Below, piece after piece: positions 1-64,000 of a stretch of DNA of 64,000 nt. Each line of letters starts with the position of its first letter. Within the stretch, counting starts at the first letter, position 1. The position numbers and the translations under genes are program-made. The notes under the pieces are model-generated. The model was not told where the DNA came from. It saw nothing but the letters and a program-made list of their open reading frames with translations, and made no database searches. Origin of the DNA: Rhodospirillaceae bacterium. GTDB lineage: Bacteria > Pseudomonadota > Alphaproteobacteria > Rhodospirillales > UBA2165. The stretch spans positions 84,075 to 148,074 of the forward strand of contig JABHAA010000026.1 of NCBI GenBank assembly GCA_018674495.1, given 5' to 3'.

Positions 1-33
1 GGCGGCTTCAACAACGAACAGGACGTGGGCCAT
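1..33 (-). CDS. 5' end of an unidentified gene running out of the window (11 codons visible)
   Basis: ATG is the complement of 31-33, 7 nt after the SDR stop codon (41-43). It reads MAHVLFVVEAA and continues the same minus-strand operon. Too short to name. Confidence 0.2.
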   Translation of the reverse strand, partial: MAHVLFVVEAA

Positions 34-40
34 CAGACGC

Positions 41-856
41 TCACCACGCCGTCCGGCCGCCGTCAATGGTCAGGCACGCGCCGGTCATATAGCTGGATGC
101 ATCCGAAATCAGGAACGCGACCGCAGATTTGTATTCGTTCACATCGGCCATGCGGCCCATGGGGATCAGGTTTGTGAGGCGCTCCACGAAGGCATCATCC
201 TGGCCGTTATGGACGCCGCCCGGCACCAGCGCATTGGCGCGCACGCCTTGGTCCGCCCAATAGGTGGCCAGGTACCGGGTGAGACCGATGAGCCCGGTTT
301 TAACCACTGAATAGGTGACCGGCTTTACCGGCTGCTCGGCATCACGCCTGCCGTCTTCCCGGTATAGCCTCTGGTCCGGCGCTATAACGCCAAGATCGGA
401 CGAGATGTTCAAGATAACGCCGCTGCCCGCGTCGGCCATGGCGGCGCCGAAGACACGCGCGCACAAAAAGGCGCCCGTAAGCCCAACCGCGATATCGGCA
501 TTCCAAACCTCCATGGAAAAATTTTCCAGGCGGGAGAATTCCGTCCCGCCACCATCTTCCATCTTGGGATTGTTGGCGGCGTTGTTGATCAACGCATCAA
601 TGCGCCCAAACTCGGCCATGAGTGTGCAACCCATATCGGCAACGCGCGCATCGTCGGTGATGTCCAGCTTAAAGCCCCTTGCGCCGCCGCCGATCGCCTC
701 GGCCGCCGCCAGCGCGCCCGCCTCGTCGATGTCGAGAAGAACCGGAATGCCGCCAAGCTCAGCCGCCGCCTCGGCGTGCTTTTGGCCCAAAAGTCCGGCG
801 CCGCCGGTGATCGCCACAACGCGGCCGGTCAGATCAAACTTGTCCAGGGCACTCAT
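41..856 (-). CDS. SDR-family oxidoreductase (sugar / nucleotide-sugar dehydrogenase-reductase type)
   Basis: 271-aa ORF with Rossmann TGGAGLLG (TGxxGxxG), NNAA and catalytic YSVVK (YxxxK). Overlaps the upstream gene by 4 nt. Confidence 0.85.
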   Translation of the reverse strand: MSALDKFDLTGRVVAITGGAGLLGQKHAEAAAELGGIPVLLDIDEAGALAAAEAIGGGARGFKLDITDDARVADMGCTLMAEFGRIDALINNAANNPKMEDGGGTEFSRLENFSMEVWNADIAVGLTGAFLCARVFGAAMADAGSGVILNISSDLGVIAPDQRLYREDGRRDAEQPVKPVTYSVVKTGLIGLTRYLATYWADQGVRANALVPGGVHNGQDDAFVERLTNLIPMGRMADVNEYKSAVAFLISDASSYMTGACLTIDGGRTAW

Positions 857-1602
857 GAATAATTTTCCTGCAAATATTCAAACACGGCGCCTCCAAAATC
901 CTCTTTGAAAAATTCAAGTTTTCGAAAATCCGCCTCGACATCGACCTCGCCGCAATCGGGTGTCTCGAACCCGATGACGCGATCTCCGTAGGTAACGTTT
1001 TGTTCCAAGATAACGCTGGAACGCACCACATCTACATATCCCTGACCGGTATAGGTGGCGGCAAAACCTTGGCGCGGGTTATTGGCAGCTTCGGTATCGG
1101 CACCGGGACCCACGCCCAGGGGCATAAGATATCCATCCTGCATTTCAAAATTTTTCCAGGCGCTTTCCGGCATTTTGAAAACCGAGCGGAGGCCGGTTGC
1201 ATCGGGTGCCGCCTTCAGCCTGGCGACCGCCATATCGATCAAGGCGGGATCGCGCAAAGGCGTGGTCGGGCGAATTTGAACCACAAATTCCGGCACAAAC
1301 TCTTTTTCATCGCGCAACCATTCAATGGCATGGCGGATGACGGGGTAATCGGTCGCCGTATCGCTGGAAAATTCGGCCGGGCGCATGAACGGCACCTCGG
1401 CGCCATATTTGCTCCCGATGGCGGCGATCTCTTCCGAATCGGTGCTTAAGATTGTGCGCTCAATCGATTGCGCCATGTTCGAGGCGGCGACGGACCAAGC
1501 CAGCAAAGGATGACCGCCAAGATCGCGGATGTTCTTGCCGGCGACCCCCTTGGAGCCGCCGCGCGCCTGTATCAATGCAATCACTTCGCATGCGCCGGTC
1601 AT
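853..1602 (-). CDS. Acylneuraminate (nonulosonate) cytidylyltransferase family, NeuA-like CMP-sugar synthetase
   Basis: 249 aa. N-terminal IQARGGSKGVAGKNI matches the ARxGSKxxxxKN signature of the CMP-NeuAc synthetase family. Sits in an operon with a NeuB-like synthase. Confidence 0.8.
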   Translation of the reverse strand: MTGACEVIALIQARGGSKGVAGKNIRDLGGHPLLAWSVAASNMAQSIERTILSTDSEEIAAIGSKYGAEVPFMRPAEFSSDTATDYPVIRHAIEWLRDEKEFVPEFVVQIRPTTPLRDPALIDMAVARLKAAPDATGLRSVFKMPESAWKNFEMQDGYLMPLGVGPGADTEAANNPRQGFAATYTGQGYVDVVRSSVILEQNVTYGDRVIGFETPDCGEVDVEADFRKLEFFKEDFGGAVFEYLQENYS

Positions 1603-1606
1603 GATA

Positions 1607-2425
1607 TCAGTTCAATAAATCGCCATATCGGGATTGCAGCCAGGCCAGTTGGGAGCGGAATATTGCGATGCCTTCATCGTCCCGATAGGCCTGCATGATC
1701 AACGGACCCTGATAGTCCGAAGCCGCCAGCCAGTTGAACACCGCATCGAAATCACAATCGCCGGCGCCAAGCTCCACCGGGCCGCCGCCAAGAGCGCGAT
1801 CCTTGATGTGAATATCGGTGATGCGCGTACCGTACGCGCTGAGCTCTTCGCCGGCATCGAAGCCCAGCGACGCGGAATTGCCCGTATCGTAATTGACGGT
1901 GACCGAATCCGATCCGATCCGGTCCAACAGCCCGGCAAACTCGGCCGGGCCGAGATCGGTTTCCAGCGATAGGTTTAGGCCCCGACTTGCCGCCACCGGC
2001 GCCGCATCAGCCATGACCGCAACAAATTCGGCCGCATCCTTTTCGCCCGACAGGCTGGATTGATCGACGCAGGGGACAACGATGTCGCGGGCGCCGATAA
2101 TGGCGGCGCTGTCCATCAGCCGTTCCAGAACCCGGCGCGCCGCATCGGTGCGGTGCAATGGCGCTTCCATAAAATAGTCGGCGCAAATACTGATGACCGA
2201 AACGCCCGATTGGCTCGCTGTCGCTTTGATCGCAGCCGGATCGGCCAGCAACGGGTTTTCTTCGGCGCCTTCGAAATCGAGAATAAACTCGATCAATTCG
2301 ATGCCCGATTGCTTCGCGGCGGAAAACTCCGCTGCCCAATTGCCCGCCGGAAAGGCCTGATAGCGCCCTTGATATTTGGGTAAAAGGCGGCCCTGCATGG
2401 TGCCAATTTGAAAGCGGCCAAGCAT
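1607..2425 (-). CDS. Sugar-phosphate isomerase/epimerase, xylose-isomerase-like TIM barrel
   Basis: 272 aa. N-terminal GTMQGRLLP...QAFP..W..EF..A...G.E.IE pattern and length are typical of the AP-endonuclease-2 / hexulose-phosphate isomerase-like TIM-barrel family. Confidence 0.6.
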   Translation of the reverse strand: MLGRFQIGTMQGRLLPKYQGRYQAFPAGNWAAEFSAAKQSGIELIEFILDFEGAEENPLLADPAAIKATASQSGVSVISICADYFMEAPLHRTDAARRVLERLMDSAAIIGARDIVVPCVDQSSLSGEKDAAEFVAVMADAAPVAASRGLNLSLETDLGPAEFAGLLDRIGSDSVTVNYDTGNSASLGFDAGEELSAYGTRITDIHIKDRALGGGPVELGAGDCDFDAVFNWLAASDYQGPLIMQAYRDDEGIAIFRSQLAWLQSRYGDLLN

Positions 2426-2427
2426 AT

Positions 2428-4221
2428 CTAACCGGCCTTCGATATCAGCGTATCGCCGATAAGCAGATGATCGAGCCCGGAACTTTCGAAAGTGTGCATC
2501 GCGTCCTTGACGTTGTTGACGATGGGCTCGCCGTGCAGATTAAAGCTTGTGTTCAACAGGGCCGGAATTCCGGTAACTTTGCGGAACGCATCGATCAGTT
2601 CGTAATAGCCGTCGCTGCCGGTGCGCTCGACCAGTTGCGGGCGCACCGTCCGGTCATAGGGATGCGTGCCGGCAACGATCTGGTCGTACCCTTCGGGCTT
2701 GGTGTCGAAAGCGATCGCCATATACTTGGCGGCCAGGGCTTTCGGATTTTCGATATAGGCGTCGGCGTAGTCTTCCAGCAATGAAAATGCGAACGGCATC
2801 CAGAAATCACGGTTCTTAATGGCCTCGTTGATTTTCTGCACCGATTCCCGGCGCGAAGGATCGGCAAGAATTGACCGGTTGCCAAGGGCGCGCGCGCCGA
2901 ACTCGCAGCGTCCGTTGAGGCGGGCGATAATGTCGCCGGCGGCCAACTTTTCGGCCACGTCTCCGGCGCTGACACCGTGGCTTACTTGATGGGTTTTTGC
3001 TATTCCGTCCCAATCGATGGAACCCAATTCTTCGTTGACGTTATAGCCCAGATACATGCTCTCCAAGGCCACGTTGCTTCCAGCGCCTTGATTGAGGTAA
3101 TAGCAGCCGCCGATTGGCAGGCTTTCGTCCGATGAGGATGCCGCCACCATGATGTCATCGACGCAATCCAGTTCCGACAACACCTTGTTCATCTTGATGT
3201 TCATGGAAATGCCGCCGCCAATGGCGAACCGGCGAAGCCCCGTTTGTTCGTGGATCGCGATCAATACACCGCAAGCGAGATCTTCGGTATATAGCTGAAC
3301 GGCGCCGGCGATGTTGTCGAACCGCTCATCGAGCCAAACCTCGCGCAGATAATTGTAAAGATCGGCGGGCCTTTGATCGTGCTGGATGCGCATGCCATCG
3401 GTGCGGTTGATGGGCTTGATCTTTTGGGCCGCCTTTTCCACATATTGCTGCTTGGCGTAGGGTGCCAATCCCATAACTTTAAACTCATGTTCATCGGGCC
3501 GCATGCCGAGATGCAGGGTGGCAAATTTGTAAACATGGCCGATATCGTTTTGATCGGATTCGCCGATTAGCGACAGCGCGTCATCCTTGGCCAGCCAGAC
3601 CGTTTGATTGCGCCCGTCCCCCCAGCCATCGAGGATAACCACCGCCACATCCTGGCCCCGGGTTGGCCCCGAAAAGTAAGAATAATGGGCGTGACAAGAA
3701 TGGTGGTCGATAAATTCAATCTGGCTTTCCGCAAGGCCGAGATAATTGGCCAGCGTGCGGCGCCGCTCATTGGTCCAGCTATCGACAGCGGCGGCGGGAT
3801 CGTCGAGAATTTCATCGGTCAGGAACGAATAATCGAACACCGGGTCGGCGTGCGCAAACTTATCGTCATCGCGCAGCCAGCGCAGGTAATCCAATCCGTC
3901 CTCGCCGCGCATTTTCCTGGCGTGATAGCGTTCGCCGTAATAGTCGTGGTAATCGCGCAAGCTATAGGTCGGCGTGACTTTCGCTTTCACTTCCCAGGGA
4001 TGTTCGTAAATCGTCGTATAGGCGGCCGCCGTCAGATCGGAGCCTTCAATGGCGGCCTCTTTGAGGCAAAAATCGATGGCTCGGGCGGGAAATCCGGTCT
4101 CGTTTTTTTGGCGGGTAAAGCGTTCTTCCTGCGCCGCCCCGACAACGACGCCATCGACCATAATCGCAGCCGAAGCGTTATAGCCCACATGGACACAAAG
4201 ATATGATTGAGATTGAGGCAT
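2428..4221 (-). CDS. NodU/CmcH-family carbamoyltransferase
   Basis: 597 aa. N-terminal GYNASAAIMVDGVVVGAAQEERFTRQKNETGFP (ASKHA-like carbamoyltransferase N domain) and C-terminal LLNTSFNLHGEPIV (carbamoyltransferase C domain). Confidence 0.85.
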   Translation of the reverse strand: MPQSQSYLCVHVGYNASAAIMVDGVVVGAAQEERFTRQKNETGFPARAIDFCLKEAAIEGSDLTAAAYTTIYEHPWEVKAKVTPTYSLRDYHDYYGERYHARKMRGEDGLDYLRWLRDDDKFAHADPVFDYSFLTDEILDDPAAAVDSWTNERRRTLANYLGLAESQIEFIDHHSCHAHYSYFSGPTRGQDVAVVILDGWGDGRNQTVWLAKDDALSLIGESDQNDIGHVYKFATLHLGMRPDEHEFKVMGLAPYAKQQYVEKAAQKIKPINRTDGMRIQHDQRPADLYNYLREVWLDERFDNIAGAVQLYTEDLACGVLIAIHEQTGLRRFAIGGGISMNIKMNKVLSELDCVDDIMVAASSSDESLPIGGCYYLNQGAGSNVALESMYLGYNVNEELGSIDWDGIAKTHQVSHGVSAGDVAEKLAAGDIIARLNGRCEFGARALGNRSILADPSRRESVQKINEAIKNRDFWMPFAFSLLEDYADAYIENPKALAAKYMAIAFDTKPEGYDQIVAGTHPYDRTVRPQLVERTGSDGYYELIDAFRKVTGIPALLNTSFNLHGEPIVNNVKDAMHTFESSGLDHLLIGDTLISKAG

Positions 4222-4230
4222 TATGATCTG

Positions 4231-4992
4231 CTAAAAGCCTGTGGTTTGTCCGCCGTCTACCACGAGATCAGTGCCGACGATAAAACTCGCATCGGGTGAA
4301 CACAGAAATGCGGCCGCATCGGCAACTTCGCGGACGGTGCCAAACCGTTTCAAGGGAACCGTTCTATCGATCAAATCATCGATTGCCTTCGGATCCTTGG
4401 ATCGCCGCGTCGCCCAGCGTCCGCCATCGAATAGGATATTTCCAGGGCTGATCATATTGACGCGAACGCCAAAAGGCGCTAGTTCGCGGGCCATGGCCTT
4501 CATGGCATGGCGCAATCCAGCCTTGCCGGCGCCGTAGGCGATGGGCGCGCCGATGGCCTCGATACCGGCGATCGAGCCGATAAATAACAAAACCCCCGAC
4601 CCCCGATCCTTCATGTCCGTTGCCAAGTGCCGCGCCAGGCGAAACGGTCCGCCGAGATTGGCGGCGATCAGCCGATCCCATTCACCGTCCGAGGTTTGAA
4701 ACCCAGGGGCCGTGTCGGTGGCGCCGAAATTGATCACGGCTATATCCACCGGGCCGGCGCCGGCCACGATTTCCAGAGCCTGGTCCTGATCGGACAAATC
4801 ACCCTGAAGGGCGGTCACCGGACGGTCGAATTTATCTTGCAGACGGGATTGGGCAGCGTCCAGATCGGCCCCGGTGCGCCCCGTCAATATCAGGCCCCCG
4901 CCAACTTCGGCAAATCGCTCCGCAATCGCAAAGCCGATGCCCCGGGACGAGCCGGCCACCAGGATGCGCTTGCCGCCCAAATCTGTGCTCAA
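4231..4992 (-). CDS. SDR-family oxidoreductase
   Basis: 253 aa with GSSRGIGFAIA glycine-rich loop and YGAGK catalytic Y-x3-K. Overlaps the upstream VOC gene by 4 nt. Confidence 0.8.
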   Translation of the reverse strand: MSTDLGGKRILVAGSSRGIGFAIAERFAEVGGGLILTGRTGADLDAAQSRLQDKFDRPVTALQGDLSDQDQALEIVAGAGPVDIAVINFGATDTAPGFQTSDGEWDRLIAANLGGPFRLARHLATDMKDRGSGVLLFIGSIAGIEAIGAPIAYGAGKAGLRHAMKAMARELAPFGVRVNMISPGNILFDGGRWATRRSKDPKAIDDLIDRTVPLKRFGTVREVADAAAFLCSPDASFIVGTDLVVDGGQTTGF

Positions 4993-5438
4993 CGCTGAAC
5001 GCCCAAAAGTTCGACCAGTTCAATTATGACGCCATCGGGGTCATGGCAGTAGGCGACCAGAACCGGATCATCGGGACTTTCGAGGGGGGCGCTCTTGAAG
5101 GTGATATCAAGTTTGCTCCGCCGGTCATAAATCCCGCCCAAGCCGGAAACCGTCAATGCGAAGTGCGGACGGCCAGGCTCCGACGCCGACGCGTCGGCGC
5201 CCGGAGCCGATGCATGGGAGCGGTATTGCAGCAATTCTAGCTTGGAGCCATCGGGCGCCTCAAGCAGCACGATATCCACCTCGGCGTCTTCCAGACCAAC
5301 CAGCTCCGAGATGTAATCCCCGGACTGCCCGCGGCGTTCCCGAACAAGGCGATATCCAAGTGCCCTGCAATAGAAGCGCATGGAGCGCTCCAGGTCGCTG
5401 ACGGTAATGCCGATATGGCGGAATGAAGGTGTGCTCAT
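4989..5438 (-). CDS. VOC (glyoxalase/bleomycin-resistance/dioxygenase fold) family protein
   Basis: 149 aa. N-terminal FRHIGITVSDLERSMRFYCRALGY is the typical first beta-alpha-beta module of VOC proteins. Confidence 0.7.
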   Translation of the reverse strand: MSTPSFRHIGITVSDLERSMRFYCRALGYRLVRERRGQSGDYISELVGLEDAEVDIVLLEAPDGSKLELLQYRSHASAPGADASASEPGRPHFALTVSGLGGIYDRRSKLDITFKSAPLESPDDPVLVAYCHDPDGVIIELVELLGVQR

Positions 5439-5445
5439 ACGCCGC

Positions 5446-6288
5446 TCAGCGCATCGCCGTTTCGATTGGCATCAGCTTTTCGCGGACGGCGCGTTCGCCA
5501 TCGGACAGGATTTTCACACCATCGCCAAAGGCAGTTTCGATCAGGCGAATACCATCGACCAGCCTCCGAAAACCGACAAGCTCCACCGAGGCGGCCTGGT
5601 CCGAGCCATACATGGCCCGGTCCAGCGTAATATGGCGTTCGATGGACGAAATGCCGATTGCCGCGGCGGCCATGGATATGACAATGCCGGTTTCATGACC
5701 GCTATAACCCACGTCGCATCCATAGCGATCGCGTAAGGTCTGGATAACGTTCAAATTGGCGTCCCTATCGGGCATCGGATACTGGCTGTTGCAATGCATC
5801 AGCTCGAACGGGCATCCGGCTTTGCGGAAAATTTCCACGGCCGCATCGATTTCCTCCAGCTCGGACATGCCGGTAGAAATGAAGGTGTGCTTTTTCTCTT
5901 CGGCGATCATTTGCAACAAAGCGTGATTTATAAGCTGGGCCGATGCCACCTTGTTATAGCGGCCTTCATATTGGCGCAAAAATTCCTGCGCCTCCAAATC
6001 CCACGCCGATGCGAACCAGGCAATCCTGTGCTCCTGGCAGCAGCGCTCGATCTCTGCAAATTCCGCCTCGCCAAATTCCAGCCCTTCTTTCTGGGCGCGC
6101 TGGGTCGTACCCCACGGGCTTTCGCGCGTTTGAGCGAGATAATCCGCGTTGTAAACCTTATCGATGGAGCGTTTCTGAAACTTGACCGCATCGGCGCCGC
6201 AATCGGCGGCACCGCTGATCAATTGCTTTGCGGTGTCGATATCGCCGTTATGATTGATACCAATTTCAGCGATAATAAATATTGCCAT
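5446..6288 (-). CDS. NeuB-family (N-acylneuraminate / ulosonate-phosphate) synthase, lacking the C-terminal SAF domain
   Basis: 280 aa. IIAEIGINHNGDIDTAKQLI..A..CGADAVKFQ is the canonical NeuB N-terminus. The protein ends right after the TIM barrel, about 60 aa shorter than NeuB proteins that carry the SAF/antifreeze-like domain. Confidence 0.85.
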   Translation of the reverse strand: MAIFIIAEIGINHNGDIDTAKQLISGAADCGADAVKFQKRSIDKVYNADYLAQTRESPWGTTQRAQKEGLEFGEAEFAEIERCCQEHRIAWFASAWDLEAQEFLRQYEGRYNKVASAQLINHALLQMIAEEKKHTFISTGMSELEEIDAAVEIFRKAGCPFELMHCNSQYPMPDRDANLNVIQTLRDRYGCDVGYSGHETGIVISMAAAAIGISSIERHITLDRAMYGSDQAASVELVGFRRLVDGIRLIETAFGDGVKILSDGERAVREKLMPIETAMR

Positions 6289-6315
6289 AATGTTCGGTCC
6301 TGAAAGCGTTAAGTT

Positions 6316-6786
6316 TTACAGTTGAAAATAACCGTCAATAAGCTCACGGATCACACCGTAGCCGCCCTCCGCTCGGGTGATGTGATGGGCGACGGCGCGA
6401 ATACTGGCATGAGCGTCGGCCGGCGCAATGGCGTGGCCAACCAGCGCCATTACGCCTGAATCGTTAATATCGTTGCCGACAAAGACGGCATCGGCCAACG
6501 AATAGTGATGTTCCGCCGCATATTTTTTGAGGACGGCAGCCTTGTCGTTGAGCCCCGAGATGCAAGGAATTCCAAGCTTGGCGGCGCGCGCCGCGACCAC
6601 CGGATTTTTTTCCATGCTCAAGATGATTTGCGAGGCGCCGGCGGCCTTCAGCATACCGATCGCAAGGCCATCGCCGCGATGAACCATAACCGATTCTAGC
6701 CCGTCTTCGCGAACCATGACCCGGTTGTCGGTCATGACGCCGTCGAAGTCGTAACAGATGACGGATATTTCAGATATTGGGATAAT
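6316..6786 (-). CDS. KdsC-like HAD-superfamily ulosonate-phosphate phosphatase (start codon uncertain, probably non-canonical)
   Basis: The listed ORF (6316-6735) has HAD motif IV (GNDINDSG). The HAD nucleophile motif DFDGV(M)TDN lies in frame immediately upstream of the first ATG. That upstream stretch has no ATG/GTG/TTG before the in-frame stop at 6802-6804, so I extended the gene to the ATT at 6786. Confidence 0.65.
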   Translation of the reverse strand: MIPISEISVICYDFDGVMTDNRVMVREDGLESVMVHRGDGLAIGMLKAAGASQIILSMEKNPVVAARAAKLGIPCISGLNDKAAVLKKYAAEHHYSLADAVFVGNDINDSGVMALVGHAIAPADAHASIRAVAHHITRAEGGYGVIRELIDGYFQL

Positions 6787-6832
6787 GGCGGGATCCGTTT
6801 TTTAGGGCCATAGCGTTTTTGCGGGGACCAGG

Positions 6833-6853
6833 CAAGCTACCGCAGCCCGGGTG
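6833..6853 (-). promoter_or_regulatory. ops/JUMPStart-like element in the leader of the nonulosonate operon
   Basis: The minus strand reads CACCCGGGCTGCGGTAGCTTG. The last 12 nt match the E. coli ops GGCGGTAGCGTG at 10/12. It shares 18/21 nt with the copy at 33264-33284. It lies between the predicted promoter (6947-6974) and the gene start (~6786). Confidence 0.5.
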
Positions 6854-6931
6854 AAAGCACTCATCCGCAGCATCGCACAAAGGCCTGAATAGCTACACTC
6901 GGGAAGGCATAAAGGCCCAATTTCCCAGCAT

Positions 6932-6975
6932 GTTCACGCTGCGAACACTATAGCGTTCAATCTGTGAACGTCAAG
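6932..6975 (-). promoter_or_regulatory. Sigma70-like promoter with two overlapping palindromic operators
   Basis: On the minus strand: -35 TTGACG (6974-6969), 16-nt spacer, -10 TATAGT (6952-6947). Palindromes are GTTCAAtctGTGAAC (6955-6969, in the spacer) and GTTCACgctGCGAAC (6932-6946, at the start-site region). The same architecture is at 34515-34557. Confidence 0.55.
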
Positions 6976-7053
6976 TTTGAAATTGCCTTTATACAATGGA
7001 CTTGGCGGCCATATTTGGGATTTTACCGCGATCATTGGTTCGTGCAAAAACAC

Positions 7054-9258
7054 CTATTTGGCGGCAATTTCTTCCAGCTTGATGACCGCAATCTCAGTGC
7101 CGGCAATCAGGGTAAGATTGATGCGTTCGAATTCGCTTGGCAGTTCGAGAGCATAGCGGACGCAGCGCGCCTCGCTTTGACTCACGCTCAGGCGCGCGCC
7201 GCCAACCGATACCGAGCCCTTTGGGGCGGATTTCAGCGAAGCGAAACAGGTTCGGATGCGGATATTACCGCTTACCGGAGCGGGTAAAATTATGCGCGGA
7301 TCGGCGGACCCGCCATAGCCGGCGTCTTGGCGATAGGATTTGACCAGGCGACGTCCATCGGAATATTCGATCTCAAATGTTGTGCCGAACTGATTTTCAA
7401 TATTGCCTTCGCCGCGAGCCGCGAGCTTGATGAAGCGCGCCGGATTCAGATTATTTCGAAACAACAATGTCTTGGCATCGGAAAGCCGCCGGGCAAGGAA
7501 ATCCCAGTCGCCATCCTCGTCGATGTCGATCCAACCCAGCGGATAGATGGTTCCGCTGGCGGATCCTGAAATGGCCGGCAACAGATCCATCAATTTTCCC
7601 TGATGAAAGCTCAACAGTCGCCCAGGCTGCGCCGTAAGTATGTCGCCCCGGCCGTTAAAGTCGAAATCCTTGGCCCGCAGATAGGTGTTGAACCCATAGA
7701 AATGCCGCTCTGATTCCACCACCCGTTTAAAGGGCCTGGCACGCTCGCCGGTGCCCAAAAACAGTTGCAGATAAAATTTTGGCATATGAACGCCAACGCC
7801 GTGATAATTCAGGATAAAGTCCATAATGCCATCGCCATTGACGTCTTCCAGCAATCCGCCTTCATCAATCCGCGTCGGCATGTCACATACGATTTCAGGG
7901 AGTTGATCGCCACAAACCTGTCGGAATTTTCCGTCTTCATTGCGAAACAAAAAGCCATAGGCAAACAAATCGATATCGCCATCGCCATCGAAATCGCCGA
8001 TGTCGGATCCTTCGGAATAAACCGCGCCCGGCGACCAATTCAACAGATTTAGCGCCTGATCGGAAAAGGTGCCATCGGCGTTTTCCACATACAGTTTGTT
8101 CTCGGAATATCTCGGGTGGGGATATCCCGACCAAATTATGTCCAGCCGCCCATCGCTATTGGCATCGAAAAACAAAAGCGGCTCCAGCTTCCGGTACATT
8201 TGGGGTGCCCCATCAGGAAACAATTTTGCCGTGACGTTCTTCCAATTGTCCAAGTTAATCTGGCGGAACACCTGCCCCTTGATGGCCGGCTTCGATACGG
8301 GATACCAAAAGAGCTTCTTCAAGTAGCCATTTTCAAATGCCGATTCCGGATTGGGCCCGAAATTCGCGACGACCAAATCTAGTCGACCGTCCCGATCTAG
8401 ATCAGAAAAGTTGAAGCTGCCCAGTGTGTCCGACTTTAATACATCCAGGAAATTGGCCTTTTTGATCAGAACTCCCTTTTTGTTCAACCACAACCCTATC
8501 TCTCTAGATTCGTCGAAACCCACAAGGTCGTAATAGCCGTTGCCGTCTATATCGATAATACTCTGAACGGTAGTCCTCAGATCCAATTCTTCAATGCTGA
8601 ACAAGTCCGTCCGCATCCGCGCCGAACTTGGTACTTCGGATCCATTCCTTTGGGTTGTCTTGTCAGGATTGTCCGCAGAATAGGTCGCCTCTTTGGCGGT
8701 AGGCATCCGCGCCGCATCATACCTCTCTTCCACAGTCAAGTTACGACCGAATATGTTGAACATGGCTATATAGAAAGCGACAATACCGGTGCCGAGAAGC
8801 AAGCCCTTGAACGGCGATGCAACTGCTGGAAACACCCCGGTGGGCGGATTACTGAATTTAACCAGAGCCAATAAATAATAGAAAAACGGATAGACGCTGG
8901 CGTAAATCAGCGCAAAGACAACGCCCACCAGCAATCCACGGGGGTCCGTGGGAAAAAACGGTTGATGCAGCAAGGCAGATACGGGAATCGCCGCCACAGC
9001 CGCCAACAAAAAGCGCAAAATTCCCACTTCCCGCCCACGTAACCGGATAAAGAAAATTGCGCAGACGAGTAGAAGCGCCACCAAGTAAAACGGAAGCATA
9101 TCGAGCAGATAAATCGATAATTGCCTAATTTTATACGAGCCTGGAAATATTTCCCAAATTCGAAATTTAGAGGAAAAATGGGCAAAAAAGTATAATGCCA
9201 GCGCGGCCCCAGATGCCAATCCGTGCACAATTGCAGTGCCTGTTATTTTTCTAAACAT
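7054..9258 (-). CDS. CRTAC1-family protein: polytopic N-terminal membrane domain + FG-GAP/VCBS repeats + ASPIC/UnbV domain
   Basis: 734 aa. About 6 hydrophobic helices fill the first ~190 aa. These are followed by repeated Ca-binding-type D.DGDG..D motifs (DIDGNGYYD, DLDRDGRLD, DANSDGRLD, DFDGDGDID, DVNGDGIMD, DIDEDGDWD). The C-terminal GTTFEIEYSDGRRLVKSYRQDAGYGGSADP resembles ASPIC/UnbV. Confidence 0.7.
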   Translation of the reverse strand: MFRKITGTAIVHGLASGAALALYFFAHFSSKFRIWEIFPGSYKIRQLSIYLLDMLPFYLVALLLVCAIFFIRLRGREVGILRFLLAAVAAIPVSALLHQPFFPTDPRGLLVGVVFALIYASVYPFFYYLLALVKFSNPPTGVFPAVASPFKGLLLGTGIVAFYIAMFNIFGRNLTVEERYDAARMPTAKEATYSADNPDKTTQRNGSEVPSSARMRTDLFSIEELDLRTTVQSIIDIDGNGYYDLVGFDESREIGLWLNKKGVLIKKANFLDVLKSDTLGSFNFSDLDRDGRLDLVVANFGPNPESAFENGYLKKLFWYPVSKPAIKGQVFRQINLDNWKNVTAKLFPDGAPQMYRKLEPLLFFDANSDGRLDIIWSGYPHPRYSENKLYVENADGTFSDQALNLLNWSPGAVYSEGSDIGDFDGDGDIDLFAYGFLFRNEDGKFRQVCGDQLPEIVCDMPTRIDEGGLLEDVNGDGIMDFILNYHGVGVHMPKFYLQLFLGTGERARPFKRVVESERHFYGFNTYLRAKDFDFNGRGDILTAQPGRLLSFHQGKLMDLLPAISGSASGTIYPLGWIDIDEDGDWDFLARRLSDAKTLLFRNNLNPARFIKLAARGEGNIENQFGTTFEIEYSDGRRLVKSYRQDAGYGGSADPRIILPAPVSGNIRIRTCFASLKSAPKGSVSVGGARLSVSQSEARCVRYALELPSEFERINLTLIAGTEIAVIKLEEIAAK

Positions 9259-9464
9259 GTGTTGCTAGCTAATAGTTGAGGCATGGCAGGTTACAAACTT
9301 CATGCCGCTGATTTGGCTATCTTTGGTAGCAGGTTACCCCCTTTTCGGCAATATCGCCATCCCGGCAATATATGAATCCGCAGTCTTCAAATTGACTATA
9401 AACCAACTACCATGTATTGGGCGTTGTTCACGGACGCCCGAAACAACGGATAAGTCTGAAACGA

Positions 9465-11714
9465 ATGTCCCATCCACGTCAGTGCAAAATCTCTGCATGG
9501 GTATTGTTCCTGTTCGTCATTCTGTATGGCGCTCTCTACCTGAGCCGGGCTTATGATCCCCATTGGTCCTTCACCGGCGATACATCCAATGGCGTGGGTT
9601 TAATGGCGCACCAGATATCAGCCTTTCACCGGGGTGAGTATCCGGCATGGAACCCCTTGGTGCGAACCGGCCAGCGGGAACCGGTGTTCCATGTCATTCT
9701 GACCGGCAATCCCATATTCAATTTCTCGGCCCTGTTATCCTTCGCCGCCAACGCCCGCGATATGGTGTTCGCATGGGCCCAGGCATTGTATTTGTTCGCC
9801 ATATTCTACGTGGCCGGTATATATGTTTTGCTTCGATATTTAACCGGCAGCCCTTGGGCTGGCACCTTTGGCGGTATATTGGCGATCGGCTCATCGTCAT
9901 CGGTTTTTATAAATTTACATTTTGAATTTATCTTGATCGTGCATGCCATACCCTGGCTGATTTATGGATTTGTTGCTTATTGGCGTAAAGGGCACTTGCG
10001 GTATCTGTTTATTATCGCCATCGCATCCATCGCGTTTCTGCACGGCTATGAATTTGTGATGGGGCTTCTTTTCCTTCTGTTCCTGTTGATAGGGTTGGGT
10101 TTATTTCATGGATTCGGGAGTGGCAAGCTTGCGGCCGGGCTGGGCCGTATCAAACAACTTCCAGTTACCCATATATCCATTGGCGCGGTACTGGCGCTGA
10201 TCCTCTTGGTGCCCAATCTGTTTCTATTTGTTGAGTTTCTGGAACAGCTGGCTTTAACCCGTCTGGCTAACTTGAATGTAACCGAAAATTTTGGGCTTAC
10301 GTTCGACAAAATTTCGACGGCCACCTTTATTGATTACGCGTTTCGGCCCAAATTCTGGATTAGTTTGTTTTCGGGCGCCGTTTTCACAGATTTTAACGAG
10401 CTCCAATACCTTGTAGGTGCGTTGGTCCCGGCCTTGGCGGGAACGGCTATTCTCTCGCCAAAATATCGAAAACCAGCCCTAATTTTTACCTTCGCCGGTC
10501 TGATGATATTTTTGAGCAATATCTATCCGCTCCGAATTTTATTGGGGTTTTTTCCCTTTTCGCTCATCCATAATGGTGGATTTCTCTATCAGCTGGCGCT
10601 ATTCGCCATGGTTATCGTCGCCTCACTGGGGTTTGCAGCAATTTATGACAGCCCGGCGCGGCAATGGTTTGGGCGGCTGGCGATTTTATTCCTGGTCTTT
10701 CTCGCCCTATGGCTCGGCGCGCAATTCATTTTCAGCCCATTGGACCGCTCGCACAATGTGCTTCTGATCCTGGCGGGCGGCGCTGCCACCATCTCAATGA
10801 TCGCGACAGTTAAATGGGTCGCGACGGAGCGGCTCGGTTTGGTCATGACGGTAATCGCTTCGCTTTACACAGGGCTGGCATTGGCGGCTTATGACCGGCT
10901 TCCCATAGCCGGCGCATATCTGGAAGATGCCGAAGCCTATGCCGCATATCGGTACAGGGACGGCCACGGCCTGATCTTCAAGCATACGCGGCCAAAAGAA
11001 ATCGAAGTAATTCCAACTCAACCGCAAAAAATACCGGCAGATTTTACCGAAAACCTGCAGCATGAATTTTCATCGTTCCTGACCCGGCGCGACAATTCCT
11101 ATTTGCCATCCACGCTGCCGCAACCGGCGGCGTTTCCCCAGGAGATTCCTTACTTTTTATTCCGGTCCCTGGCCGGGCACGAAGGATATCTGGCGGGTAA
11201 ATTTCATTTCGCGACGCGTGCCCTGACGTCGTCCGATCGCTCGGACATGTCCCTGTTCAATGGAAATTCAACGCTTCTAGGTGATATTCGAAATGCCGGC
11301 GTGGCTGTCGTCGATAGGGTCGCCGGCAAGACAGCCAATTATGGAAATCTCACCGCCGCTAATTTGAAAAAGGCGCTCGACGGAGCGGCGAAAGCGCAAG
11401 TCCAGGTCCAGGCCCAGGTGGTGGACTACAATGCGAACAGTGCCCGATTCAAGGTCGCGTCGGAATCAGCGGGACTTTTGATCTATACGGACCTGTGGAA
11501 TTCGGGTTGGCGGGTTTCCGTGAATGGCCAACCGGCGCCGCTGATCAAGGCCTTTCACACGTTCAAGGCCGTCGAGATTGGCGCCGGTGTCAGCGATGTG
11601 CTGTTCGAATATCGGAGCCGGGCGCATGATGCGCTGGTTCTAATGAACATTACATGGCTGCTACTGGTTCTTGTGCTGGGGCTGATATTGCTTCGGCGCA
11701 AAGCGCAATATTGA
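9465..11714 (+). CDS. YfhO-like polytopic membrane protein (GT-C-type glycosyltransferase candidate)
   Basis: The ORF runs 9417-11714 with its first ATG at 9465. About 14 hydrophobic segments precede a C-terminal extracytoplasmic domain ending WNSGWRVSVNGQPAPLIKAFHTFKAVEIGAGVSDVLFEY and a final TM helix, as in the YfhO family. Confidence 0.55.
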   Translation: MSHPRQCKISAWVLFLFVILYGALYLSRAYDPHWSFTGDTSNGVGLMAHQISAFHRGEYPAWNPLVRTGQREPVFHVILTGNPIFNFSALLSFAANARDMVFAWAQALYLFAIFYVAGIYVLLRYLTGSPWAGTFGGILAIGSSSSVFINLHFEFILIVHAIPWLIYGFVAYWRKGHLRYLFIIAIASIAFLHGYEFVMGLLFLLFLLIGLGLFHGFGSGKLAAGLGRIKQLPVTHISIGAVLALILLVPNLFLFVEFLEQLALTRLANLNVTENFGLTFDKISTATFIDYAFRPKFWISLFSGAVFTDFNELQYLVGALVPALAGTAILSPKYRKPALIFTFAGLMIFLSNIYPLRILLGFFPFSLIHNGGFLYQLALFAMVIVASLGFAAIYDSPARQWFGRLAILFLVFLALWLGAQFIFSPLDRSHNVLLILAGGAATISMIATVKWVATERLGLVMTVIASLYTGLALAAYDRLPIAGAYLEDAEAYAAYRYRDGHGLIFKHTRPKEIEVIPTQPQKIPADFTENLQHEFSSFLTRRDNSYLPSTLPQPAAFPQEIPYFLFRSLAGHEGYLAGKFHFATRALTSSDRSDMSLFNGNSTLLGDIRNAGVAVVDRVAGKTANYGNLTAANLKKALDGAAKAQVQVQAQVVDYNANSARFKVASESAGLLIYTDLWNSGWRVSVNGQPAPLIKAFHTFKAVEIGAGVSDVLFEYRSRAHDALVLMNITWLLLVLVLGLILLRRKAQY

Positions 11715-11717
11715 ACG

Positions 11718-12584
11718 TCACCGGTCTCGGCAAAGTGTCAGCACGGTAATCTCCGCCGGCGCATTGAAGCGCACGGGTAATATCGAGACTCCGGCGCCGC
11801 GGCTGGTGAAACCAAGCATATTACCGATCTTCCACGCCCCGACATCACGGATTGCGCCATCATGCAAGTTCAAGTTCAAAGGGTGCCCGCCCGGCAGGGC
11901 CACTTGGCCGCCATGGGTATGGCCACAGAGGTAAAGTCCGTAACCGGCCGCCTCCGCTTCGTTTTCAATTCCAGGCGAATGCACCAGCGCAATTTTAAAA
12001 CCTTGCGGCGTGTCTTTAAGCACCCCGGACGCAGCCGGCGTATAATAAGAATGCACATCGTCTAATCCGGTTATAAAAATTTGGCTATTCCCACGGGCTA
12101 GACTTACCGTCTCATTGACCAGGAAGGTTACTCCCAATTTTTCCAAGGCCGGAATGAGCCGGAGACTGTCGTGATTTCCGAGAATGGCAAAGATGCCGTC
12201 GGGCGCGGTGATATGCGGCAAAAGCCGTTCGACAGAAGCTACCGGCTGATCCAACTGGTAAACATGGCGGCCCTGGATATCACCGGTAATTACGCATAGA
12301 TCAGCGGCAACATTTTTTGCAATTTTGCAAATCGCGTCGTCGATGCCCGCTATCGTATCGAAATGTGGATCACTGATTTGCAGCAATCTGTATCCGTCGA
12401 ATTCTTCCGGCAAATGCTCAAAGCTAAGATCAATCTCGGTCAGCTTTATATTCAGCGCATTTCGAGTACCAAGTTTTATAATTCCAGTGACGCGCAAGAG
12501 GCCAAGAAACACCCAATAGCCAAAGCCCAGCAGGCTGTGGCGCCACATGGGCAGAGAATGTTCGCGGCTGCGCGCTTCCTCCAC
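11718..12584 (-). CDS. Calcineurin-like metallophosphoesterase, membrane-anchored
   Basis: 288 aa with motifs ISDPHFD, GDIQG, LGNHD and CGHTHGGQV, plus an N-terminal hydrophobic helix. Confidence 0.8.
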   Translation of the reverse strand: MEEARSREHSLPMWRHSLLGFGYWVFLGLLRVTGIIKLGTRNALNIKLTEIDLSFEHLPEEFDGYRLLQISDPHFDTIAGIDDAICKIAKNVAADLCVITGDIQGRHVYQLDQPVASVERLLPHITAPDGIFAILGNHDSLRLIPALEKLGVTFLVNETVSLARGNSQIFITGLDDVHSYYTPAASGVLKDTPQGFKIALVHSPGIENEAEAAGYGLYLCGHTHGGQVALPGGHPLNLNLHDGAIRDVGAWKIGNMLGFTSRGAGVSILPVRFNAPAEITVLTLCRDR

Positions 12585-12681
12585 TTTGGCGCGCGCCGCC
12601 AGCCACTCTTCTCTCCGGCCATCCGAATGAGGCGAATTGCGTGGTTCTATAATCGCTGTCTGCCTGGCGGGTTCCGTGACC

Positions 12682-13668
12682 TTAATTTTCGAGATCCAAA
12701 TTTTGATTGGCGCCGGTTACGCCTTTTTTCTCATGAACAAAAAATTTGCGCATATATTTTTTAAAGCCGAAATCGTGGTCGCTTAAATGAATGTTCTGCC
12801 CCTTCTCCCAGGCAACATAGGCCGATTTCAACCAGCGTTGATCTTCGACCATGGCCAGATGGCGGATCACGCTTTTGAAGGCGACGGTGGCTATCAATCT
12901 GATAATCGGGTTGGGATGGTAGCTGTTGATGGTGATGGTATATTGGGAAACTTGGTGGCTGATCGGGCGGACGAAAATCTGCCACTGCGCCTTGGCGACC
13001 ACATCGTGATATTCGCTGCAAAAGGGGTGGACGGTAACCTCGACCTGGTTTTCGTTGATCCGGTATTTGAAATGCTTTTCATCCTCGCTGAGGATTTCCG
13101 GCGTATAACTCGTTTTCAACGGGTTCTTGCGGCCAAAAAATTTCCGGTAGAGTCCATAGAAATCATAAAAATAGGTGTGATAGGCATGATGGGGAAAGTC
13201 CATGGAACTGTTCATGGCCAGATAGAACGGCACCTCATAGGGAACCGAATTGATCAGACAGCGCTCGGGAATTTCATCGAGAATGAAAGATTTGGCCCGC
13301 TCAAATCCATCCGCCGATCCCGGGTAAACGAATACCATATTGCCGCGCGAATAGGTCTGATAGGACTGCAGGGCGCAATCTGGCTTGTTGCGGGCGAGCG
13401 GCGCATCAAGCAGCGCGCCGTCTTTTAAATCGAACGTCCAGCCATGGAAACCGCAACTAACCTTGCCGCCGGTTATTTTGCCTTGATCCAGCGGCAATCC
13501 GTAATGGGGGCAGAAATTTTGATAGCATTTCGGATCACCATCGTTCCAAAAAAGGATGAGATCCCGGCCCCAAAGGGTAAAGGCGTACAACGATTGACGT
13601 TTCAATGCGGAACGGGTGATAATTCCGTATAAAAATTTGGCATAATCGTCTTTGCTGAAATTAAACAT
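12682..13668 (-). CDS. Rieske [2Fe-2S] domain non-haem oxygenase-like protein
   Basis: 328 aa with Rieske ligands CPHYG...(17 aa)...CGFHGW (CxH...CxxH) in the N-terminal domain and a catalytic-type C-terminal domain of unknown specificity. Confidence 0.75.
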   Translation of the reverse strand: MFNFSKDDYAKFLYGIITRSALKRQSLYAFTLWGRDLILFWNDGDPKCYQNFCPHYGLPLDQGKITGGKVSCGFHGWTFDLKDGALLDAPLARNKPDCALQSYQTYSRGNMVFVYPGSADGFERAKSFILDEIPERCLINSVPYEVPFYLAMNSSMDFPHHAYHTYFYDFYGLYRKFFGRKNPLKTSYTPEILSEDEKHFKYRINENQVEVTVHPFCSEYHDVVAKAQWQIFVRPISHQVSQYTITINSYHPNPIIRLIATVAFKSVIRHLAMVEDQRWLKSAYVAWEKGQNIHLSDHDFGFKKYMRKFFVHEKKGVTGANQNLDLEN

Positions 13669-13701
13669 CGCGGGTTTCTTTTATTAGATGCTAGGCCGCA
13701 T

Positions 13702-14724
13702 TTAATTGTTGAGGAGCGCGTTTGATCGCACCATATCCGATACCAGTTTGCCTGTCTTGTGCGCCACCGCAATATATCCTGTATATAATGGCGCCGTAAC
13801 GCTGACATGGTCGAGCTTGGCCCGGTACAGGAGCGCAAGCGCGCGCTCGAACCCAATGAGCCCAAGGATACGCGCGACAGGCATCGACTGCCTGTCGGTT
13901 TTCAATTCATCGATCGTCATTCCGTTGGTCGCACAATATTGGCGCACAAGGTCTGCAGTGTATATTGTTCCCGCAGACAAACGGTATACATAAAAACGCG
14001 AAGCAAGAAGGCGCGATAGCCAACGGGTATAATCCGCAAAATTAAAATAAAACATACCGCCCGGCTTGAGATTCCTCGCGATATTGGCGAACACCAACGA
14101 TGGATTTACAAAGTTGGACAATGTTGCAAAACACGTAATCGCATCGAATTGCCTATTGTCTCCCCACTGTCCTTCAAAATCTGCCACGGTTACATTAGCG
14201 CCAAAGGATTTACGCCCGTAATCGACCATGGTCGACGAGATGTCGATCCCCTCGGCTTTGAAACCATGGGCATTCAGAACATCCACAAACACCCCGTCAG
14301 AACAGCCGATATCCATTATTCTGGCTCCTTCGGGGAGCTCTTTTGATAGTCTTTTGGCGCGAACGGCGGCATTGATGCGGCGCAAAGGCTCTTCCTGAAT
14401 ATAGGAATCATAATTGACGAAGTCCTTATCCGCTTCGTCGCCGTCCGTTACATTGCTGAATTCCCAATATTCCTGCGACTCATAGACATGCGCGCGGGCT
14501 TCCTTGCTGAGCGAAGGGTTTTGAAATATTAAACCACAGTCATCGCAGCGGGAAAACTGGATCAGAAACCCCGCCATGCGGAAGGAATGGATTTCTTTAA
14601 GGTTTGAGCTGGAGCAAAAATCGCAACTGCGGTCGATAAAATCGAATTTGCCTGGGTCCAAAGAAACAAACGCGCGGCGCCCGCCGGCCGGGTCACCGCC
14701 AACATCACCAATATCACTACACAT
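13702..14724 (-). CDS. Class I SAM-dependent methyltransferase with N-terminal Cys4 zinc-ribbon-like segment
   Basis: 340 aa. CDFC...(24 aa)...CDDC, then SAM motif I IMDIGCSDG and an acidic residue after beta-2 (EGIDIS). Confidence 0.75.
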   Translation of the reverse strand: MCSDIGDVGGDPAGGRRAFVSLDPGKFDFIDRSCDFCSSSNLKEIHSFRMAGFLIQFSRCDDCGLIFQNPSLSKEARAHVYESQEYWEFSNVTDGDEADKDFVNYDSYIQEEPLRRINAAVRAKRLSKELPEGARIMDIGCSDGVFVDVLNAHGFKAEGIDISSTMVDYGRKSFGANVTVADFEGQWGDNRQFDAITCFATLSNFVNPSLVFANIARNLKPGGMFYFNFADYTRWLSRLLASRFYVYRLSAGTIYTADLVRQYCATNGMTIDELKTDRQSMPVARILGLIGFERALALLYRAKLDHVSVTAPLYTGYIAVAHKTGKLVSDMVRSNALLNN

Positions 14725-14726
14725 AA

Positions 14727-16454
14727 TTACTCGGCGGCCACGGAATTGCTGATTTCATGCTCTTCTTGGGGGCTGGCGGCCATAGATGCGAACCCATCAA
14801 CCACTTTTTCGCCAAGCAGGCCATCGGCGGGCAGCCTGAATTGCTTTTCAACCAATGGGAATTTTTTGTGCCTTTTGAACAGGCTAAGGTGATATTTCGG
14901 ATCCAGCCGCTTCTTAAGCCACCAAATATAATTTTTTACATAGGTGGTCGCATCCGTATCGCGGGTCGCAATGGCAATGTCCAGAAGACTTATGAATAAA
15001 CGAAACGGCCCCATCCAGAAGATATTATAGGCCTTCCATTTCAGGAGAAGACGCTTGGAATTAGGCGAAAGAAAGCTCATCAGCCGCAGCATAACCCGGT
15101 AACCGTTCAAAAGCCGGAGACGGTCTTTGTCCAAGCCGACGGAGCCGCCGCTCATGTAGTTGTCATGAAAACCGTTGTCGATGCGGTCTACTTCATCAAT
15201 GTGAATTTCGCCTGCAGCCAAGCCGTGCTCGATCATTTCCGTTCCGGGCATATATTGCAGCATAAACGGCGCGATCCGGTAGCAATGCTTGAGCGGCACC
15301 AGAAACTCCGCAAACTCCATCAGTTCCACCTTGATGGAAGCCAGGGATTCTTCCGGCGTCGGCGGGCGGGTTGATCCGTCGGCCTCGCGAACGGGTAGCC
15401 TTGGAATCCCGAGGATATAATCAAACGCATAATCTTGGCCGACACTTTCAAGAATATCCGCTGCCGCGCGTATCTCATCATTGGTGTCGGGCCGGTTGAG
15501 AATGGTATTACGAATTTCCTCGTTCCAACATTCCACGCCGATCTGAATGGCAAAGCATCCTGCATCATGCATGGCACGAACCGCCCGCTCGCTCACCAGT
15601 TTCGGGTGCAGGAAGCAGCGGAATGGAACGCCGACTTCGCTCTTATATTTTGTGAAAAATTCTTCCATCCATTTCGCACTGCATGCCATGACGGGCTGGC
15701 GAAAATCAACCCAGGCTGAATTGTATTTTTCAACATGGACTTTCAGCTCGGCGATTAGAGAATCGACGGATCGTTCGCGCACGCGCGGACCCTTCAATTG
15801 GCGCGCATCCTCGGCCAGAAATGACAGAGAGCAGAAATTACAGGCGTAGGGGCAGCCACGGGACGGGCACGACAAATAGGAATTTTTCAACGGAACGTGC
15901 GGCGCAAACAATTCCTTATCGACCGGCGGCAATACATCCAAATCAGCAATCAACGGTCGGCGCGGTGTCTTGATAATCTCGTCATTTTCAAGCCGATACC
16001 AAATATTGGGTATGGTGTAGTCGATTTTCCCCGCTTCAATGCTATCGGCCAATTCGACGATGGCAAAGTCGCCTTCGCCCAGGCACACCATATCGACCGC
16101 GCCATCATCTTCGTTCAGAACCGCATCCGGCGCGGAATGGGGATGAATACCGCCAAAAATTACCGGCACGCTATAGTGCTTCTTCAGCTCCGCCGCTATA
16201 AGACGCATTTCGCGGTATTGAACCGTCTGCACATGGAAGCCGACCAGATCAGGTTTCAATTCGATAATATATTGGATCAGCTTCTTGCGCTGATCCAGAA
16301 GCTTCGCCGCCCAATCGATTTTGATGTAATTCTTGTCGTCGAACAAAGCCTGATCATAGGCCAGCTCAACTTCGTGCCCGCTCTCTTTGAGCTTCGCCGA
16401 TAAAGCCTGTAGGGCGATATTTTCCCAACCGATTGCGACCAGAACGCACTTCAT
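14727..16454 (-). CDS. B12-binding-domain radical SAM enzyme (class B), paralogue 1
   Basis: 575 aa. N-terminal Rossmann-like domain with VIFGGIHPHSAPD, then SRGCPYACNFCS (CxxxCxxC). Confidence 0.85.
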   Translation of the reverse strand: MKCVLVAIGWENIALQALSAKLKESGHEVELAYDQALFDDKNYIKIDWAAKLLDQRKKLIQYIIELKPDLVGFHVQTVQYREMRLIAAELKKHYSVPVIFGGIHPHSAPDAVLNEDDGAVDMVCLGEGDFAIVELADSIEAGKIDYTIPNIWYRLENDEIIKTPRRPLIADLDVLPPVDKELFAPHVPLKNSYLSCPSRGCPYACNFCSLSFLAEDARQLKGPRVRERSVDSLIAELKVHVEKYNSAWVDFRQPVMACSAKWMEEFFTKYKSEVGVPFRCFLHPKLVSERAVRAMHDAGCFAIQIGVECWNEEIRNTILNRPDTNDEIRAAADILESVGQDYAFDYILGIPRLPVREADGSTRPPTPEESLASIKVELMEFAEFLVPLKHCYRIAPFMLQYMPGTEMIEHGLAAGEIHIDEVDRIDNGFHDNYMSGGSVGLDKDRLRLLNGYRVMLRLMSFLSPNSKRLLLKWKAYNIFWMGPFRLFISLLDIAIATRDTDATTYVKNYIWWLKKRLDPKYHLSLFKRHKKFPLVEKQFRLPADGLLGEKVVDGFASMAASPQEEHEISNSVAAE

Positions 16455-17179
16455 GATCTTGTTCTCCGACGCGAGTGAATTTTCACGAAAAAATCAATCA
16501 TATCCCAAAATGTCCGCCACATCGTCCCATAGCGCGCCGAAGTTGGAATTCCATACATCCGGCGCCGCATTTGTGATGGTACCTCGGCAATAATTAACTT
16601 TTTATGCCGTGCTTTGACTAACAATTCAACCAGAAAGAAAATGCCAGTATATTCAATACTTATTCCGCCTCCGACAAATATTTCGCGGCGATAGGCTTGA
16701 ATCCAATTTACATCCGAAACACCAATATTGAATAAAATCGGGACCAGTATTCGATTGTAAATAAATGAAGCCGCATGGGCGACCGGATGATAGCCAACCC
16801 GCTCAACGCGCACGCCAACAACGATGTCGCAGATGCTCATCCTCGGGAGGTAAATTTCCAGCTCTTCCTTGGTGAGCGGATTATCGACGGGCATCAGGAT
16901 TATGAAATCTTTGGTCGCGTGGCCAGTGCCGGTTCGAAAGGCGCCGCCGATACCTTGGTTGGCGGAATGGTGAATGACGGTGATTGATGGCTCATTTTCG
17001 GTAAGGCTATCCGCGATGGCGCCGGTGGTGTCGATGCTGCAATCATTGACAATGACAATTTCCGATTCGATGCGAAGCGCCAACAAGGTTTCGCGAATGA
17101 TGGAAACTGCCTTCTCCAGAGTTTGCTCTTCGTTGTAGGCAGGAATCAGGATCGTGATTGAAGGATGGTGATCAACCAT
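16451..17179 (-). CDS. GT2-family glycosyltransferase, polyprenyl-phosphate sugar synthase (DPM1/GtrB/ArnC) type
   Basis: 242 aa with ITILIPAYNEE, VNDCSIDTT (DxD-type) and MPVDNP. Overlaps the rSAM gene by 4 nt. Confidence 0.8.
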   Translation of the reverse strand: MVDHHPSITILIPAYNEEQTLEKAVSIIRETLLALRIESEIVIVNDCSIDTTGAIADSLTENEPSITVIHHSANQGIGGAFRTGTGHATKDFIILMPVDNPLTKEELEIYLPRMSICDIVVGVRVERVGYHPVAHAASFIYNRILVPILFNIGVSDVNWIQAYRREIFVGGGISIEYTGIFFLVELLVKARHKKLIIAEVPSQMRRRMYGIPTSARYGTMWRTFWDMIDFFVKIHSRRRTRS

Positions 17180-18278
17180 AATATTCCGAGATGGCCCTTA
17201 CCACATTGTCGATTTGCCGATTCGAAATTTCCGGAAACATCGGCAGCGATAGAATTTGACTGGCCTGGGATTCTGCAACCGGGCAACTGCTTGGCCCAAA
17301 CCCAATATGCTCAAATGCCTGCTGCAGGTGAAACGGTATCGGATAGTGGACGCCTGATTGAATTTGCCGGCCATTCAGATGCTCGGACAACCCATCTCGG
17401 TCCTTAGCCAGGATGACGAACAAATGAAAGATGTGCCGTTCAATATCGCTCCGCTCGAATTTGGGCACGGTCACGGAGCCGACACCCTCCAACCCTTCAC
17501 AATACCGGCTAGCCGCCGCAAAACGTGCGCGGTTCCAGCCATCCAAATGATCCAGTTTCACATTCAACACGGCCGCCTGGATTGCGTCCAGCCGGCTATT
17601 GGTTCCCGCCAACTCGTGGAAATATTTCTTGGTGGAGCCATAATTTCGGAGCAGGCGCAACTTTTCCGCCAAAGCTTCATCGCTGGTGACGGCGAGGCCG
17701 CCATCGCCGAGCGCGCCCAAATTCTTGGACGGGTAAAAACTGAAACAGCCAATATCACCGATAGCGCCGGCAGAGCGGCCCTTGAATTTGGCCCCATGGG
17801 CCTGGGCGGCGTCTTCGATGATTTTCAATCCATGGGCCGTGGCAAAATCGGAAACGACATCCATGTCCATGACCTGCCCATACAAATGCACCGGCATGAT
17901 GGCCTTGGTACGCTTCGATACGCTGCGCCCGGCCGCGGCGATATCCATCAGGGAACTGTCGGCATCGATATCGACTGGCACCGGTATGGCGCCGACCATA
18001 TTTACCGCCAGCGCCGACGCTATGAAGGTATTGGCGGGAACAAGAACTTCGTCCCCGGGTCCGATTTCAAGGGCGCGGCAGGCAAGAAACAAAGCATCGG
18101 TTCCCGTCCCCATGCCTACGGCAAACTTTGATCCAACATATGAAGCAAATCGGTTTTCAAACTGCTCGACTGGGGCGCCGAGGATTAGCGATGCGCTGTC
18201 ACAAACATCCGATATGGCGCCTTCTAACGCGCCTTTAAGGTTGGCGTAGTTCGCCCGCAGATCTACAAATGGAATCAT
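17172..18278 (-). CDS. DegT/DnrJ/EryC1/StrS-family PLP-dependent sugar aminotransferase
   Basis: The family-typical N-terminus MIPFVDLRANY starts at the internal ATG 18278, 4 nt after the upstream stop. The PLP-lysine region is SFYPSKNLGALGDGG. The listed 412-aa ORF (to 18410) carries a spurious 44-codon extension. Confidence 0.85.
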   Translation of the reverse strand: MIPFVDLRANYANLKGALEGAISDVCDSASLILGAPVEQFENRFASYVGSKFAVGMGTGTDALFLACRALEIGPGDEVLVPANTFIASALAVNMVGAIPVPVDIDADSSLMDIAAAGRSVSKRTKAIMPVHLYGQVMDMDVVSDFATAHGLKIIEDAAQAHGAKFKGRSAGAIGDIGCFSFYPSKNLGALGDGGLAVTSDEALAEKLRLLRNYGSTKKYFHELAGTNSRLDAIQAAVLNVKLDHLDGWNRARFAAASRYCEGLEGVGSVTVPKFERSDIERHIFHLFVILAKDRDGLSEHLNGRQIQSGVHYPIPFHLQQAFEHIGFGPSSCPVAESQASQILSLPMFPEISNRQIDNVVRAISEYYG

Positions 18279-18282
18279 GTAT

Positions 18283-18798
18283 TTATTTTTCTCCGCGCCC
18301 GGTTCGGGTCGCAATTTCAACAGCATCCAGTTCCCGCAAAACCTGAGCGGGATTGCCCGCCACGACGGTAAAGGCCGGCACGTCCTTGGTAACCACGGCG
18401 CCGGCGCCAACTATCGCCCCTTCGCCAATTTCGAGACCAGCGAGGATGGTCGAGCCGGTTCCGATGGATGCAAAATTCTGGACCGTCGTTACCTCGCAAT
18501 TCCAGCTTCCATCTTCGGCCGATAACACCGACGGATACCGGTCATTGATGAAGGACACATTGTGGCCAATAAAAACGTCATCGCCGATTGCAATTTCAGA
18601 GCAAATAAAACTGTGGGACTGAACCCGCACCCGGTGGCCCAATGTCGCGCCGCGCTGGATTTCCACGAACGTGCCGATACGGCATCCGTCTCCGATTTTG
18701 CATCCGTACAGGTTTGCGTATCCGTGAACGATGACATCGCCACCAAAGACAACGTCGTCGGAAACGGTGCAATTGGGGCCTAGGCTGGGCGATGCCAT
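18283..18798 (-). CDS. Left-handed beta-helix (hexapeptide-repeat) sugar N-acetyltransferase, WbpD/WlbB-like
   Basis: 171 aa with successive hexapeptide repeats (IGDGCRIGTFVEI, IGDDVFIGHNVSFIND). Sits between an oxidoreductase and an aminotransferase. Confidence 0.75.
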   Translation of the reverse strand: MASPSLGPNCTVSDDVVFGGDVIVHGYANLYGCKIGDGCRIGTFVEIQRGATLGHRVRVQSHSFICSEIAIGDDVFIGHNVSFINDRYPSVLSAEDGSWNCEVTTVQNFASIGTGSTILAGLEIGEGAIVGAGAVVTKDVPAFTVVAGNPAQVLRELDAVEIATRTGRGEK

Positions 18799-18802
18799 AT
18801 AA

Positions 18803-19888
18803 TCAATTCACGGTTTGCAAGGCGCTGTTATTTGCAGAAGATTTATCCCCAGCCGACAATACAGCCGAAACATCGGCGGCGAAAACCGCAGAGGCGGGGT
18901 TTGGCTTGTCGTCAAGTATCAGATCAACAAATGCATCGGTTTCGCATCTGAGCGGCTCCACCACATGCACTTTCGGGCTAATGATATCGCCATCATTGAT
19001 CAGATACCGAAAGGCGCCGAAATCGGGCTCAATCGTATCGGCAACGCCAATACCTTTTTCGAACAGGCGCACCGGTTCCAGATTGTTCAGATCATCGAAA
19101 ATCGCGCGGGCCTTGCTGCCAACCAATTCCATGGTGCGCAATTTGTTGGCATCTACCCATGATACATGGATTTGACCGAGAACGCCGGATGGGTACTGCA
19201 AACTGATAAAGGCGACATCGGAATTTTCGGTGCCGAGCGGGTTTGATCCAACCACCGACACCTTATCCGGGCGTTCGCCCAACAGAAAATTCATGATTGC
19301 CACATCGTGCGCGGCCAAATCCCAGACGACATTCACGTCCTGGCGAACTAATCCCATATGGGTGCGCGTCGCCTTCATGTAATATAGCTTTCCAAGGCGA
19401 TCCGAACACATCAAATCCCTGAGCTTCAATATTCCGGCATTAAACAAAAACGTATATCCAATCATCAGTTGGACATCGTTTTCTTTCGCCGTCCGGTCAA
19501 GCGCCAATATCGTTTCCCCGTCAAAGGCCAACGGCTTTTCGCAAAAAACATGTTTGCCCGCTTCCAGGGCCTGGCGCGCGATCTCGGCATGGGAGGACGC
19601 GGGCGTCACGATGACCACGGCATCGATATCCGGATCACCGATTATGTCTCGGATATCCGAACAGCGCTTGAAATCGGCCCCAATTGTGGCGCCCAAATTT
19701 TCAAAGGCTTCTGGGCGCGCATCGCACACAGCGACCACATCGACCCGAGGATTTGAGGAAAAATTTCGCACCAAATTCGGTCCCCAATGACCAAGGCCGA
19801 TAACTCCAACTCGCAGTGACAAATTTTGTTCTCCCGTTATCGGGCCTTGAATTTTTGGGCTTCCGCCCAGCGGCACGGTACGGCCCAT
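18803..19888 (-). CDS. Gfo/Idh/MocA-family NAD(P) sugar oxidoreductase (nucleotide-sugar 3-dehydrogenase candidate)
   Basis: 361 aa with Rossmann VGVIGLGHWGPN and the EKP motif (FCEKPLA). The true start may lie downstream of 19888. Confidence 0.75.
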   Translation of the reverse strand: MGRTVPLGGSPKIQGPITGEQNLSLRVGVIGLGHWGPNLVRNFSSNPRVDVVAVCDARPEAFENLGATIGADFKRCSDIRDIIGDPDIDAVVIVTPASSHAEIARQALEAGKHVFCEKPLAFDGETILALDRTAKENDVQLMIGYTFLFNAGILKLRDLMCSDRLGKLYYMKATRTHMGLVRQDVNVVWDLAAHDVAIMNFLLGERPDKVSVVGSNPLGTENSDVAFISLQYPSGVLGQIHVSWVDANKLRTMELVGSKARAIFDDLNNLEPVRLFEKGIGVADTIEPDFGAFRYLINDGDIISPKVHVVEPLRCETDAFVDLILDDKPNPASAVFAADVSAVLSAGDKSSANNSALQTVN

Positions 19889-19966
19889 TCGAATTCTCGG
19901 ACCATAAACTGGCGATAAATGATTGTCACGATCAATGAGGGAATAGGCTAACGTCGAAGCCAGCCG

Positions 19967-21685
19967 TCAGCTTTGGGCACCACCAACGGTGTGTTCCGGA
20001 CTTTGTCCGGCGTCAAATTTCTGTCCAGCTTTCAACGAGATCGCGCCTGTTTGGGTATATTCTTCGCGCGCGGATTTGAGCATTTTGGTTTTCTCGCGGG
20101 TCGCCGCTTTATCCCAATCGGATGATTTGTGTTCATCGGGTTTATAGGCCTTAATCCTGGGCCGCTTCTTCAACTCCGGATTCAACCAGTTCATGACCGG
20201 CTCGGTCAGCCGGAATGGCAGAGCGGCCCATAAAACATTTATCAACACCTGGCTGCCGACGATTGCCATCTCCACTATCTCAGCGGGGTTTAAATACCAC
20301 CGCTTGGGAAGCGCAACCCAACCCATGGAGCGGGTATGGTTCAACAGGCTCATAACCGTGCGAAAAGAAAGATAGGCCCTGAGGTTATAATAAATTATGT
20401 CGCGCTTAAGTTCCCATTCGGATGCTGTTTCCGGCACATAGGGCAGCGGCGTCTTATCAAATACGCTGCGTGTCAGCGCCAGCGTACTGTTGAAATTTGA
20501 CCAATCCTTTTGAATATTCAAGCGCCCGGAATTGACCAGATCTGTATAGAGCGGCGTTCCTGGATAGGGAATCAAATTGTTGAATTTGGTTGACTTGATT
20601 TTGAGGTCCTCGATGATCTTGAACCCGTCTTTTCGGTCCTGGCTGGTTTCGGTCGGCAGGCCGTAGATCATACCCAGGGACACACCCAACCCATGGCGGC
20701 GGCAAAGCGCCACCGCTTCGATATGGATATCAATGGTTTCATCTTTCAAGGTCAAATCCATGAGCCGCTGAACGCCGGTCTCCATGCCGAGAGACGCATG
20801 CGTAAATCCGGCCTCCGACATGCGCTTCACAACCTCGTCGCCGCCTTGCAAGACCAGGTTATCGGCGCGCGTCTGCACCGCAAGTTCCACTTTTGTATGC
20901 AAGCCTCGCTCAATAATTTTATCGCACAAGTCTATAACCCGGCGCGCCTTGATGCAGAAGTTGTCGTCGTAAAATATGATCTCTCTCTGACCATAGCGTT
21001 CCACGAGGGTTTCCAACTCGTCAACAATGGCGTCGTTGGACTTAAACCTGTAGGTCGTGCCGGTCATCATGCGCTGGCTGCAAAATGAGCATCGATATGG
21101 GCATCCACGCGATGTGGTGAGGAACCCCATATCGTATTTCGGATTTTCGAACAGGTGATACGGAAATGCAGGAATTTGATCTAAGTCCGGAAACAAGGGC
21201 GCGTCGGGATTATGACAATTGATCCCATCTTTTCGGAAAGACACGCCGCGAATATCATGACTTTCATCGTCGCCATGGAGAGCACGGTATAGCTGGAGCA
21301 TTATCTCTTCGCCCTCGCCGCGAACCACATAGTCTATGACACCTTGATCCAGCGGCTCATCGGGCAACGCGGTCGGGTGAATGCCGCCGACAGTGATAAT
21401 GGTATCGGGAATTTCGGCTTTGATCATTTGAGCTATCTGGTAGGCGCGCGCCACATGGGCGGTCAAGCAGCCGATGCCGATAACATGGGGCTTGGGCATG
21501 CCGGCCAAGGCTTCGCGGACCCTGTCGGCGGTGATTGTTTCGACTTCCTCATCCAGAACACGGCAGCGGATATCGTGCTTTTCCATATAGGCACAGATAA
21601 AACCAATACCGACCGGAATACCGACCGGAACATAGCGTGACACGAAGCCACCGAATTTTTCTGCGGCAGGATTTATAAATAACAT
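19967..21685 (-). CDS. B12-binding-domain radical SAM enzyme (class B), paralogue 2
   Basis: 572 aa with TVGGIHPTALPDEPL, then TSRGCPYRCSFCS. It is the closest paralogue of 44225-45850. Confidence 0.85.
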   Translation of the reverse strand: MLFINPAAEKFGGFVSRYVPVGIPVGIGFICAYMEKHDIRCRVLDEEVETITADRVREALAGMPKPHVIGIGCLTAHVARAYQIAQMIKAEIPDTIITVGGIHPTALPDEPLDQGVIDYVVRGEGEEIMLQLYRALHGDDESHDIRGVSFRKDGINCHNPDAPLFPDLDQIPAFPYHLFENPKYDMGFLTTSRGCPYRCSFCSQRMMTGTTYRFKSNDAIVDELETLVERYGQREIIFYDDNFCIKARRVIDLCDKIIERGLHTKVELAVQTRADNLVLQGGDEVVKRMSEAGFTHASLGMETGVQRLMDLTLKDETIDIHIEAVALCRRHGLGVSLGMIYGLPTETSQDRKDGFKIIEDLKIKSTKFNNLIPYPGTPLYTDLVNSGRLNIQKDWSNFNSTLALTRSVFDKTPLPYVPETASEWELKRDIIYYNLRAYLSFRTVMSLLNHTRSMGWVALPKRWYLNPAEIVEMAIVGSQVLINVLWAALPFRLTEPVMNWLNPELKKRPRIKAYKPDEHKSSDWDKAATREKTKMLKSAREEYTQTGAISLKAGQKFDAGQSPEHTVGGAQS

Positions 21686-21931
21686 ACCGGTTCACTACCC
21701 ATCATTTTAAAGGTGACTCTCATTAACGCCGCCAAAATTCTTGTCGCAATTTATATCCCATGCATCATTGTTTTTAATAGGTTTAAGAATCGTTTGCAAC
21801 CCATCGGTTATACCAAGGTAATGTAACAACGGTGCGCAAGTAACGCGGCGCACTGAATGTTTTTTCCAATCATTGCCGTCCCCGCTACTCATTGCCCCAA
21901 TCTACCAGCAGGCGGATTGACCGGCAATTAA

Positions 21932-23668
21932 CTAAACGGAATTTCTTTCCGGGGTTAACTGAATGACCCGGGACGATTGATGATCACGCCTTAGCACCGG
22001 AATGGCGTTGGCAAGGTGGATGTCGTCCGTCTTATCGGAAGTCTGGCTAGTGACACCCAGATCCTGCTTTTGCGCCCGAATGGTCCGGTAAAGCGCATCC
22101 CAATTTTTAAATAAAGCGGCCTCATCGCGCTTCGAAATCCAGCGGGCACTGAAACGAACGCCAAGCGATGCCAGGCCGGTTTTGGCGGCAATCCGAAACG
22201 CCGTCTGCAATTTGGACTTATGCGCCTTTTTTGAGAGCCCGGTGACCGCCCTGCCGATGGAGCCAGTCCGGCCGGACAGCTTTGCATCCCGGCTTGTCCG
22301 GTAAAATGCGAAAAATATCCGGAACTTCCAATAGATCAGTTCCAGCTTGGAAAAGCGCGAATTGTGCGAAACCGCCGGGGTCAACTGGCTGCCATGCAAG
22401 ATGTGGGCAAAATATTGCCGGTCAAAATTGATCTGTCCGGCATCATAAAGGCTGTTGAAAATTTCTGTGCCCGGCAGAGCGGTATAAAAATTCACAACAA
22501 CATCGGTGACGCCAAGTGTCTTCATCAATTTAACAAAGGGAATATTTTCCCCCATCTCGCGCCGGGTTTCGTGGGGGAATCCGATAACAATGAAGATGGC
22601 CACGTTTAAATCGGTCTTGATTGCCGATTTCACGCTGCTCACCAGATTTTCAGTTTTCATCTTTTTCTTGATCAGCTTGCGCGTTCGCTCAGAACCTGAT
22701 TCCGGGGCGTAGCTCATACTGACCATACCGGTGCGCCGCATCAATTCGGCTACGTCGTCATCGACCGCTTCGCAGCGGGTTCCAGATGGAAATTGCCAGG
22801 TGATATCCAACCCCCGATCAAGAATTTCATTACAAAATGTCACCACCCAAGGCTTTTGAATGATCGCCGTCAGGTCTTGAAACGGGAAATTTCGGGCGCC
22901 GAAAGTATCGATGTAATATTCGATTTCATCGACGACCATGACCGGATCTCTGGGGATCCATCTGGGCAGCCACATATTCGGCGACGAGCAGTAGGTGCAT
23001 TGATAGGGGCAGCCGCGCGTCGCCAGGATGGGTATGGTTGTTGCAGCCACATCCATGCCGCCGACCATCCGGTGATGATTATAAGTGGCGACATCAAACC
23101 GTTTCCACGCTGGCGGGGCAATATCGTCCACCGCTGAGATTCGGGGCCGGCGGCTATTGACCACCACATCATCGCCATTCCGGTAGGCAATTCCTTGAAT
23201 TTCGGCGATCGGGGCGCGCCCCTCAAAGGCATCGACAAGTTCAATGATCGTTTCCTCGCCTTCGCCCATAGCAACCACATCTGCGCCCGAAGACGCCAGG
23301 CAGAATTCCGGCATCGACGTGCAGTGCTCGCCGCCAACAATGATGTGCATGTCGGGGCGCAAATTTCGGATGAGTTTTATCAATTGAACCACGGCGGGCC
23401 ATTCGTGGGTAAATATGACGGAAATTCCAACAATCGTGCATTCCGGCGCTATGCGCCCGGCAATATCTTCAAGCCGGCTGCCAATCAAAAACCCCTTATA
23501 ATACCGTGTCTTCCCCGTTGGCGCTTCGGCAACCGCATCGATCACATCAAAGGCAATATCGCGTTTTTGCAGCGCACCCGCGATATAGGCCAATCCAAGC
23601 GGCAACGTGACGGACGTTGTCGCAACGCGAAATGATTCGACAGCGGGAGGTCGGATGAGACAGATCAT
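21932..23668 (-). CDS. B12-binding-domain radical SAM enzyme (class B), paralogue 3
   Basis: 578 aa with IIVGGEHCTSMPE, then ATRGCPYQCTYCS. Confidence 0.85.
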   Translation of the reverse strand: MICLIRPPAVESFRVATTSVTLPLGLAYIAGALQKRDIAFDVIDAVAEAPTGKTRYYKGFLIGSRLEDIAGRIAPECTIVGISVIFTHEWPAVVQLIKLIRNLRPDMHIIVGGEHCTSMPEFCLASSGADVVAMGEGEETIIELVDAFEGRAPIAEIQGIAYRNGDDVVVNSRRPRISAVDDIAPPAWKRFDVATYNHHRMVGGMDVAATTIPILATRGCPYQCTYCSSPNMWLPRWIPRDPVMVVDEIEYYIDTFGARNFPFQDLTAIIQKPWVVTFCNEILDRGLDITWQFPSGTRCEAVDDDVAELMRRTGMVSMSYAPESGSERTRKLIKKKMKTENLVSSVKSAIKTDLNVAIFIVIGFPHETRREMGENIPFVKLMKTLGVTDVVVNFYTALPGTEIFNSLYDAGQINFDRQYFAHILHGSQLTPAVSHNSRFSKLELIYWKFRIFFAFYRTSRDAKLSGRTGSIGRAVTGLSKKAHKSKLQTAFRIAAKTGLASLGVRFSARWISKRDEAALFKNWDALYRTIRAQKQDLGVTSQTSDKTDDIHLANAIPVLRRDHQSSRVIQLTPERNSV

Positions 23669-23936
23669 ATTTTAGGCGGTCTTATTCAAGTAATTGCCAA
23701 AATTGGTTCGTACAAGCATCAACGCCGTAATCCATATGGGTTCAAATTCAGCAATCATTCGTGAATTCGGGTCAAAAATCATCTATCAGGCAATTTCAGC
23801 TGCAGATAATTCTTGGTATCAGGTTTCATGGCAAAATTCTAGCGCCCAAATTCACCAGCTATGCAGCCAAACTGGATAAAGCCTGGCCAAGCTGGAAAGT
23901 TCGGCATGAATATATTCAAATCTCAAAGATGCCGAT

Positions 23937-24467
23937 TTGAGTGGCGCTAAGTTCGGCGGTACCAACTTTGCCCAGGCGCATCTTGATAACGTCACCGTGG
24001 ATTTGAAGGCGCTGCTCGATCACCGTCGGCGCGGCCAAAGCAAGGCCTTTCTCAGTCAGCTCACGCGTCTACCGCAAAGGGATTTTCGAAACTGGAACTT
24101 TCAAGACTACGACCTCAGCAAAATTGACATTACCGGCAGTAATCTGGCGGGCGTCAATTTGCGCCGCGCCGATCTCCGGGGCGTCAATGCCGGCCTAGCC
24201 GATTTTCGCGGCGCCCGGCTTGAGCAGATATTTTTTGACATGGTCAAAGCCAACGGCGCTGATTTCAGATCGAGTCGCCTCAACAAAGTATTTTTCAGGC
24301 GATCTCAACTCAAGGACGTTGATTTCCGGTTTGCGGTGCATACCGGTGTGGCGTTTGGCGGCAGCACTATTGAAAACCCACGCATTGAAGTAGCCCGCGT
24401 CCTCGGCGCCAAACTGAACAATACAAAGCTGATTGGTACCACGCTCAAATCGCTGCAGTCGCCGTGA
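23937..24467 (+). CDS. Pentapeptide-repeat protein
   Basis: 176 aa with consecutive A(D/N)LxX-type pentapeptides (GSNLAGVNLRRADLRGVNAGLADFRGARLE...). TTG start; the open frame begins at 23910. It is the only plus-strand gene between 11.7 and 38.8 kb. Confidence 0.75.
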   Translation: MSGAKFGGTNFAQAHLDNVTVDLKALLDHRRRGQSKAFLSQLTRLPQRDFRNWNFQDYDLSKIDITGSNLAGVNLRRADLRGVNAGLADFRGARLEQIFFDMVKANGADFRSSRLNKVFFRRSQLKDVDFRFAVHTGVAFGGSTIENPRIEVARVLGAKLNNTKLIGTTLKSLQSP

Positions 24468-24525
24468 GCGCTGTTAGGCGGCGTCAATCCGACCGGTGAG
24501 TGCGCGCTCCGTTACCGAAGCGGTA

Positions 24526-25401
24526 TCACCAACCCGAATACAGCTCCGATATTTTTGTGTCCCGTTCGGCATAAATGATCAGAAAGCCTTCGAAATCCAG
24601 CCGCTTCCACAATGGTTGCATCAGCCGCAACAAACCCCGGCGGGGATATTGCAGATAGATTTTCCGGTGGATGGTTTTGAAGCCGGCAAAGCGGACCAGA
24701 TATTCCCAGTCTTCCGGGTTCAATTCGAATATATGGAAATTTTCGGGCGTCAGGTCCTTATAGATTTCGGCATCAAAATTGCGCAGCTGGTAGCCGCCGA
24801 ACCGGCTGCGCTTGACGTAGGGAACCGAAAACAAAATTCGGTCGCCCTGACCCTCGGTCGCAAGGGCGCGAAAAAAGCCGATGGGGTCAATAAGATGTTC
24901 GACCATTTCGAAACTGGTATAGAGATCCGCATCGATGCCGTGTTCGTGAATTTTTTCGGCGCGCCCGAGCACCGCCCGCCCACCCTTGGCTTTGATTTTA
25001 TCGATGGCGCCGGGGTCAAGGTTTACCGAGACGATGTCCTTGATTTTGCCCTTGGGCGCCAGCGCTTTCAGCACTTCGGCATGGGTTCCGGCCGAATCGC
25101 CAATATCCACAATGGTCAAGCCGTCGCCGGAAAAATGGTCCAGCGCTTCCAAAACGCTTTTGATCTGAAACGCGTGCAATCCCCGTAATTTGTATTTCCA
25201 GTAGCGCTCATACTCGGTGCGGTCAAACTCGTTGGTGTATTGATCGATCAGGTCGGGAACGATTTTCTCCATATCCGCAAACAGCGAATAGCGCCCGGTT
25301 TCCTTGGCTGCCGAAATGACCGACGCAGCCGAAAGCCGCTGATACAAATCCGTCGTATCGAGCCCAAACCCGCGCAATATTGATTTGATCAGCCTAAGCA
25401 T
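24526..25401 (-). CDS. Class I SAM-dependent methyltransferase
   Basis: Motif I is LTIVDIGDSAG. I chose the internal ATG at 25401, which overlaps the upstream stop by 8 nt, over the listed start at 25479. Confidence 0.6.
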   Translation of the reverse strand: MLRLIKSILRGFGLDTTDLYQRLSAASVISAAKETGRYSLFADMEKIVPDLIDQYTNEFDRTEYERYWKYKLRGLHAFQIKSVLEALDHFSGDGLTIVDIGDSAGTHAEVLKALAPKGKIKDIVSVNLDPGAIDKIKAKGGRAVLGRAEKIHEHGIDADLYTSFEMVEHLIDPIGFFRALATEGQGDRILFSVPYVKRSRFGGYQLRNFDAEIYKDLTPENFHIFELNPEDWEYLVRFAGFKTIHRKIYLQYPRRGLLRLMQPLWKRLDFEGFLIIYAERDTKISELYSGW

Positions 25402-26455
25402 CCGGCGGCCCCGGTTCGGCCACGCCGTTATCCAAATTCCACCGCGCTTTCCATTCGGGATCGGCGCAATAGATGTCATAGACCAGCTTCATGGTATTGA
25501 ACGCGTCCCTAGACGAGCCATTGGTGATAGCGTGATCGCCGGCAATGGCGCCCGCAAACTCGGCAATTTCCGCGGCCCAGGATGTGTCATTTTTGTAGCG
25601 GGTGATGTGCTCTTCGGGATCGCCGTCGAAGACGCCGTTCGTGCGCGCCACGGTCATGGTTTCCTCGCCATAGCTTTTCGATCCCGAAAGGATACCGTTG
25701 AGGGTGATCGAGCCTTTTTCCAGTGTAATGTCGAACTGGAATCGGTGCCGCCATTCGGTCGCCGAGGAATGCAGCATGGCAACCACGCCCGTATCAGAGC
25801 GCATCAGCGCATAGGCATTATCCTCCACATCGTGGTTCCAATAGCTGTTGGAGACAACGCTGGAAATCTCCGGATACTCGCCGCCAAACAGGCGCATGAG
25901 ATCGACCATGTGAATGCCTTGATCAAGCAGAATACCGCCGCCAGCAATCTCGCGCTTGGTGCGCCAGTCGGATTGAAAATTGATCATCACCGATTTACCA
26001 TAGACGCCGCGAATATTGATCACCCGGCCCAATTCGCCGGACGCGACGATGTCGAGGGCGCCCGCAACCGAATCATGGTAGCGGTGATTGAAGCCGTATT
26101 TGAGCTTAAGCCCGGTGGTATTCTCTTCACAGGCAATGACGCGCTGAATGTCATCGAGATTGCGACCAGGCGGTTTTTCGCAAAGAGTGTGGAACCCGTG
26201 TTGCAGCGAGGCGATGGTAACCTCGGCAGCGACATCGTTGGTCAGGCAAATAAAGGCGACATCCAGATCTTCGGTGAACAATCGGGAATAGTGGGGATAA
26301 TAATTGATGCCGTCTTCCAATTGGCCTTCATCAGAATATTTCCGGTCGCAGACCGCCACCACCCGCATATCGTCGCGGCTATCGATATATTGCCGGCGGC
26401 GCTGACCGACGACGCCGTAACCGGCGATACCGACGCGTAAACGCTCGGCCGTCAT
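25394..26455 (-). CDS. Gfo/Idh/MocA-family oxidoreductase
   Basis: 353 aa with Rossmann RVGIAGYGVVG and EKP motif LCEKPPG. Overlaps the upstream gene by 4 nt. Confidence 0.8.
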   Translation of the reverse strand: MTAERLRVGIAGYGVVGQRRRQYIDSRDDMRVVAVCDRKYSDEGQLEDGINYYPHYSRLFTEDLDVAFICLTNDVAAEVTIASLQHGFHTLCEKPPGRNLDDIQRVIACEENTTGLKLKYGFNHRYHDSVAGALDIVASGELGRVINIRGVYGKSVMINFQSDWRTKREIAGGGILLDQGIHMVDLMRLFGGEYPEISSVVSNSYWNHDVEDNAYALMRSDTGVVAMLHSSATEWRHRFQFDITLEKGSITLNGILSGSKSYGEETMTVARTNGVFDGDPEEHITRYKNDTSWAAEIAEFAGAIAGDHAITNGSSRDAFNTMKLVYDIYCADPEWKARWNLDNGVAEPGPPDA

Positions 26456-27225
26456 TCGCCAATATCCATATAGTGGCGGGTCCAGGGATCGGCCTTCAGC
26501 ATTTCTTCGGCACGGTCCCTGTCGGCCGGCGTATCAACGCCTAGGGTTGGCCGGTCTGCGATAACGACGCTCACCTCAAATCCGTTTTCGAGGCCGCGCA
26601 GGATATCGATCTGCTCGGCCTGCTCCAAAGGGGTCGGCGGCATCTTGGAAAACTGATCGATGAACGAGCGGGTAAAGCAGATGATCCCGGTCTGCTGGTA
26701 GGCGGGCGCGGGGTCATCCCGAAAACAGGCGGGGATCGGCGCCCTCGAAAAATACAACGCCTTGCCGGTAGGCGCCGCGACCACCTTGACCCGGTTGGGA
26801 TCGGTGAGGTCGGCCTCATTGGCCAGCGGCGAGATCACGTTGACGATTTCGGAGCCGCCTTTGGCGAACTTATCGGCGACCGCATCGCCCATATCGGGCC
26901 CAAACAGAATTTCATCGCCCTGCACCATCAGCACCGGTGCATCCGGCGCCAGATCGGGCTGGAAATTTTGAATGGCCTGCTGAGTGCGGTGCATTGCGCT
27001 GGGCTGCGCTTCATCGGTCATGACGACGGTAGCGCCGAAACCCTCAGCGGCGTCCTTGATCGACCCATCGCACGTGGCAATCACCACCGGGCCCAGCTTT
27101 TTGGCCAGCCGGCAGCGCTCATATATATGTTGCACCATCGCCAGGCCAAGCATCGGAACCAACGGCTTACCGGGAAAGCGGCTGGAATTCATGCGCACCG
27201 GAATGACGCAAATGGGCGCCGTCAT
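26452..27225 (-). CDS. KdsB-like (CMP-ulosonate synthetase family) cytidylyltransferase
   Basis: 257 aa. N-terminal VIPVRMNSSRFPGKPLVPMLGLAMVQHIYER matches the IPAR..S.R.PGKPL...G.pMi signature of 3-deoxy-manno-octulosonate cytidylyltransferases. Confidence 0.75.
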   Translation of the reverse strand: MTAPICVIPVRMNSSRFPGKPLVPMLGLAMVQHIYERCRLAKKLGPVVIATCDGSIKDAAEGFGATVVMTDEAQPSAMHRTQQAIQNFQPDLAPDAPVLMVQGDEILFGPDMGDAVADKFAKGGSEIVNVISPLANEADLTDPNRVKVVAAPTGKALYFSRAPIPACFRDDPAPAYQQTGIICFTRSFIDQFSKMPPTPLEQAEQIDILRGLENGFEVSVVIADRPTLGVDTPADRDRAEEMLKADPWTRHYMDIGE

Positions 27226-28016
27226 TTCTGCAGGTCCCCAAACCCTTTGAGGGCATCGCGCATCGCCGTCAAATCGGTGCCGTAGGCAACGAAGCGAAAG
27301 CCTGACTTTATTTTGGCACGCAGCTCATCCAGATCCGTGCCCACCTGATGAATGCCTGGCGCTTTGCCGAACCGGCGGCAGGCATCCAAAACTGTGTCCA
27401 GCTTTTCCTGAAATTCAGGCCCAGAAAAATCACCGTGGGCGCCCATGCTGGCGGACAAATCGTAGGGCCCGATGAACACCGCGTCGGTCAGATCGGAGCC
27501 GATGATTGCCTCGGCCTCGGCGACGCCGCGCATGGTTTCAATCTGCGGCACCAGGAACGGACGGAACCCGGGCACAAGTTCATCGAACCGGTCGCCCCAT
27601 TGGTTGGCCCTGGATAGTCCGACGCCGCGGGTGCCGGCCGGCGGATAATGGCAGTGGCGGGCGAATTCGGCGAAATCATCGGCGCTTTCGACAACCGGTA
27701 TGATCAGCCCCTCTGCGCCGGCGTCCAAAAGCCGGCGGGCCAAGTACGGATCGGCGCTGGGAAGACGCACGAACGGGGTGGCTCCATGACGCTCGGCGGC
27801 GGCAAAAATAGAGATGGCGCTCTCGATATCAGCGGCGCCGTGCTCCATATCCACGGCCAGCCAATCGAAGCCGAGGGACGCCATCGCCTCGGCGGCCAGC
27901 GCCGAGGCGGAGGTAAGCCAGCAGCCGATGGAAGCCTCACCGGCGGCCAATTTATTTCGGATTTCGCTGATCATGTCATACATCTCATTCGGCAAAAATG
28001 GCCGCCCAAACCCCAT
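27222..28016 (-). CDS. HpcH/HpaI-family (class II, pyruvate-dependent) aldolase
   Basis: 264 aa with GCWLTSASALAAEAMASLGFDWLAVDMEHG, FVRLP and PQIET, typical of the 2-keto-3-deoxy-acid aldolase TIM barrel. Confidence 0.75.
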   Translation of the reverse strand: MGFGRPFLPNEMYDMISEIRNKLAAGEASIGCWLTSASALAAEAMASLGFDWLAVDMEHGAADIESAISIFAAAERHGATPFVRLPSADPYLARRLLDAGAEGLIIPVVESADDFAEFARHCHYPPAGTRGVGLSRANQWGDRFDELVPGFRPFLVPQIETMRGVAEAEAIIGSDLTDAVFIGPYDLSASMGAHGDFSGPEFQEKLDTVLDACRRFGKAPGIHQVGTDLDELRAKIKSGFRFVAYGTDLTAMRDALKGFGDLQK

Positions 28017-29574
28017 AATTCACATCGGCAAAAACCTGCTCGCGGGGAACCGGGCTGGGGCGCGGTAGATCTGAAAATGCGCCGGAAATATCGTCGCGCC
28101 CGGCGAAAGGCACGCTAACGTTTTCGGGCAATATGTCAATTGCGACCACTTGTTCGGCAACGAAGCGCAAGGTCGGTATGCCGGCAAAATAGGCTTCCAG
28201 CCCGACCGCCGAGGCGGCATAAAGAACGCCTGAGACCGCGCCCTGTTCCGGCAGCGGCGCATCGGTTCTTTCAAAACCCGGCGTATCTTCGAATGTCATC
28301 GGTAGCATCGGATGCGGCTTGACCAGAAAGCGAATGCCATCTTTGGCGGCAGCGCGAATGGCGCTCATCATTTCGGCGCCCACCGCGCCGGCGAAGGGCA
28401 GCGCCGCGAACACCGGCGCGGATGTATCAAAGCTGCATTTGGCAGGTCCAGAAAATCGGAATGCGCCGGCGATCTGCAAACGCTCTTCGGGCATCGACCA
28501 TTTCGCCAATTGGGCATAATAGGGCGCACCGATGCACAACACCCGGTCCGGAATGCTGGCCAGATAATCCACATTGGAAAGCGGCGCATAGTTGAGCATG
28601 TGCCGTCCGACCATAGAATGCTGATAGCCGACGGTGCCGATGCCAAGGGCATGGGCGCGGCGCACAAAGCTTCGCTCCCAGGAATGGTTTTCCCACGGCC
28701 AGGCGACAAGGACGGGGGCCATATCGGTCAGCCACCGTTGCTGGCAATGGTTCTGCCAGCGTATCATGGCGGCGGTGCCGGTGCCGCCTTCCCGCGCCGC
28801 CGCCCGCGCCACCAGCCAGCCATATGGGCCCTGCAAATGGCGCCTGGCGGGCCGCCAGCGGGCAAACGGCAGCGAGAATGCGTAGCGCCAATTGCCCCAG
28901 CCATTGAGGCTGACAGTGCCCGGATGCCGGGTCAGTTTTGCCAGTAACGGATCGATGCAATCCACATGCAGGATGCGCCGAAGGCCCGGATAAATTTGCA
29001 ACAGATCACCGAAATAGGCGTCCTTGCCCTCGGCGTCGCTGTAGGGATGTCCATAGGCCAGCAACCATTGCCCGCCCTTTGCGCCGGGCGTTGGGCGGTG
29101 CCCGTAAGTCCAAATGCGCCGCAGCACGGTGATCACGGTCTTGGCGCGCGCCGCATAGCCGCGGACAAACAGACGTAGTGCGGCGGGCCACAACCTTGGC
29201 GGCCGCCCGGCATCGACGCCGGGCCAGTTCTTTAAATGGCGATACAGCCAAGGGTCATCGCAAATCACCAGGGTCTTAGCGTCTTCGCCCGCCCATTCGT
29301 TGATCAGCTTTGTCCAGGCCAGCATGGTGCCGAAGTCCGACGCGTTGGTGACGCAGGCCGGCGTATGGGCGAGGGCAGAGGATGGATCGCCGGAAAGAGC
29401 TTTGCCGATGGCAAACCATTGCTCGGCACATTGATCGAAGGCGGCCTCCAGCTTGAGACCAACCCCAGGCCGCCGCCGCTCTCTCGGCAATGAGGCTGGA
29501 TCACCCGAAAGCACAACCCAACTGTCATAGCCGGCAGTGGTGGCTTGATCAGATCTACGCAAAATTACCGGCAA
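27985..29574 (-). CDS. Conserved-looking protein of unknown function (possible GT-B-like transferase for the CMP-activated sugar)
   Basis: 529-aa ORF in the operon frame, overlapping the aldolase gene by 32 nt. I recognise no motif. The transferase idea comes only from its position next to a cytidylyltransferase. Confidence 0.4.
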   Translation of the reverse strand: MPVILRRSDQATTAGYDSWVVLSGDPASLPRERRRPGVGLKLEAAFDQCAEQWFAIGKALSGDPSSALAHTPACVTNASDFGTMLAWTKLINEWAGEDAKTLVICDDPWLYRHLKNWPGVDAGRPPRLWPAALRLFVRGYAARAKTVITVLRRIWTYGHRPTPGAKGGQWLLAYGHPYSDAEGKDAYFGDLLQIYPGLRRILHVDCIDPLLAKLTRHPGTVSLNGWGNWRYAFSLPFARWRPARRHLQGPYGWLVARAAAREGGTGTAAMIRWQNHCQQRWLTDMAPVLVAWPWENHSWERSFVRRAHALGIGTVGYQHSMVGRHMLNYAPLSNVDYLASIPDRVLCIGAPYYAQLAKWSMPEERLQIAGAFRFSGPAKCSFDTSAPVFAALPFAGAVGAEMMSAIRAAAKDGIRFLVKPHPMLPMTFEDTPGFERTDAPLPEQGAVSGVLYAASAVGLEAYFAGIPTLRFVAEQVVAIDILPENVSVPFAGRDDISGAFSDLPRPSPVPREQVFADVNYGVWAAIFAE

Positions 29575-29604
29575 GGAATCCTGCGCGGCTGGATTTTCCG
29601 GGCC

Positions 29605-31203
29605 TCAATCATACGTCGCTGATTTGCCACGGGTGATGTCGTCCACAGTCAGCATCCGGTTTTCAAGCAGCTTGGCGTCGTCTTCCCAGTTTTGCTCTTC
29701 ATCGCCGCCGGCGTGGAAATAAGAGTTGGCATAACGTGCGCGCAGCTCGTCATAAATCCGATTGCCTTCTTCGTCGTCCTTTTCGGCGCGTTCGATCAAC
29801 GGCCAGTCTTTTTCCGGAAAGCGCACATAAAGGGCGAAGGTTTTGCGCAAGCCCAGCACCTCTTCACGGGACAACTGCGGCTGGTCCAGGGCGAAATCCG
29901 ACAGGAACGATCCCGGCGTATGGTCCGGCTCGATAAAGCCTTCCTTAACGCAGACGGTTTGTAGATCGGTGCCATGGAACGGCGCGAACGGAGAGGCGTT
30001 GACGCTGTCGAAGGTCAGGTTGCGGTTCAGGTGAACGGTGTCGAATATCAATTCGCGGGTCTCACCGGGAAAGCCGATGATATTGTTGACCGTGAGCGGT
30101 ATCTCCGCCTGCTCGACAATTTCCGACGCCTTGATCATGTCGATATTGTCGAAGCGTTTGTGAATGACGCGGGAGCGGAAATCTTCGTTGCCGTGCTCCA
30201 AACCCATGGACATGCGGTGGCATCCCAGTTCGGCCAATCGCTCGATCCGCTCTTCGGTGACAGTTTCGGCGCGGGTTTGAATCCAGAACGGCAATTTGTA
30301 GCGGGCATAAACCTCGCAAAATTCGTCGAACTCTTGGTCGTTAAACAGAATGAATGTGTCGGAGGCGAAATACACATACTCCGCATCGTGGACGCGCACC
30401 AACTCTTCCAATTCCCGGCCGATGGCGGCGGCGGATTTCTTGCGGAAGAACCCCGAAGTGCCGTTGTCCCGATACATCTTCAACGTATAGGGCGAATTGC
30501 AGAAGGTGCATTTATAGGGACAGCCGCGATTGGTCTCAACGGGCACGGCACGATAAATCTTGCCGCCCATGGGACGCAACAAACGCTCGGGCTCGAACAG
30601 GCTGTAATCGGGGACCGGCTGGGCGCTGATATCTTCCAAGGGACGCATGGGGTTTTGCACCAACTGGCCACCATCGAGATAGGCCAGATTGGCGATGGAA
30701 CGGACGTCTCCCCCGGCCGCCAAGGCCTGGCAGATATCAACTAGCAATCCTTCGCCTTCGCCCATGCACACATAATCGATATGCTTGTTTTGCAAGATGA
30801 GTCTTGGTGCCGAGTAGGCGAGAACGCCGCCGGCCAGAACCGGCGCCGGATAATCGCCGATGGCATCGAGCAGCTTCAACGCCGGCGCGTAGGTGATTTC
30901 CAAAATGGAGGCGACAATCAGATCGGGCTTGAAGTCATCGATGATCTTGACGAAGTCGTCGACCATGTCGGTGGTCTTCAATTTGGAGCGCCGCACCGCA
31001 TCATCGACCGGGGTGGATTGCATGAAGCGCTCTTTGGCATCGTCCGATGTGATCGATGTCGCTTCGGTGTAAAAGGTGGTGTCGAACAACGCCAGCTCGA
31101 CGCCTTCACGCTTCAAAAGCGCCGTGAACAGGCCGACCGATATGGGCGGCGGGTTCATCAGTGTGCCGTTAGGATAGATGAATAGGACTTTGAATTTATT
31201 CAT
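29605..31203 (-). CDS. B12-binding-domain radical SAM enzyme (class B), paralogue 4
   Basis: 532 aa. N-terminal FKVLFIYPNG... Rossmann-like domain, then TNRGCPYKCTFCNS. Confidence 0.85.
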   Translation of the reverse strand: MNKFKVLFIYPNGTLMNPPPISVGLFTALLKREGVELALFDTTFYTEATSITSDDAKERFMQSTPVDDAVRRSKLKTTDMVDDFVKIIDDFKPDLIVASILEITYAPALKLLDAIGDYPAPVLAGGVLAYSAPRLILQNKHIDYVCMGEGEGLLVDICQALAAGGDVRSIANLAYLDGGQLVQNPMRPLEDISAQPVPDYSLFEPERLLRPMGGKIYRAVPVETNRGCPYKCTFCNSPYTLKMYRDNGTSGFFRKKSAAAIGRELEELVRVHDAEYVYFASDTFILFNDQEFDEFCEVYARYKLPFWIQTRAETVTEERIERLAELGCHRMSMGLEHGNEDFRSRVIHKRFDNIDMIKASEIVEQAEIPLTVNNIIGFPGETRELIFDTVHLNRNLTFDSVNASPFAPFHGTDLQTVCVKEGFIEPDHTPGSFLSDFALDQPQLSREEVLGLRKTFALYVRFPEKDWPLIERAEKDDEEGNRIYDELRARYANSYFHAGGDEEQNWEDDAKLLENRMLTVDDITRGKSATYD

Positions 31204-31305
31204 TGGAATATTTATAAACTACCTTGGAACTGTCTATCAATTAAAAGGTCTGAGCCGGAATGCGCCCATGGTATCGCCAATCGAAAGCGCCCGGCCAATA
31301 GCCAA

Positions 31306-31336
31306 ACCATATCTTGTTCATAGAATGAACGTCAAG
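31306..31336 (-). promoter_or_regulatory. Sigma70-like promoter with palindromic operator upstream of the rSAM-4 operon
   Basis: On the minus strand: -35 TTGACG (31335-31330), 18-nt spacer, -10 TATGGT (31311-31306). A perfect palindrome GTTCATagaATGAAC (31316-31330) abuts the -35, the same layout as at 6955-6974 and 34537-34556. Confidence 0.5.
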
Positions 31337-31356
31337 GAATGAAAGCCTGGATTTCA

Positions 31357-32226
31357 TCATTCCAGCATCCTCGACAGCTGCCCGGCGGACTGACGGTAAC
31401 GGCCATCAAGGCCGCCTTCGAGAACTAGGTCCAGATAGGTATCGGGCAAGTCCGCCTCAATCTGATCGGCCAGCAACGCATAGCGACCGGTGGCCTCTGA
31501 ATTGACGCCGCGGATACCGCTTCGGCAATATTTGTAGTAATTCGATATTAGGGCCAAGGCATCACCATGGATGCTGTCGATATTTCCAAAGGCAAAAGCA
31601 TACCAATCGACACGCGCTTTCAATTCTTCTTCGATGCGCGCCCCGGCGCCGCTGATTTCGCGCGCCAGCGCCTCTCCTGTCAAATCCGACAATCTCTGGT
31701 GGCCCATACCATGGGCGCCGACGGTATGGCCCATGGCACGAAGCTCGCCCAATTCGGACCATGTCATCAGGCGCCGATCTTCAGATATCTGGCGCCAATC
31801 GAGATTGCCTCTGAATATATTTGAAGCGATTGCCCGAGCCTGCGCCTCACCTTCCAAATCCACCAGCTCGGGGCAGACGAAAAACAGGGCTTTCACGCCG
31901 TGTCCTGCAAGGCATTTTGCGGCCACCCCGAAATTGGAAACAAAGCCATCATCGAAACTGATCAAGACCGGCAAACTCCCCCAATCATTGGCCGGATGTT
32001 CCGGGGGTGCCCCATCCAGCAGCAATTCTGCCTCTTCCGGCGACAGGATTTTTCGAGATACCTTCAAATCTTCCAAAAATCGCTCGAAGGCCATAATTTG
32101 CACGGCAGGAATATCGTGCAGCATCAGAATTCGAAATGCCGAGGCTGGCGGGCGGCCCTTGAAATTGTTGATGACGCGCCGGGCGGTCAGCCACGGTGCG
32201 GCGACTTGGTAGCGCAGCTTGTTCAA
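31357..32226 (-). CDS. NodB-homology polysaccharide deacetylase
   Basis: Motifs ISFDDG and AHGMGH. I chose the TTG start at 32226, which forms a TTGA start/stop overlap with the upstream FemAB-like gene and follows GAGGG. The listed 358-aa ORF (to 32433) would overlap that gene by 210 nt. Confidence 0.75.
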   Translation of the reverse strand: MNKLRYQVAAPWLTARRVINNFKGRPPASAFRILMLHDIPAVQIMAFERFLEDLKVSRKILSPEEAELLLDGAPPEHPANDWGSLPVLISFDDGFVSNFGVAAKCLAGHGVKALFFVCPELVDLEGEAQARAIASNIFRGNLDWRQISEDRRLMTWSELGELRAMGHTVGAHGMGHQRLSDLTGEALAREISGAGARIEEELKARVDWYAFAFGNIDSIHGDALALISNYYKYCRSGIRGVNSEATGRYALLADQIEADLPDTYLDLVLEGGLDGRYRQSAGQLSRMLE

Positions 32227-33239
32227 GCGGCCCTCGCCTTCGATACCCGCCAGCGCACAAGGCGCTGGATCAGGCCGCCACCAACCGCCTCTATTTCTGG
32301 GGCCAACCGGTAGGGCACTCCGTTCATTCCGGTTTTGAATTGCAACACACCCGGCGCGGTTAGTTCCGGATCGACGCCGCCAAGATCGAAATTTTTGAAA
32401 CCGGTTTTCTGCAATTCCACAAGCGCCCGCCAAAGAAGCAATTGACCAGCATTATTTTTGCGTCCGGCATCGGTGCTGGTGCCGGCCAGATATTCAGCGG
32501 CGGTGCCATAGCGGGCGATCAGCGCCGAAGCAATCGGAGCGCCATCCAGATAGGCTGTGAACACCTTCAGTTTGCGCGCCTCGGGCAAGCAACGCTGCAA
32601 GCCGGCAAGAAGGTCTGGCGTCACGGATGTGGTAAATCCGCGACCACCGACAAAGGCCCGGTAACTTTCCAGGAACTCGGCGAACAAGTCGGCACCTGTG
32701 CCCGACGCAATTTCCAGGTTCGCCCTTTCCGCCTTGTTGAGGCAGTTCCGCCATTTCTGTTTAAGCCCGGCCCGAAGATCATCTTGGGCGCGTGTCAGAT
32801 CGAGAACGGTTGATGCCCACCCCGACATTCCGGCATCTTGAAGGCCGCATGTTGATGCATCCAGAATAGTTGTTTCGCCCGGCACATGGCTCGGCGCAAG
32901 GCGCAGATACATGCCCCGCTCCAAGACATAGTAGGAATACAATTGGTGCAACGCCTCGCCATAAACCTCTGGCCCCTGGCCCGTGGTTGTCTGCCACAAA
33001 GGCGCCCGATTTATCCAGACCAGGCCGCCCGAAAACACCGGTATGGGGCGGATCAGCGCTTGAAATATGCTGGTAATTTCCTGGCCAGAGTGGAGCACAC
33101 CCCGCTCCACGCGCCAGCCGCCGTCTTCGGTCTTGGCTTCGCCATAGGCCCAGTCCTGCACCAGACTTCGATCACCGAACCGGGATTGCAGCGCATCCCA
33201 TTCGGAGCTCGAAAAATCGCGAATTTCAATTTTGCTCAT
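32223..33239 (-). CDS. FemAB-family (GNAT-fold, aminoacyl/peptidyl-transferase-like) protein
   Basis: I chose the start at MSKIEIRDFSS. The C-terminal AEYLAGTSTDAGRKNNAGQLLLWRAL....GFKNFDLGGV is typical of FemAB / lipid II glycyltransferase-like acetyltransferase folds. Confidence 0.7.
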   Translation of the reverse strand: MSKIEIRDFSSSEWDALQSRFGDRSLVQDWAYGEAKTEDGGWRVERGVLHSGQEITSIFQALIRPIPVFSGGLVWINRAPLWQTTTGQGPEVYGEALHQLYSYYVLERGMYLRLAPSHVPGETTILDASTCGLQDAGMSGWASTVLDLTRAQDDLRAGLKQKWRNCLNKAERANLEIASGTGADLFAEFLESYRAFVGGRGFTTSVTPDLLAGLQRCLPEARKLKVFTAYLDGAPIASALIARYGTAAEYLAGTSTDAGRKNNAGQLLLWRALVELQKTGFKNFDLGGVDPELTAPGVLQFKTGMNGVPYRLAPEIEAVGGGLIQRLVRWRVSKARAA

Positions 33240-33263
33240 ACGGATATATTGGCTTCGATTTTC

Positions 33264-33284
33264 CACGCTACCGCACGCCGGGTG
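33264..33284 (-). promoter_or_regulatory. ops/JUMPStart-like element directly downstream of the NusG-paralogue gene
   Basis: The minus strand reads CACCCGGCGTGCGGTAGCGTG. The last 12 nt match the E. coli ops GGCGGTAGCGTG at 11/12. It lies 24 nt upstream of the FemAB-like ATG. Confidence 0.55.
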
Positions 33285-33330
33285 CAACGGAACGAACCCG
33301 GCGGGCACAGTTTCCGCGTCTCGCCCGGCG

Positions 33331-33840
33331 CTAGGTTGTCAGCGCGCCGCTTGGTGTCACAATGCGAAGGCGCCGGCCCAAGATTTCCAGCAATACCACG
33401 CTCCGGTCTTTCGAGGCTTCGGCTTCGAATATGCCGGTGAGGCTGGCCAGCGGTCCGGACACGATCTTGACCGCGTCGCCTTGGGCCAAGTGCAAAAATT
33501 TATCCAGCAGGACGACGCCGCGCTCGTTCTCGCAGGCGCGTACTTCGTCGACAAAGCTACTCGGCACCGGTACCGGCGCATCGCCCTGGCAAACAAGATT
33601 GCTTACCCCGATTGTCGAATGGATGGCGCGCCAGCGTACATTGTCAAGACTCATACGGACGAACAGATATCTTGGGAAAAGGGCCTTTCGGACCCATTCT
33701 GTACGGCGCGCGTGCCTTCGTTGTTTTAGATGCTCGGGCAAATACACATCGAAGCCTTGATTGGCCAGATTGAATCTGGCCTTGGCTTCGGCGTTCGCCT
33801 GGGTATGGACCGCGTACCATTTTTCCATCGGGGTAATCAC
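33331..33840 (-). CDS. Specialised NusG paralogue (RfaH/UpxY-like transcription antiterminator)
   Basis: 169 aa. NGN domain (WYAVHTQANAEAKARFNLANQGFDVYLP...FPRYLFV) plus KOW motif (GDAVKIVSGPLASLTGIF). Its GTG start forms a GTGA overlap with the regulator gene upstream. Confidence 0.8.
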   Translation of the reverse strand: MITPMEKWYAVHTQANAEAKARFNLANQGFDVYLPEHLKQRRHARRTEWVRKALFPRYLFVRMSLDNVRWRAIHSTIGVSNLVCQGDAPVPVPSSFVDEVRACENERGVVLLDKFLHLAQGDAVKIVSGPLASLTGIFEAEASKDRSVVLLEILGRRLRIVTPSGALTT

Positions 33841-34520
33841 ATCAAGGTTGGTTGGGTTCGGGAGATATTCAAAAACCGGGGCGCTAGGATGGTTTGGGGC
33901 GGCACCTGTTTCGAGATCGTATCAAAAGTTTTTTGCGATGTTTCCAAATCGGTGATGATGACCGCATCGAATGCGCCGATATTTTGCAAATCGGTGAACA
34001 CTGCAAGATCGGAAAATTGAGCATCCCCAAATTTTGCGTCAACGATGCCAATCAGTTCCACCGGAAATTCCTTGGCGCACAGGATGGCAATCTCGGTCAA
34101 ATCGCTACAGCCGCAAAATATGATCCGGCGCAAATTCTGCTGCTCGCAGGTCTGATAGATGTCCGTGCATTGATTGCGCATTTCGCGAAAAAAATTGAAA
34201 GATATGGATAGATATTCAGCCGTCAGCCGGCTTTTTTCGGCGAAACCCTTGGGCGTCAGATAATAGGCAAAGCGGTTGGCCGGCGCCTGGTTGACCTTGA
34301 TGAGACCCTTTTTGATGCAGCGTTTAAGATACGTGTTGGCAAGGCCGAGCGCGATGCCCAACTCCTTGGACACCGAGCGCTGGGTAACCGTTGAGTCACC
34401 CTCGACCGCGTTCAGAAGACCAAGCGTGATTTTGGTTTCCGAGCCAACGGTGCTTTCGGACTGGTTCTCGGCCAAGCTGATTCCCCCTAGGGCCGTTAAA
34501 AAAGGGCCCGCCGCGTTCAA
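33837..34520 (-). CDS. Winged-helix (MarR-like, EPS-locus type) transcriptional regulator with extra C-terminal domain
   Basis: HTH region is LGLLNAVEGDSTVTQRSVSKELGIALGLANTYLKRCIKKGLIKV. The C-terminal ~110 aa (RIIFCGCSDLTEIAILCA...) looks Rossmann-like. An alternative TTG start at 34475 follows GGGGGA. Confidence 0.7.
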   Translation of the reverse strand: MNAAGPFLTALGGISLAENQSESTVGSETKITLGLLNAVEGDSTVTQRSVSKELGIALGLANTYLKRCIKKGLIKVNQAPANRFAYYLTPKGFAEKSRLTAEYLSISFNFFREMRNQCTDIYQTCEQQNLRRIIFCGCSDLTEIAILCAKEFPVELIGIVDAKFGDAQFSDLAVFTDLQNIGAFDAVIITDLETSQKTFDTISKQVPPQTILAPRFLNISRTQPTLM

Positions 34521-34557
34521 TGCGTGAACATACCTCGTTCACGATGTGAACGTCAAC
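34515..34557 (-). promoter_or_regulatory. Sigma70-like promoter with two palindromic operators upstream of the regulator operon
   Basis: On the minus strand: -35 TTGACG (34556-34551), 18-nt spacer, -10 TATGTT (34532-34527). A perfect palindrome GTTCACgatGTGAAC (34537-34551) and GTTCAAtgcGTGAAC (34515-34529) lie 22 bp apart. Confidence 0.55.
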
Positions 34558-36607
34558 CTTTGAAGGGCGGGCGCTTATTTGGATTGGTTTTGGGCCCGAG
34601 GGTTTTCCGAAGGGCGCGGCCCTGCAAATATTCCCGGACCGCCGCCAATTGCTTCACCACCTCCGCTCCCAGGTAATCGTTGCCGAAAACGTTCAGGTGA
34701 TCATTGTCGGCATAGAGGGATTTGCCGTCCGCAAACGGCGAGCAGCCCGAGCTATCGCAAAGGGGCGCGGTAATATCGATGAGTTTGACGTCTGATCGCT
34801 GCCACAAGGCGCCGAGGAATCGGGTGCGTTCGTCCAATTCCCGGCGCGATCTCCGGTGCGCCGGTTGCGAGCCCAGTATCCGGAACTTCAAGGCAAGCGT
34901 GGGCGGATCGATATTGAAATTGGGTACTTGGCGGAACACATAGACGCGAACGCCATGGGCGCGAAGCACCCCGACCATGGCAGTGAAGTTTTCAGCAAAA
35001 TCCTTTCTGGCCGAGATCTTGTCGGCTCGGTTTCGGCTTTCGTGGGCGGTCACGAAGGGGTCCTGGCCGGCATCGAAGATATCCCAGCCCTCTACATACA
35101 TGGCGAACCGGGATATCAACATGACCGCCGGCGCGCCGGTATCAATGATGTGTTTTATGACCGCCTGGTTGAATTCCCGGCAGCGGTGTTCGGTGCGTGC
35201 CCGGTAGGCGACCGAAAGGCCGGTGACCGGCGGACATCCCGGAAAGTGGGCGAAGGATATGGGAAATCCGAGTTTTTGGGCGGCGTCCTTTACCGCCGGG
35301 AATATGGCCTGGGCATGGCTGTCTCCCCATAGGACGACGCGCCCGCCACCGGGTCCGGGATCGCCAAAATCGCACAGAAAATTATCCGGCCTTACATTAA
35401 ACCGGTTGCATTCGGACCAGGGCTCGATTTGGCGCTCCAGCTCATACTGGGCAAGAATTTGCGGCGCGATACGGCCCGGCAGCCCGCCGGTTGCGTGCAC
35501 GCCAAGACCGGCAAGCGACACCACCAGCACTGCGGCAGCGGAGCCTAAGGCCAGTCTTTTATTGGAAAATAATTGCCGGTTCCGGCGCAAGGGCTGTTCC
35601 ACAAATTTGTAGGCAATCAGGGCGATGACGATGCCGGCGGCGGCGGCGGCGGCATCGCTGATCGGCACCGGCGGTGCGAAACTGGTAACCCGGTTGAATA
35701 CGATGGCCGGCCAATGCCAGAGATAGATCGAATAGGACAACAGCCCCACCTGGACCAGGGGCCGCCATGCCAGGAAGGTGCCAACGACAGTGCCACGTGA
35801 CCGGTTGGCCCAGATGATCAAGGCGGTCCCGAATGTGGGCAGCAATGCCTGATAGGAGGGAAAGGGCGTGTTTTCCGTATAGACGAAGACCGAGTACAGA
35901 ATGGCCGCCGCGCCGATAATCGCCAGAAACTCGTCTAGCCATTTTTGCGCAAACTGGTTCCCGGCATCAATGATCCAATGGGCCAGCAAGGCGCCGATAC
36001 CCAATTCCCAGGCGCGGGTGGGGAGCAGGAAAAATGCGGCAGACGGCTTATGCGCGGCCCCCCAAATGGAAAGGCCAAAAGATATAACCGACGCCAGGGC
36101 AATGATATGCCAGAGGGAAAATTTTGTGAACCGCCGCACCAGGAGAATAAAAATCGGAAAGAAAATATAGAACTGTTCTTCCAGGGACAACGACCAGGTA
36201 TGGCGCAACGGCTTCAATCCAAGGACCTGATCGAAATATCCCGATTGCTGCCAAAACCAAATGTTGGACACATAAAAAGATTGCGCGGCCACCGATTGCC
36301 CAAAATTTTTAAACGCATCGGGGGGCAGCACCATGCCGAACAGCGGTACCGATACCGCCAGCATCAAAAATAGCGCCGGAAATATGCGCCGAATACGCCT
36401 GAGCCAGAAACCGGCCAGCGAAAAAGATCCGTCCGCGGTATCTTTCACGATTATTCCGGTGATCAAAAATCCGGATATGACGAAAAAAATATCCACACCG
36501 ACAAATCCGCCGCTCAGCGGGCCGAGGCCGATGTGAAACAGAATGATGGCAATTACCGCAACCGCGCGCAACCCGTCGACATCTGCGCGATAAGGCAATG
36601 TCACCAT
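34553..36607 (-). CDS. Acyltransferase-3 (OafA/YrhL-type) membrane O-acyltransferase fused to a C-terminal SGNH domain
   Basis: 684 aa. N-terminal YRADVDGLRAVAVIAIILFH is the AT3 signature, followed by about 10 TM segments. The C-terminal domain has VVLWGDSHA (SGNH block I). Confidence 0.85.
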   Translation of the reverse strand: MVTLPYRADVDGLRAVAVIAIILFHIGLGPLSGGFVGVDIFFVISGFLITGIIVKDTADGSFSLAGFWLRRIRRIFPALFLMLAVSVPLFGMVLPPDAFKNFGQSVAAQSFYVSNIWFWQQSGYFDQVLGLKPLRHTWSLSLEEQFYIFFPIFILLVRRFTKFSLWHIIALASVISFGLSIWGAAHKPSAAFFLLPTRAWELGIGALLAHWIIDAGNQFAQKWLDEFLAIIGAAAILYSVFVYTENTPFPSYQALLPTFGTALIIWANRSRGTVVGTFLAWRPLVQVGLLSYSIYLWHWPAIVFNRVTSFAPPVPISDAAAAAAGIVIALIAYKFVEQPLRRNRQLFSNKRLALGSAAAVLVVSLAGLGVHATGGLPGRIAPQILAQYELERQIEPWSECNRFNVRPDNFLCDFGDPGPGGGRVVLWGDSHAQAIFPAVKDAAQKLGFPISFAHFPGCPPVTGLSVAYRARTEHRCREFNQAVIKHIIDTGAPAVMLISRFAMYVEGWDIFDAGQDPFVTAHESRNRADKISARKDFAENFTAMVGVLRAHGVRVYVFRQVPNFNIDPPTLALKFRILGSQPAHRRSRRELDERTRFLGALWQRSDVKLIDITAPLCDSSGCSPFADGKSLYADNDHLNVFGNDYLGAEVVKQLAAVREYLQGRALRKTLGPKTNPNKRPPFKG

Positions 36608-37041
36608 GTCAAATGCGATCCGATGATCCTATGGACCCGCCATAATTAATCCAGGCTGGCCTATCTGCTGCCGCCCGCTCGATTCGTTTCTGGTTACAAT
36701 CGAATGACATCCGAATCAAGAGGCGATGGAGCCGCCGGTTGCAAAAAGGCGCGCGCCGGACTTGCGAAATATTTTCTGCGTTCTAAATACCATACTGTGC
36801 TCTTTGACAGCACGTGCTCTTGTATATCGTAAATAAAAAGTATTGCCCCCGAAGCGCGGCCGTGCGATCACGGAATGCTTTGATAAGCGCCACCTATCGC
36901 GGTGCCAAGACAGACGTCGAGCTGGCCATCCCCAGACCAGATGGGCCGATCCCTAAAAACCGTTAGGAAAGTTCGTGAGACGGTAGGGCCGAAATTCAAA
37001 AAAATGTCGCACAAGCCATGCGCATTGCGCTTGGGCTCGGC

Positions 37042-38517
37042 TTAGCTGGATTGCATCTCTTCGAAGAAAGATTGCTTGTCGTTCAAAATCTGGCGCAGCG
37101 AGTTACTGCCGGAATGCTCATTGATGCGGGCTTCGAACTCCCGGGCGAGAGATTTGAGATCCTCGGCGCTAAATTCCTTGGTGGCGATCAGCGGCTCGCC
37201 ATAATACTGGGTTGCGGTCAGATAATCTTCGTCGGAGATATTTTCGTCGATCATGTTGTGCTCGACCGCCACGTCGTATAGCTCGGTTCCGTAGAGCGGC
37301 GTTGCGAACAGCATGATCGGCACCACTTTGTAGTCCTTGAACAGGCGCACCGCCAACTCCACCGTTTCGCGCATGTCTGACATGGTTTCGCCAGGGAAGC
37401 CCATTATATAAAAGGCACACATATTGATCTTTAATTCGGCGCAATAACCAACAATCTCGATAACTTTTTCAAGGATGGTGTCTTTTTTGACAATCGTGTC
37501 GAGTACCTTCTGGTTGCCCGATTCGATGGCCAGTTGAACCCCGGCGCAACCGGACTTTTTGATTTTCTCGACGATGCGGTAATTCAAGCTGTCGGCGCGG
37601 ATGCCGTTCGGCGTGTCCCACTGGATGTCCATTTTCGCATCGATGATACCGTCCAGGATCGCCTCGAAGCGGAGCGGCTTGAAGGAAATATTATCATCTT
37701 CGAGATGGAAATTGGTAATCCCCATTTCCTCGACACAATATTTGAAATGACGCAGGACATATTCTGGCGAATGAAAGCGAAACTTCTTGCCCATATGCAG
37801 TTTGATCGAGCAAAAGACGCAATTGAACGGGCAGCCGCGGCTGGTGATGATCGAAACTGATTTGGTCGGGATCGCGGAGCGACTTTTATAGAGGTTCGGA
37901 TTGTTAAGATAGTCATCCAGGTTCAACAGGTCGTACGCGGGCAGCGGCAACTCATCCAGATCATCCAATGGGCGGCGTTTGGTATATTCGACCTTGCCGT
38001 TGGTTTTGTGGGCGACGCCTTCGATATTTTCCAACGATTCGCCGGCGCCAAAACGCTCGATAAATTCGCGGAAGGTCACCTCGCCCTCGCCGACAACGCA
38101 GAAATCGCAATCGCCGTCGTCGAGCAATTTGGCGTAACGGACGCTGGGGTGCGGGCCGCCCAGCACAACGGTTATTTCGGGATCGATATCGCGGCAAAGG
38201 GCGGAGATACGCAGCCCGTTTTCCGACTGGCTGGAAAAGGGAATGGAAATTCCGACGATGTCGGGCGCGTAGTCTTCGATCGCGACCCGGACTTTTTCGA
38301 TGGGTGTGCCGTAAGTGACAAACCCGCCCACCTCCACGGCTTCAAAATCCTCGATCAAGCAGTCAAAGATTTTAACGTCGCAAATATCCTTGGTGGTCGC
38401 GGCAACGTACAAAAGGCTGAGCGGGAAGTAGACGTTAAATCCAAGGGCCTGACCCTTATATTTATGGGGCGGATTTATCAGCAGTACGCGCGGCTGTTTC
38501 TTGGACAAAGTATTCAC
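37042..38517 (-). CDS. B12-binding-domain radical SAM enzyme (class B), paralogue 5
   Basis: 491 aa with VVLGGPHPSVR, then TSRGCPFNCVFCS. Flanked by 434-bp and 360-bp non-coding spacers. Confidence 0.85.
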   Translation of the reverse strand: MNTLSKKQPRVLLINPPHKYKGQALGFNVYFPLSLLYVAATTKDICDVKIFDCLIEDFEAVEVGGFVTYGTPIEKVRVAIEDYAPDIVGISIPFSSQSENGLRISALCRDIDPEITVVLGGPHPSVRYAKLLDDGDCDFCVVGEGEVTFREFIERFGAGESLENIEGVAHKTNGKVEYTKRRPLDDLDELPLPAYDLLNLDDYLNNPNLYKSRSAIPTKSVSIITSRGCPFNCVFCSIKLHMGKKFRFHSPEYVLRHFKYCVEEMGITNFHLEDDNISFKPLRFEAILDGIIDAKMDIQWDTPNGIRADSLNYRIVEKIKKSGCAGVQLAIESGNQKVLDTIVKKDTILEKVIEIVGYCAELKINMCAFYIMGFPGETMSDMRETVELAVRLFKDYKVVPIMLFATPLYGTELYDVAVEHNMIDENISDEDYLTATQYYGEPLIATKEFSAEDLKSLAREFEARINEHSGSNSLRQILNDKQSFFEEMQSS

Positions 38518-38754
38518 CTAAAAGCACCCTTGTGCGATGTCCGAGCGCCTTTGCGCCATCCAATATGCGCAATATCCGGCACCGGGAGATTTGAACCTGA
38601 AATCCATTCTATCCACTTTTCGCAAATTTCAAAGCCAATTTTAAAATTAGAACTATAAAACAATCGGCTATAACCGTTTAAATTTAATGGATAAATTAAT
38701 TGTATAGCTTCTATATTGGAATCTAGAAAATCAATAATCCGCCATCCTGGCCCC

Positions 38755-38766
38755 GTTGGTAGCGTG
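38755..38766 (+). promoter_or_regulatory. Weaker ops-like element in the leader of the Wzy-like gene
   Basis: The plus strand reads GTTGGTAGCGTG, 10/12 to ops with the 3' nine nt GGTAGCGTG identical. It lies 112 nt upstream of the 38878 start in the correct orientation. Confidence 0.3.
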
Positions 38767-38877
38767 CTTTGGGCCCGATTGAAAGATTTCTTTGACTTAC
38801 GGCCTTATCAAAACTGCGCCGGTTTTGTATTCTGTCGAACCCTTTGAATCCGGACCCGGAAAAGTCAGCAACCGCCT

Positions 38878-40329
38878 GTGCAAAACATTGACGCCCCAGC
38901 ATCTGCCTTGAAGCCCGGATTGCAACGTCCGGTGTTGTTGATCCTTGTCTTAGGCCTGGTTGCCAGCGTCTTACTTTATGCCAGCCGCGTCGTGCCTTGG
39001 GATACGGCATTGCTAGGTTTGGCAATCATTTGGACGGCGGCCCTTCCCGGTATATTGTATCTGCAAGGGATCGGGCGCGGGCCGGTGCCGTTTTTTCCGG
39101 CGGTTGGCGTATTCTATATCGTATTTTTCGGCTTGCCGGTCTTTACCCTTCCCTTCGGCTACACCGGTGCAGACAATATTATATTGTACAACCGGGTCAT
39201 TTTGACGTTTGTTAAGCCGGAAGTCCTGGCGCTTGTACTCCTTAGCATCGGCGCCATGGTCGGCGCTTTTTACATGTCGCGGGCGTTTCTGTTTAACCGG
39301 TTGCGGGCCTTCCGATTTGCCAATGAGGCGCAGGCGCCGGCCATCAATATCTTGCTGGCTGGATTGATCGTTTCGCATGTAGCGTTTCAGTATCTGCCGG
39401 TCTTAAGGCAGGTTCCGTCCCTTGGCCAATTGCTTGGCCCGGCCGGGTTTCTCGGCTTTGGCGGCTATTACTTGTTATGGGCCCGGGGCCAAACTTATCG
39501 GCTCGACGCGGCGGCTATATTTTTTATTCTGTTGCCCTTGGAAATATTTTCGCGGGTTCGCGTTTTTTTCCTGACCGACATCATTCTTCTGGCAGTCTTT
39601 TTCATCTTTCTGTTTTGGCGGGAAGGCCGGATGAAAATACTGGCGGGTCTGACCGGATTTATCTTGATCGTTCTTCTAGCATACACCGCCTCCACCAACC
39701 TCAGGAGCCTCAGCAACGACACGGCGGAAAAATTCAAGATCGTCGGCAAGGGGTTCGTAGAGAATTTGCTTCATGGCAAAATCACCGATCCGGAAATTGA
39801 TGTCGAAAACACCTACGCGGATGGCCGCTTTGCGCCCCTGGTCAAGCGCATGTCCCATATTTGGATATTCCATTGGGTGTACGATCAGAGCCCGACACCC
39901 ATCCCATATTGGGACGGGTTCAGCTACCGGCCGTTGATAACATCCTTCGTGCCGAGAGTCCTCTACCCGGATAAGCCAAGGGAAGTAAGCGGTCACACCT
40001 TCGGCCAACGGTACGGCTTGTTGTCGAACAGCAGCAGCACAACATCTGTAAACATCCCTTGGCTGACAGAGTTGCTGGCCAATTTCGGCCCTTGGGGGGC
40101 CGTCCTTGGCATGTTTTTGGTGGGCGTATTTCTGGCGTTCCTCGATACGCTGTTTAACCGGCGTGGCATGTCTGATTTGGAATTTGTCATCGGCCTTACG
40201 CTCATATTCCCGCTGGTCTATCCAGAATCCAACATTTCGGTTATGACCGGATCGCTTCTGCCCCTTTTCATTGTCTTGTTTGCATATTTTTATGTTGGTT
40301 TGAAAATGCTTCATAATTGGCGCGCATAG
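38878..40329 (+). CDS. Polytopic membrane protein, Wzy-type glycan polymerase candidate
   Basis: 483 aa with about 11 hydrophobic segments and one large hydrophilic loop (residues ~290-380). No diagnostic motif; the call rests on topology and context. Confidence 0.4.
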   Translation: MQNIDAPASALKPGLQRPVLLILVLGLVASVLLYASRVVPWDTALLGLAIIWTAALPGILYLQGIGRGPVPFFPAVGVFYIVFFGLPVFTLPFGYTGADNIILYNRVILTFVKPEVLALVLLSIGAMVGAFYMSRAFLFNRLRAFRFANEAQAPAINILLAGLIVSHVAFQYLPVLRQVPSLGQLLGPAGFLGFGGYYLLWARGQTYRLDAAAIFFILLPLEIFSRVRVFFLTDIILLAVFFIFLFWREGRMKILAGLTGFILIVLLAYTASTNLRSLSNDTAEKFKIVGKGFVENLLHGKITDPEIDVENTYADGRFAPLVKRMSHIWIFHWVYDQSPTPIPYWDGFSYRPLITSFVPRVLYPDKPREVSGHTFGQRYGLLSNSSSTTSVNIPWLTELLANFGPWGAVLGMFLVGVFLAFLDTLFNRRGMSDLEFVIGLTLIFPLVYPESNISVMTGSLLPLFIVLFAYFYVGLKMLHNWRA

Positions 40330-40401
40330 CTTGGAATTGCGGCCTTTCGAATTTGACGGGCTTGAAGGCCGTGCACTTAGGTTTCTCAAATCATATTCAG
40401 A

Positions 40402-41103
40402 CTATTTCCCCCGTCCCGCGCCACCAAGAGAGGGCGCTGCGGCGATAAATTCTTTCAGCGCCTGAGCCGGCGTTGGCCGCTCGGCGGTTCCCGGGAACGG
40501 CGAGGCCAGGTTGGCGCGCGCAATATTTTTATATGTTTTAACAAACTTATCGATAAAGGACGAAAGCTTCGGATCAAGCTTTGCCGCCTCATTAAAATAT
40601 TGGGCGGTTTTCAAAATACTTGATTGCACACAGCGATTGCCATCCCGGTGCATACTGCCAAGCACGATATTGGCGCCCGCATCGCCGGCCGCCGCCGCCA
40701 TATTCAGAAGCCGGATGGAAATTTTGCAGCGATCCATTTGGCGCGCCGGCGATATGGAAGCGCCCTCCCCCAAGCGTAAATTTATAAATAGGTGCACGGC
40801 CCGAAGATCGCCCAATTGGGCGCCCTTTAAATACCACGCCGCAGCTTTTTGACGGTCGGCAATGGGAGAAACGGCACGGCGGTCCAATTCAAATATCCGG
40901 CCAAGCAAAATGGCCGCGTGCATATCCCCACGTTCGGCGCGCGCCGCCAGACCGGGAATTGCGGCGGCGGGGTCGCCGCCCATATAGGTGATATAGCCCT
41001 GCTCATCGGACCGGATTTTAAACGCCGCCCCAATTACAATCAGAATGACGGCGATTGCTATTAGTCGACCGGGTTTGGTCATGGCGATTTCATTCCCGCC
41101 CAC
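40402..41103 (-). CDS. Sel1-like (TPR-related) repeat protein with N-terminal membrane anchor
   Basis: 233 aa with an N-terminal hydrophobic helix and repeats of the A..W..KAA..GD..A...LG type (AAAWYLKGAQLGDLRAV, AAAAGDAGANIVLGSMH). Confidence 0.55.
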   Translation of the reverse strand: MGGNEIAMTKPGRLIAIAVILIVIGAAFKIRSDEQGYITYMGGDPAAAIPGLAARAERGDMHAAILLGRIFELDRRAVSPIADRQKAAAWYLKGAQLGDLRAVHLFINLRLGEGASISPARQMDRCKISIRLLNMAAAAGDAGANIVLGSMHRDGNRCVQSSILKTAQYFNEAAKLDPKLSSFIDKFVKTYKNIARANLASPFPGTAERPTPAQALKEFIAAAPSLGGAGRGK

Positions 41104-41316
41104 GTCAACGCCGAATCAAATTGGCGGATAAGATGGACAAAATCCTGCAACACCGGGCTCTCCGATTGGTCCCAGGACCGGCTCGCCAGCACCGGATCCA
41201 CAACAGAAATTGATAGGGATTGCGGCGGTATGGATAACGCGCCTGTGTCCATGATCCTGTGTTCCGATAAATTAATTTGGATTCTACAAAATTAATTATC
41301 GAATATTATCGGGCAA

Positions 41317-42192
41317 ATGCAAATCCAGTGGCGTTGCTGGGGCCATTCGCCCTTTCAACCACGCGATGAGACTATGACTGCCGGGGCGAATATGATATGC
41401 AAGCAAACGCCCCGCCAGCCTGATAATTTATGTGTTATGGATCTCAAGGAAGTCGAAAACAGGGAAAATCCGCGCCACCCGTGGGAAATTTGCCGGCGGA
41501 ATTTTTTCACCGGCATTGTCGCGGAGACCGTGCGGGGCGGGGCCAAAACCAAAATTCTGGACGTGGGCGCAGGTGATGGCTGGGTGAGCCAGGGATTGTC
41601 GGATGCCATCCCCATCGGCGATAAAATTATCTGTTGGGATATCAACTATACGCCGCAAGATCTGGATCAATATTCCATGGGCGCGGCAAGCGGGTTGAAT
41701 TATGTTTGCGAGCGGCCGCAAGGGAAATTCGATTTGATACTGATGCTGGATGTGCTCGAGCATATGGAAACTGATAGCAAATTTCTAGATCAACTGGTTT
41801 CCGGAAACCTGGATGCGGATGGATTTATCGTGATCAGCGTGCCCGCCTGGCCCGCCTTGTTTTCAGCCCACGACCGCGCCCTGGGTCATTTCCGCCGCTA
41901 TACGCCGGGGGGAGCGCGCGCCCTTATTACCGGCCAGGGGCTGCGTATCCTGCGTTCCGGCGGTTTGTTTCATTCGCTGATACTGCCCCGCGCCATGCAG
42001 CGCGCCCGCGAAAAATGGGCCCCGAAGGGGCCGGGTAAATCTGGGGTTGGCGGATGGAACGGCGGTACGTTGGCAACCAACGTGATCGTTGCCGCACTTT
42101 CTGCGGACAACAAGTTTTCGGCGCTGTTGTCGCGGATTGGAATTTCGGCGCCGGGGCTTAGTTGGTGGGCGGTATGTCAAAAAAATTCATAG
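41317..42192 (+). CDS. Class I SAM-dependent methyltransferase
   Basis: Motif I is KILDVGAGDGWVS, with LILMLDVLEH post-motif II. The start is uncertain; internal ATGs at codons 20 and 42 are possible. Confidence 0.75.
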   Translation: MQIQWRCWGHSPFQPRDETMTAGANMICKQTPRQPDNLCVMDLKEVENRENPRHPWEICRRNFFTGIVAETVRGGAKTKILDVGAGDGWVSQGLSDAIPIGDKIICWDINYTPQDLDQYSMGAASGLNYVCERPQGKFDLILMLDVLEHMETDSKFLDQLVSGNLDADGFIVISVPAWPALFSAHDRALGHFRRYTPGGARALITGQGLRILRSGGLFHSLILPRAMQRAREKWAPKGPGKSGVGGWNGGTLATNVIVAALSADNKFSALLSRIGISAPGLSWWAVCQKNS

Positions 42193-42938
42193 TCGTACCC
42201 TGCTACAACGAAGCAGACCGCCTGAATGGGGACGATTTTATTGCGTTGAGCGCCGGCGCCAACGCCACGTTGATCTTCGTGAACGACGGCTCGACCGACT
42301 CCACGGGAGCCAAGTTATCCGAACTTTGCGGCCAGCTTGGCGAACGCGGGCTAGTCATTGAATTGGAGAAAAATGCCGGCAAGGGCGAAGCTGTTCGCGC
42401 CGGCATGACGGTGGCCCTGGACCTAGGTGCCGGATGGGTTGGCTATATTGACGCAGATATGTCGACGCCGGTATCCGAAATTATTCGGCTACTGGCAATC
42501 GGTGAGGCCGGAAATCACCGCGCGGTCATTGGCGCCCGCATCCGATTGTTGGGACATTCCATCGATCGGTCCGGCACCCGGCATTATCTTGGAAGAATTT
42601 TCGCGACACTTGCAGCCGTGATACTGCGCATACCGATCTATGACACCCAATGCGGGGCAAAATTTTTCCGTAGCAATACCGAGCTCCGCAATGCCTTATC
42701 GACACAGTTTCGATCACGCTGGGCCTTTGATATCGAGTTGATAGGCCGATTGACAACGCCGCCCGCGGCATCCACCCTGCCGCGCTGGTCCGGCATTGTT
42801 GAGATTCCATTGGAAAGTTGGTCTGGCCGGACCGATTCCAAATTGGGGCCCTTCGGAATGATTAGAACGGCGCTTGATTTAATCCAAATATGGTCAAATT
42901 TACGCCGCGCCAGGAAGCAGGAACGATTATCGCGATGA
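42174..42938 (+). CDS. GT2-family polyprenyl-phosphate hexose synthase (ALG5/DPM1-like)
   Basis: FIVVPCYNEADRL, VNDGSTDST and YIDADMSTP (DxD). Its stop forms an ATGA overlap with the next gene. Confidence 0.8.
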   Translation: MSKKFIVVPCYNEADRLNGDDFIALSAGANATLIFVNDGSTDSTGAKLSELCGQLGERGLVIELEKNAGKGEAVRAGMTVALDLGAGWVGYIDADMSTPVSEIIRLLAIGEAGNHRAVIGARIRLLGHSIDRSGTRHYLGRIFATLAAVILRIPIYDTQCGAKFFRSNTELRNALSTQFRSRWAFDIELIGRLTTPPAASTLPRWSGIVEIPLESWSGRTDSKLGPFGMIRTALDLIQIWSNLRRARKQERLSR

Positions 42939-44128
42939 AATTTCCTTTGATTTGGTTTGGCGCGGGAATGTTATTTCTGTCGGCAGCTGTATTTTTCTTC
43001 ACCATTTTTACCAATCTCGACCATGGCTTCTGGCACGATGAAGTCATCTCGCTAAAATTTGCCAGCCCAGACTTTGATTTCGGCGAATCATTCCGATGGT
43101 GGGCAAATTTCGAGCCTCATCCCTTTACCTATTACATGTTTCTACGGATCTGGTTCATGATAGTGGGATTTGGCGAAGCTACCGCCAAACTATTCAACCC
43201 AATAATTTTCGTGATTTGCGCCATTTTGGCTTATCGAATTTGGCCCGCGGAGCGGCGTGCGGAGTTTCTGCTATTCCTGTCACTGAATATGACCTCGGTT
43301 TGGTCGATATTCTATCTCATTGAAGTTAGATCCTACGGCGCCATGCTGTCCGTCAGCCTGGTTGCCGCGAGCGCCATATTCGCGCTGCAGCACTATTCGG
43401 AAACCGGCGATGGCCTGCCCCGGAAACTGTGGCAGCCGTTTAGTTATTTGACGGCATGCGTCATCCTTTTGGCGCTGTTGGATTCATGGGGTGTGCTGCT
43501 GGGCTCCGGCATCGTTGTATTCGTACTCTTAAGATTTCCGATGTTACGGGCGCAAATAATGGACAAATGGCTATTATTTACCGTGCTGACCATCGTGACC
43601 GGCGTGGCTATGCTGCAATATCTGAATATCGTCCTCATTTACGACGGACTTACCTCGCTCGGCATTACGCTCAGAAACTTTACACTGGATGCGTCATCTT
43701 GGCAGGTGATCCAGATCATGGTGGGCGAACTATTCCATCATATTTACGTCACCGGTCGAAGCGAGATTATTGTGGCCGTTGCTGCTTTGGTATGGGCCGG
43801 CGCATTGGTTCTAAATCGGCGCGTTCCGGTCGCTGAAATCTTGATCTATCTGGGCCCCGTTGCCTTCGCCTATGGGGTGGTATTGGTCCTGCATGCCATC
43901 AATGGCCAAGCCTATTACCGGCACTATTCTTCGCTTTTGTTGTTGCCGTTTCTGTTTTTGTTTTTATTGTCAACGGCGTTCCGGGCGCGGGGCATGCAGG
44001 CCTTGCCAGCGCTGGCCATCTCACTGTTTGTCCTGGCAAATGTCGCCTCCATTCCCTTTTTCGAGAGATTCCCAGACAAGCCCCGCCATATAGGTTATGT
44101 AAAAGTATACCAACCTGTGTTCCGATAG
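42935..44128 (+). CDS. GT-C-fold (ArnT/PMT-like) polytopic glycosyltransferase candidate
   Basis: About 11 TM segments. The first loop has the acidic pair FWHDEV, reminiscent of the DE/DD motif of GT-C enzymes. Translationally coupled to the GT2 upstream. Confidence 0.55.
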   Translation: MKFPLIWFGAGMLFLSAAVFFFTIFTNLDHGFWHDEVISLKFASPDFDFGESFRWWANFEPHPFTYYMFLRIWFMIVGFGEATAKLFNPIIFVICAILAYRIWPAERRAEFLLFLSLNMTSVWSIFYLIEVRSYGAMLSVSLVAASAIFALQHYSETGDGLPRKLWQPFSYLTACVILLALLDSWGVLLGSGIVVFVLLRFPMLRAQIMDKWLLFTVLTIVTGVAMLQYLNIVLIYDGLTSLGITLRNFTLDASSWQVIQIMVGELFHHIYVTGRSEIIVAVAALVWAGALVLNRRVPVAEILIYLGPVAFAYGVVLVLHAINGQAYYRHYSSLLLLPFLFLFLLSTAFRARGMQALPALAISLFVLANVASIPFFERFPDKPRHIGYVKVYQPVFR

Positions 44129-44224
44129 ATCAGGTGGCGTCGACAAATTGGCAACCTTTGACATTGTAAAAGAGCAGACCTAAAAGTGGGTTCCAGAATA
44201 AATTAGAATCATACTAAAAATACT

Positions 44225-45850
44225 ATGCACATTACGGAAACAGAGAGGCATACGTCGACAATGTTACTCATAAATCCAGATTTGCATCCTGATACCCAAC
44301 CCGAGGTTTTCAAGCCTTTCACCTATGCCAGCTTTCCAACGGCGATCGGCTATCTGGGTGGATATTTACGGGAAAAAAATGGCGCGGCGGTCGAGCTGTA
44401 CGACGAACAGATTGACTACCTGAGCAAAGACAAGTTGCGGTCTATGCTCGCCGCGCTGGATGCGCCAAAATTGGTTGGCCTCTCGGTTCTCACCGGCACC
44501 GCCAAACGCGCCTACGAAATAGCCCGATGGATCAAGGAGATTGATCCAGAAACCCACATTGTTATGGGCGGCATCCATCCAACGGCGGTGCCCGACGAGC
44601 CTTTTTTGAGGACCCCTGTCGATATTGTTGTTAAAGGCGAAGGCGAAGCGACGTTGAGCGAGATTTACGCCACCCTTATGTCGGGCGAAGATGATCTCAG
44701 CCAAATCAAGGGAATCGCCTACCGAAGCGGCGATCAAGTGAACCACAATCCGGCGCGTGAATTGCTGGACGTGAACGATATGCCGCCCTTTCCCTATGAC
44801 ATGTTTGCGGACAATATCCATCATTACCCGGATTTCGGAACCATCATAAGTTCGCGCGGCTGCCCGTTCGCCTGCAGTTTTTGTTCACAGCGCATCATTT
44901 CCGGGCGGCAAATGCGCTACCTGTCCAATGAACGGGTGGTCAAAAAAATAGAGCTGTTGGCCAATACATATGGTCAGACCAAGATATTTTTTGTCGATGA
45001 TGTGTTCACCGTCAATATAAAGCGAACCATGGCTCTTTGCGATGATATCATCGCGGCCGGGCTCCATAAAAAAGTTCGCTTTATTTGCGAATCCCGTGCC
45101 CGTGAGATTTGTGCCAACGAAGAACGCGGCAACGCTTTGCTAGCCAAGATGAGAGAAGCCAATTTCGTCTCGATTGCATATGGCGTCGAAACCGGTTCTG
45201 AACGGCTGATGGAGACGATCAATAAATCGGAAACGGTGCAACACAATATTCGCGCCATCGAAATGACCCATGCCGCGGGCATTGCCGCAGATGCATCTCT
45301 GATCCTGGGACTCCCTAGCGAAACCAAAGCCGACCGGAAAATGTCGGTCGATGTCGCCAAACGTATTCCCTTGGATGGGGCCCGGTTTAACATCGCTGTT
45401 CCCTATCCCGGCACCGCCTTTTACAACACCGCCGAGGCGGAGGGCCGGTTGAACATTGGCGAGGATTGGGTCAATTGTTCCAATCAGCACTATCTCTCGA
45501 ACAATGATCTGCCCTATACGCCGGTGGGTTCCACCGCCAACGAATTAGTATTGGCTGTCTTCCTGGCGAATTTGCGCTTCACCGCAAGACCCGAAGTGCT
45601 ATTTCACATGCTGTTTGCCGATTCCATGGCCGGCGGCACCGTCGTATCGGTGCACTCGAAATGGTACAAAAGCTGGAAAATGTGGAAGGCCGTGTTCAGG
45701 CTTTTGCTCTTTCTTGCCAGCCGGTCCGCGGTGATCCTTTTCAAAGGTCTCGTCCTGCCATTGTTCGGCCCGAAAAAGCCAACGGCCCGGACCCCGAATA
45801 CGAACAACGAAATTGGCGCGCCTGGTGAAAGAGATCAGCCCGCCGAGTAA
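44225..45850 (+). CDS. B12-binding-domain radical SAM enzyme (class B), paralogue 6
   Basis: 541 aa with VMGGIHPTAVPDEPF, then SSRGCPFACSFCS. It can be aligned by eye with paralogue 2 over most of its length. Confidence 0.85.
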   Translation: MHITETERHTSTMLLINPDLHPDTQPEVFKPFTYASFPTAIGYLGGYLREKNGAAVELYDEQIDYLSKDKLRSMLAALDAPKLVGLSVLTGTAKRAYEIARWIKEIDPETHIVMGGIHPTAVPDEPFLRTPVDIVVKGEGEATLSEIYATLMSGEDDLSQIKGIAYRSGDQVNHNPARELLDVNDMPPFPYDMFADNIHHYPDFGTIISSRGCPFACSFCSQRIISGRQMRYLSNERVVKKIELLANTYGQTKIFFVDDVFTVNIKRTMALCDDIIAAGLHKKVRFICESRAREICANEERGNALLAKMREANFVSIAYGVETGSERLMETINKSETVQHNIRAIEMTHAAGIAADASLILGLPSETKADRKMSVDVAKRIPLDGARFNIAVPYPGTAFYNTAEAEGRLNIGEDWVNCSNQHYLSNNDLPYTPVGSTANELVLAVFLANLRFTARPEVLFHMLFADSMAGGTVVSVHSKWYKSWKMWKAVFRLLLFLASRSAVILFKGLVLPLFGPKKPTARTPNTNNEIGAPGERDQPAE

Positions 45851-45926
45851 TATTTGGAGCGGGTCCGCAAGACGGATAATTGTATATAATAGTCACATCC
45901 CATGACCTCGGACCTGTCCGTCCAAC

Positions 45927-48437
45927 ATGAATAGCCCAGACCCATCCGCAACATCCGGCGCCTCCGGCGCGGCCTCATATATGAAAATCATCACCGTGGT
46001 TTTCATCATATCTGGTGCCGCCGCCCTGATCTATCAGGTTCTCTGGATGCGCCATCTGTCGCTGTTCTTTGGATCCGACGTGTTTGCCGCAGCGATAACT
46101 TTAAGCGTGTTCATGGGCGGGCTTTCCATCGGCAGCTTCGCCTCCGGCGCCTTCGGAGACCGGGTGCGGGGGCCGTTGATCATCTATGGCGCCATCGAGA
46201 TTTTGATCGCCATTTTCGCTCTCTTTTTCCGCGACATTCTGTTCGGTTTGGAAGACACCTACCGGATCATCTATCGATCCAGCTTCGAGACCGATCCGTT
46301 TCTCTATCAAGGCTTCCGCATCGTTGCGGCGACGCTGACGCTACTGGCGCCAACCCTTTTGATGGGCGCGACGCTGCCATTGATCATCCGCCAGTTCGCC
46401 AACCGCATGAACGAATTGGGACGCCGCGCCGGGTATTTCTACGCCGCCAATACCCTCGGCGCGCTGATCGGCACCTTTTTGGCCGGCTTTATCATGCTGC
46501 CCTTGATCGGTATTCAAGCATCGACATTGGTAACCGCCTCGGCCAATGGCCTGATCGGCGTCACCGCGATCCTGATCGGCGTGGCCTTGATTGGCCGCGG
46601 CGAGAACCGGACATCCGAGGCGGAGACGGAGACCGAAGCTGCCAGTGAAGCGCCGGGCGCATCGTCATCCAGCGCGCGGGCGGCAGCGGTAGCCATCTTT
46701 ATATCCGGGCTGGCGGCCCTGGCCCTCGAAGTGGTTTGGGTGCGCATATTGGTGCAGTCGTTCAGCGCCACGGTCTATGCCTTTACCATCATGCTTTGCT
46801 GTTTCCTGGCCGGCATCTATTGGGGAAGCATCAAGGCGGCCAGGAGCATCGACGACGACGAAGCGCCGTTGCTTCAGTTTATCCGGCTGGAGTTGTTCTT
46901 GGCCGGCTCGGTGGCGCTCTTGCCGGTATTTATCTTTTTCGCGCCGTCCCTGTTCGGGGCTCTGACCTGGGGCCTTACCACCGTATTGCAGGGGAACTTC
47001 GCCTTCGCCAGCATCGCCGCCCAATTTATTGTGGCCGGCATTTTCATCATTATCCCGACCACCTTGTTGGGCGCCACCTTCCCAGTCGCGGTCAAATCCT
47101 TCACCGGGAATATTCAGCGCCGCGCCCATGGCACCGGCAGCATTTACGCCGCCAATACCGCCGGCGCCATCATCGGCGCGCTGCTCGGCGGCTTCGTGCT
47201 GTTGCCGACGTTCGGCAGCCGTTGGAGCCTGGAAGTGATTGCCCTGCTGTTTTTGTCGGCGGCCATTTATATGGGCTGGAGCAACCGCAAAACCATGGCC
47301 CGGATGATAGGCCCGAGACATATCGCCGTGCCCGGCGTGATGATCGCCGCCGGTGTCGGCGCGGCCTTGTTTTTGCCGGTACAGATCGTCGCCAATTATA
47401 ATCTGCAAAACAACACGGCGCCGGAGAGCATCTATCACGGCGAGGGAGTCGCCCACACCATCGATATTGTGCGCTCCGCCAAGGGCCACACGATCATGAT
47501 GGTCAATGGCAATATCGAAGCCGACACGTCGCTTATTCAACGCCGGCATTTTATCTTGAAAGCGCATCTGCCGACGCTTCTGCATGGGGATGCCAAAAAG
47601 ATCGGTGTTGTCGGCCTTGGACTCGGCGTCACCACGGCGGCGTTGTTACGCAATCCCATGGTCGAGAATGTGCATGTGATCGAGCTGAGCCCAAAAATGG
47701 TCGAGGCGCACCGGCTTAACCCGGAACTGACCGGCGGCATTCTCGATAATCAGAAGTTGACCCTGACCATCGATGACGGGCGCAATTTCATGACCATGAC
47801 CGACGCCAAATTTGACGTGATCACCGCCGATCCCATCCATCCGAGGATCACCGGCGTCGGCTATCTCTATACCAGGGAATATTACGAGCAGCTGAAATCG
47901 CGCCTCAAGCCGGGCGGATTGGTTCTGCAATGGATGCCCATGTACAACATCGCCAAAAGCTCCTTCGACGTGGCGCTTCGGACATTTGCAAAAACCTTTC
48001 CCAACGCGTCCTTCTGGTATGTACGCGGTCATGGGCTGATGGTCGGCACGCAAGGGCCGCTGCACCTGGATTTCAAAAAATTCGCAAAGGGCTTTGAATT
48101 GCCGAAAATACGAAAAGATTTCGCCTCCATCGGCATGACCTCGCCCGAAGCCGTACTGGGCCATTTGCTCATGGATGCAACACATATCCGGGCCTATCTG
48201 GACGCCGGCGGCGAGGCCATCATTAATACCGACGACAACGCCTATCTGGAGACCCGAACGCCGTTTGAGTTTCTCGGCCGCACCAGGGATCTGGTCGAGG
48301 CCATCAAACCCCTGTCCGGCTGGAATATGCCGGAGATAATGAAGGGCGCCTCGCCCATGGCGCGCGAATTGGTTCAGGGCGCCTATAGCCAGCGACTGAA
48401 ACGCCTGCTGACCGAGCTTGATACAAGAATCCAATAG
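45927..48437 (+). CDS. Fused polytopic (MFS-like) membrane domain + spermidine-synthase-like aminopropyl/methyl-transferase domain
   Basis: 836 aa with about 12-14 TM segments. The C-terminal domain has VGLGLGVTTAALL..P.VE.V.VIELSP and FDVITADPIHP...LYTREYY..LKSRLKPGG, the SpeE-like SAM/dcSAM fold. Confidence 0.75.
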   Translation: MNSPDPSATSGASGAASYMKIITVVFIISGAAALIYQVLWMRHLSLFFGSDVFAAAITLSVFMGGLSIGSFASGAFGDRVRGPLIIYGAIEILIAIFALFFRDILFGLEDTYRIIYRSSFETDPFLYQGFRIVAATLTLLAPTLLMGATLPLIIRQFANRMNELGRRAGYFYAANTLGALIGTFLAGFIMLPLIGIQASTLVTASANGLIGVTAILIGVALIGRGENRTSEAETETEAASEAPGASSSSARAAAVAIFISGLAALALEVVWVRILVQSFSATVYAFTIMLCCFLAGIYWGSIKAARSIDDDEAPLLQFIRLELFLAGSVALLPVFIFFAPSLFGALTWGLTTVLQGNFAFASIAAQFIVAGIFIIIPTTLLGATFPVAVKSFTGNIQRRAHGTGSIYAANTAGAIIGALLGGFVLLPTFGSRWSLEVIALLFLSAAIYMGWSNRKTMARMIGPRHIAVPGVMIAAGVGAALFLPVQIVANYNLQNNTAPESIYHGEGVAHTIDIVRSAKGHTIMMVNGNIEADTSLIQRRHFILKAHLPTLLHGDAKKIGVVGLGLGVTTAALLRNPMVENVHVIELSPKMVEAHRLNPELTGGILDNQKLTLTIDDGRNFMTMTDAKFDVITADPIHPRITGVGYLYTREYYEQLKSRLKPGGLVLQWMPMYNIAKSSFDVALRTFAKTFPNASFWYVRGHGLMVGTQGPLHLDFKKFAKGFELPKIRKDFASIGMTSPEAVLGHLLMDATHIRAYLDAGGEAIINTDDNAYLETRTPFEFLGRTRDLVEAIKPLSGWNMPEIMKGASPMARELVQGAYSQRLKRLLTELDTRIQ

Positions 48438-48543
48438 ACTAAATTTATAGAACTTTACTTGAAACCGGCCTTGGTCTAGATATTTCCAGAAGCGGATTTC
48501 ACCGCATCGATCCATTTTTTAAACGCAACGGGGCGGCGCACGC

Positions 48544-48696
48544 TTGCTAGATTTTTTGAAAGAGTTTTTTTTGTTCCTGAAGCAGCAAAAAAAACTTTGG
48601 CTTTTGCCGATCCTGCTTGCCTCGGTATTCATTGGCGGCTTGATCGTTTTGACTCAGGGCTCCACCGTCGCGCCGTTCATCTACACGTTGTTTTAG
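48544..48696 (+). CDS. DUF5989-like small membrane protein (50 aa, not in the supplied ORF track)
   Basis: TTG start. The translation is MLDFLKEFFLFLKQQKKLWLLPILLASVFIGGLIVLTQGSTVAPFIYTLF. The ...KKxWLLPI..(TM)..LTQGS.VAPFIYTLF pattern is the hallmark of this family as I remember it. Confidence 0.7.
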   Translation: MLDFLKEFFLFLKQQKKLWLLPILLASVFIGGLIVLTQGSTVAPFIYTLF

Positions 48697-48745
48697 TCCT
48701 GCACGCCGTCCTCCGTCGGGCGCCCCGCCAATCCAATTGGTAGCC

Positions 48746-49729
48746 ATGAAAAAAATAGCCCTTTATTACGTTATGACGTTGGTGCTGGTTGCCGCGTTTC
48801 TTGGCGGCGGCACGGAACTGTTTGTCCGCACCGTCATCGATGACGGTATGCAGTTTGATCTGGAAATGTGGAAATATGCCCGCCAGCTCAAATTCGTGTC
48901 GGAGAATGCCACCCTCGGGCACGAACACAGGGCCGGCGGCCAAGCCCGCCTGATGGGCGTCGATGTTGACATCAATAACCATCGGCTGCGCGGCCCTGAC
49001 ATAAGGTTGGAGCCGCCCCGGGACAAAATTCGCATCCTCATGCTGGGCGATTCGATCACATTCGGCTGGGGCGTGGCCGAAGACAATACGGTCGCCCGAT
49101 TGCTGGAAAAGCGGTTGACCAAAAGCGGCCATCCGACCGAGGTCATCAATGCCGGGGTCGGCAATTACAACACCGACATGGAGATCGAATATTTCCTGAA
49201 AACCGGGATACGCTTCAAACCGGATATCGTTGTTTTGAATTTCTTTGTCAACGATCCCGAAATCACCCCCGCTTACGGCAATCAGACATTCCTGGACCGG
49301 CATTCCTATGCCTATGTCTATCTGCGCAGCCGCCTGGATTTGATCATGCGCCAAACCCGTGTCCGGCGGGATTGGAAACGCTATTTGAACGATCTGTTCA
49401 ACCCCGAATTCGAAGGCTGGAAGGTGGCATCAAGACGCATCGATGAGTTTGCCGCCGCCGCCAAGCAAGGCGGGATGAAGGCGTTGCTGGTTTACTATCC
49501 CGATCTTCATGAGCTGGACGATTATCCGTTCCAGCAGTCACAACAAATGCTGCAATCGGCGGCGTCGAAAAATGGCATCGATTTTCTGGATCTTATGGTT
49601 GCCGTTCGCGGCCATGACGAGCCGTCATTATGGGTCAGCCCGACAGATGCGCACCCCAACGCCATCGCAACAAAGAAATTTGCGGCGGCGATTATGCAGA
49701 AATTGCGCATCCTCGGATGGTTAGGGTGA
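48746..49729 (+). CDS. SGNH/GDSL-family hydrolase or acyl-esterase, N-terminal membrane anchor
   Basis: Block I ILMLGDSITFGWG, block III NAGVGNYN, block V PTDAHPN. I chose the ATG at 48746; the listed TTG is at 48737. Confidence 0.8.
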   Translation: MKKIALYYVMTLVLVAAFLGGGTELFVRTVIDDGMQFDLEMWKYARQLKFVSENATLGHEHRAGGQARLMGVDVDINNHRLRGPDIRLEPPRDKIRILMLGDSITFGWGVAEDNTVARLLEKRLTKSGHPTEVINAGVGNYNTDMEIEYFLKTGIRFKPDIVVLNFFVNDPEITPAYGNQTFLDRHSYAYVYLRSRLDLIMRQTRVRRDWKRYLNDLFNPEFEGWKVASRRIDEFAAAAKQGGMKALLVYYPDLHELDDYPFQQSQQMLQSAASKNGIDFLDLMVAVRGHDEPSLWVSPTDAHPNAIATKKFAAAIMQKLRILGWLG

Positions 49730-49778
49730 CGCTCCAGATGCGAAACCATGGCCGCTGCCGAAGTTTGGGAGGTTAGCC

Positions 49779-51113
49779 ATGCGTTGGCTGGCAATCCTTC
49801 CTTCGATATTTTCGGCCGCAGTGTCGGTGGCGCTGATCGTAGTTTTGTGGAAGCCGTCCGAAGTTCAACAGATTTTTTCGTTTTCCTATATCCGCTTTGG
49901 AGTGTTGGCCGCGTTGGCGCTGGTGGCAGCCTATTTTGTCCTGTCGGTTCGCAGCGAAGCCCTCAACCGTTTCAACAACGCGGCGATTTTCATAGCCGCC
50001 GCAACATTGATATTGGTGGAAATCACATTCCGGGTTTTTCCGTCGCTGGTGCCGAACGCCTGGCTGCAGCTTCTGCCGGCAACGGCGCGCGAGGAATTGG
50101 CCGCCGCCCGGGGCTTTCTCACCCAATCCAATATGCGCGGCGGTGGTTTGTTGTTCCGGCGTAAGGCCGGCATGCGGGTGCGCACCGATAAGACAAATGT
50201 CTTCATCGACAGAGACGGATTTCGCAATCCGGCAACCCTTGGCAAGACAGTTGATTTGGTCATTGTCGGCGCGTCGGTTTTTGACGGCACCTACACAAAG
50301 AAGAATTTGGGCGATCTGTTTCGGAGCAACGGCATTGCCGCCTACACCATGGCCACCCCGGCCTGGGGTCCGGGCCAATACCGGGATGCGTTCAAGAAAC
50401 TCATCGTCGGGCGCAATATCAAGGCGGGCGCTGTCATTTTTCACGTGGTCATACCGCGCGATATTGCCAAGATGGCCCACTATATCCAAACCCGCGATAC
50501 CGGCGGCGATTGGCGGGATTATTTGGGCCGGCCGCGCCTGATGAAAATGCCCTTTGCCGATAAATATTATCCCTGGACCCTATCCATATTAAACGGCCTT
50601 CCCTTCCGAATTCTCTATAGCGGGAGCAAAAAAATTCCTGGTCCAAACATTCAGAACAAACCGATGACCGTTAAATTGCCGTGGGGCGTATTCACCATCC
50701 CCCGAGAGAGTTTCAAGGTGCCGCGCACCCAACGCAACTTGGCGGATTACAAAACCGTATTGAAAGACATGATGGTCATCGCCAAGGCCGCCGGCACCAA
50801 ACCGATATTTCTGCAAACCCCTTCGATGCAGGCGGCGCTGGCGCCTTATGTGGTTGAAGGTAAAAAAGCCGGCGCGGCCTTTGCCAATTACCACGCGTCG
50901 GTGACCGCGCAAATCCGGAGCGTCATCGAAGCCGGCGGCGGCGAATTTATCGACACGACCGATTTGTTTTCCAAGGAACTGGTACGGGCGCCGCTGACGG
51001 GCAGCATTCTGGACGTGCATTTAAACGAGCAGGGACTGCAAAGCCTGTTTGGCTGGCTGGAGCCACGGTTGCGCGAAATACTTGGGCTCGGCGATGCCAA
51101 GGACCGGCCGTGA
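49779..51113 (+). CDS. Membrane-anchored SGNH-like protein (divergent)
   Basis: 444 aa. GGAGG lies 6 nt upstream of the ATG. Two or three N-terminal TM helices. A block-I-like IVGASVFDG and a block-V-like LDVHLNEQG. Confidence 0.45.
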   Translation: MRWLAILPSIFSAAVSVALIVVLWKPSEVQQIFSFSYIRFGVLAALALVAAYFVLSVRSEALNRFNNAAIFIAAATLILVEITFRVFPSLVPNAWLQLLPATAREELAAARGFLTQSNMRGGGLLFRRKAGMRVRTDKTNVFIDRDGFRNPATLGKTVDLVIVGASVFDGTYTKKNLGDLFRSNGIAAYTMATPAWGPGQYRDAFKKLIVGRNIKAGAVIFHVVIPRDIAKMAHYIQTRDTGGDWRDYLGRPRLMKMPFADKYYPWTLSILNGLPFRILYSGSKKIPGPNIQNKPMTVKLPWGVFTIPRESFKVPRTQRNLADYKTVLKDMMVIAKAAGTKPIFLQTPSMQAALAPYVVEGKKAGAAFANYHASVTAQIRSVIEAGGGEFIDTTDLFSKELVRAPLTGSILDVHLNEQGLQSLFGWLEPRLREILGLGDAKDRP

Positions 51114-51125
51114 GATAGTGAGCCA

Positions 51126-51827
51126 TCAAGCTCCACCGGCATCCCTGGGCTTAAAAATATGCAACTTGTTCATGCCGTAATAAAACGAGACGGTCCGTTC
51201 CAGCTCGAACCCGCCGCCATTTGCGAGCTCCATGATCTCGGCCTCGTTCATGCCCATCAGCTCATCCACATGTACGTCCCGGTGTGAATGCTCGCCCCAC
51301 CAGCGCAGCCGGTGGCTGATGCCGCCAACGAACCTGGAAATCATGGTGATCAAAAGCCGGCCGTCATCGCCGAGAATTCGGCGCGCCTCGACAATAGCCT
51401 CGGCCCGCTCCGGAATATGGTTGAGACAGGCGATAAATGCGACGCAGTCGAATGTGCTGTCGTCAAAGGGCAGATGCGCCGAATCCTGTATCAACTGGGT
51501 ATCGGCACCCCAATCGACCACATCGACACCGACGCTCTGGCCGGCGGCCGAGGCATCGATCCCAAGCTCGCCGGACATCTCGCCATAAGTCCGCAAAAGC
51601 TCGTTATCGTGGGCGCCCACATCCAGGCAGCGGCCCTTGAGATTCTGCAAAACAACGGCCATGCGTTCGGTGCGCAAAGACGACAGACCGAACCGCTCGG
51701 CCTCCTCGTCCGGCAAAAGCATGCGCAGCGGTGCCAGCGCCAGATCATAAATGGTCTGGCCCGCAGATTTCGGGCGCCGGAGCAGATATTTTGGAAGTCG
51801 CGACATATTTAATGGGCAATTTGTCAA
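51126..51827 (-). CDS. Class I SAM-dependent methyltransferase
   Basis: 233 aa with motif I RCLDVGAHDN and DCVAFIACLNHIPE...GRLLITM (Methyltransf_11-like). Confidence 0.65.
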   Translation of the reverse strand: MTNCPLNMSRLPKYLLRRPKSAGQTIYDLALAPLRMLLPDEEAERFGLSSLRTERMAVVLQNLKGRCLDVGAHDNELLRTYGEMSGELGIDASAAGQSVGVDVVDWGADTQLIQDSAHLPFDDSTFDCVAFIACLNHIPERAEAIVEARRILGDDGRLLITMISRFVGGISHRLRWWGEHSHRDVHVDELMGMNEAEIMELANGGGFELERTVSFYYGMNKLHIFKPRDAGGA

Positions 51828-51889
51828 AGGCGGGCGGGAAATCTATTATGCCTGTCCTTCGGGAGCGTGCAACGAAATTTCAAACCTGA

Positions 51890-52840
51890 TTGGCAAGCCA
51901 AGTGAACGATACGCCGACATCACCTGAAAACAATACCGAGGCGGCCCGCCATGACTGGGAGAGCACGCTTTCTATAATAATCCCCGCCTTCAACGAAGAA
52001 GGCGGCATCGCCAAAGTTCTGGAATCACTTCATGGGGCCCTGCCGGGGGCCGAGGTGATCGTGGTAGACGACGCCAGCACCGACAAAACCGCCAATATTG
52101 TTGCCGGGTTTCCAAACTGCAAATTGGTGCGCCACCCCTTCAACCAGGGATATGGGGCTTCGCTGAAGACCGGCATGCGCGCCGCCGCCGGCACCTACCT
52201 CGCCTGGTTCGATGCCGACAACGAGCACCGGGTCGAAGACCTAGTCGCCATGGTCGAACTGTTGATCCGGGAAAAACTGGCCGCCGTGATCGGCGCAAGG
52301 CGTAATCCAGCCCCATCCGCCATCCGCAGCGGCGGCAAATTGTTTTTGCGCATGCTCGCCAGAAGCCTGGGCGCATCGTCGGTCAGTGACATGAATTGTG
52401 GCCTCCGCGTCTTTCACCGGGATTCCATTCTGCCTTATCTCGGCGTGCTTTCTGATAAGTTTAGCGCCAGCACCACCAGCACCTTGTTGATGATCGACCG
52501 AAAAATGCCGCTCCGCTTCCATCCAGTAACCCTGAACCAGCGCGAAGGCACCAGCAAAGTTCAATTCAATGATGGGCTAGCAGCGATTGCGCTGATATTC
52601 CGAATTGTCCTTTTGGTCGCGCCCTTGCGTGTGTTTTTGCGGGCCGGGCTGTTGTTCATAGCGGTGGGCGCCGTTTATGGCCTCTATTTGAAACTGGCGG
52701 TGGGCGGCCCGCTTGGAACATCCGCCGTGGTGCTTACCATCTTCGGTATGTTCCTTTGCATTCTGGGTTTGATATCCGACCAGATCAGCCAAATGCGGCT
52801 GAACATGGAACGCCAATCGGTCGATCGGCAAAAACATTAG
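51890..52840 (+). CDS. GT2-family polyprenyl-phosphate glycosyltransferase (GtrB/ArnC-like) with two C-terminal TM helices
   Basis: LSIIIPAFNEE, VVDDASTDKT and WFDADNEH (DxD). The C-terminal hydrophobic pair is typical of GtrB/ArnC. Confidence 0.8.
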   Translation: MASQVNDTPTSPENNTEAARHDWESTLSIIIPAFNEEGGIAKVLESLHGALPGAEVIVVDDASTDKTANIVAGFPNCKLVRHPFNQGYGASLKTGMRAAAGTYLAWFDADNEHRVEDLVAMVELLIREKLAAVIGARRNPAPSAIRSGGKLFLRMLARSLGASSVSDMNCGLRVFHRDSILPYLGVLSDKFSASTTSTLLMIDRKMPLRFHPVTLNQREGTSKVQFNDGLAAIALIFRIVLLVAPLRVFLRAGLLFIAVGAVYGLYLKLAVGGPLGTSAVVLTIFGMFLCILGLISDQISQMRLNMERQSVDRQKH

Positions 52841-52846
52841 CGCCGG

Positions 52847-53827
52847 CTAGCTGCCGTAATATTCCCGGTACCAGGCAACCAGTTTCGGCAATCCCTCTTC
52901 GATGGAAACGCGCGGCTCGAAGCCAAGCTCACTGCGGCTTTTATCGATATTGGCGAGGGTTTCAGGGACGTCGCCCGGCTGCATGGGCAAATAATTGATA
53001 CTGGCGGCCGCACCCAGTTCTTTTTCGATGATATGCACAAAATCCATCAACTGTTCGGCGCGATTGTTGCCGAGATTATATATATTGCTGGGCGGCTCGG
53101 TGCCATCTGAAATGGGTGGACGGTCCAGACAATTCACCACACCGGCGACAATATCATCGATATAGGTGAAATCGCGCTTCATCTCGCCATTGTTGAACAC
53201 GTCGATGGCGTCGCCGGCCAATATTTTGCGGATGAAGATCATCGCTGCCATGTCGGGCCGCCCCCACGGACCATAGACGGTGAAAAACCGGAGCCCACTC
53301 AACGGCATGCCATAAAGATGGGCGTAGCAATGGGCCATCATTTCGCACGATATCTTGGACGCGGCATAGACCGACATGGGCCGCTCCAATTTCTGATCGA
53401 CGCTGAACGGCATATCAGTGCTGCTGCCGTAAACCGAAGAAGACGAGGCATAAACAATATGCTTCAACTGCTTCAATTTTCGGCAAGCTTCCAACAAAGT
53501 CACCTGGCCGTCGATGTTTGTATGCAGGTAGGTATAGGGGTTTTCCAGCGAATAGCGGACGCCGGCCTGGGCGGCCAGATGCACAATGCCCTCGATCTCG
53601 CCGTGGGCATCAATGATGCCGCCGACATCTTCGCGGTTGGCAATATCGGCATGATAGAAAGTAAAAGACGCATCGGCCTCCAACTCCGCCAGCCGCGCGT
53701 TTTTTAATTCCACATCGTAATAGTCGTTGAGATCATCGAGACCGATAACCCGCTCGCCCCGCGCTAATAAGACTTTGGCCGTGTGAAATCCGATGAAACC
53801 GGCGGTGCCGGTGATAAATACGCTCAT
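52847..53827 (-). CDS. NAD-dependent nucleotide-sugar epimerase, UDP-glucuronate 4-epimerase-like
   Basis: I chose the start at MSVFITGTAGFIGFH (GxxGxxG). SSSSVYG and YAASK form the catalytic triad. The DDLNDYYDVELK region is typical of the CapI/LpsL group. Confidence 0.8.
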   Translation of the reverse strand: MSVFITGTAGFIGFHTAKVLLARGERVIGLDDLNDYYDVELKNARLAELEADASFTFYHADIANREDVGGIIDAHGEIEGIVHLAAQAGVRYSLENPYTYLHTNIDGQVTLLEACRKLKQLKHIVYASSSSVYGSSTDMPFSVDQKLERPMSVYAASKISCEMMAHCYAHLYGMPLSGLRFFTVYGPWGRPDMAAMIFIRKILAGDAIDVFNNGEMKRDFTYIDDIVAGVVNCLDRPPISDGTEPPSNIYNLGNNRAEQLMDFVHIIEKELGAAASINYLPMQPGDVPETLANIDKSRSELGFEPRVSIEEGLPKLVAWYREYYGS

Positions 53828-53850
53828 GGCTGCTTTCGCCCGATGGTAAA

Positions 53851-55314
53851 ATGTCCGTTTATGGCGGCACCAAATGCCTTGGGGCCTTTGCGCCGGTAGC
53901 ATTTCAAACTATAAATTGGGAAGCAGGATCCGCTATTCCAGCAATTCTTATCTCTTACCACAATCTCGTTGCCAAGGGAATTCAGGCTCCATATCTTCGG
54001 GGCGCAACCAAACCAAGCAAGGCCGCCTTCCATTTGACAGTTTTCAAAACCATTCGCTTCGATATTGCCGGCGTTCTGGCCGCGACGTTATTCCTGATGC
54101 CGGCCATCGGCACGGTATCGCCAAAAGCAATGGTGCCGTTGCTGCTTATCTCCCTCGTGGCCGTGGCTGCGATCCAGATAACAAAAGGCGGGCCAAAATC
54201 CATGCCGTCGCCGTTGTTGGCCACCGGATTGGCGATATTCCTTTTATGGGCGGCGCTGGGCCTGACTTGGGCGCCGATCCCGCTGCCGGCGGGCTTTTCG
54301 ATCCTATCGCTGACCGCATTGATTATCGCCGGGATGGTGTTTCTCTGGCTGATCCCAACAACGGTTGCGGGAGCGGAAAAAGTGGCAAATTGGTGTTTGA
54401 CCGGCTACGCCACCGCCAACCTGATCATCGCCTTTGAAGCCATTTCTGGCAATTGGATTTCCCGGCGCGTTCGCGGGTTGGAGTGGCGCGATATCATCAG
54501 CATCGAAGGCATCGGCGAAAATCTGGATGCGTTTCTTAACAATGGCATCGTCATCCTGGCGCTGCTTGTTTGGCCGGTGATCACCATACTGAACCGGCGC
54601 CGGCAATGGGCGTGGACGATTGTCGCCCTGGCCTTGATAATGGGTGTGGCTTTTTACTTCCGCCATTCGGCTTCGCTTCTGGCCGTCTTGGCCGGACTGG
54701 TGGCGTGGGGGATGGGGCGCATCAGCCGGGTTTGGACGGCGCGCCTTTTGGCCCTGGGCTTTGTTGTCATGGTGCTTGCCAGTCCGTTCCTGATGGAGCG
54801 ACTGACCCGCGGCGTCGATCTGCACAGCCTGGCCAATTCGGAATTTGGCCGCCGGCTGCCTCAGTCCATTATTCCGAGGCTGTTTATCTGGGACTTCGCG
54901 GCAAAGAAATCTCTGGAAAGACCCGTGCTTGGCTGGGGCATGAATGCGTCGAGGCTGATCCCCGGCGGCGGCGAAAAATTTATCGTCTACGACGCGCGCG
55001 TCGGCAGCGGGAAAATAAAGCAGCTTTATAACGATTCGCTTTTGCCTCTGCATCCGCACAATCAAGCCATTCAAATCTGGCTCGAGCTGGGCGGTGTCGG
55101 CGCCGCCATCGTCGCCCTGTTCGGCGGGTTATTCCTGCTCCGTCTCAGGTTCTTGGCGCCCGCCGAGGCAACCTTGTTTGGAATGATTGTCTCTTATCTG
55201 GTATTCGCGCTGTCCAGTTTCGGCGCCTGGCAAAATTGGTGGATCGCCACCTTGTTTTTGGGCGCCGCCTTGTGGCGGACCACCGGCCGGGAGCGCCTAG
55301 GCGTGCCCGCGTAA
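53851..55314 (+). CDS. O-antigen ligase / Wzy_C-domain polytopic protein
   Basis: About 11 TM segments and a periplasmic loop with LPLHPHNQAIQIWLELGGVG (H..N......E.G..G signature). The true start is probably downstream of 53851, for example ATG 54097. Confidence 0.65.
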   Translation: MSVYGGTKCLGAFAPVAFQTINWEAGSAIPAILISYHNLVAKGIQAPYLRGATKPSKAAFHLTVFKTIRFDIAGVLAATLFLMPAIGTVSPKAMVPLLLISLVAVAAIQITKGGPKSMPSPLLATGLAIFLLWAALGLTWAPIPLPAGFSILSLTALIIAGMVFLWLIPTTVAGAEKVANWCLTGYATANLIIAFEAISGNWISRRVRGLEWRDIISIEGIGENLDAFLNNGIVILALLVWPVITILNRRRQWAWTIVALALIMGVAFYFRHSASLLAVLAGLVAWGMGRISRVWTARLLALGFVVMVLASPFLMERLTRGVDLHSLANSEFGRRLPQSIIPRLFIWDFAAKKSLERPVLGWGMNASRLIPGGGEKFIVYDARVGSGKIKQLYNDSLLPLHPHNQAIQIWLELGGVGAAIVALFGGLFLLRLRFLAPAEATLFGMIVSYLVFALSSFGAWQNWWIATLFLGAALWRTTGRERLGVPA

Positions 55315-57269
55315 TGCCTGGATATCTTCTCTACATCCTTTTGGGGTTCGGCTTGGGCGCATTGGTGCCGGGACCGGGACGCATTGGATTTTCATCGCCG
55401 GGGTTGCGCCTGTTTTTGGGCATCGGCTTGGCACCCATAGCGGTGTTCGTGCTGCACAAAAATATGGGGCTGGGGCTGTTTCACTCGGTCTCGGTCATAT
55501 TTGCGGCAGCCGCGGCCGGGCTGGCGCTGGGCGTCTGGCGCCTGGCTCGCAACCGGCCATCTCTGGAAGATACCTTTAACCCGGCCTTCGTGTTGCCGGC
55601 GGTGATCGGCATCGTCGCCTTGAACTTTGGCGCGCTCGACTACGTGCCCTATTTGGGCGATGAATTTTCCGGCTGGATAAACATCGCCAAACAAATCAAT
55701 GCGGTCGGCGGTTATGCGCCGGAAGACATGTTTGGCTTGCAGGCCGACTATACCCCCGGCTGGCCGCTATTAATGAGCTTCCCTGCCCTCCTGTTAGGGC
55801 AATTCGAGGAGCGCATGGTTGGGCTTTTGCCGGCGGTGATGCATGCCGGGTTGTTTGGTCTGGTGTTCGATCTCGCTGGGCGGACACTCATCAATTTTGG
55901 CGATTTTTCCGCTGCCCGGCGCGCCGTTTATTCCTGGCTCATAGTCTTGTTGCTGCTCAGCGCCGAAGCCACCGGCCAATTGGTAGCGCGCAATTTGCTG
56001 GTCGAACCGCCGCAAATTTACGGTATCGGCGTAACCATGATGTTGGCCGTGGCCATGTTTCTGCCGGGCGTCAGCCAAAGCTGGGCTTCGTTCCTGATCG
56101 GGCTTTCCTTTGCGATCTTGTATTTTATCAAGGTGACGGCGCTGGCATTGCTGCCGCCGATCCTGTTTCTGGCGGTGATCTTACCGTTCGCCGAACGCTT
56201 CTTCGCCGGGTCTTTGGCTCCCGCCCGCGGGTCAGTAAACTGGATAGCGCAATCGATCAAAAATCTGGCGGCGGCGTTGTTGCCCGGCGTCCTTTTGATT
56301 GTGCTCTTCAAATCGTCCATAAGCTCGAGCACGCCCTTCGGCTCGCCATCATCGGTCTTATTACCGGAAATGTTTGCCAAGGCCTTTTCGCTGCAATCGT
56401 TGGAGATCACGCGCCTTGTGGGCGGCGCCGTTTGGGATTTCACCGCCACCTATAAAACGCCGGTCAGCATCGCAGCCCTGATTGGGCTGATCGCGGCCGC
56501 CTTCAATCCCCGCTGGCGCTTGGTGATCGCCGTCTTGTTGGCATTCCTGTTGGTCTATTTCGCCGCCTTGAACTGGTATCATCTGACAATCTGGGACGAT
56601 AATCTGCGCTCCATTCAGCGATATTCCCGCATTCCAGTTCGCGTCTTCCACCTGATTGGATTGATGTTGTTGTTCGTCAATGTCGCCGAGCTGGTGTTGG
56701 GCCGGGAAAGCAGCCGGTTGAAGCACTTTTTGGAAAGCCGGCTGCCGTTCGTCCTGGCAATCGGCTTGGTCGTAGTGTTGGCGGTCTGGCAGGTGCGCCA
56801 GATCGACCGGCGCATCGCCGATCTGTCGACGCGCCAATTTCAGCACGTGGCCGCCTTCCACACCAGCGTCCCGAAAGCGGCCAAACAGATGGGCCAAATT
56901 TTAAGGCAGCTCGGCGATCGAAAAGTGAATCTTTTGGTGGTTCAGCAGGGCGGTAACCCCGATATCTTGGAAGTCGTCCATTATTATTTGGTTTCCAACA
57001 GCTACCGGTCCGGCATTCCAAACATACAATTTCATGCCGTCGTTAGCTGGCCGCTGGCGTCTTCCAGCAACCCATCCGCAGCGGAGCGTCTGGATAAGGC
57101 CATGACCAAAGCCGATGTGATTTGGCCAGTACGCCTCGACGAAGCGATGTCCCGCCGCCTCCGGGAATTGACCGGACCCGGCAAATGCGCCCAGCCTATG
57201 GCCGATAATTTTTTTCTTAGCGACCACGGTAATCCACCGCAATTGCGGTGCGTCACCAAAACCGATTGA
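55314..57269 (+). CDS. Large polytopic membrane protein, GT-C-like glycosyltransferase candidate
   Basis: I chose the ATG at 55314, which forms a TAATG overlap with the upstream stop. About 14 TM segments, an early loop with YLGDEFSGW (acidic pair), and a C-terminal soluble domain. Confidence 0.45.
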   Translation: MPGYLLYILLGFGLGALVPGPGRIGFSSPGLRLFLGIGLAPIAVFVLHKNMGLGLFHSVSVIFAAAAAGLALGVWRLARNRPSLEDTFNPAFVLPAVIGIVALNFGALDYVPYLGDEFSGWINIAKQINAVGGYAPEDMFGLQADYTPGWPLLMSFPALLLGQFEERMVGLLPAVMHAGLFGLVFDLAGRTLINFGDFSAARRAVYSWLIVLLLLSAEATGQLVARNLLVEPPQIYGIGVTMMLAVAMFLPGVSQSWASFLIGLSFAILYFIKVTALALLPPILFLAVILPFAERFFAGSLAPARGSVNWIAQSIKNLAAALLPGVLLIVLFKSSISSSTPFGSPSSVLLPEMFAKAFSLQSLEITRLVGGAVWDFTATYKTPVSIAALIGLIAAAFNPRWRLVIAVLLAFLLVYFAALNWYHLTIWDDNLRSIQRYSRIPVRVFHLIGLMLLFVNVAELVLGRESSRLKHFLESRLPFVLAIGLVVVLAVWQVRQIDRRIADLSTRQFQHVAAFHTSVPKAAKQMGQILRQLGDRKVNLLVVQQGGNPDILEVVHYYLVSNSYRSGIPNIQFHAVVSWPLASSSNPSAAERLDKAMTKADVIWPVRLDEAMSRRLRELTGPGKCAQPMADNFFLSDHGNPPQLRCVTKTD

Positions 57270-57285
57270 GATAAGCCGCCTTGCG

Positions 57286-57906
57286 TTAAAATTTGCGCTC
57301 GACGATAAGCGCTTCATCCATGCGCGCCTGGCGAAGATATTGGCCCATCAGATGCATCAACGATTGGTGCACGTCCTCGATGATGCCGTAATTATCGGCA
57401 GTCACATGCAGATTGACGCTGGCCAATTTGGCGGTGCGCCCACCTTCAAAACCGGTCAGCGAAATCACTTCCAAGCCATTGTCCCGGGCCCAGCTGGCGG
57501 CCCGCACCACATTCTCCGAATCCCCCGACGACGATACGGTCATCACCACATCGCCCTTGCCGGCTTGCAGTTTGAGCTGATGGACAAAAACTTCGTCATA
57601 GGAAATATCGTTGGCGATGGCGGTGATCACTTCGACATTGGCGGCCAGGGATTGCACGCGCGGCAACAGATCCGTATCGGTGGCCAGCAGCTTGCCGTGG
57701 TCGCAAGCCAAATGGTTGGAGATCGAGGCCGAGCCGCCATTGCCGCACACAAACAAGGTGGCGCCGCCTTCATAGGCTTTTCTAAGAATTTCGGTCGCCA
57801 GCCCAAGGGCGCCACGCTCAACGCTTCTCGCCGCCTTGGCGTATTGATCGAAATAGGCGTCCACATAGGCGCCCGCATCGGAAAATTTTGTATCTGGAAA
57901 GCTCAT
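57286..57906 (-). CDS. SIS-domain sugar-phosphate isomerase, GmhA (sedoheptulose-7-P isomerase)-like
   Basis: 206 aa with LFVCGNGGSASISNHLACD and SSSGDSENV, typical of phosphoheptose-isomerase-type SIS proteins. Confidence 0.7.
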   Translation of the reverse strand: MSFPDTKFSDAGAYVDAYFDQYAKAARSVERGALGLATEILRKAYEGGATLFVCGNGGSASISNHLACDHGKLLATDTDLLPRVQSLAANVEVITAIANDISYDEVFVHQLKLQAGKGDVVMTVSSSGDSENVVRAASWARDNGLEVISLTGFEGGRTAKLASVNLHVTADNYGIIEDVHQSLMHLMGQYLRQARMDEALIVERKF

Positions 57907-57970
57907 AGGTGATTATGTACCAAGCCGGCGCCGACTGATCAACGCTGCCCAGAGCATTTCCGGAATTGCT

Positions 57971-59203
57971 CTAGCCGCGTCTGGCGTCTGTGACCGTAAA
58001 CAGGAGCGCGCCGCCGGCTGCGAAAAACACCAATATGGTCGCCATGCCCCAACGCTGGCTTGCGGTTAGCGCCGTTACCGCAGCAAAGACGAGGGGCCCG
58101 ATAAACGCCGTTGCCTTACCGGAAAACGCAAACAGCCCGAACATTTCCGTCTCCAAGCCTTGCGGTGCCAGATGCGCCATCATCGAGCGGCTGGCCGCCT
58201 GCACGGGACCGACGAAAATACCCAGCGCCGATCCCCAGATCAGGAATGCCAAAGTGGTTTCGGCCGATAAAACGCCGGCGGCGACGATGATCAATCCGGC
58301 CAGCGAGATCAAAATTGTGCGCTTGGAGCCAATCCAATCATCAATCCAGGCGAAGGCGAAGGCGCCCAACCCAGCGGTCACATTGATGCCGACGCCGAAT
58401 TGCAGAACTTCGGCAGTGGTCATGCCGAACGTGGTTTTGGCATAGATGCCGCCAACCGCGAACAGAGTAACCAGCCCATCGTTATAAAACAGACGCGCCA
58501 GCAAAAAACGGGCGATATCGCCGTGGCCCCTGACCTGACGCAAGGTGGTGATCAACTGGCGAATGCCATCTTCAATGGCAACCCGCCAGCTTATCGTGCG
58601 CGCCGGCGTATCCGGTGTCCATATAATGAGCGGCAACGTAAACACACCGAACCAGGCCGCCACAAAAACCGAGGTCAGGCGAACCTGATCCAGATTGCTG
58701 GTGTCGAAGGCGCCCAGAATAAACACCAGACAAGCCAGGCCGCCGACATAGCCGAGCCCCCAGGCCCAGCCCGACACCCGCCCGATAATCGGCGCCGGCG
58801 CGATGTCTGGAAGCATGGCGTTATAAAACACGATGCCCAACTCGAAGCCGACATTTGCAAGCGCGACTATAATAAGCGCCGCCAGCACAAAGGCCGGGTC
58901 CGGCTCCACGAACCACAAGGCGCCGGTCAGAATTACAGAAACTGCGGTAAATAATATTATCCAGGGTTTTCGCCGGCCGCCGCGATCGGCAATGGCGCCC
59001 AGCACCGGCGCAAGAACCGCGATCACCAGGGCCGATGCGGATATCGCAAAACCCCATTGGGCGGCGCCAATCGTGGGATCAGGCGCAACGGCGGATACAA
59101 AGTAAGTCGCGAACACAAAGGTGATGACGATCGTCGTGAAAGCCGAATTGGCCCAGTCATAGTAGCACCAAGCGGCGATCCCCAGCTTATCCTTGAGCGG
59201 CAA
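57971..59203 (-). CDS. MFS transporter, UMF1 (Atg22-like) family
   Basis: 410 aa with N-terminal AWCYYDWANSAFTTIVITFVFATYF, characteristic of UMF1, and 12 predicted TM segments. Confidence 0.75.
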   Translation of the reverse strand: MPLKDKLGIAAWCYYDWANSAFTTIVITFVFATYFVSAVAPDPTIGAAQWGFAISASALVIAVLAPVLGAIADRGGRRKPWIILFTAVSVILTGALWFVEPDPAFVLAALIIVALANVGFELGIVFYNAMLPDIAPAPIIGRVSGWAWGLGYVGGLACLVFILGAFDTSNLDQVRLTSVFVAAWFGVFTLPLIIWTPDTPARTISWRVAIEDGIRQLITTLRQVRGHGDIARFLLARLFYNDGLVTLFAVGGIYAKTTFGMTTAEVLQFGVGINVTAGLGAFAFAWIDDWIGSKRTILISLAGLIIVAAGVLSAETTLAFLIWGSALGIFVGPVQAASRSMMAHLAPQGLETEMFGLFAFSGKATAFIGPLVFAAVTALTASQRWGMATILVFFAAGGALLFTVTDARRG

Positions 59204-59212
59204 TCCTTTTGC

Positions 59213-62200
59213 CTAGCCGGCGCCGCTGGCGAGGCTGCTCAAATGACGCGACGCCACTGCCAGCATGGAGAGATCGACCTGCTCGGCGGCCTCCAACTCG
59301 TTCATCATCTGGCGGGTTTGCTCCATTAGCGAGGGGTTGGACTTCATCCAGGCTTCCAACGAGCCGTTACCGCCGCCATTGCCGTTGACGATACGCAAAG
59401 TTATGCCCTTCTGATGGGTATAAAGCTCTTCAATCATCGCCGCCGAGGCCAATTTTTGCCAATGATTTTCGGCCGGCAATTGTTCAGCGCCAAAGCGCAA
59501 CCAGCCGAGCCCGAATATCTCGCCGACGCGGAAATAGAGGCGCGCCACATCAGCAATTTTTACGTGGCAGAGCATTTCGGTGCGGACGATATCGAAAGAC
59601 GAGATCAGCAACAACAAATAGGCAACGCGCCGGGCCAGATCGACCGGCACGCCTTCCCCGGCATAACGCTGGACCCGGTATTCGACCCGCTCGATAACCT
59701 CTTGCGGCGCCACATCCTTGATGATTTTCTTTAGCTGCTGGATACCGGGCTGGAATTCTTCGATGGCGCCGCCGATATTGATAGGATGTTCGAGCCCGCG
59801 TAGCAGCCAAAGGGTCGCCCGCTCGATGAGTTGGTTGACCGCCTGCAAAAGCGTCGCCTGCATGGAGGAGGCTATCTTGTTGTCCAGCGCCTCTATATCG
59901 CGCCAAATGGCTTCCAGACCAAAGCTGTCGCGGACTACGATATAGGCGCGCGCGATATCCACCGGCTGGGCGCCGGATTTCTCCATCAAATTGATAACGA
60001 ACGTACCGCCCACATGGTTGATCATCGAGTTGGTGACGGAGGTGGCGATAATCTGCCTTGCCAGGCGGTGGCCAAGAATTTCGCGCTGGTATTTTTGGCG
60101 GAGCGGCGTCGGGAAATACTCGATCAAATCGGTTTGCAGAAGCTTCTCGTCGGGCAGGCTGGAGGCCAGCAATTCATCGTAAAGCCAAAGCTTGGCATAG
60201 GGCATGACAACCGAAACCTCGGGCCGCGTAAGACCGATCTTGTCGCGCTCCCTTTCTTCCAACTCTTCGTCGTTGGGAAGGAATTCCACCGCCCGGTTGA
60301 GACGCCCCGAACGCTCCAAAAAGCGCACAAAACGACCGTGAAGATCGAGAACATCGGATTCGCGGGACCGGGTCAGGGTGATCGCCTGGGTTTGTAAATA
60401 GTTGTCGCGCAACACCAAATCGCCAACCTCGTTGGTCATACTTTCGAGCAATTTGTTGCGCTGGCCCATGTTGAGTTTTTTCTTGGCAACCACCGAGTCC
60501 AACAGGATCTTGATATTGACCTCGTGGTCCGAGCAATCGACGCCGGCGGAATTGTCGACCGAGTCCGTATTCAAGCGGCCGCCGGCAAGGGCAAACTCGA
60601 TGCGCCCGCGCTGGGTGGCGCCCAAATTTGCGCCTTCGCCAATCACCTGGCAGCGCAGCTCAGCGCCATCGATGCGGATAGCATCGTTAGCCCGGTCTCC
60701 GGCATCTGCATTCGCTTCCGTAGACGCCTTGATATAGGTGCCAATGCCACCGAACCATAACAGCTCGATCTCGGCGCGCAGAAGAATTTGAATTAGCTCG
60801 TTCGGCGTCACCGATGAGTTCGAGATGGCGAAGCGGGAACGGATTTCCGGCGAAAGCTTGATGGTTTTGGCGCTGCGTTCGAAAATGCCGCCGCCCTTGG
60901 AAATCAGCTTAGCGTTGTAGTCGGTCCAGCCCGAGCGCGACAGGGCGAACAGGCGCTTGCGTTCGGCAAAGCTTTTCGCCGCATCAGGATTGGGATCAAC
61001 AAATATATGCATATGGTTGAAGGCGGCATAAAGATTGATGTGCTTGGACAAAAGCATGCCGTTACCGAACACGTCGCCCGACATGTCGCCGACACCGACG
61101 ACGCTGAATTCTTCGCTCTGAATGTCTTTGCCGGATTCGCGGAAATGTCGTTTTACCGATTCCCAGGCGCCGCGCGCGGTGATACCCATTTTCTTGTGAT
61201 CGTAGCCGACGCTGCCACCCGACGCATAGGCATCGCCCAGCCAGAAGCCGTAATCGTCAGCAATACCGTTGGCGATGTCGGAGAATGTCGCTGTGCCCTT
61301 GTCGGCGGCGACCACCAGATAGGGATCGTCGTCGTCGTGGCGGACAACATCCTTGGGTGCCACAATCTTAGCGCCCTGATAATTGTCGGTGATATCGAGA
61401 AGCCCGCTCATGAACAGCTTGTAGCAGGCAATACCCTCGGCGATGAAGGCGTCACGCCCGCCGGTCGTGGGCGGATTCTTGACCACAAAGCCGCCCTTCG
61501 ATCCGACCGGAACGATGACCGCATTTTTGACCATTTGCGCCTTCATCAGGCCCAGAATCTCGGTGCGAAAATCTTCGGGCCGGTCCGACCAGCGAAGCCC
61601 GCCGCGCGCCACCAGACCACCGCGAAGATGGATCGCTTCGAACCTCGGCGAATAGACAAATATCTCGCGCAAGGGCCGGGGTAGGGGCAGCTCGTCGACG
61701 GCACCGCTGTCTAGCTTGATGGAAAGGTAGGATTTCGGTCCGCCATCGGCATTGCTTTGAAAGAAATTGGTGCGCAATGTTGACGCCACGCCGTTCCAGA
61801 AGCGGCGTAAAATCCGATCCTCATCGGCACTTTCCACCTTGTCCAAAAGATCGTTCAGCGATTGCGTCAGGCGCGACACCTGGCGGTTCCGGTTCTCGGC
61901 TTTGGGATCGAAGCGGGCACTGAACAGGCGCGCGATAGCCCCCGCCGCTTGCGGGTTATTGCCGAGTGCGCGCTCCATATAATCTTGCGAAAATGGCGCG
62001 TTTGTCTGGCGCAGGTATTTGGCGTAAGCGCGCAACACGGTTATTTCCCGCCAGCCGAGACCGGCGCTCAACACCAACGCGTTGAAGCCATCGCTTTCCA
62101 TTTCGCCTTCCCAGGTGCGGCGAAACACTTCGTGGAAATTGTCGCGAACTCCATCCAGGGACACGTTTTCCCCGTCCCGGGTAACAAGCCCGAAATCGTG

Positions 62201-64000
62201 AATCATGATGGTCGGCATGGCCTTGTTGGCGAGATGAACTTCGTTGGGCAATTCGTCGATGACTTTAAGCCCCATATCTTCCAGCATCGGCAAAACATCG
62301 GACAAGGGCAGCGGTGTCATTGGGTGCAGAACTTTGAAACGCAGCGTGTTCCGATTGGCGCCGGCCGGGCGGTATAGGTTCAGCATCACCGCGTCATTGG
62401 CCGCGACACTTTCCATTAGTTCAATATCGGAAACCGCTTCGGCGGAATCGATGGTCTCGGTATAATTGGCCGGAAACGCTTGACCATAAATGTTGGCAAG
62501 GTGGAGGCCCTTGGCCGGGCCTACCGCTTGGATCAAGGCATCGCGCAACAATTCGGTCCACGACTGCGCGGCGCGCGCCAGCTTGGCTTCCAAGGCCGCG
62601 ACATTGACTTTGGTGGTTTTTTCGCCGGAGAGCGATACCACCAGATGCAGGCGCGCCAGCGGCGTTTCCGAAAATTCAACATCGTAGCCCGATACCTCGC
62701 CGCCATAGGCGTCTTCGACGATAGCCTGCAGCCGGTGGCGCAGCGTCGTTGTATAGCTGTCGCGCGGCACATAGATCAGCAAGGATACGAAGCGGCCAAA
62801 ATCGTCCATGCGCACAAACAAAGCCACGCGCTGACGTTCCTGCAAATGCAGAACGCCCATGGACATTTCCATCAACTCGGCATCGCGCGATTGAAACAAC
62901 TCTTCGCGCGGGAATGTTTCGAGAATATGTTGCAGCGCCTTGCCATCGTGGCTGTCTGGCGCGAACCCGGCTTGCGCGATGGTCCTATCAAGTTTGCGCC
63001 GGAGAAGCGGGATATCTCTTGGGCTGGAAGAATAGGCCACCGATGTAAATAGACCGGTGATCAGACGCTCGCCGATCACCTTGCCCTTGGCGTCGAATTT
63101 TTTAACGCCAATGGTATCGAGCAATACCGAGCGGTGAACGGTGGATTTTATATCGGCCTTGGAGATGATCAGCGGATCTGGCCCGCGCACCAAACGCTGC
63201 ACAGCGGACGGCGCGCGTTGCAGATGGCGTAATTCATTGAACACCAGCCGTTTCGGATTTCGCAAAATGCCGAGACCCGAGCCGGAATCGATGCGCGCCT
63301 TGGCGCCCTTGCCGGGGCCGGCAAAATCATATTCGCGGTAGCCGAGGAAGGTGAAATGGTCATCATGCGCCCATTGCAGGAAATCCTGAGCTTCGGCGAT
63401 ATCGGCAACCGCGCCTTCCGAGTTGCGCAATTTAAACTCGTCGATGATGCCCTGAACCTTGGCGCGCATGGCCTGCCAATCTTCGACCGCCGCATAGACA
63501 TCCCCCAGGACCGATTGGAGGTTTGCCTCGATTTCCTTAATGCGCGCCGGATCATCCTGGCGGTTGATGGTTATGCTCATCATCGATTCGTTCTGCACAC
63601 CGGCGCCGGTCTGGTTGCCGGCAAAGAAATCTTGGAGCTTGCCGGCTTTGTCGCGCCGCGTCCGGTACACCGGATGGATAATCAAATGCACTGAGTGGCC
63701 GAGGCGCGTTAACTCGGCGCTGCTCGAATCAAGAAGAAACGGCATATTGTCGGAGAGAATATCAACCACGCTGTGGAGGGATGCGTTGCCTGCATCCAAG
63801 CCGCCCGGATCGCGGACATCGATGATGATCTGGCCTGGTTTGCGGCGCCCCGATAACTTGAGCATCGCCATCGCGTCGCCGGCCAAGCGCGCATGGCTGC
63901 GTTCGGCCAAATCGGTGGTGGAAACATGTTCGTAATATTGGCGGACAAATTTTTCGGCGAGCTTGGCGCCGCGCTTGCCGGCCAGCCGCTGCGCCTCATT
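59213..64000 (-). CDS. gdhB: NAD-specific glutamate dehydrogenase, large (~180 kDa) Bac_GDH type, 5'-truncated by the window edge
   Basis: More than 1590 aa are in frame. The catalytic core is [39 protein letters not shown]. The reading frame stays open upstream of the listed TTG start (…[20 protein letters not shown]…) to position 64000. Confidence 0.9.
   Translation of the reverse strand, partial: [1595 protein letters not shown]

Follow-up and report, generated by a model that had tools for sequence, protein, structure and literature searches.

A hairpin-associated ops-like element in alphaproteobacterial polysaccharide leaders, with a predicted rfaH-unlinked copy before a nonulosonate operon

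Our analysis of a 64,000-nucleotide stretch of DNA from a Rhodospirillaceae bacterium (the window) identified two copies of an element that most likely is related to the E. coli ops/JUMPstart leader and has not been described before. One copy, termed site 1, precedes a nonulosonate operon. Its sequence and context indicate that it is quite probably a loading and pause site unlinked to rfaH, and that it represents a second ops-type site, belonging to an alphaproteobacterial version of the RfaH/ops/JUMPstart system. The other copy, termed site 2, resides directly after an rfaH-like gene and is a canonical copy of the family.

Two ops-like elements in one window

The features of site 1 and its operon are as follows.

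6833..6853, minus strand: site 1, 21-nt conserved block CACCCGGGCTGCGGTAGCTTG, consisting of a hairpin 3' arm plus an ops-like core; rfaH-unlinked
6833..6844, minus strand: ops-like core of site 1, TGCGGTAGCTTG, ops positions 1-12
6834, minus strand: predicted pause base T11 of site 1, with G+1 at 6833
6846..6869, minus strand: degenerate stem-loop of site 1, UGCGGAU (6869-6863) against ACCCGGG (6852-6846)
6947..6974, minus strand: promoter-like site TTGACG-16-TATAGT (10/12)
6736..6940, minus strand: transcribed leader of the nonulosonate operon, with site 1, a 13-codon uORF and the start region of the KdsC-like gene
41..6735, minus strand: operon 3' of site 1, encoding a KdsC-like HAD phosphatase, NeuB, VOC/glyoxalase, SDR and carbamoyltransferase, then a TIM-barrel protein, a CMP-type cytidylyltransferase and an SDR

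The corresponding features of site 2 and its locus are as follows.

33264..33284, minus strand: site 2, CACCCGGCGTGCGGTAGCGTG, the rfaH-adjacent copy; its ops core, 33275..33264, is TGCGGTAGCGTG, with the predicted pause base T11 at 33265
33277..33302, minus strand: stem-loop of site 2, GCCGGGU (33302-33296) with ACCCGGC (33283-33277), seven standard pairs
33331..33840, minus strand: RfaH-like NusG paralogue, 169 aa from GTG
33837..34520, minus strand: MarR_EPS-type winged-helix regulator, with a 4-nt overlap with the rfaH-like start
34527..34556, minus strand: promoter-like site TTGACG-18-TATGTT, 5' of the marR-like gene
11718..33239, minus strand: ~21.5 kb of same-strand polysaccharide genes 3' of site 2

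A preliminary description of this DNA had reported the two 21-mers, identical at 18 of 21 positions, and had taken the repeat to exceed chance. Both sequences read back as claimed. When pattern CACCCGGNNTGCGGTAGCKTG was searched with up to three mismatches on both strands of the 64 kb, only these two sites were found, and in 100 dinucleotide shuffles the pattern had a mean of 0.01 matches, with no shuffle reaching two. The core GCGGTAGNNTG alone is likewise found only at sites 1 and 2 in the window (0.33 occurrences expected). Covariance model R1 assigns 49.9 bits to site 2, 39.4 bits to site 1 and 10.3 bits to the next match in the window; because both window copies are in its seed, these scores are partly circular. 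The same description had the copies as non-coding and oriented like their downstream genes, and both are indeed intergenic and on the same strand as those genes.

A candidate third copy, GGCGGTAGC at 43178-43186 (minus strand), is the only exact occurrence of that sequence in the window. It is without T11-G12 and without the hairpin, lies antisense to a plus-strand gene block, and corresponds to the 10.3-bit match in R1. It is most likely a chance match.

A family of elements in Alphaproteobacteria

Pattern CACCCGGNNTGCGGTAGCNTG, which has 18 fixed bases, was scanned over one genome per species (185,579 species). It matches at least 120 loci, compared with ~17 expected by our own arithmetic with uniform bases. 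Alphaproteobacteria account for at least 68 of the 80 titles listed, including Rhodospirillales, Hyphomicrobiales, Bradyrhizobium, Afipia and Ferrovibrio. Carriers that can be cultivated include Bradyrhizobium, Afipia, Nitrobacter and Paramagnetospirillum kuznetsovii (L004). Among the matches listed, positions that the pattern leaves free are conserved as well: T at -1 in 111/118, A after CACCCGG in 98/118, and a G-A-A-A-A tail after TG.

The layout of site 2, with the end of a same-strand rfaH-like gene 47-143 nt 5' of the element, recurs in 91 of the 120 loci listed, and the proteins encoded by these 91 genes are 32-56% identical to the RfaH-like protein of the window. Conservation past the core had been proposed earlier as a sign of function, and the excess of exact matches, together with their location directly behind rfaH-like genes, bears this out.

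As a safeguard against circularity, a second set of 79 further loci was gathered by protein alone, by using an alignment of homologues. This alignment was needed, as a related-locus search with the single RfaH-like protein as query produced no loci. In the protein-anchored set, the element is found 47-102 nt (median 62) after the rfaH-like stop codon in 57 of 78 usable loci, and the spacing from CACCCG to GCGGTAG is free of indels in all 59 of 59 sequences. A MarR_EPS-like gene resides directly upstream of rfaH, on the same strand, in 72 of the 79 loci. The conserved unit thus has the order marR, rfaH, hairpin-ops, sugar genes, which suggests a conserved marR-rfaH two-regulator module heading alphaproteobacterial polysaccharide loci.

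The first downstream genes overwhelmingly encode nucleotide-sugar or polysaccharide enzymes (39 epimerase/dehydratase and 33 Polysacc_synt_2, among others), and the next ORF starts a median of 41 nt downstream of the element. Intergenic placement of the family rests on the upstream rfaH stop codon and the downstream ORF start. A test based on open frames (stop-to-stop, at least 120 codons) placed 85 of the 120 listed motifs inside such frames, versus 95.5% of random 21-mers; this test carries no information, since spurious open frames abound in high-GC DNA.

Some elements reside away from rfaH. About 24 of the 120 loci listed have no rfaH gene nearby, and six more are too near the edge of the locus to tell. 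Ten unlinked loci were examined, and in seven the downstream genes have Pfam matches. These unlinked copies precede genes for NeuB plus SAF (L033), UDP-GlcNAc 2-epimerase, PseB-like dehydratases, epimerase/dehydratase and GT1. Judged by its predicted gene context, site 1 is a member of this recurrent rfaH-unlinked class, with the same class of downstream genes. Sites 1 and 2 both fit the family pattern T-CACCCG-R-N2-TGCGGTAGC-N-TG with a complementary 5' arm, and both are located 5' of polysaccharide genes.

A relaxed regular expression detected no locus with multiple copies. The only extras found with the covariance model are a weak tandem copy in L132 (Bradyrhizobium retamae) and a divergent copy in L160. 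The former, at 3799-3846 (plus strand), scores 25.2 bits and lies ~240 nt after the first copy. The latter, at 2101-2146 (minus strand), scores 43 bits and is the sole copy of its locus, on the opposite strand upstream of rfaH in a divergent layout. About one quarter of the rfaH-like genes of the clade have no adjacent element (for example, in L148, L152, L166, L188, L189 and L193). Several of these element-less genes are followed directly by a gene resembling WecA/MraY-type transferases (HPNERS motif, by eye).

A conserved stem-loop upstream of the core

What is conserved past the ops core is CACCCG, which forms the 3' arm of a conserved stem-loop. A segment of the form YCCGGGTG(A), located 5' of T-CACCCGG, is nearly always complementary to it, with a loop that is mostly 8-10 nt (range 3-10). 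At least six of seven pairs are present in 99 of the 120 loci listed, compared with 15.6% of planted controls. Among the matches listed, substitutions opposite the two G's are to T (39 and 21 cases) and never to A, and the transition product A opposite the C's is rare (1-3 cases). Thus, wobble is tolerated on the sense strand only, which speaks for a hairpin in a single strand and against a duplex operator. The stem-loop is most plausibly formed by nascent RNA.

Covariation was assessed in the protein-anchored set plus the two copies of the window, by using a covariance-model-based alignment of segments cut at the 5' arm. This alignment superseded one made by MAFFT on equal-length segments, which left the 5' arms out of register. 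In the covariance-model alignment, 84% of cells pair. The outer pair 3-42 is CG in 26 sequences, UG in 15, UA in 7 and GC in 3, and none of 500 shuffles reaches the observed covariation score. Covariation is confined to two outer pairs; the five inner pairs cannot covary because CACCC never varies. Conservation of the 3' arm exceeds what pairing needs: CACCCG is invariant, the 5' arm is loose, and at site 1 the 5' arm is very loose. Apart from its pairing, the upstream sequence is probably itself recognized.

The inverted repeat CCGGGTGA...TCACCCGG might instead be a duplex operator for a dimeric regulator, such as the MarR_EPS protein, with the ops core being secondary. In favor of this are the palindromic form of the repeat, the presence of a MarR_EPS gene together with rfaH in nearly all protein-anchored loci (72/79), and the invariant 3' arm, which suits recognition by a protein. 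However, a duplex operator would not need G-U wobble to be kept on the sense strand only, its two arms would here be very unequally conserved (to the extent that site 1 is barely palindromic), and its loop would vary from 3 to 10 nt. Moreover, neither copy of the element overlaps a promoter, with site 1 being ~90 nt past its promoter and site 2 following a gene, and a separate GTTCAC-N3-GTGAAC-type palindrome at the site 1 promoter is a better candidate for a MarR operator. We consider the operator explanation highly improbable.

Similarly, the element could act as RNA without the RfaH-like protein, either as a processing or stability hairpin or as an antiterminator of the EAR/epsC type. Its stem does pair on the sense strand, and it resides in 5' UTRs of polysaccharide operons, like EAR (PMC2864571). 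Against this, conservation is strongest not in the stem but in 12 unstructured nucleotides that are identical to the ops core of the DNA, and linkage of the element to rfaH-like genes is tight in both sets (91/120 loci listed; 57/78 protein-anchored). In addition, no Rfam family matches the element other than JUMPstart, and then only in the core. A role as RNA alone is thus improbable, and we favor an ops-type site that is accompanied by a nascent-RNA hairpin.

The leader of the nonulosonate operon

The 318 nt that separate the stop of an FG-GAP gene (7054) from the KdsC-like/NeuB operon contain site 1, which lies ~94 nt 3' of the promoter-like site 6974..6947. The earlier placement of both copies between a promoter and a start codon is strictly correct here, and applies to site 2 only loosely (see below).

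The stem of site 1 is poor. Five of the seven model pairs are standard and the mismatches are G-G and A-C; RNAfold did not predict the hairpin, and its folding was no better than that of shuffles (z = +0.37). Site 1 also has no GAAAA tail of the kind common after TG. The T-CACCCGG block is nonetheless intact despite the poor stem, which argues that the sequence itself matters.

These properties raise the question of whether site 1 is a decaying relic, that is, an unused leader cassette that was copied from the rfaH locus or acquired horizontally with the sugar operon. The degraded hairpin, the absent tail and the lower R1 score (39.4 versus 49.9 bits) are in keeping with decay. However, all 12 core positions and all nine invariant or near-invariant bases of T-CACCCGG-G are intact, some of which a neutral relic would probably have lost. 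The leader is also transcribed, unlinked copies recur before the same gene classes in other genomes, and the sequence of the region is identical in three independent assemblies, although all three represent one population. An identical locus is carried by GCA_018667695.1. A relic is therefore quite improbable, and we continue to regard site 1 as a candidate loading and pause site.

Evidence of transcription comes from marine metatranscriptome contigs that are identical to the window. They span 6004-6923, crossing site 1 and reaching into the KdsC-like gene and NeuB, and none of the identical contigs covers 6941-7400. This coverage fits a transcription start near the predicted promoter and a transcribed site 1 leader, with the qualification that the contigs are assembled and of low depth, do not place the 5' end and might include DNA.

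Two inverted repeats read in the sequence at 6932-6975, GTTCAC-N3-TTGAAC and GTTCGC-N3-GTGAAC, overlap the promoter-like site. Repeats of this GTTCAC-N3-GTGAAC type are plausible as putative operators for the MarR_EPS protein.

RNAfold predicts another structure at 6825-6851 (minus strand), in which CCGGGC pairs with a downstream GCCUGG and encloses the ops core in a loop. The sequence CC-Y follows TG in ~30% of family members and GAAAA in most; by eye, neither variant is associated with rfaH-linked or rfaH-unlinked status. An alternative structure is possible in the subset with CC-Y after TG.

The start of the KdsC-like HAD phosphatase gene is unusual. No canonical start codon is found 5' of its catalytic DFDGV motif, and the first ATG, GTG or TTG of the frame (6735, minus strand) falls after the nucleophile Asp. 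In-frame ATT (6786), ATC and ATA codons are present within 6735-6811 (minus strand). A 13-codon uORF extends from ATG 6811 to TGA 6770 (minus strand), and a +1 shift would be needed for it to join the HAD frame. This anomaly is not an assembly error, because it is identical in the three assemblies and in an RNA contig. It could reflect a non-AUG start, a programmed frameshift or a fixed pseudogene.

The rfaH-adjacent copy

Site 2 begins 47 nt after the gene for the RfaH-like NusG paralogue, in a 92-nt gap that extends from the stop codon of that gene (33331-33333) to ATG 33239 of a FemAB/GNAT-like gene. No promoter-like site is found in the 92-nt gap, and the nearest one on this strand is 34556..34527. 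Thus, site 2 lies between promoter and start codon only in the loose sense that the promoter precedes the marR-like gene. The site 2 stem-loop is also the centroid structure predicted by RNAfold.

The genes of 11718..33239 encode FemAB/GNAT-like, deacetylase, B12-rSAM, aldolase, cytidylyltransferase, Gfo/Idh/MocA and other proteins, and three larger gaps among them may contain internal promoters. RNA contigs cover 34280-34504 at the marR-like gene but not 34575-34756. They are sparse across site 2, and one ends at 33298, within the hairpin.

The RfaH-like protein

The best NCBIfam match of the 33331-33840 product is RfaH (TIGR01955), with a score of 119.7 bits that is below the curated cutoff of 144.5; UpxY (76.5), LoaP (50.2) and NusG score lower. 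When a profile of relatives was compared with the PDB, E. coli RfaH (5OND) was matched with E=7e-24 and NusG with 1e-16. On the basis of these profile matches, the product is RfaH-like, and not a certified equivalog. The true start of the ORF is likely ATG 33828, which yields MEKW... as in relatives.

In E. coli RfaH, the side chains that contact ops include K10, H20, R23 and R73 (PMC5995543). At these four positions, Q, N, R and I form the family consensus, and Q, N, N and I are found in the protein of the window. Residues Q24, T72, G74 and V75 are kept. E48 is not conserved, being K in the window protein and A in the family consensus. An AlphaFold2 model, built with a 24-sequence alignment, has a C-terminal domain that is a beta-barrel KOW (strands 123-163) without the autoinhibitory alpha-hairpin (mean pLDDT 88.5; C-terminal block 82-88). 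The model represents one predicted state and is compatible with fold switching. The RfaH-like protein may therefore differ in how it reads the same ops loop and in its regulation, which could for instance involve delivery in cis from the neighboring gene.

Relationship to known systems

The textbook example of a DNA signal in the non-template strand that loads a transcription factor is ops, with RfaH as the factor. Within the ops consensus, GGCGGTAGnnTG, bases 3-8 (CGGTAG) are needed for RfaH, and T11-G12 are needed for pausing at U11 (PMC5995543). The element fits the consensus pause, and ops complexes backtrack 2-3 nt in vitro (PMC5995543).

The preliminary description had read the window elements as ops-like, and the comparison supports this reading. 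Both copies match 11 of 12 consensus positions; positions 2-9, 11 and 12 are identical, including contact bases 3-8 and T11-G12, and the only mismatch, in both copies, is T for G at position 1. The pause features G-10, Y-1 and G+1 are shared, as is a sense-strand position in the transcribed, promoter-proximal leader of a long envelope-polysaccharide operon. An RfaH-family protein is encoded in the same genome, and indeed in the window. Unlike E. coli ops, the element has an invariant T-CACCCG block upstream at a fixed distance, and its cognate protein lacks K10, H20 and R73.

The JUMPstart element reportedly goes back to Hobbs & Reeves 1994. Gammaproteobacterial JUMPstart elements contain a conserved stem-loop (Weinberg et al. 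2010, PMC2864571). JUMPstart (RF01707) resembles the present element in having a stem-loop directly 5' of GCGGUAGCGUG in the 5' UTRs of polysaccharide genes, and in the distance of 12 nt from the end of the stem to U11/T11. As a positive control, the E. coli rfb leader scores 60 bits in the Rfam JUMPstart model, with a 5-bp stem whose end is 12 nt 5' of U11. The stem of the alphaproteobacterial element has as its final base the A after CACCCGG, 12 nt 5' of T11; in members without that pair, the distance is 13 nt. The two stems are unrelated in sequence, however, being CUGGU/GCCAG (5 bp) in JUMPstart and CCGGGUG(A)/(U)CACCCGG (7-9 bp) here, and the former is gammaproteobacterial whereas the latter is found in Alphaproteobacteria. 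RF01707 aligns with the window copies only in the core, with 13.0 bits at site 1 and 11.9 bits at site 2 (gathering score 35). A stem-loop 5' of the core with 12-nt spacing is present in the family and at site 2; site 1 has five of seven pairs and no predicted fold. Thus, the earlier label of "JUMPStart-like" is appropriate for the stem-loop architecture and spacing, and not in the sense of membership in RF01707.

Other systems share the proximity of factor and target. The IncX-plasmid PrfaH system (PMC11880322) resembles the window locus in combining an RfaH paralogue, its own ops-like site and a target operon in one transcription unit. In that system, ops resides in the 5' UTR before prfaH, which is followed by virB (PMC11880322), whereas the order here is marR, rfaH, hairpin-ops and polysaccharide genes, in addition to unlinked copies such as site 1. 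UpxY (Bacteroides), TaA (Myxococcus) and LoaP (Firmicutes) are also encoded at the head of their presumed target operons. They differ in that the UpxY and LoaP models score below RfaH for the window protein, and no use of ops is known for these factors (PMC7593976).

A 2020 survey in mBio classified 18% of rfaH genes as alphaproteobacterial, and noted that the mode of recruitment is known only for E. coli RfaH (PMC7593976). This survey was the only item found in a full-text literature search on RfaH, ops or JUMPstart in Alphaproteobacteria, which produced no description of the element.

Proposed mechanism

From homology and geometry, we infer the following sequence of events at site 1. Transcription would start at the promoter-like site 6974..6947, just upstream of where RNA contigs begin, and RNA polymerase would pause at T11-G12 of TGCGGTAGCTTG in the leader. 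In the transcription bubble, the non-template strand could then present a G-G-T-A loop, closed by C3:G8, that is identical to that of E. coli ops. By homology, the RfaH-like protein (33331-33840) is expected to bind the GGTA loop and to stay on the polymerase, and the modified enzyme would cross the nonulosonate operon, which exceeds 6.7 kb, without premature termination. Site 1 would in this way bring the nonulosonate operon into the rfaH regulon in trans.

The T-CACCCGG block would supply the 3' arm of a stem-loop in the nascent RNA, with the foot of the stem 12-13 nt behind the pause base, as in the geometry of JUMPstart. A stem located 12-13 nt behind the RNA 3' end occupies the position where exit-channel hairpins act, and the stem-loop most likely stabilizes the paused complex or limits backtracking.

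A second, rather unlikely version is that the marR-rfaH-hairpin-ops order constitutes a cis-loading device in which the factor also reads CACCCG as upstream duplex. The lead ribosome would release fresh RfaH-like protein while polymerase is held at the hairpin-backed ops pause. The factor, perhaps lacking autoinhibition of the E. coli type, would go preferentially to its own operon, and copies like site 1 would be served by spill-over. That autoinhibition might be absent is suggested by the beta-barrel KOW in the model and by the absence of E48. For E. coli RfaH, protection of a further 6-7 base pairs on the upstream side has been reported. The factor may contact the invariant CACCCG (-20 to -15) as upstream duplex DNA, and this contact could make up for the missing contacts of K10, H20 and R73.

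Conclusions

Conservation of the ops core in Alphaproteobacteria is base for base, despite a protein that is without three of the E. coli contact residues. A clade-specific stem-loop, located as far from the pause base as in JUMPstart, suggests that nascent-RNA hairpins have a shared role at ops pauses, a role that, to our knowledge, is without explanation in E. coli as well. A gene-adjacent copy and an unlinked copy are found in one genome. Taken together, these features offer a system for studying how ops recognition evolved. The element also provides a simple signature with which RfaH regulons, consisting of surface polysaccharide and nonulosonic-acid operons, may be predicted in Rhodospirillales, Hyphomicrobiales, Bradyrhizobium, Nitrobacter and many uncultured marine lineages.

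Follow-up and report, generated by a model that had tools for sequence, protein, structure and literature searches.

Six class-B-type radical SAM enzymes in a putative mosaic surface-glycan locus of a Rhodospirillaceae bacterium

Introduction

GenK, GenD1 and MoeK5 are class B radical SAM C-methyltransferases that act on natural-product sugars. Such enzymes are encoded in antibiotic clusters and carry a Rossmann-type B12 domain followed by a CxxxCxxC TIM barrel. A 2026 review of B12-dependent radical SAM enzymes gives methylation as the commonest class B reaction, includes sugar C-methylation by the gentamicin enzyme, and leaves polysaccharides, glycans and LPS unmentioned. Lipid-linked sugars are also remodelled by radical SAM enzymes, both by the calditol synthase Cds and in the hopanoid HpnI-HpnK-HpnJ system, a precedent in which a glycosyltransferase adds an amino sugar to the lipid, a deacetylase trims it and the radical SAM enzyme then acts. 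AprD4, the radical SAM 1,2-diol dehydratase of apramycin C3′ deoxygenation, has an amino sugar as its substrate, and BchE, the anaerobic Mg-protoporphyrin IX monomethyl ester cyclase, has the class B architecture. Three-component periplasmic glycosylation is known from GtrA/GtrB/GtrC, ArnC/ArnT, CsbB/YfhO and PpgS with its GT-C partner; ArnD-type modification is a precedent for alteration at the lipid-linked stage, and radical SAM partners are part of none of these systems as described.

Here we analyse a 64,000-nucleotide stretch of DNA (the window) from a Rhodospirillaceae bacterium, in which an original prediction had placed six paralogous radical SAM enzymes dedicated to an envelope polysaccharide or lipid-linked glycan. 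On balance, the region is probably a mosaic surface-glycan locus in an uncultured marine Rhodospirillales bacterium, whose six class-B-type enzymes tailor sugar building blocks and were recruited with their own cassettes. A full-text literature search found no described pathway of radical SAM glycan tailoring like this, in agreement with the predicted novelty.

Results

Six enzymes with class B architecture

Six open reading frames pair an N-terminal B12-binding domain with a radical SAM core, as predicted in build, position and strand: r1 (575 residues, 14727–16454), r2 (572 residues, 19967–21685), r3 (578 residues, 21932–23668), r4 (532 residues, 29605–31203) and r5 (491 residues, GTG start, 37042–38517) on the minus strand, and r6 (541 residues, 44225–45850) on the plus strand. 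All six score above the Pfam gathering scores for B12-binding (PF02310, 40–68 bits against 32.1) and Radical_SAM (PF04055, 47–80 bits against 29.5), each carries RGCP(Y/F)xCxFC, that is CxxxCxxC (at residue 201 in r1), and when every ORF in the window was scanned with phmmer, exactly these six came out as radical SAM proteins. The GG.H motif predicted for every enzyme is present in five; r4 has GGVF. All six retain the GG of the cobalamin-binding motif, which is invariant across the r4 family. Pairwise identity is 21–27%, rising to 35% for r2 and r6, so that 'paralogous' applies at the superfamily level only.

AlphaFold models of r2 (pLDDT 81) and r4 (pLDDT 85.5) matched every solved class B radical SAM structure (TsrM, AprD4, MgmA, CysS, TokK and OxsB) with Foldseek E-values of 1e-15 to 1e-22, confirming a cobalamin-binding-type fold, and we infer that the six enzymes use cobalamin. 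AprD4, which to our knowledge shares the N-terminal Rossmann-type fold of r1–r6 with no cobalamin bound, was a top structural match of r2 and r4. The solved methylases TokK, CysS, TsrM and MgmA are structural neighbours of r2 and r4; with the class B sugar methylases of natural products r1–r6 share architecture and, probably, amino-sugar substrates, but the sequence relation is at the superfamily level only, and here six different enzymes sit among GT2, GT-C-like and Wzy-like genes in a locus for cell-envelope glycan.

No enzyme belongs to a named family

None of r1–r6 reached the cut-off of a named-family NCBIfam model (BchE, HpnJ, PhpK/Sden_1168, AprD4, KedN5, TsrM and others), placing all six outside characterised subfamilies. 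BchE was the top-scoring named model for r2, r3 and r6 (152–185 bits against 481, with r2 and r6 at 184–185), and the Sden_1168 P-methyltransferase was nearest to r5 (201 bits against 575, over nearly the full length; r3, 144 bits). HpnJ was among the top three matches for five of the six (74–147 bits against 578), AprD4 gave at most 103 bits against 500, and the top match of r1, the RiPP enzyme ApyD, gave 78 bits against 750; ladderane and HpnR models scored low. Relatives in the PDB are remote by sequence (27–78 bits), with AprD4 the best match of r1 and r5 at 16–19% identity to the window enzymes. Public pipelines name relatives of r2, r4 and r5 'BchE-like', which is a misannotation because scores fall far below the cut-off and no bacteriochlorophyll genes were found near r1–r6.

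Module 1 contains a conserved r1 cassette

Module 1 (9417–23668) contains r1, r2 and r3. Its amino-sugar cassette (16451–19888, minus strand), assigned by Pfam and syntenic with r1, comprises a GFO/IDH/MocA oxidoreductase (18803–19888; NCBIfam UDP-GlcNAc 3-dehydrogenase-like), a hexapeptide acetyltransferase (18283–18798; NeuD/PglB-like), a DegT aminotransferase (17172–18410; PseC/ArnB-like) and a small soluble GT2 with zero TM helices (16451–17179), which among solved structures is most closely related to Pyrococcus Dol-P-Man synthase, ArnC and GtrB. The r1 gene overlaps this upstream GT2 gene by 4 nt, stop to start, and abuts a class I methyltransferase gene (13702–14724, minus). The latter is one of the accessory genes (9417–14724; Pfam and TM counts), with a Rieske protein (12682–13668, minus), a membrane-anchored LpxG-like metallophosphoesterase (11718–12584, minus; Pfam and NCBIfam) and a YfhO-like 13-TM membrane protein (9417–11714, plus; Pfam YfhO 24.9 bits, under the gathering score of 28.5), for which a PDB search found no relative.

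Orthologues of r1 (60–66% identity) occur in at least seven phyla, with representatives in Auribacterota, Omnitrophota, Nitrospinota, Planctomycetales, Nitrosomonadaceae, Desulfarculus and Geobacter, and the order GFO oxidoreductase-(hexapeptide acetyltransferase)-DegT-GT2-r1-methyltransferase is near-invariant (10–11 of 12 close loci). This cassette is often accompanied by r2-like, r5-like, Rieske and YfhO-like genes (L135–L138), the Rieske and YfhO genes being orthologues of those in the window in L135–L137. Among about 3000 r2 homologues, orthologues (43–64% identity) in 36+1 loci neighbour GT2, DegT, epimerase, SIS and YfhO/PMT_2 genes, and in one locus (L104) the metallophosphoesterase orthologue adjoins that of r2. 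Across 80 metagenome loci of r3, the top annotated neighbours, counted among the minority of ORFs that could be annotated, were NDP-sugar epimerases/dehydratases, further radical SAM enzymes, GT2s and methyltransferases.

Module 2 and the r4 family

In module 2 (24526–33308), r4 lies beside an ulosonic-acid-type cassette (24526–29574, minus; Pfam) of a methyltransferase-like protein, a GFO oxidoreductase, a KdsB-like cytidylyltransferase that passes its subfamily cut-off (221.6 against 193), an HpcH/HpaI aldolase (HpaI-like, 165 bits) and a 529-residue protein resembling TIGR04326 (55 bits), a surface carbohydrate protein type. Upstream of r4 are a polysaccharide deacetylase and a FemAB/GNAT-like acyltransferase (31357–33308, minus; Pfam), a pair also close to r4 orthologues in L129 and L131. 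The r4 family is 71–75% identical across phyla, and contigs of Ignavibacteria-type, Omnitrophota and Deltaproteobacteria origin conserve HpcH aldolase, CTP_transf_3, GFO, an unknown protein of about 600 residues, FemAB-like and deacetylase partners.

r5, r6 and the remainder of the island

Next to r5 lies a 7-TM AT3-SGNH O-acyltransferase (34553–36607, minus; Pfam SGNH 151 bits, Acyl_transf_3 107 bits). The minus-strand gene train is headed by a NusG-like protein and a winged-HTH protein (33331–34520, minus; Pfam), which from their position may act as an operon-specific antiterminator. The block before r6 (38878–44128; Pfam, NCBIfam and TM counts) holds an 11-TM protein with a weak NCBIfam Wzy-like match (38878–40329, plus), a Sel1-like protein (40402–41103, minus) and then, on the plus strand, a methyltransferase (41317–42192), a small GT2 (42162–42938; best PDB matches ArnC and GtrB) and a 12-TM protein (42890–44128), which form a cassette with r6 as its final gene. 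At the left edge is an eight-gene nonulosonic-acid module (41–6735, minus; Pfam): SDR, CMP-sugar synthetase-like, TIM-barrel isomerase-like, carbamoyltransferase, SDR, glyoxalase-fold, NeuB and HAD phosphatase. The right part (48737–57906; Pfam and TM counts) encodes a GDSL lipase-like protein, an unknown protein, a methyltransferase, a GT2 with TM helices, an NDP-sugar epimerase/dehydratase, a Wzy_C/O-antigen-ligase-like protein, a 13-TM unknown protein and a GmhA-like SIS protein.

Most neighbours in the window are, as predicted for all of them, nucleotide-sugar enzymes, GT2s, polytopic membrane proteins (which adjoin the radical SAM genes), methyltransferases or acyltransferases; exceptions include the NusG-like/HTH pair, the Rieske protein, the metallophosphoesterase, a pentapeptide-repeat protein, an FG-GAP protein, GDSL lipases and an MFS/spermidine-synthase fusion. 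The predicted absence of precursor-peptide, pigment and hopanoid genes held within the window, where no polyketide gene was found either and where the only small candidate was an inconsistently called 61-residue ORF. Nor did the window contain a PEP mutase or other phosphonate-synthesis gene, a recognisable Wzx flippase, GtrA-type flippase or initiating phosphoglycosyltransferase, or a cobalamin riboswitch, uptake or synthesis gene.

Origin and distribution of the set

Because the six enzymes are so divergent and module B has a GC content of about 0.52, lower than the 0.57 of the flanking GDH gene, the set is not a six-fold expansion, as had been proposed, that arose in situ, and appears to be a co-assembly of six old, separately distributed families. 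The five traced enzymes, r1–r5, each represent a family of their own, widespread across phyla. The link to glycan genes recurs in other genomes for r1, r2, r4 and, more loosely, r3, but r5 occurs in mixed contexts and cannot be called dedicated to glycans, because relatives of about 50% identity also sit in non-glycan settings: one lies in a KS/KR/ACP/FabA cluster (L126), and a homologue from Rhodospirillaceae with 51% identity has an HTH-nucleotidyltransferase and a phosphonate-binding ABC transporter as neighbours (L123). Other r5 relatives are in glycan loci (L124, L125), including a GT2/GT4/PMT cluster with a second B12-radical SAM gene in a DPANN archaeon.

Among related loci of at least 12 kb, 13 of 28 in the r2 set carried two or more such enzymes and six of nine in the r1 set carried three or four. 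Loci with two to four recur in MAGs of many phyla, and a comparable cluster is present on a plasmid in a named Solidesulfovibrio species, so the arrangement is not peculiar to this genome and the window therefore stands at the upper extreme of a common pattern that has gone unstudied.

Discussion

Judged from sequence and gene order, the six enzymes most likely carry out radical tailoring of sugars linked to a nucleotide or to polyprenyl phosphate, with C-methylation the favoured reaction and dehydration or ring rearrangement as alternatives. In the sequence of steps that we infer, the oxidoreductase, aminotransferase and acetyltransferase of module 1 would make a 3-acetamido-type nucleotide sugar, which the Dol-P-Man synthase/ArnC-like GT2, probably translationally coupled to r1, would place on polyprenyl phosphate. 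The sugar or its N-acyl group would then be altered by r1, r2, r3, the class I methyltransferase and the Rieske protein, before the YfhO-like GT-C protein transfers it to a polymer at the outer face of the inner membrane. In module 2, the aldolase, oxidoreductase and cytidylyltransferase would yield a CMP-activated 3-deoxy-ulosonic acid for modification by r4, while r6 is the last gene of a second methyltransferase-GT2-polytopic membrane protein cassette and r5 adjoins the AT3-SGNH O-acyltransferase. Chemically, the [4Fe-4S] cluster would cleave SAM, the resulting 5′-deoxyadenosyl radical would take hydrogen from an unactivated carbon and methylcobalamin would give the methyl group, producing C-methyl-branched sugars or extended N-acyl groups. 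The small GT2s and YfhO-like or 12–13-TM proteins resemble three-component glycosylation systems, but these GT2s do not end in TM helices as GtrB and ArnC do, and the window has no recognisable GtrA-type flippase.

Less probably, several or all of these enzymes perform non-methylating sugar chemistry: either an AprD4-like 1,2-diol dehydration, amounting to deoxygenation and possibly proceeding without cobalamin, or an HpnJ/Cds/OxsB-like ring contraction or carbocycle formation on the lipid-linked amino sugar from the adjacent GT2. Among solved relatives, AprD4 ranks first or close to first for r1, r2, r4 and r5, nearby SDR and GFO reductases could complete a dehydration, and the GT2-r1 and deacetylase-r4 arrangements echo HpnI-HpnK-HpnJ, with HpnJ a recurrent match. 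However, AprD4 and HpnJ scores lie far under their cut-offs, and the cobalamin-motif GG is retained throughout. The locus also differs from these known systems: no AprD3-like partner was specifically identified, hopanoid genes are absent from the window and, unlike for HpnJ and Cds, the presumed lipid is polyprenyl phosphate, from which a GT-C-like protein would hand the sugar on. The several class I methyltransferases of the island show a methyl-rich glycan and do not discriminate between these reactions.

It is improbable that the six enzymes act on membrane lipids such as the acyl chains of lipid A or the polyprenyl carrier, in the manner of HpnP/HpnR and GDGT or ladderane-type class B enzymes, with the glycan genes as no more than neighbours in an envelope island. 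A hydrophobic helix at about residues 470–490, conserved in the r1, r2 and r6 families (near 480 in r1; C-terminal, about 488–510, in r6), suggests membrane association, lipids are the substrates of many characterised class B enzymes, and the LpxG-like protein and the r5 relative among fatty-acid-type genes fit such a role; yet membrane association is equally compatible with polyprenyl-phosphate sugars, r1 and r4 are conserved alongside nucleotide-sugar enzymes and not lipid-synthesis genes, and ladderane and HpnR models score low. Still more doubtful is that r5, and perhaps r3, methylates P or C of a phosphonate or phosphinate decorating the glycan: the Sden_1168 match and the homologue by a phosphonate-binding transporter point this way, but r5 reaches 35% of that family's cut-off, phosphonate-synthesis genes are absent from the window and other r5 relatives lie in plain glycosyltransferase clusters. 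That co-location is meaningless, the island being a dump of horizontally acquired genes whose radical SAM enzymes serve RiPPs, cofactors or the like, is very improbable; the GC mosaic and patchy cross-phylum spread do indicate horizontal transfer and ApyD heads the matches of r1, albeit at a tenth or so of its cut-off, but this explanation is already largely refuted by the synteny of r1 and r4 across phyla, and the r1/GT2 overlap and lack of a plausible precursor peptide also count against it.

We therefore retain sugar tailoring as the preferred explanation for the locus, and the multi-enzyme loci found across phyla point to unstudied radical chemistry on surface sugars.

Six class B radical SAM enzymes in one glycan island

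Six open reading frames (ORFs) that combine a B12-binding with a radical SAM (rSAM) domain are present exactly as called in the original prediction: r1 (14727–16454), r2 (19967–21685), r3 (21932–23668), r4 (29605–31203) and r5 (37042–38517) on the minus strand, and r6 (44225–45850) on the plus strand. The two-domain build was confirmed for all of them, each passing the Pfam gathering threshold (GA) for PF02310 (B12-binding, N-terminal Rossmann-type; 40–68 bits, GA 32.1) and for PF04055 (Radical_SAM; 47–80 bits, GA 29.5), and all six carry RGCP(Y/F)xCxFC, which contains the CxxxCxxC cluster motif. The GG.H motif ascribed to every member is found in five; r4 has GGVF instead, and the GG itself is invariant across the r4 family. 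Searching the six proteins with phmmer against all window ORFs of at least 80 aa recovered the same six and nothing further.

We generated AlphaFold models, using family alignments as input, for r2 and for r4, the member with the weakest B12-domain score. Both models (r2, pLDDT 81, pTM 0.82; r4, pLDDT 85.5, pTM 0.86) show an N-terminal Rossmann domain, a partial TIM barrel and a helical C-terminal domain, and Foldseek matched them to every solved class B rSAM enzyme (TsrM, AprD4, MgmA, CysS, TokK and OxsB) with E-values of 1e-15 to 1e-22 and TM scores of 0.54–0.64. The predicted cobalamin-binding-type fold was thus recovered, by PF02310 in all six proteins and by superposition of the r2 and r4 models on TsrM, TokK, CysS and OxsB, and by both domain criteria the six belong to class B of the radical SAM superfamily (SFLD subgroup 5/RadicalSAM.org Megacluster-2-1). 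Use of cobalamin by r1–r6 is putative. To our knowledge, AprD4 shares the class B fold yet does not bind cobalamin. An Rfam scan of the window gave no match to a cobalamin riboswitch or any other family, and B12 genes are absent from the window. Additionally, r1, r2 and r6 share a conserved, Trp/Lys-flanked hydrophobic helix near residues 470–490, which may reflect membrane association and lipid-linked substrates; with borderline Kyte–Doolittle values (1.4–2.0), it is a lead at most.

Separate families outside characterised subfamilies

Family membership was judged by NCBIfam equivalog scores and PDB sequence searches. In line with the original prediction, none of the six falls in a characterised subfamily, no curated NCBIfam cut-off being reached. 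Against BchE (TIGR02026, cut-off 481 bits), r6, r2 and r3 scored 185, 184 and 152 bits, and scores against HpnJ (TIGR03471, cut-off 577.6 bits) were 74–147 bits, with no hopanoid genes (hpn/shc) in the window. For the P-methyltransferases PhpK (TIGR04479, 600 bits) and Sden_1168 (NF038361, 575 bits), the best score was that of r5 against NF038361 (201 bits), with r4 at 96 of 600 bits against PhpK; r1 reached 78 of 750 bits against ApyD. The AprD4 diol dehydratase cut-off (NF033070, 500) was likewise not reached (44–103 bits), though AprD4 is a top PDB neighbour. The PDB sequence searches gave remote matches only, to TokK, AprD4, MgmA, OxsB, CysS and TsrM at 27–78 bits. Pipeline labels of 'anaerobic Mg-protoporphyrin cyclase' on relatives are misannotations, no bacteriochlorophyll (bch) genes being present among the roughly 50 window genes that we annotated by Pfam and NCBIfam; the 'BchE-like cyclase' label is a common error, found on thousands of database entries, which the present analysis corrects.

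The six had been described as paralogues arising from a six-fold expansion. Homology among them holds at the superfamily level, with pairwise identities of 21–27% (35% for r2/r6), and each of the five traced members belongs to its own large orthologous family, so the expansion is not upheld. The r2 family comprises about 3000 relatives at E<1e-10, typically 55–60% identical, in hosts including Alpha- and Gammaproteobacteria, Rokubacteria, Gemmatimonadetes, Myxococcales, Omnitrophota, Elusimicrobia, Bdellovibrionales, Nitrospina and Planctomycetia. One r2 orthologue (56% identity) comes from a contig of 200 kb (DATIWG010000051.1) assigned by binning to Nitrosotalea sp., an ammonia-oxidising archaeon, and is accompanied by SIS, epimerase, DegT, GT2 and a second B12-rSAM gene; transfer between domains and mistaken binning are the two explanations. 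For r1, there are 1429 representatives of 50%-identity clusters at E<=1e-30, with orthologues at 60–66% identity in at least seven phyla. About 4400 relatives of r5 include DPANN archaea, Firmicutes and Thiolapillus, and r4, with about 2600, is 71–75% identical to proteins from Ignavibacteria-type and other contigs, an unusual degree of conservation that would imply recent transfer or strong constraint.

GC content is 0.518 in the r1/r2/r3 module (9417–23668), 0.515–0.555 in the six rSAM genes and 0.573 in the flanking NAD-glutamate dehydrogenase gene (59213–63910), a mosaic that fits cassettes gained horizontally. Since the families are separate and of low mutual identity, and given this GC pattern, we view the island as a mosaic of horizontally mobile cassettes rather than a product of local duplication. 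Its carrier is an uncultured marine member of the Rhodospirillales: the glutamate dehydrogenase is 81% identical to a protein from an Arabian Sea Rhodospirillales MAG, and a sequence identical to r4 is deposited as 'Rhodospirillaceae bacterium'. At least 23 metagenome contigs carry the island again with an identical r2 protein, and the six that were compared share its gene order; the contigs recur in oxygen-deficient waters.

Gene surroundings in the window

The left end of the window is occupied by a NeuB-type nonulosonic acid module (41–6735: NeuB, HAD phosphatase, CMP-sugar synthetase-like protein, two SDRs and a carbamoyltransferase). Module 1 (9417–23668) combines r1, r2 and r3 with a small GT2, a DegT aminotransferase, a hexapeptide acetyltransferase and a GFO oxidoreductase (top match UDP-GlcNAc 3-dehydrogenase), as well as a YfhO-like protein, a membrane-anchored LpxG/YaeI-like metallophosphoesterase, a Rieske protein and a methyltransferase. 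The YfhO-like product (9417–11714) has 13 predicted transmembrane (TM) helices, scores 24.9 bits against YfhO (below GA 28.5) and has no PDB relative. The small GT2 (16451–17179), which lacks TM helices, overlaps r1 by 4 nt, with the methyltransferase abutting r1; it matches Pyrococcus Dol-P-Man synthase (PDB 5mlz) at 47 bits over nearly its full length, followed by ArnC and GtrB, and reaches no equivalog cut-off. These matches suggest that it may load sugar onto polyprenyl phosphate.

In module 2 (24526–33308), the partners of r4 are a GFO oxidoreductase, an HpcH/HpaI aldolase and a cytidylyltransferase that clears a KdsB subfamily cut-off, along with methyltransferase-like and FemAB/GNAT-like proteins, a polysaccharide deacetylase and a TIGR04326-like 'surface carbohydrate' protein. 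A minus-strand gene train of about 23 kb (34520–11718) is headed, at 33331–34520, by genes for a NusG-like (169 aa) and a winged-HTH (227 aa) protein, a placement that resembles, by analogy, the RfaH/UpxY-type operon-specific antiterminators of polysaccharide loci. An AT3-SGNH O-acyltransferase accompanies r5 (34553–38517), and the r6 region (38878–48437) encodes a Wzy-like 11-TM protein, a methyltransferase, a small GT2 (42162–42938; top PDB matches ArnC/GtrB at 23–26 bits), a 12-TM protein, r6 and a fused MFS/spermidine-synthase-like protein. This last product (45927–48437, plus strand, directly after r6) is an 836-aa fusion of a 14-TM MFS-like and a spermidine-synthase-like domain that passes the NCBIfam 'fused MFS/spermidine synthase' cut-off (107 vs 40 bits). 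GDSL, methyltransferase, GT2, NDP-sugar epimerase/dehydratase, Wzy_C, 13-TM and SIS proteins follow at 48737–57906. The Wzy/O-antigen ligase-type protein lies at 53851–55314 (Wzy_C, 51 bits vs GA 31.7), and 38878–40329 is weakly Wzy-like. Neither a Wzx flippase nor an initiating phosphoglycosyltransferase was recognised across the 64 kb, and both may lie outside the window.

The original prediction held that every neighbour is a nucleotide-sugar enzyme, GT2, GT-C-like membrane protein, methyltransferase or acyltransferase. This describes much of the island and fails for some genes, such as those for an FG-GAP repeat protein with hydrophobic N-terminal segments (7054–9258, minus strand) and a pentapeptide-repeat protein in the opposite orientation (23937–24467, plus strand), both inside the island and without an evident role in sugar synthesis. 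Its companion claim is borne out, no hopanoid, pigment or peptide-precursor genes being recognised in the window. Small ORFs in the r3/r2 and AT3/r5 gaps, considered as precursor peptides, yielded nothing convincing. A 61-aa ORF (21707–21892, minus strand) in the 247-bp r3–r2 gap is called as a gene on some metagenome contigs but not on others, and has no family match and no likeness to a RiPP precursor.

A promoter/terminator scan of 21–39.5 kb gave counts no higher than in shuffled sequence, so no operon boundaries were drawn from it. Longest-ORF starts are over-extended at 31357–32433, 32223–33308, 17172–18410 and 18803–19888 (all minus strand): the deacetylase ORF (31357–32433) overlaps its upstream gene by 210 nt, and metagenome gene callers give 289 aa for the deacetylase, 384 for DegT and 339 for GFO, compared with 358, 412 and 361 from longest ORFs.

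Conserved partner genes in other genomes

The key question posed by the original prediction was whether the association with glycan genes is conserved in other genomes; it is for r1, r2, r3 and r4, and the picture is mixed for r5. The order GFO–(Hexapep)–DegT–GT2–r1–methyltransferase is kept in 10–11 of 12 loci with 60–66% identical r1 orthologues. Four r1 loci (L135–L138) also hold r5-like and r2-like rSAM genes, with Rieske and/or YfhO orthologues in three of them (L135–L137); orthologues of the YfhO-like 13-TM protein co-occur with both r1 and r2. In more distant r1-like loci (41–48%), the rSAM gene is again paired with a methyltransferase, a GT2 and 9–14-TM proteins, an arrangement that mirrors the window's second cassette (41317–45850).

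At 36 genome loci of r2, queried with the window's own proteins, the neighbours comprise GT2, DegT, NDP-sugar epimerases, a GmhA-like SIS protein (often directly upstream), YfhO-like proteins, NeuB and a carbamoyltransferase. Around the nearest relative of r2 (64%) lie a further B12-rSAM, GT2s, methyltransferases and membrane proteins of the YfhO-like and PMT_2/GT87 types. Similarly, three diverse r4 relatives and one 73% relative all occur with HpcH aldolase, CTP_transf_3 and GFO within GT2/GT4/Wzy clusters, their variable partners being SIS, 2-hydroxyacid dehydrogenase, inositol-phosphatase-like, carbamoyltransferase, FemAB-like and deacetylase proteins and a protein of about 600 aa without known function.

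Support from r3 is consistent but thin: in a Pfam annotation of 117 neighbouring ORFs on metagenome contigs, the most frequent families were NDP-sugar epimerases/dehydratases (nine), radical SAM proteins (nine, four with a B12 domain), GT2s (eight) and methyltransferases (six). At three metagenome loci with 51–52% r3 orthologues (L153, L154 and L176), an Atg22-like MFS transporter lies directly upstream of r3; its window homologue (57971–59203) is 35 kb from r3, on the opposite side of the island.

Relatives of r5 occur in two glycan clusters, one from a DPANN archaeon, each with a second B12-rSAM. Two relatives at about 50% identity lie in other settings, one (ENA ERZ829061, Rhodospirillaceae) beside an HTH-nucleotidyltransferase and a phosphonate-binding ABC transporter, the other (Logan SRR15214128, Firmicutes) inside a ketosynthase/KR/ACP/FabA/BtrH cluster. 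The r5 family is therefore not tied to glycans, and the original description of the whole set as dedicated to them was too broad for this member. In all, these data demonstrate the architecture, the fold and the gene partners.

Multi-enzyme loci recur

Related loci of 12 kb or more were surveyed for ORFs with the two-domain B12-rSAM build. Two or more were present in 13 of 28 r2 loci and 4 of 19 r3 loci, and 6 of 9 r1 loci held three or four; the highest count among the surveyed loci was four in about 21 kb, compared with six in 31 kb in the window. A cluster on plasmid pDCAR1 of Solidesulfovibrio carbinolicus (NZ_CP026539.1, 69708–88904) contains four genes annotated 'radical SAM protein', two of them of the two-domain B12 type by our ORF test, along with pseF, a neuB-family gene, a PfkB kinase, SIS and a sialate O-acetylesterase, making it a possible experimental model for multi-rSAM sugar loci in a named species. 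An Azospirillum lipoferum plasmid has one rSAM gene beside a GDP-fucose synthase and a GT. A tblastn search of plasmids with r1 and r2, which brought these rSAM genes in sugar-gene clusters to light, gave hits only 23–29% identical, of no use for orthology. Other carriers not labelled as MAGs are Nitrospina sp. 32_T5 (r2 orthologue), S. magneticus RS-1 (plasmid cluster) and Thiolapillus brandeum (r5 homologue). From the surveyed loci and plasmids, we conclude that six genes in 31 kb mark the upper end of a widespread, recurrent pattern that has yet to be studied, rather than a system peculiar to this genome.

Proposed roles and alternative readings

We somewhat favour the reading that r1–r6 are glycan-tailoring enzymes. 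Sugar nucleotides of the 3-amino or 3-acetamido type are classically made by a GFO/DegT/hexapeptide triad (WbpB/E/D and GnnA/B types); in module 1 the triad would supply such a product, which the adjacent GT2 would place on polyprenyl phosphate. Passing the sugar on beyond the cytoplasm would fall to the YfhO-like 13-TM protein, a step that we liken to the GtrB/GtrC, ArnC/ArnT and CsbB/YfhO systems. Hydroxylation is a possible role of the Rieske protein; Rieske-type precedents acting on N-acetyl groups are CMP-Neu5Ac hydroxylase and NamH. In module 2, the HpcH aldolase/KdsB-like set would yield a CMP-activated 3-deoxy-ulosonic acid that r4 would modify. The favoured rSAM reaction would be cobalamin-mediated C-methylation at unactivated carbons of the ring or the N-acyl group; according to a 2026 review of B12-dependent radical SAM enzymes, no other class B reaction is nearly as common as methylation. 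Rival chemistries would be AprD4-type diol dehydration or, after GT and deacetylase action, ring contraction of the HpnJ/Cds/OxsB type.

Other readings concern the substrates. These might be lipids. For r5, phosphonate methylation is a rival suggested by the relative beside a phosphonate-binding transporter; against it, r5 lies below the PhpK and Sden_1168 cut-offs, and there is no PEP_mutase match, as expected of a phosphonate pathway, among the window genes. That the co-location of rSAM and glycan genes is meaningless is largely excluded by the conserved synteny.

Glycan tailoring could be extended to a fuller proposal, which we put forward tentatively and consider rather unlikely: that the r1 cassette, r2-like and r5-like rSAM enzymes, the Rieske protein and the YfhO-like GT-C protein form a new envelope decoration system found in at least eight phyla. 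An amino sugar would be loaded onto polyprenyl phosphate, several membrane-associated B12-rSAM enzymes would remodel its unactivated carbons by iterative C-methylation of the ring or N-acyl group, or by carbocycle formation, and the product would be flipped and attached outside, giving unusual branched or carbocyclic sugars in environmental glycans.

Relation to known systems and significance

The nearest functional counterparts are the sugar-modifying class B enzymes of antibiotic pathways and the HpnI–HpnK–HpnJ branch of hopanoid synthesis. In architecture, glycosylation systems that pair a polyprenyl-phosphate GT2 with a GT-C protein come closest; no match to their small GtrA-type flippase was found among the Pfam-annotated genes, a systematic scan that covered ORFs of 100 aa and above. 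Class B rSAM enzymes are known for difficult C–H functionalisation in antibiotics, cofactors, lipids and proteins, and we found none tied to cell-surface polysaccharide assembly in the searchable literature. As far as could be checked, the pathway is undescribed, as originally proposed: a full-text search that largely missed subscription papers, and is thus weak evidence, found no paper on B12-rSAM enzymes in O-antigen, capsule or EPS synthesis, and the 2026 review nowhere mentions polysaccharide, glycan or LPS. Most members have yet to be characterised, a point emphasised in the RadicalSAM.org paper. Neither the enzyme class nor sugar C–H functionalisation is new in itself; the novelty lies in the proposed systematic use of several such enzymes in envelope glycan assembly, and in the conserved cassettes of r1 and r4.

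The five families that could be traced, which each comprise thousands of uncharacterised relatives in bacteria and some archaea, recur in glycan loci, with r5 mixed, and the tightly conserved partner cassettes of r1 and r4 name candidate substrates. Were C-methyl branches or rearranged rings installed, part of the chemical oddity and recalcitrance of environmental and marine polysaccharides would be explained, surface-glycan diversity, hence recognition by phages and grazers, would be linked to cobalamin availability, and glycoengineering would gain new sugar-modifying catalysts.

Follow-up and report, generated by a model that had tools for sequence, protein, structure and literature searches.

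The six-gene operon described here is one copy of a widespread, uncharacterised gene cassette, on which we found no publications. It lies on the minus strand of the window, a stretch of 64,000 nucleotides from a Rhodospirillaceae bacterium (contig JABHAA010000026.1), and five of its genes, encoding a 529-aa protein, an aldolase, a cytidylyltransferase (CT), a Gfo/Idh/MocA oxidoreductase (GFO353) and a methyltransferase-like protein, recur as a module in more than 80 genomes, nearly all of them Rhodospirillales; one carrier that is in culture is Magnetospirillum aberrantis (locus L001). Gene context and sequence suggest that this module probably relies on a pyruvate aldolase, in place of the customary PEP-dependent synthase, to build an acidic, Kdo-like sugar, which would then be activated with CMP and attached to a surface glycan. 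That the operon is a self-contained unit to make, activate, tailor and transfer a Kdo-like 2-ulosonic acid is a reading to which we give an even chance.

Table 1. Features of the operon and its upstream region (positions in the window)
Feature	Position	Strand	Basis
B12-binding radical SAM enzyme (532 aa), operon's first gene	29605..31203	-	Pfam B12-binding + Radical_SAM
529-aa GT-B-fold protein	27985..29574	-	Foldseek on AlphaFold2 model; distantly TIGR04326-like
HpcH/HpaI class II (metal-dependent) pyruvate aldolase	27222..28016	-	Pfam 121.8 bits
KdsB-family CTP:ulosonate cytidylyltransferase (CT), subtype CT-A	26452..27225	-	Pfam CTP_transf_3, 129 bits
Gfo/Idh/MocA oxidoreductase (GFO353)	25394..26455	-	Pfam
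Class I methyltransferase-like protein, operon's last gene	24526..25479	-	weak Methyltransf_23/11 matches below gathering score
Promoter-like site TTGACG, 18 nt, TATGGT	31306..31335	-	upstream of radical SAM gene; consensus scan

All six ORFs were found in the order, at the coordinates and in the families given by an earlier note on this DNA (Table 1), and the recurrence of the same order in dozens of other genomes places the arrangement far beyond chance. The note had also described overlapping junctions throughout, which holds for the tight packing but not for every junction: the aldolase and CT genes overlap by 4 nt, as do the CT and Gfo/Idh/MocA genes, and the Gfo/Idh/MocA and methyltransferase genes overlap by 8 nt (ATGCTTAG) given the likely methyltransferase start at 25401 (291 aa), whereas a 30-nt spacer, with AGGA ahead of a TTG start, separates the radical SAM gene from the 529-aa gene, and the latter meets the aldolase gene as TGA-g-ATG, given an aldolase start at 27983. 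This start is the likely one and yields the 253-aa form, as in the protein database (P0004). The promoter-like site matches the consensus at 9 of 12 positions and is a possible operon start, weak if taken alone because the scan returned 6 sites against 3.5 expected. The operon itself holds no gene for a KdsA- or NeuB-type PEP-dependent synthase and encodes neither a source of free aldose nor a phosphatase; its sole candidate backbone-forming enzyme in this window is the aldolase.

The pairing of the aldolase with a KdsB-family CT, central to the earlier reading, proved to be conserved and usually adjacent, even for aldolases only 33-43% identical. In contexts seeded with the aldolase, the 529-aa gene was directly upstream in 6/6 and the CT gene directly downstream in 5/6, and one aldolase context lacked a CT in the 8 kb to each side of it. 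Among metagenome loci, the CT was adjacent in 10 of the 11 whose aldolase is at least 47% identical, while at 33-43% aldolase identity a KdsB-like CT was present in 13 of 25 loci and the 529-aa protein in none of the 25. The aldolase is not, however, a fixed element: in about half of the related loci a second Gfo/Idh/MocA gene (Gfo-2) sits where the aldolase would be, and these sister cassettes (variant B, as opposed to the aldolase-bearing variant A) retain a CT, though of another subtype (CT-B), along with the conserved Gfo/Idh/MocA enzyme and the 529-aa protein. The aldolase is therefore dispensable, or replaceable, for the module as a whole. Since the aldolase-CT and 529-aa protein-CT links each survive without the third partner, the data fit an aldolase that would act upstream, and a 529-aa protein that would act downstream, of the CT. 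The 529-aa gene is almost always immediately upstream of the aldolase gene or Gfo-2, with a junction of no more than 1 nt. A nonulosonic acid pathway often adjoins the cassette (13/29 variant A loci) and is found in this window at 41-6786; the NeuB of the window is encoded in a different operon, which has a CT of its own.

Covariation was counted in loci seeded with the 529-aa protein, using the 59 that have at least 5 kb of downstream sequence. In 51 of these 59 the 529-aa gene has a KdsB-like CT no more than 10 kb away. CT-A occurs in all 23 aldolase-bearing loci, and the 36 loci without the aldolase carry CT-B (27), CT-A (a single locus, L031) or no CT (8); the aldolase and Gfo-2 occupy the same position, in 23 loci each, and never occur together. 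Between the variants CT identity drops from about 50% to about 35% while the Gfo/Idh/MocA enzyme stays at 55-67% in both, and the CT type thus tracks the aldolase rather than overall divergence. Nonetheless, the covariation (23/23 versus 1/36) mostly reflects shared ancestry, because the 529-aa protein tree shows only about three switches in the aldolase/Gfo-2 and CT-A/CT-B states, and the tree-based independent contrasts (2-3), although all concordant, are not significant.

The genes, the families they belong to, their intact catalytic residues, the GT-B fold of the 529-aa protein and the conservation of synteny are what was observed directly; from these we infer all chemical steps of the pathway. 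The aldolase would condense an aldose or hydroxy-aldehyde with pyruvate (or possibly with hydroxypyruvate) to give a 4-hydroxy-2-keto (3-deoxy-2-ulosonic) acid, a step that would replace a PEP-dependent KdsA/NeuB-type synthase plus its phosphatase. The CT, to judge from its family, catalytic residues and pocket changes, would convert this acid to its CMP derivative; the Gfo/Idh/MocA enzyme might oxidise or reduce the ring at one position, further changes could come from the B12-radical SAM enzyme and the methyltransferase-like protein, and the 529-aa protein, given its fold, motif and neighbourhood, may move the sugar from CMP to a surface glycan, presumably the product of the surrounding RfaH/ops-controlled island. 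The earlier proposal of a 3-deoxy-2-ulosonic acid built from pyruvate and headed by a radical SAM enzyme thus keeps its aldolase-CT pair, its non-standard CT and its operon free of a PEP-dependent synthase, and loses the radical SAM enzyme as a conserved head; its aldolase is replaceable.

The CT is, by sequence, a KdsB-family CTP:ulosonate cytidylyltransferase with an apparently altered sugar pocket. It clears the cut-off of NF003952, an NCBIfam model of a KdsB subfamily (221.6 against 193), and could therefore still accept Kdo; it fails both kdsB equivalogs (139 against 155.2 and 166.6 against 281). K19, Q98, D100 and D235 are invariant in the 29 CT-A sequences, and at the Kdo-contact positions H181 is replaced by Q and Y185 by I or M in 29/29. 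In E. coli KdsB, H181 is an active-site residue, and Y185 and Q98 together bind the C5-OH of Kdo (PMC12199768). No CT-A or CT-B sequence retains H181 or Y185, and the enzyme, in line with the earlier reading, is no standard KdsB. A rather unlikely alternative is that the CT acts on ordinary Kdo made by the housekeeping KdsA pathway, and that the 529-aa protein transfers the activated sugar to a glycan that contains Kdo. The aldolase would then be an accessory with no part in building the backbone, there to provide or consume a small keto-acid or aldehyde or to decorate the sugar. The NF003952 match, the one aldolase context without a nearby CT and the sister cassettes that keep the CT, 529-aa protein and Gfo/Idh/MocA enzyme without an aldolase are all consistent with such a scheme, which has a precedent in E. 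coli, where KpsU is a capsule-specific duplicate of KdsB (PMC12199768). It fits poorly with the missed equivalog cut-offs and replaced pocket residues, with the differences between CT-A and CT-B themselves at pocket positions, with an aldolase-CT adjacency that survives down to 33-43% aldolase identity, and with the aldolase being the only candidate for backbone formation in the operon in this window.

The 529-aa protein, which the earlier note had left as an unknown, turns out to be a GT-B-fold enzyme and the most constant member of the module. It has more than 120 homologues at 43-53% identity, none functionally named, and no Pfam or PDB sequence match. The sole family model to match it is the NCBIfam "surface carbohydrate biosynthesis protein" TIGR04326 (O_ant_LIC13510), a family of uncharacterised function, which aligns weakly with the C-terminal half (residues 289-484) and leaves the N-terminal 285 residues unmatched; at 55 bits against a cut-off of 250, the protein is not a member. 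Foldseek searches with the AlphaFold2 model (pLDDT 91) returned the GT-B fold and ranked UDP-GlcNAc 2-epimerases/hydrolases (GNE, NeuC) slightly above glycosyltransferases. H421-P422 is invariant among the homologues, and this His-Pro motif aligns weakly with that of the beta-Kdo transferase WbbB (E = 0.8, not significant). The likeliest role of the protein is to transfer the CMP-activated acid sugar, the alternative being that of a NeuC-like sugar-nucleotide hydrolase. Under this alternative, which we consider unlikely, a hydrolase/2-epimerase would release a free hexose, the aldolase would add pyruvate and the CT would activate a nine-carbon, sialic-acid-like sugar for a transferase encoded elsewhere. 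NanA can run in reverse, joining hexose and pyruvate into a nine-carbon sugar, and such a scheme would explain where the free aldose comes from; the top Foldseek matches and TM-scores, the tight junction to the aldolase gene or Gfo-2, and the replacement of Y185 by I or M, which could make room for an N-acyl group, are compatible with it. On the other hand, none of 43 family members gives an Epimerase_2 Pfam signal, the glycosyltransferase E-values are almost equally good, the CT is of the KdsB and not the NeuA family, and the 529-aa protein occurs with a CT in the absence of the aldolase (variant B), just as distant aldolase-CT pairs occur in its absence. Moreover, in a distant cassette the CT is directly followed by a 627-aa orphan with collinear xHS / KPHP / SS motifs.

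Among the remaining genes, no partner of the 529-aa protein is better conserved than GFO353, a putative sugar-ring dehydrogenase or ketoreductase whose nearest solved structures are 1,5-anhydro-D-fructose reductase, inositol dehydrogenases, levoglucosan dehydrogenase and DgpA. The methyltransferase-like protein, which contains an IVDIGDSAG motif, is a recurrent accessory member of the cassette, with homologues (47-51% identity) in 13 or more related loci, spread over both variants. The radical SAM protein, far below the cut-off of every NCBIfam equivalog, is probably a tailoring enzyme. It is not a conserved head of the module: few related loci (L037, L070, L072 and L105) have a homologue, at 28-35% identity. 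GFO353 might instead oxidise a hydroxyl of a pre-existing sugar acid to a carbonyl on which the aldolase (variant A) or Gfo-2 (variant B) then acts, giving a pyruvate-derived branch or extension in the former and reduction to an epimer in the latter. The mutual exclusion of aldolase and Gfo-2 at one position, the constancy of GFO353 across both variants and the concurrent switch in CT subtype, as expected of differing final products, agree with this scheme, but it is quite unlikely: it requires an outside source of sugar acid, a GFO353 homologue is often missing from the distant aldolase-CT cassettes (6/25), and we know of no HpcH aldolase that acts on sugar-ring ketones in glycan biosynthesis.

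The aldolase, which we propose to be the backbone-forming enzyme, shares about 36-40% identity with the HpaI and GarL structures and forms a separate clade (within-clade E-values of 1e-82 or better), whose 121 members all retain the catalytic H45, R70, E149 and D175 (HpaI numbering). That it is an ordinary degradative HpaI/GarL/RhmA-type enzyme, in a glycan island by chance, is very improbable, and its conserved synteny already contradicts this reading. HpaI, GarL and RhmA are indeed its best named matches, and automated database names agree, but it misses each equivalog cut-off by more than 200 bits. Across dozens of genomes it stays in synteny with the CT, Gfo and 529-aa genes, stop and start codons overlapping, and the neighbourhood contains no genes for aromatic or sugar-acid catabolism. 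Its intact catalytic residues and its failure to qualify as an HpaI, GarL or RhmA equivalog are in line with the earlier reading.

Class II aldolases of the HpaI/GarL/RhmA type are reversible and accept a broad range of aldehydes. The cassette enzyme shares its fold and catalytic H45/R70/E149/D175 with HpaI, GarL and RhmA/YfaU (PDB 4b5s, 1dxe, 2vws) and with the hydroxypyruvate-accepting HpcH aldolases (PDB 6r62 family), and differs from the catabolic members in being fixed, without catabolic neighbours, in glycan operons beside a CT. The proposed logic is that of the CMP-Kdo pathway (KdsD, KdsA, KdsC, KdsB), of KpsF/KpsU, its duplicates for capsule synthesis, and of the beta-Kdo transferases KpsC/KpsS and WbbB: a 2-keto-3-deoxy acid sugar, activation at C2 by a KdsB-family enzyme with CTP and, as proposed for the cassette, transfer by a GT-B His-Pro protein. 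The cassette CT keeps K19, Q98, D100 and D235 of KdsB and departs from it in the failed equivalogs and the H181 to Q and Y185 to I/M replacements; the 529-aa protein matches none of the GT99, GT107 or GT30 models; and a class II aldolase occupies the synthase position in an operon without KdsC, KdsD or a KdsA/DAHP-synthase-type PEP-dependent synthase. The nonulosonic acid pathways (NeuC/NeuB/NeuA, PseB-I/PseF and Leg) likewise supply surface glycans with a keto-deoxy acid sugar in CMP-activated form. They differ in using the PEP-dependent NeuB where the cassette has a pyruvate aldolase, and a NeuA/PseF-type CT where the cassette has a KdsB-type one (22.8 bits against the PseF cut-off of 205.7), yet the order NeuC-NeuB-NeuA is mirrored in the cassette by a GT-B-fold protein, a condensing enzyme and a cytidylyltransferase.

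Our ORF listing and Pfam/NCBIfam scans bore out the six co-directional minus-strand genes at 24526-31203 and the families that the earlier note had assigned to them. The overlapping junctions that it described throughout the operon hold for aldolase/cytidylyltransferase and cytidylyltransferase/Gfo (4 nt each) and for Gfo/methyltransferase (8 nt, with the methyltransferase start at 25401), but not for the first two gene pairs, as the junction sequences have a 30-nt spacer containing AGGA between the radical SAM and 529-aa genes and TGA-g-ATG between the 529-aa gene and the aldolase, whose start is taken at 27983 (the 253-aa form, which is present in the protein database as P0004).

Features of the operon and its upstream region
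Feature	Position	Strand	Basis
Promoter-like site	31335-31306	-	consensus scan
B12-binding radical SAM enzyme	29605-31203	-	Pfam/NCBIfam
529-aa protein	27985-29574	-	ORF; without Pfam match
HpcH/HpaI aldolase	27222-28016 (ORF); start 27983, 253 aa	-	Pfam PF03328
KdsB-like cytidylyltransferase (CT)	26452-27225	-	CTP_transf_3
Gfo/Idh/MocA oxidoreductase (GFO353)	25394-26455	-	Pfam
Methyltransferase-like protein, weak	24526-25479 (ORF); start 25401	-	Pfam

The surrounding island is a surface-glycan locus with GT2 enzymes, Wzy-like and O-antigen-ligase-like proteins, acyltransferases and a NusG/RfaH paralogue. A gene for a 176-aa pentapeptide-repeat protein at 23937-24467 (+) converges on the operon end, alone between two minus-strand operons. 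Six B12-binding radical SAM genes fall within this one island (14727-16454, 19967-21685, 21932-23668, 29605-31203, 37042-38517 and 44225-45850); none of the six comes near an NCBIfam equivalog cut-off, and so dense a set of what are probably sugar C-methylases or other radical tailoring enzymes is unusual. A further operon, at the island's left end (853-6288), encodes a NeuB-type synthase together with SDRs, a carbamoyltransferase, a xylose-isomerase-like TIM-barrel protein and a NeuA-like cytidylyltransferase, and corresponds to the island's "first" CMP-acid sugar; this NeuB (5446-6288) lies 18 kb from the cassette, in another operon and with its own cytidylyltransferase. Pfam/NCBIfam scans detected no PEP-dependent synthase (KdsA/DAHP_synth_1 or NeuB) among the operon's six genes. 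Since targeted BLAST detected neither a HAD nor a 2-hydroxyacid dehydrogenase, a DHQS-like gene or an SDR within or adjoining the operon, the aldolase is its sole candidate backbone-forming enzyme; the first three are absent from the entire window by the same search, and the cassette here is a minimal one.

The aldolase matches PF03328 at 121.8 bits (gathering score 25) over profile positions 2-220 of 221 and aligns at full length with the HpaI, GarL and YfaU structures (E = 1e-36 to 1e-42). H45, R70, E149 and D175 (HpaI numbering, aligned with HpaI 4b5s) are invariant in 121/121 clade members; in HpaI, His45 and Arg70 are catalytic and Glu149 and Asp175 are metal ligands. The predicted chemistry is aldol addition or cleavage with pyruvate, dependent on a divalent metal. 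The HpaI, GarL and RhmA equivalog cut-offs were all missed by more than 200 bits (TIGR02311, 165.3 versus 368.8; TIGR03239, 153.7 versus 406.75; NF007849, 156.2 versus 393; NF007521, 125 versus 441).

The CT scores 129 bits against CTP_transf_3 in Pfam, matches solved KdsB structures (best E = 2.6e-33, 119 bits) and passes the NCBIfam KdsB subfamily NF003952 (221.6 versus 193); it falls below the cut-offs of both kdsB equivalogs (TIGR00466, 139 versus 155.2; NF003948, 166.6 versus 281). Its catalytic Lys19, Q-G-D-E motif (Asp100) and V-D-T aspartate (Asp235) are invariant in 29 CT-A and 28 CT-B sequences, the subtypes that belong to two cassette variants, A and B (see below); in the Aquifex enzyme (AA-LCKS) their counterparts are K19, D95 and D219, the catalytic Lys and Mg ligands (PMC3149649). 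In E. coli KdsB, Q98 and Y185 bind the Kdo C5-OH and H181 lies in the active site (PMC12199768). Of these, CT-A retains Q98 and has Q for H181 in 29/29 sequences and I (21) or M (8) for Y185, while CT-B has V/I for H181 and F for Y185. Because H181 and Y185 are replaced, and differently so in the two subtypes, CT-A and CT-B are, to judge from their sequences, KdsB-derived enzymes with remodelled sugar pockets that are unlike each other. The earlier note had envisaged that the CT might turn out to be a standard KdsB, which the failed equivalogs and the loss of H181 and Y185 contradict. Ordinary Kdo activation by the CT, with the aldolase as an accessory, would suit its KdsB subfamily match, but not the two replaced pocket residues, and we consider it unlikely.

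The 529-aa protein has no Pfam family at E up to 10 and no significant match in a PDB sequence search, and reaches 55 bits against the TIGR04326 cut-off of 250, over residues 289-484 only. Its AlphaFold2 model (pLDDT 91) adopts the two-Rossmann GT-B fold, with a Foldseek probability of 1.00 to many GT-B enzymes. The top matches are UDP-GlcNAc 2-epimerases (4zht, 5zlr, 5xvs; TM 0.55-0.60), including the hydrolysing GNE and NeuC, closely followed by GT1 glycosyltransferases, SenB and the NST sialyltransferase (2yk6; TM 0.50, E = 3e-4 with the C-terminal 244 residues); folding these 244 residues alone still did not separate transferase from epimerase/hydrolase matches. GT-B glycosyltransferases acting on CMP-sugars (the sialyl- and Kdo-transferases of GT38, GT52, GT80, GT99 and GT107) are marked by a His-Pro motif in the nucleotide-binding domain, with a Ser/Thr pair ahead of the "GLEA" helix. 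H421-P422 is invariant in 43/43 sequences, and UDP-GlcNAc 2-epimerases have a similar His at the H421 position of the fold. The sole PDB sequence match of the family profile, the beta-Kdo transferase WbbB, is non-significant (E = 0.8), and this alignment spans exactly the WbbB "RAHP" and "SSVGLEA" motifs, against the H421-P422 region. No family member (0/43) matches Epimerase_2 at the sequence level, and two of the 43 match Glyco_transf_4 weakly. Neither fold nor motif discriminates between a CMP-sugar transferase and a NeuC-like hydrolase; the gene neighbourhood favours a transferase. A NeuC-like 529-aa protein feeding hexose to the aldolase, for which the epimerase ranking would speak, is unlikely in our estimation.

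The protein database holds 2271 relatives of the aldolase, the best 120 of which are 54-78% identical; in 6/6 contexts examined from these 120, a Pfam-less gene of ~500-535 aa lies directly upstream and a Gfo/Idh/MocA gene downstream, and in 5/6 a CTP_transf_3 gene directly follows the aldolase. More than 120 proteins are related to the 529-aa protein at 43-53% identity. Their database names give no function: almost all lack a name or read "hypothetical protein", and a single fragment bears the label TIGR04326 family. Its profile, run against one genome per species, retrieved 80 loci, nearly all from Rhodospirillales, with Magnetospirillum, Paramagnetospirillum, Phaeospirillum, Magnetovibrio, Thalassospiraceae and Terasakiella as hosts. 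BLAST of the window proteins resolved two variants. Variant A, the window's form, comprises the 529-aa gene, aldolase, CT-A (45-53% identical) and GFO353 (58-67%), while variant B comprises the 529-aa gene, a second Gfo/Idh/MocA gene in the aldolase position (Gfo-2, ~25% identical), GFO353 (55-67%) and, farther on, CT-B (31-39%). Cultured carriers include Magnetospirillum aberrantis (locus L001) for variant A, and Magnetospirillum moscoviense BB-1 and Paramagnetospirillum marisnigri SP-1 for variant B. Presence of homologues was scored by targeted BLAST; single-linkage ORF clustering was discarded because GC-rich DNA yields long antisense ORFs, which fused separate clusters.

In the 59 loci that extend 5 kb or more beyond the 529-aa gene on its downstream side, all 23 with the aldolase carry CT-A (none has CT-B or lacks a CT), whereas the 36 without it carry CT-B (27), CT-A (1) or no CT (8), and aldolase and Gfo-2 never occur in the same locus. 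As the aldolase/Gfo-2 and CT states switch only about three times on the tree of the 529-aa protein, this covariation is largely inherited; the tree affords 2-3 independent contrasts, all concordant but not significant, and we dropped the covariation as statistical proof. A stronger argument comes from comparing GFO353 with the CT: from A to B, CT identity falls from ~50% to ~35%, yet GFO353 keeps the same similarity, so that the CT follows the aldolase/Gfo-2 switch, not divergence in general. The methyltransferase-like gene has homologues (47-51% identity) in both variants, in at least 13 loci altogether. Proposed earlier as head of the cassette, the radical SAM enzyme lost that role, with homologues in only a few related loci.

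Two loci depart from the pattern: in L031:9992-13469 the 529-aa gene is followed directly by CT-A and GFO353, without an aldolase, and the contig of aldolase relative P0102 combines the 529-aa gene with the aldolase and GFO353 but lacks a cytidylyltransferase within 8 kb. NeuB and NeuA-like genes are found no farther than 10 kb from the cassette in 13/29 variant A versus 2/30 variant B loci. In L067 (10001-20724), the sole variant B locus annotated in full, the order is 529-aa homologue, Gfo-2, GFO353, SxtJ-like protein, carbamoyltransferase, methyltransferase, SGNH/AlgX-like protein, CT-B, phosphoglycolate-phosphatase-like HAD and phosphoglycerate-dehydrogenase-like 2-hydroxyacid dehydrogenase, the last three 1-4 nt apart. 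L027, L036, L051 and L059 are further aldolase-less sisters. The HAD/dehydrogenase pair, present in many related loci, was rejected as maker of the CT substrate or of hydroxypyruvate for the aldolase: it is not essential here, because it is absent from the window and equally common in both variants. A trio of SxtJ-like protein, 50-aa DUF5989 protein and O-carbamoyltransferase recurs directly after GFO353 (L067:13582-16203 and three other contexts), and the carbamoyltransferase and small partner proteins of these loci resemble a set in the saxitoxin gene cluster. An SDR and a DHQ-synthase-like sugar-phosphate cyclase follow GFO353 in 21/83 related loci of both variants (for example L001:11558-13331 and L085:10590-12381), which may point to cyclitol or deoxy-sugar chemistry where the cassette is extended; a cyclase route was ruled out for this operon, as the window has no DHQS gene.

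GFO353 has 1,5-anhydrofructose reductase, inositol dehydrogenases, levoglucosan dehydrogenase and DgpA as its nearest solved structures, all of them enzymes that modify pyranoses or cyclitols at ring carbons. A reading in which GFO353 makes a keto intermediate, to be tailored by either the aldolase or Gfo-2, would agree with the mutual exclusion of these two and with the constancy of GFO353, but the sugar acid would then have to be supplied from outside, and we hold it to be highly unlikely.

A metagenome scan with the aldolase alignment as query extended the link between aldolase and CT. Of 36 loci with at least 2 kb on each side of the aldolase, 11 encode an aldolase at least 47% identical to the window's, with a KdsB-like CT in 10 (adjacent in 10), a 529-aa relative in 8 and a 2-hydroxyacid dehydrogenase in 6; in the 25 with a 33-43% identical aldolase, the corresponding numbers are 13 (adjacent in 6), 0 and 17. 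The aldolase and KdsB-like pair, whose conservation the earlier note had suggested searching for, is conserved in other genomes. Several distant loci (L124, L130, L131, L156, L158) share the order 2-hydroxyacid dehydrogenase ... HAD, aldolase ... CTP_transf_3, large Pfam-less protein, and the dehydrogenase may supply hydroxypyruvate or another 2-keto acid. L124 (1886-11836), the one annotated in full, encodes in order Wzx, a 6-phosphogluconolactonase-like protein, 2-hydroxyacid dehydrogenase, SDR, FkbM methyltransferase, HAD, HpcH aldolase, hexapeptide acyltransferase, methyltransferase, SDR and CTP_transf_3, and ends with a Pfam-less protein of 627 aa; the alignment of this last protein with the 529-aa family is weak (hhalign E = 0.36) but collinear, with W..E, xHS, KPHP and SS motifs matched. 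The aldolase-CT and 529-aa-CT links each survive the absence of the third partner, as would be expected of an aldolase working ahead of the CT and a 529-aa protein working after it. A catabolic aldolase, present here by chance, would suit the family's similarity to HpaI but is hardly credible beside this recurrent pairing.

Gene context and sequence lead us to a four-step reading, for and against which we see the balance as about even. The aldolase would form a 3-deoxy-2-ulosonic acid, or its 3-hydroxy analogue with hydroxypyruvate as donor; CT-A would convert this acid into its CMP-activated form; GFO353, the methyltransferase-like protein and the radical SAM enzyme would tailor it; and the 529-aa protein would transfer the sugar. 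The reading is weakened by the dispensability of the aldolase in sister cassettes, by the two pairing exceptions (P0102 without a CT, L031 without an aldolase) and by the phylogenetic non-independence that limits the covariation evidence. More tentatively, the HpcH-type clade could constitute a third, PEP-independent class of ulosonic-acid synthase (after KdsA and NeuB) making an undescribed Kdo-like sugar, which a dedicated KdsB-derived CT activates and the 529-aa protein, founding a new family of CMP-sugar glycosyltransferases, installs.

The literature searched contained no description of the cassette or of TIGR04326. If the reading is true, many Rhodospirillales, including cultured magnetotactic bacteria, and through the distant cassettes other lineages too, would carry a novel envelope sugar, and three large protein sets now labelled "hypothetical", "HpaI-like aldolase" or "KdsB" would gain functions; in addition, the chemo-enzymatic synthesis of sugar analogues can draw on class II aldolases and promiscuous cytidylyltransferases. 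We see the finding as a putative CMP-ulosonic-acid pathway in which the condensing enzyme differs and the transferase candidate is new. To our knowledge, textbook biosynthesis of the CMP-activated keto-deoxy acid sugars (Kdo, sialic, pseudaminic and legionaminic acids) always proceeds through PEP-dependent synthases; a route built on a pyruvate aldolase would, if true, bring a new biosynthetic logic to such surface sugars.
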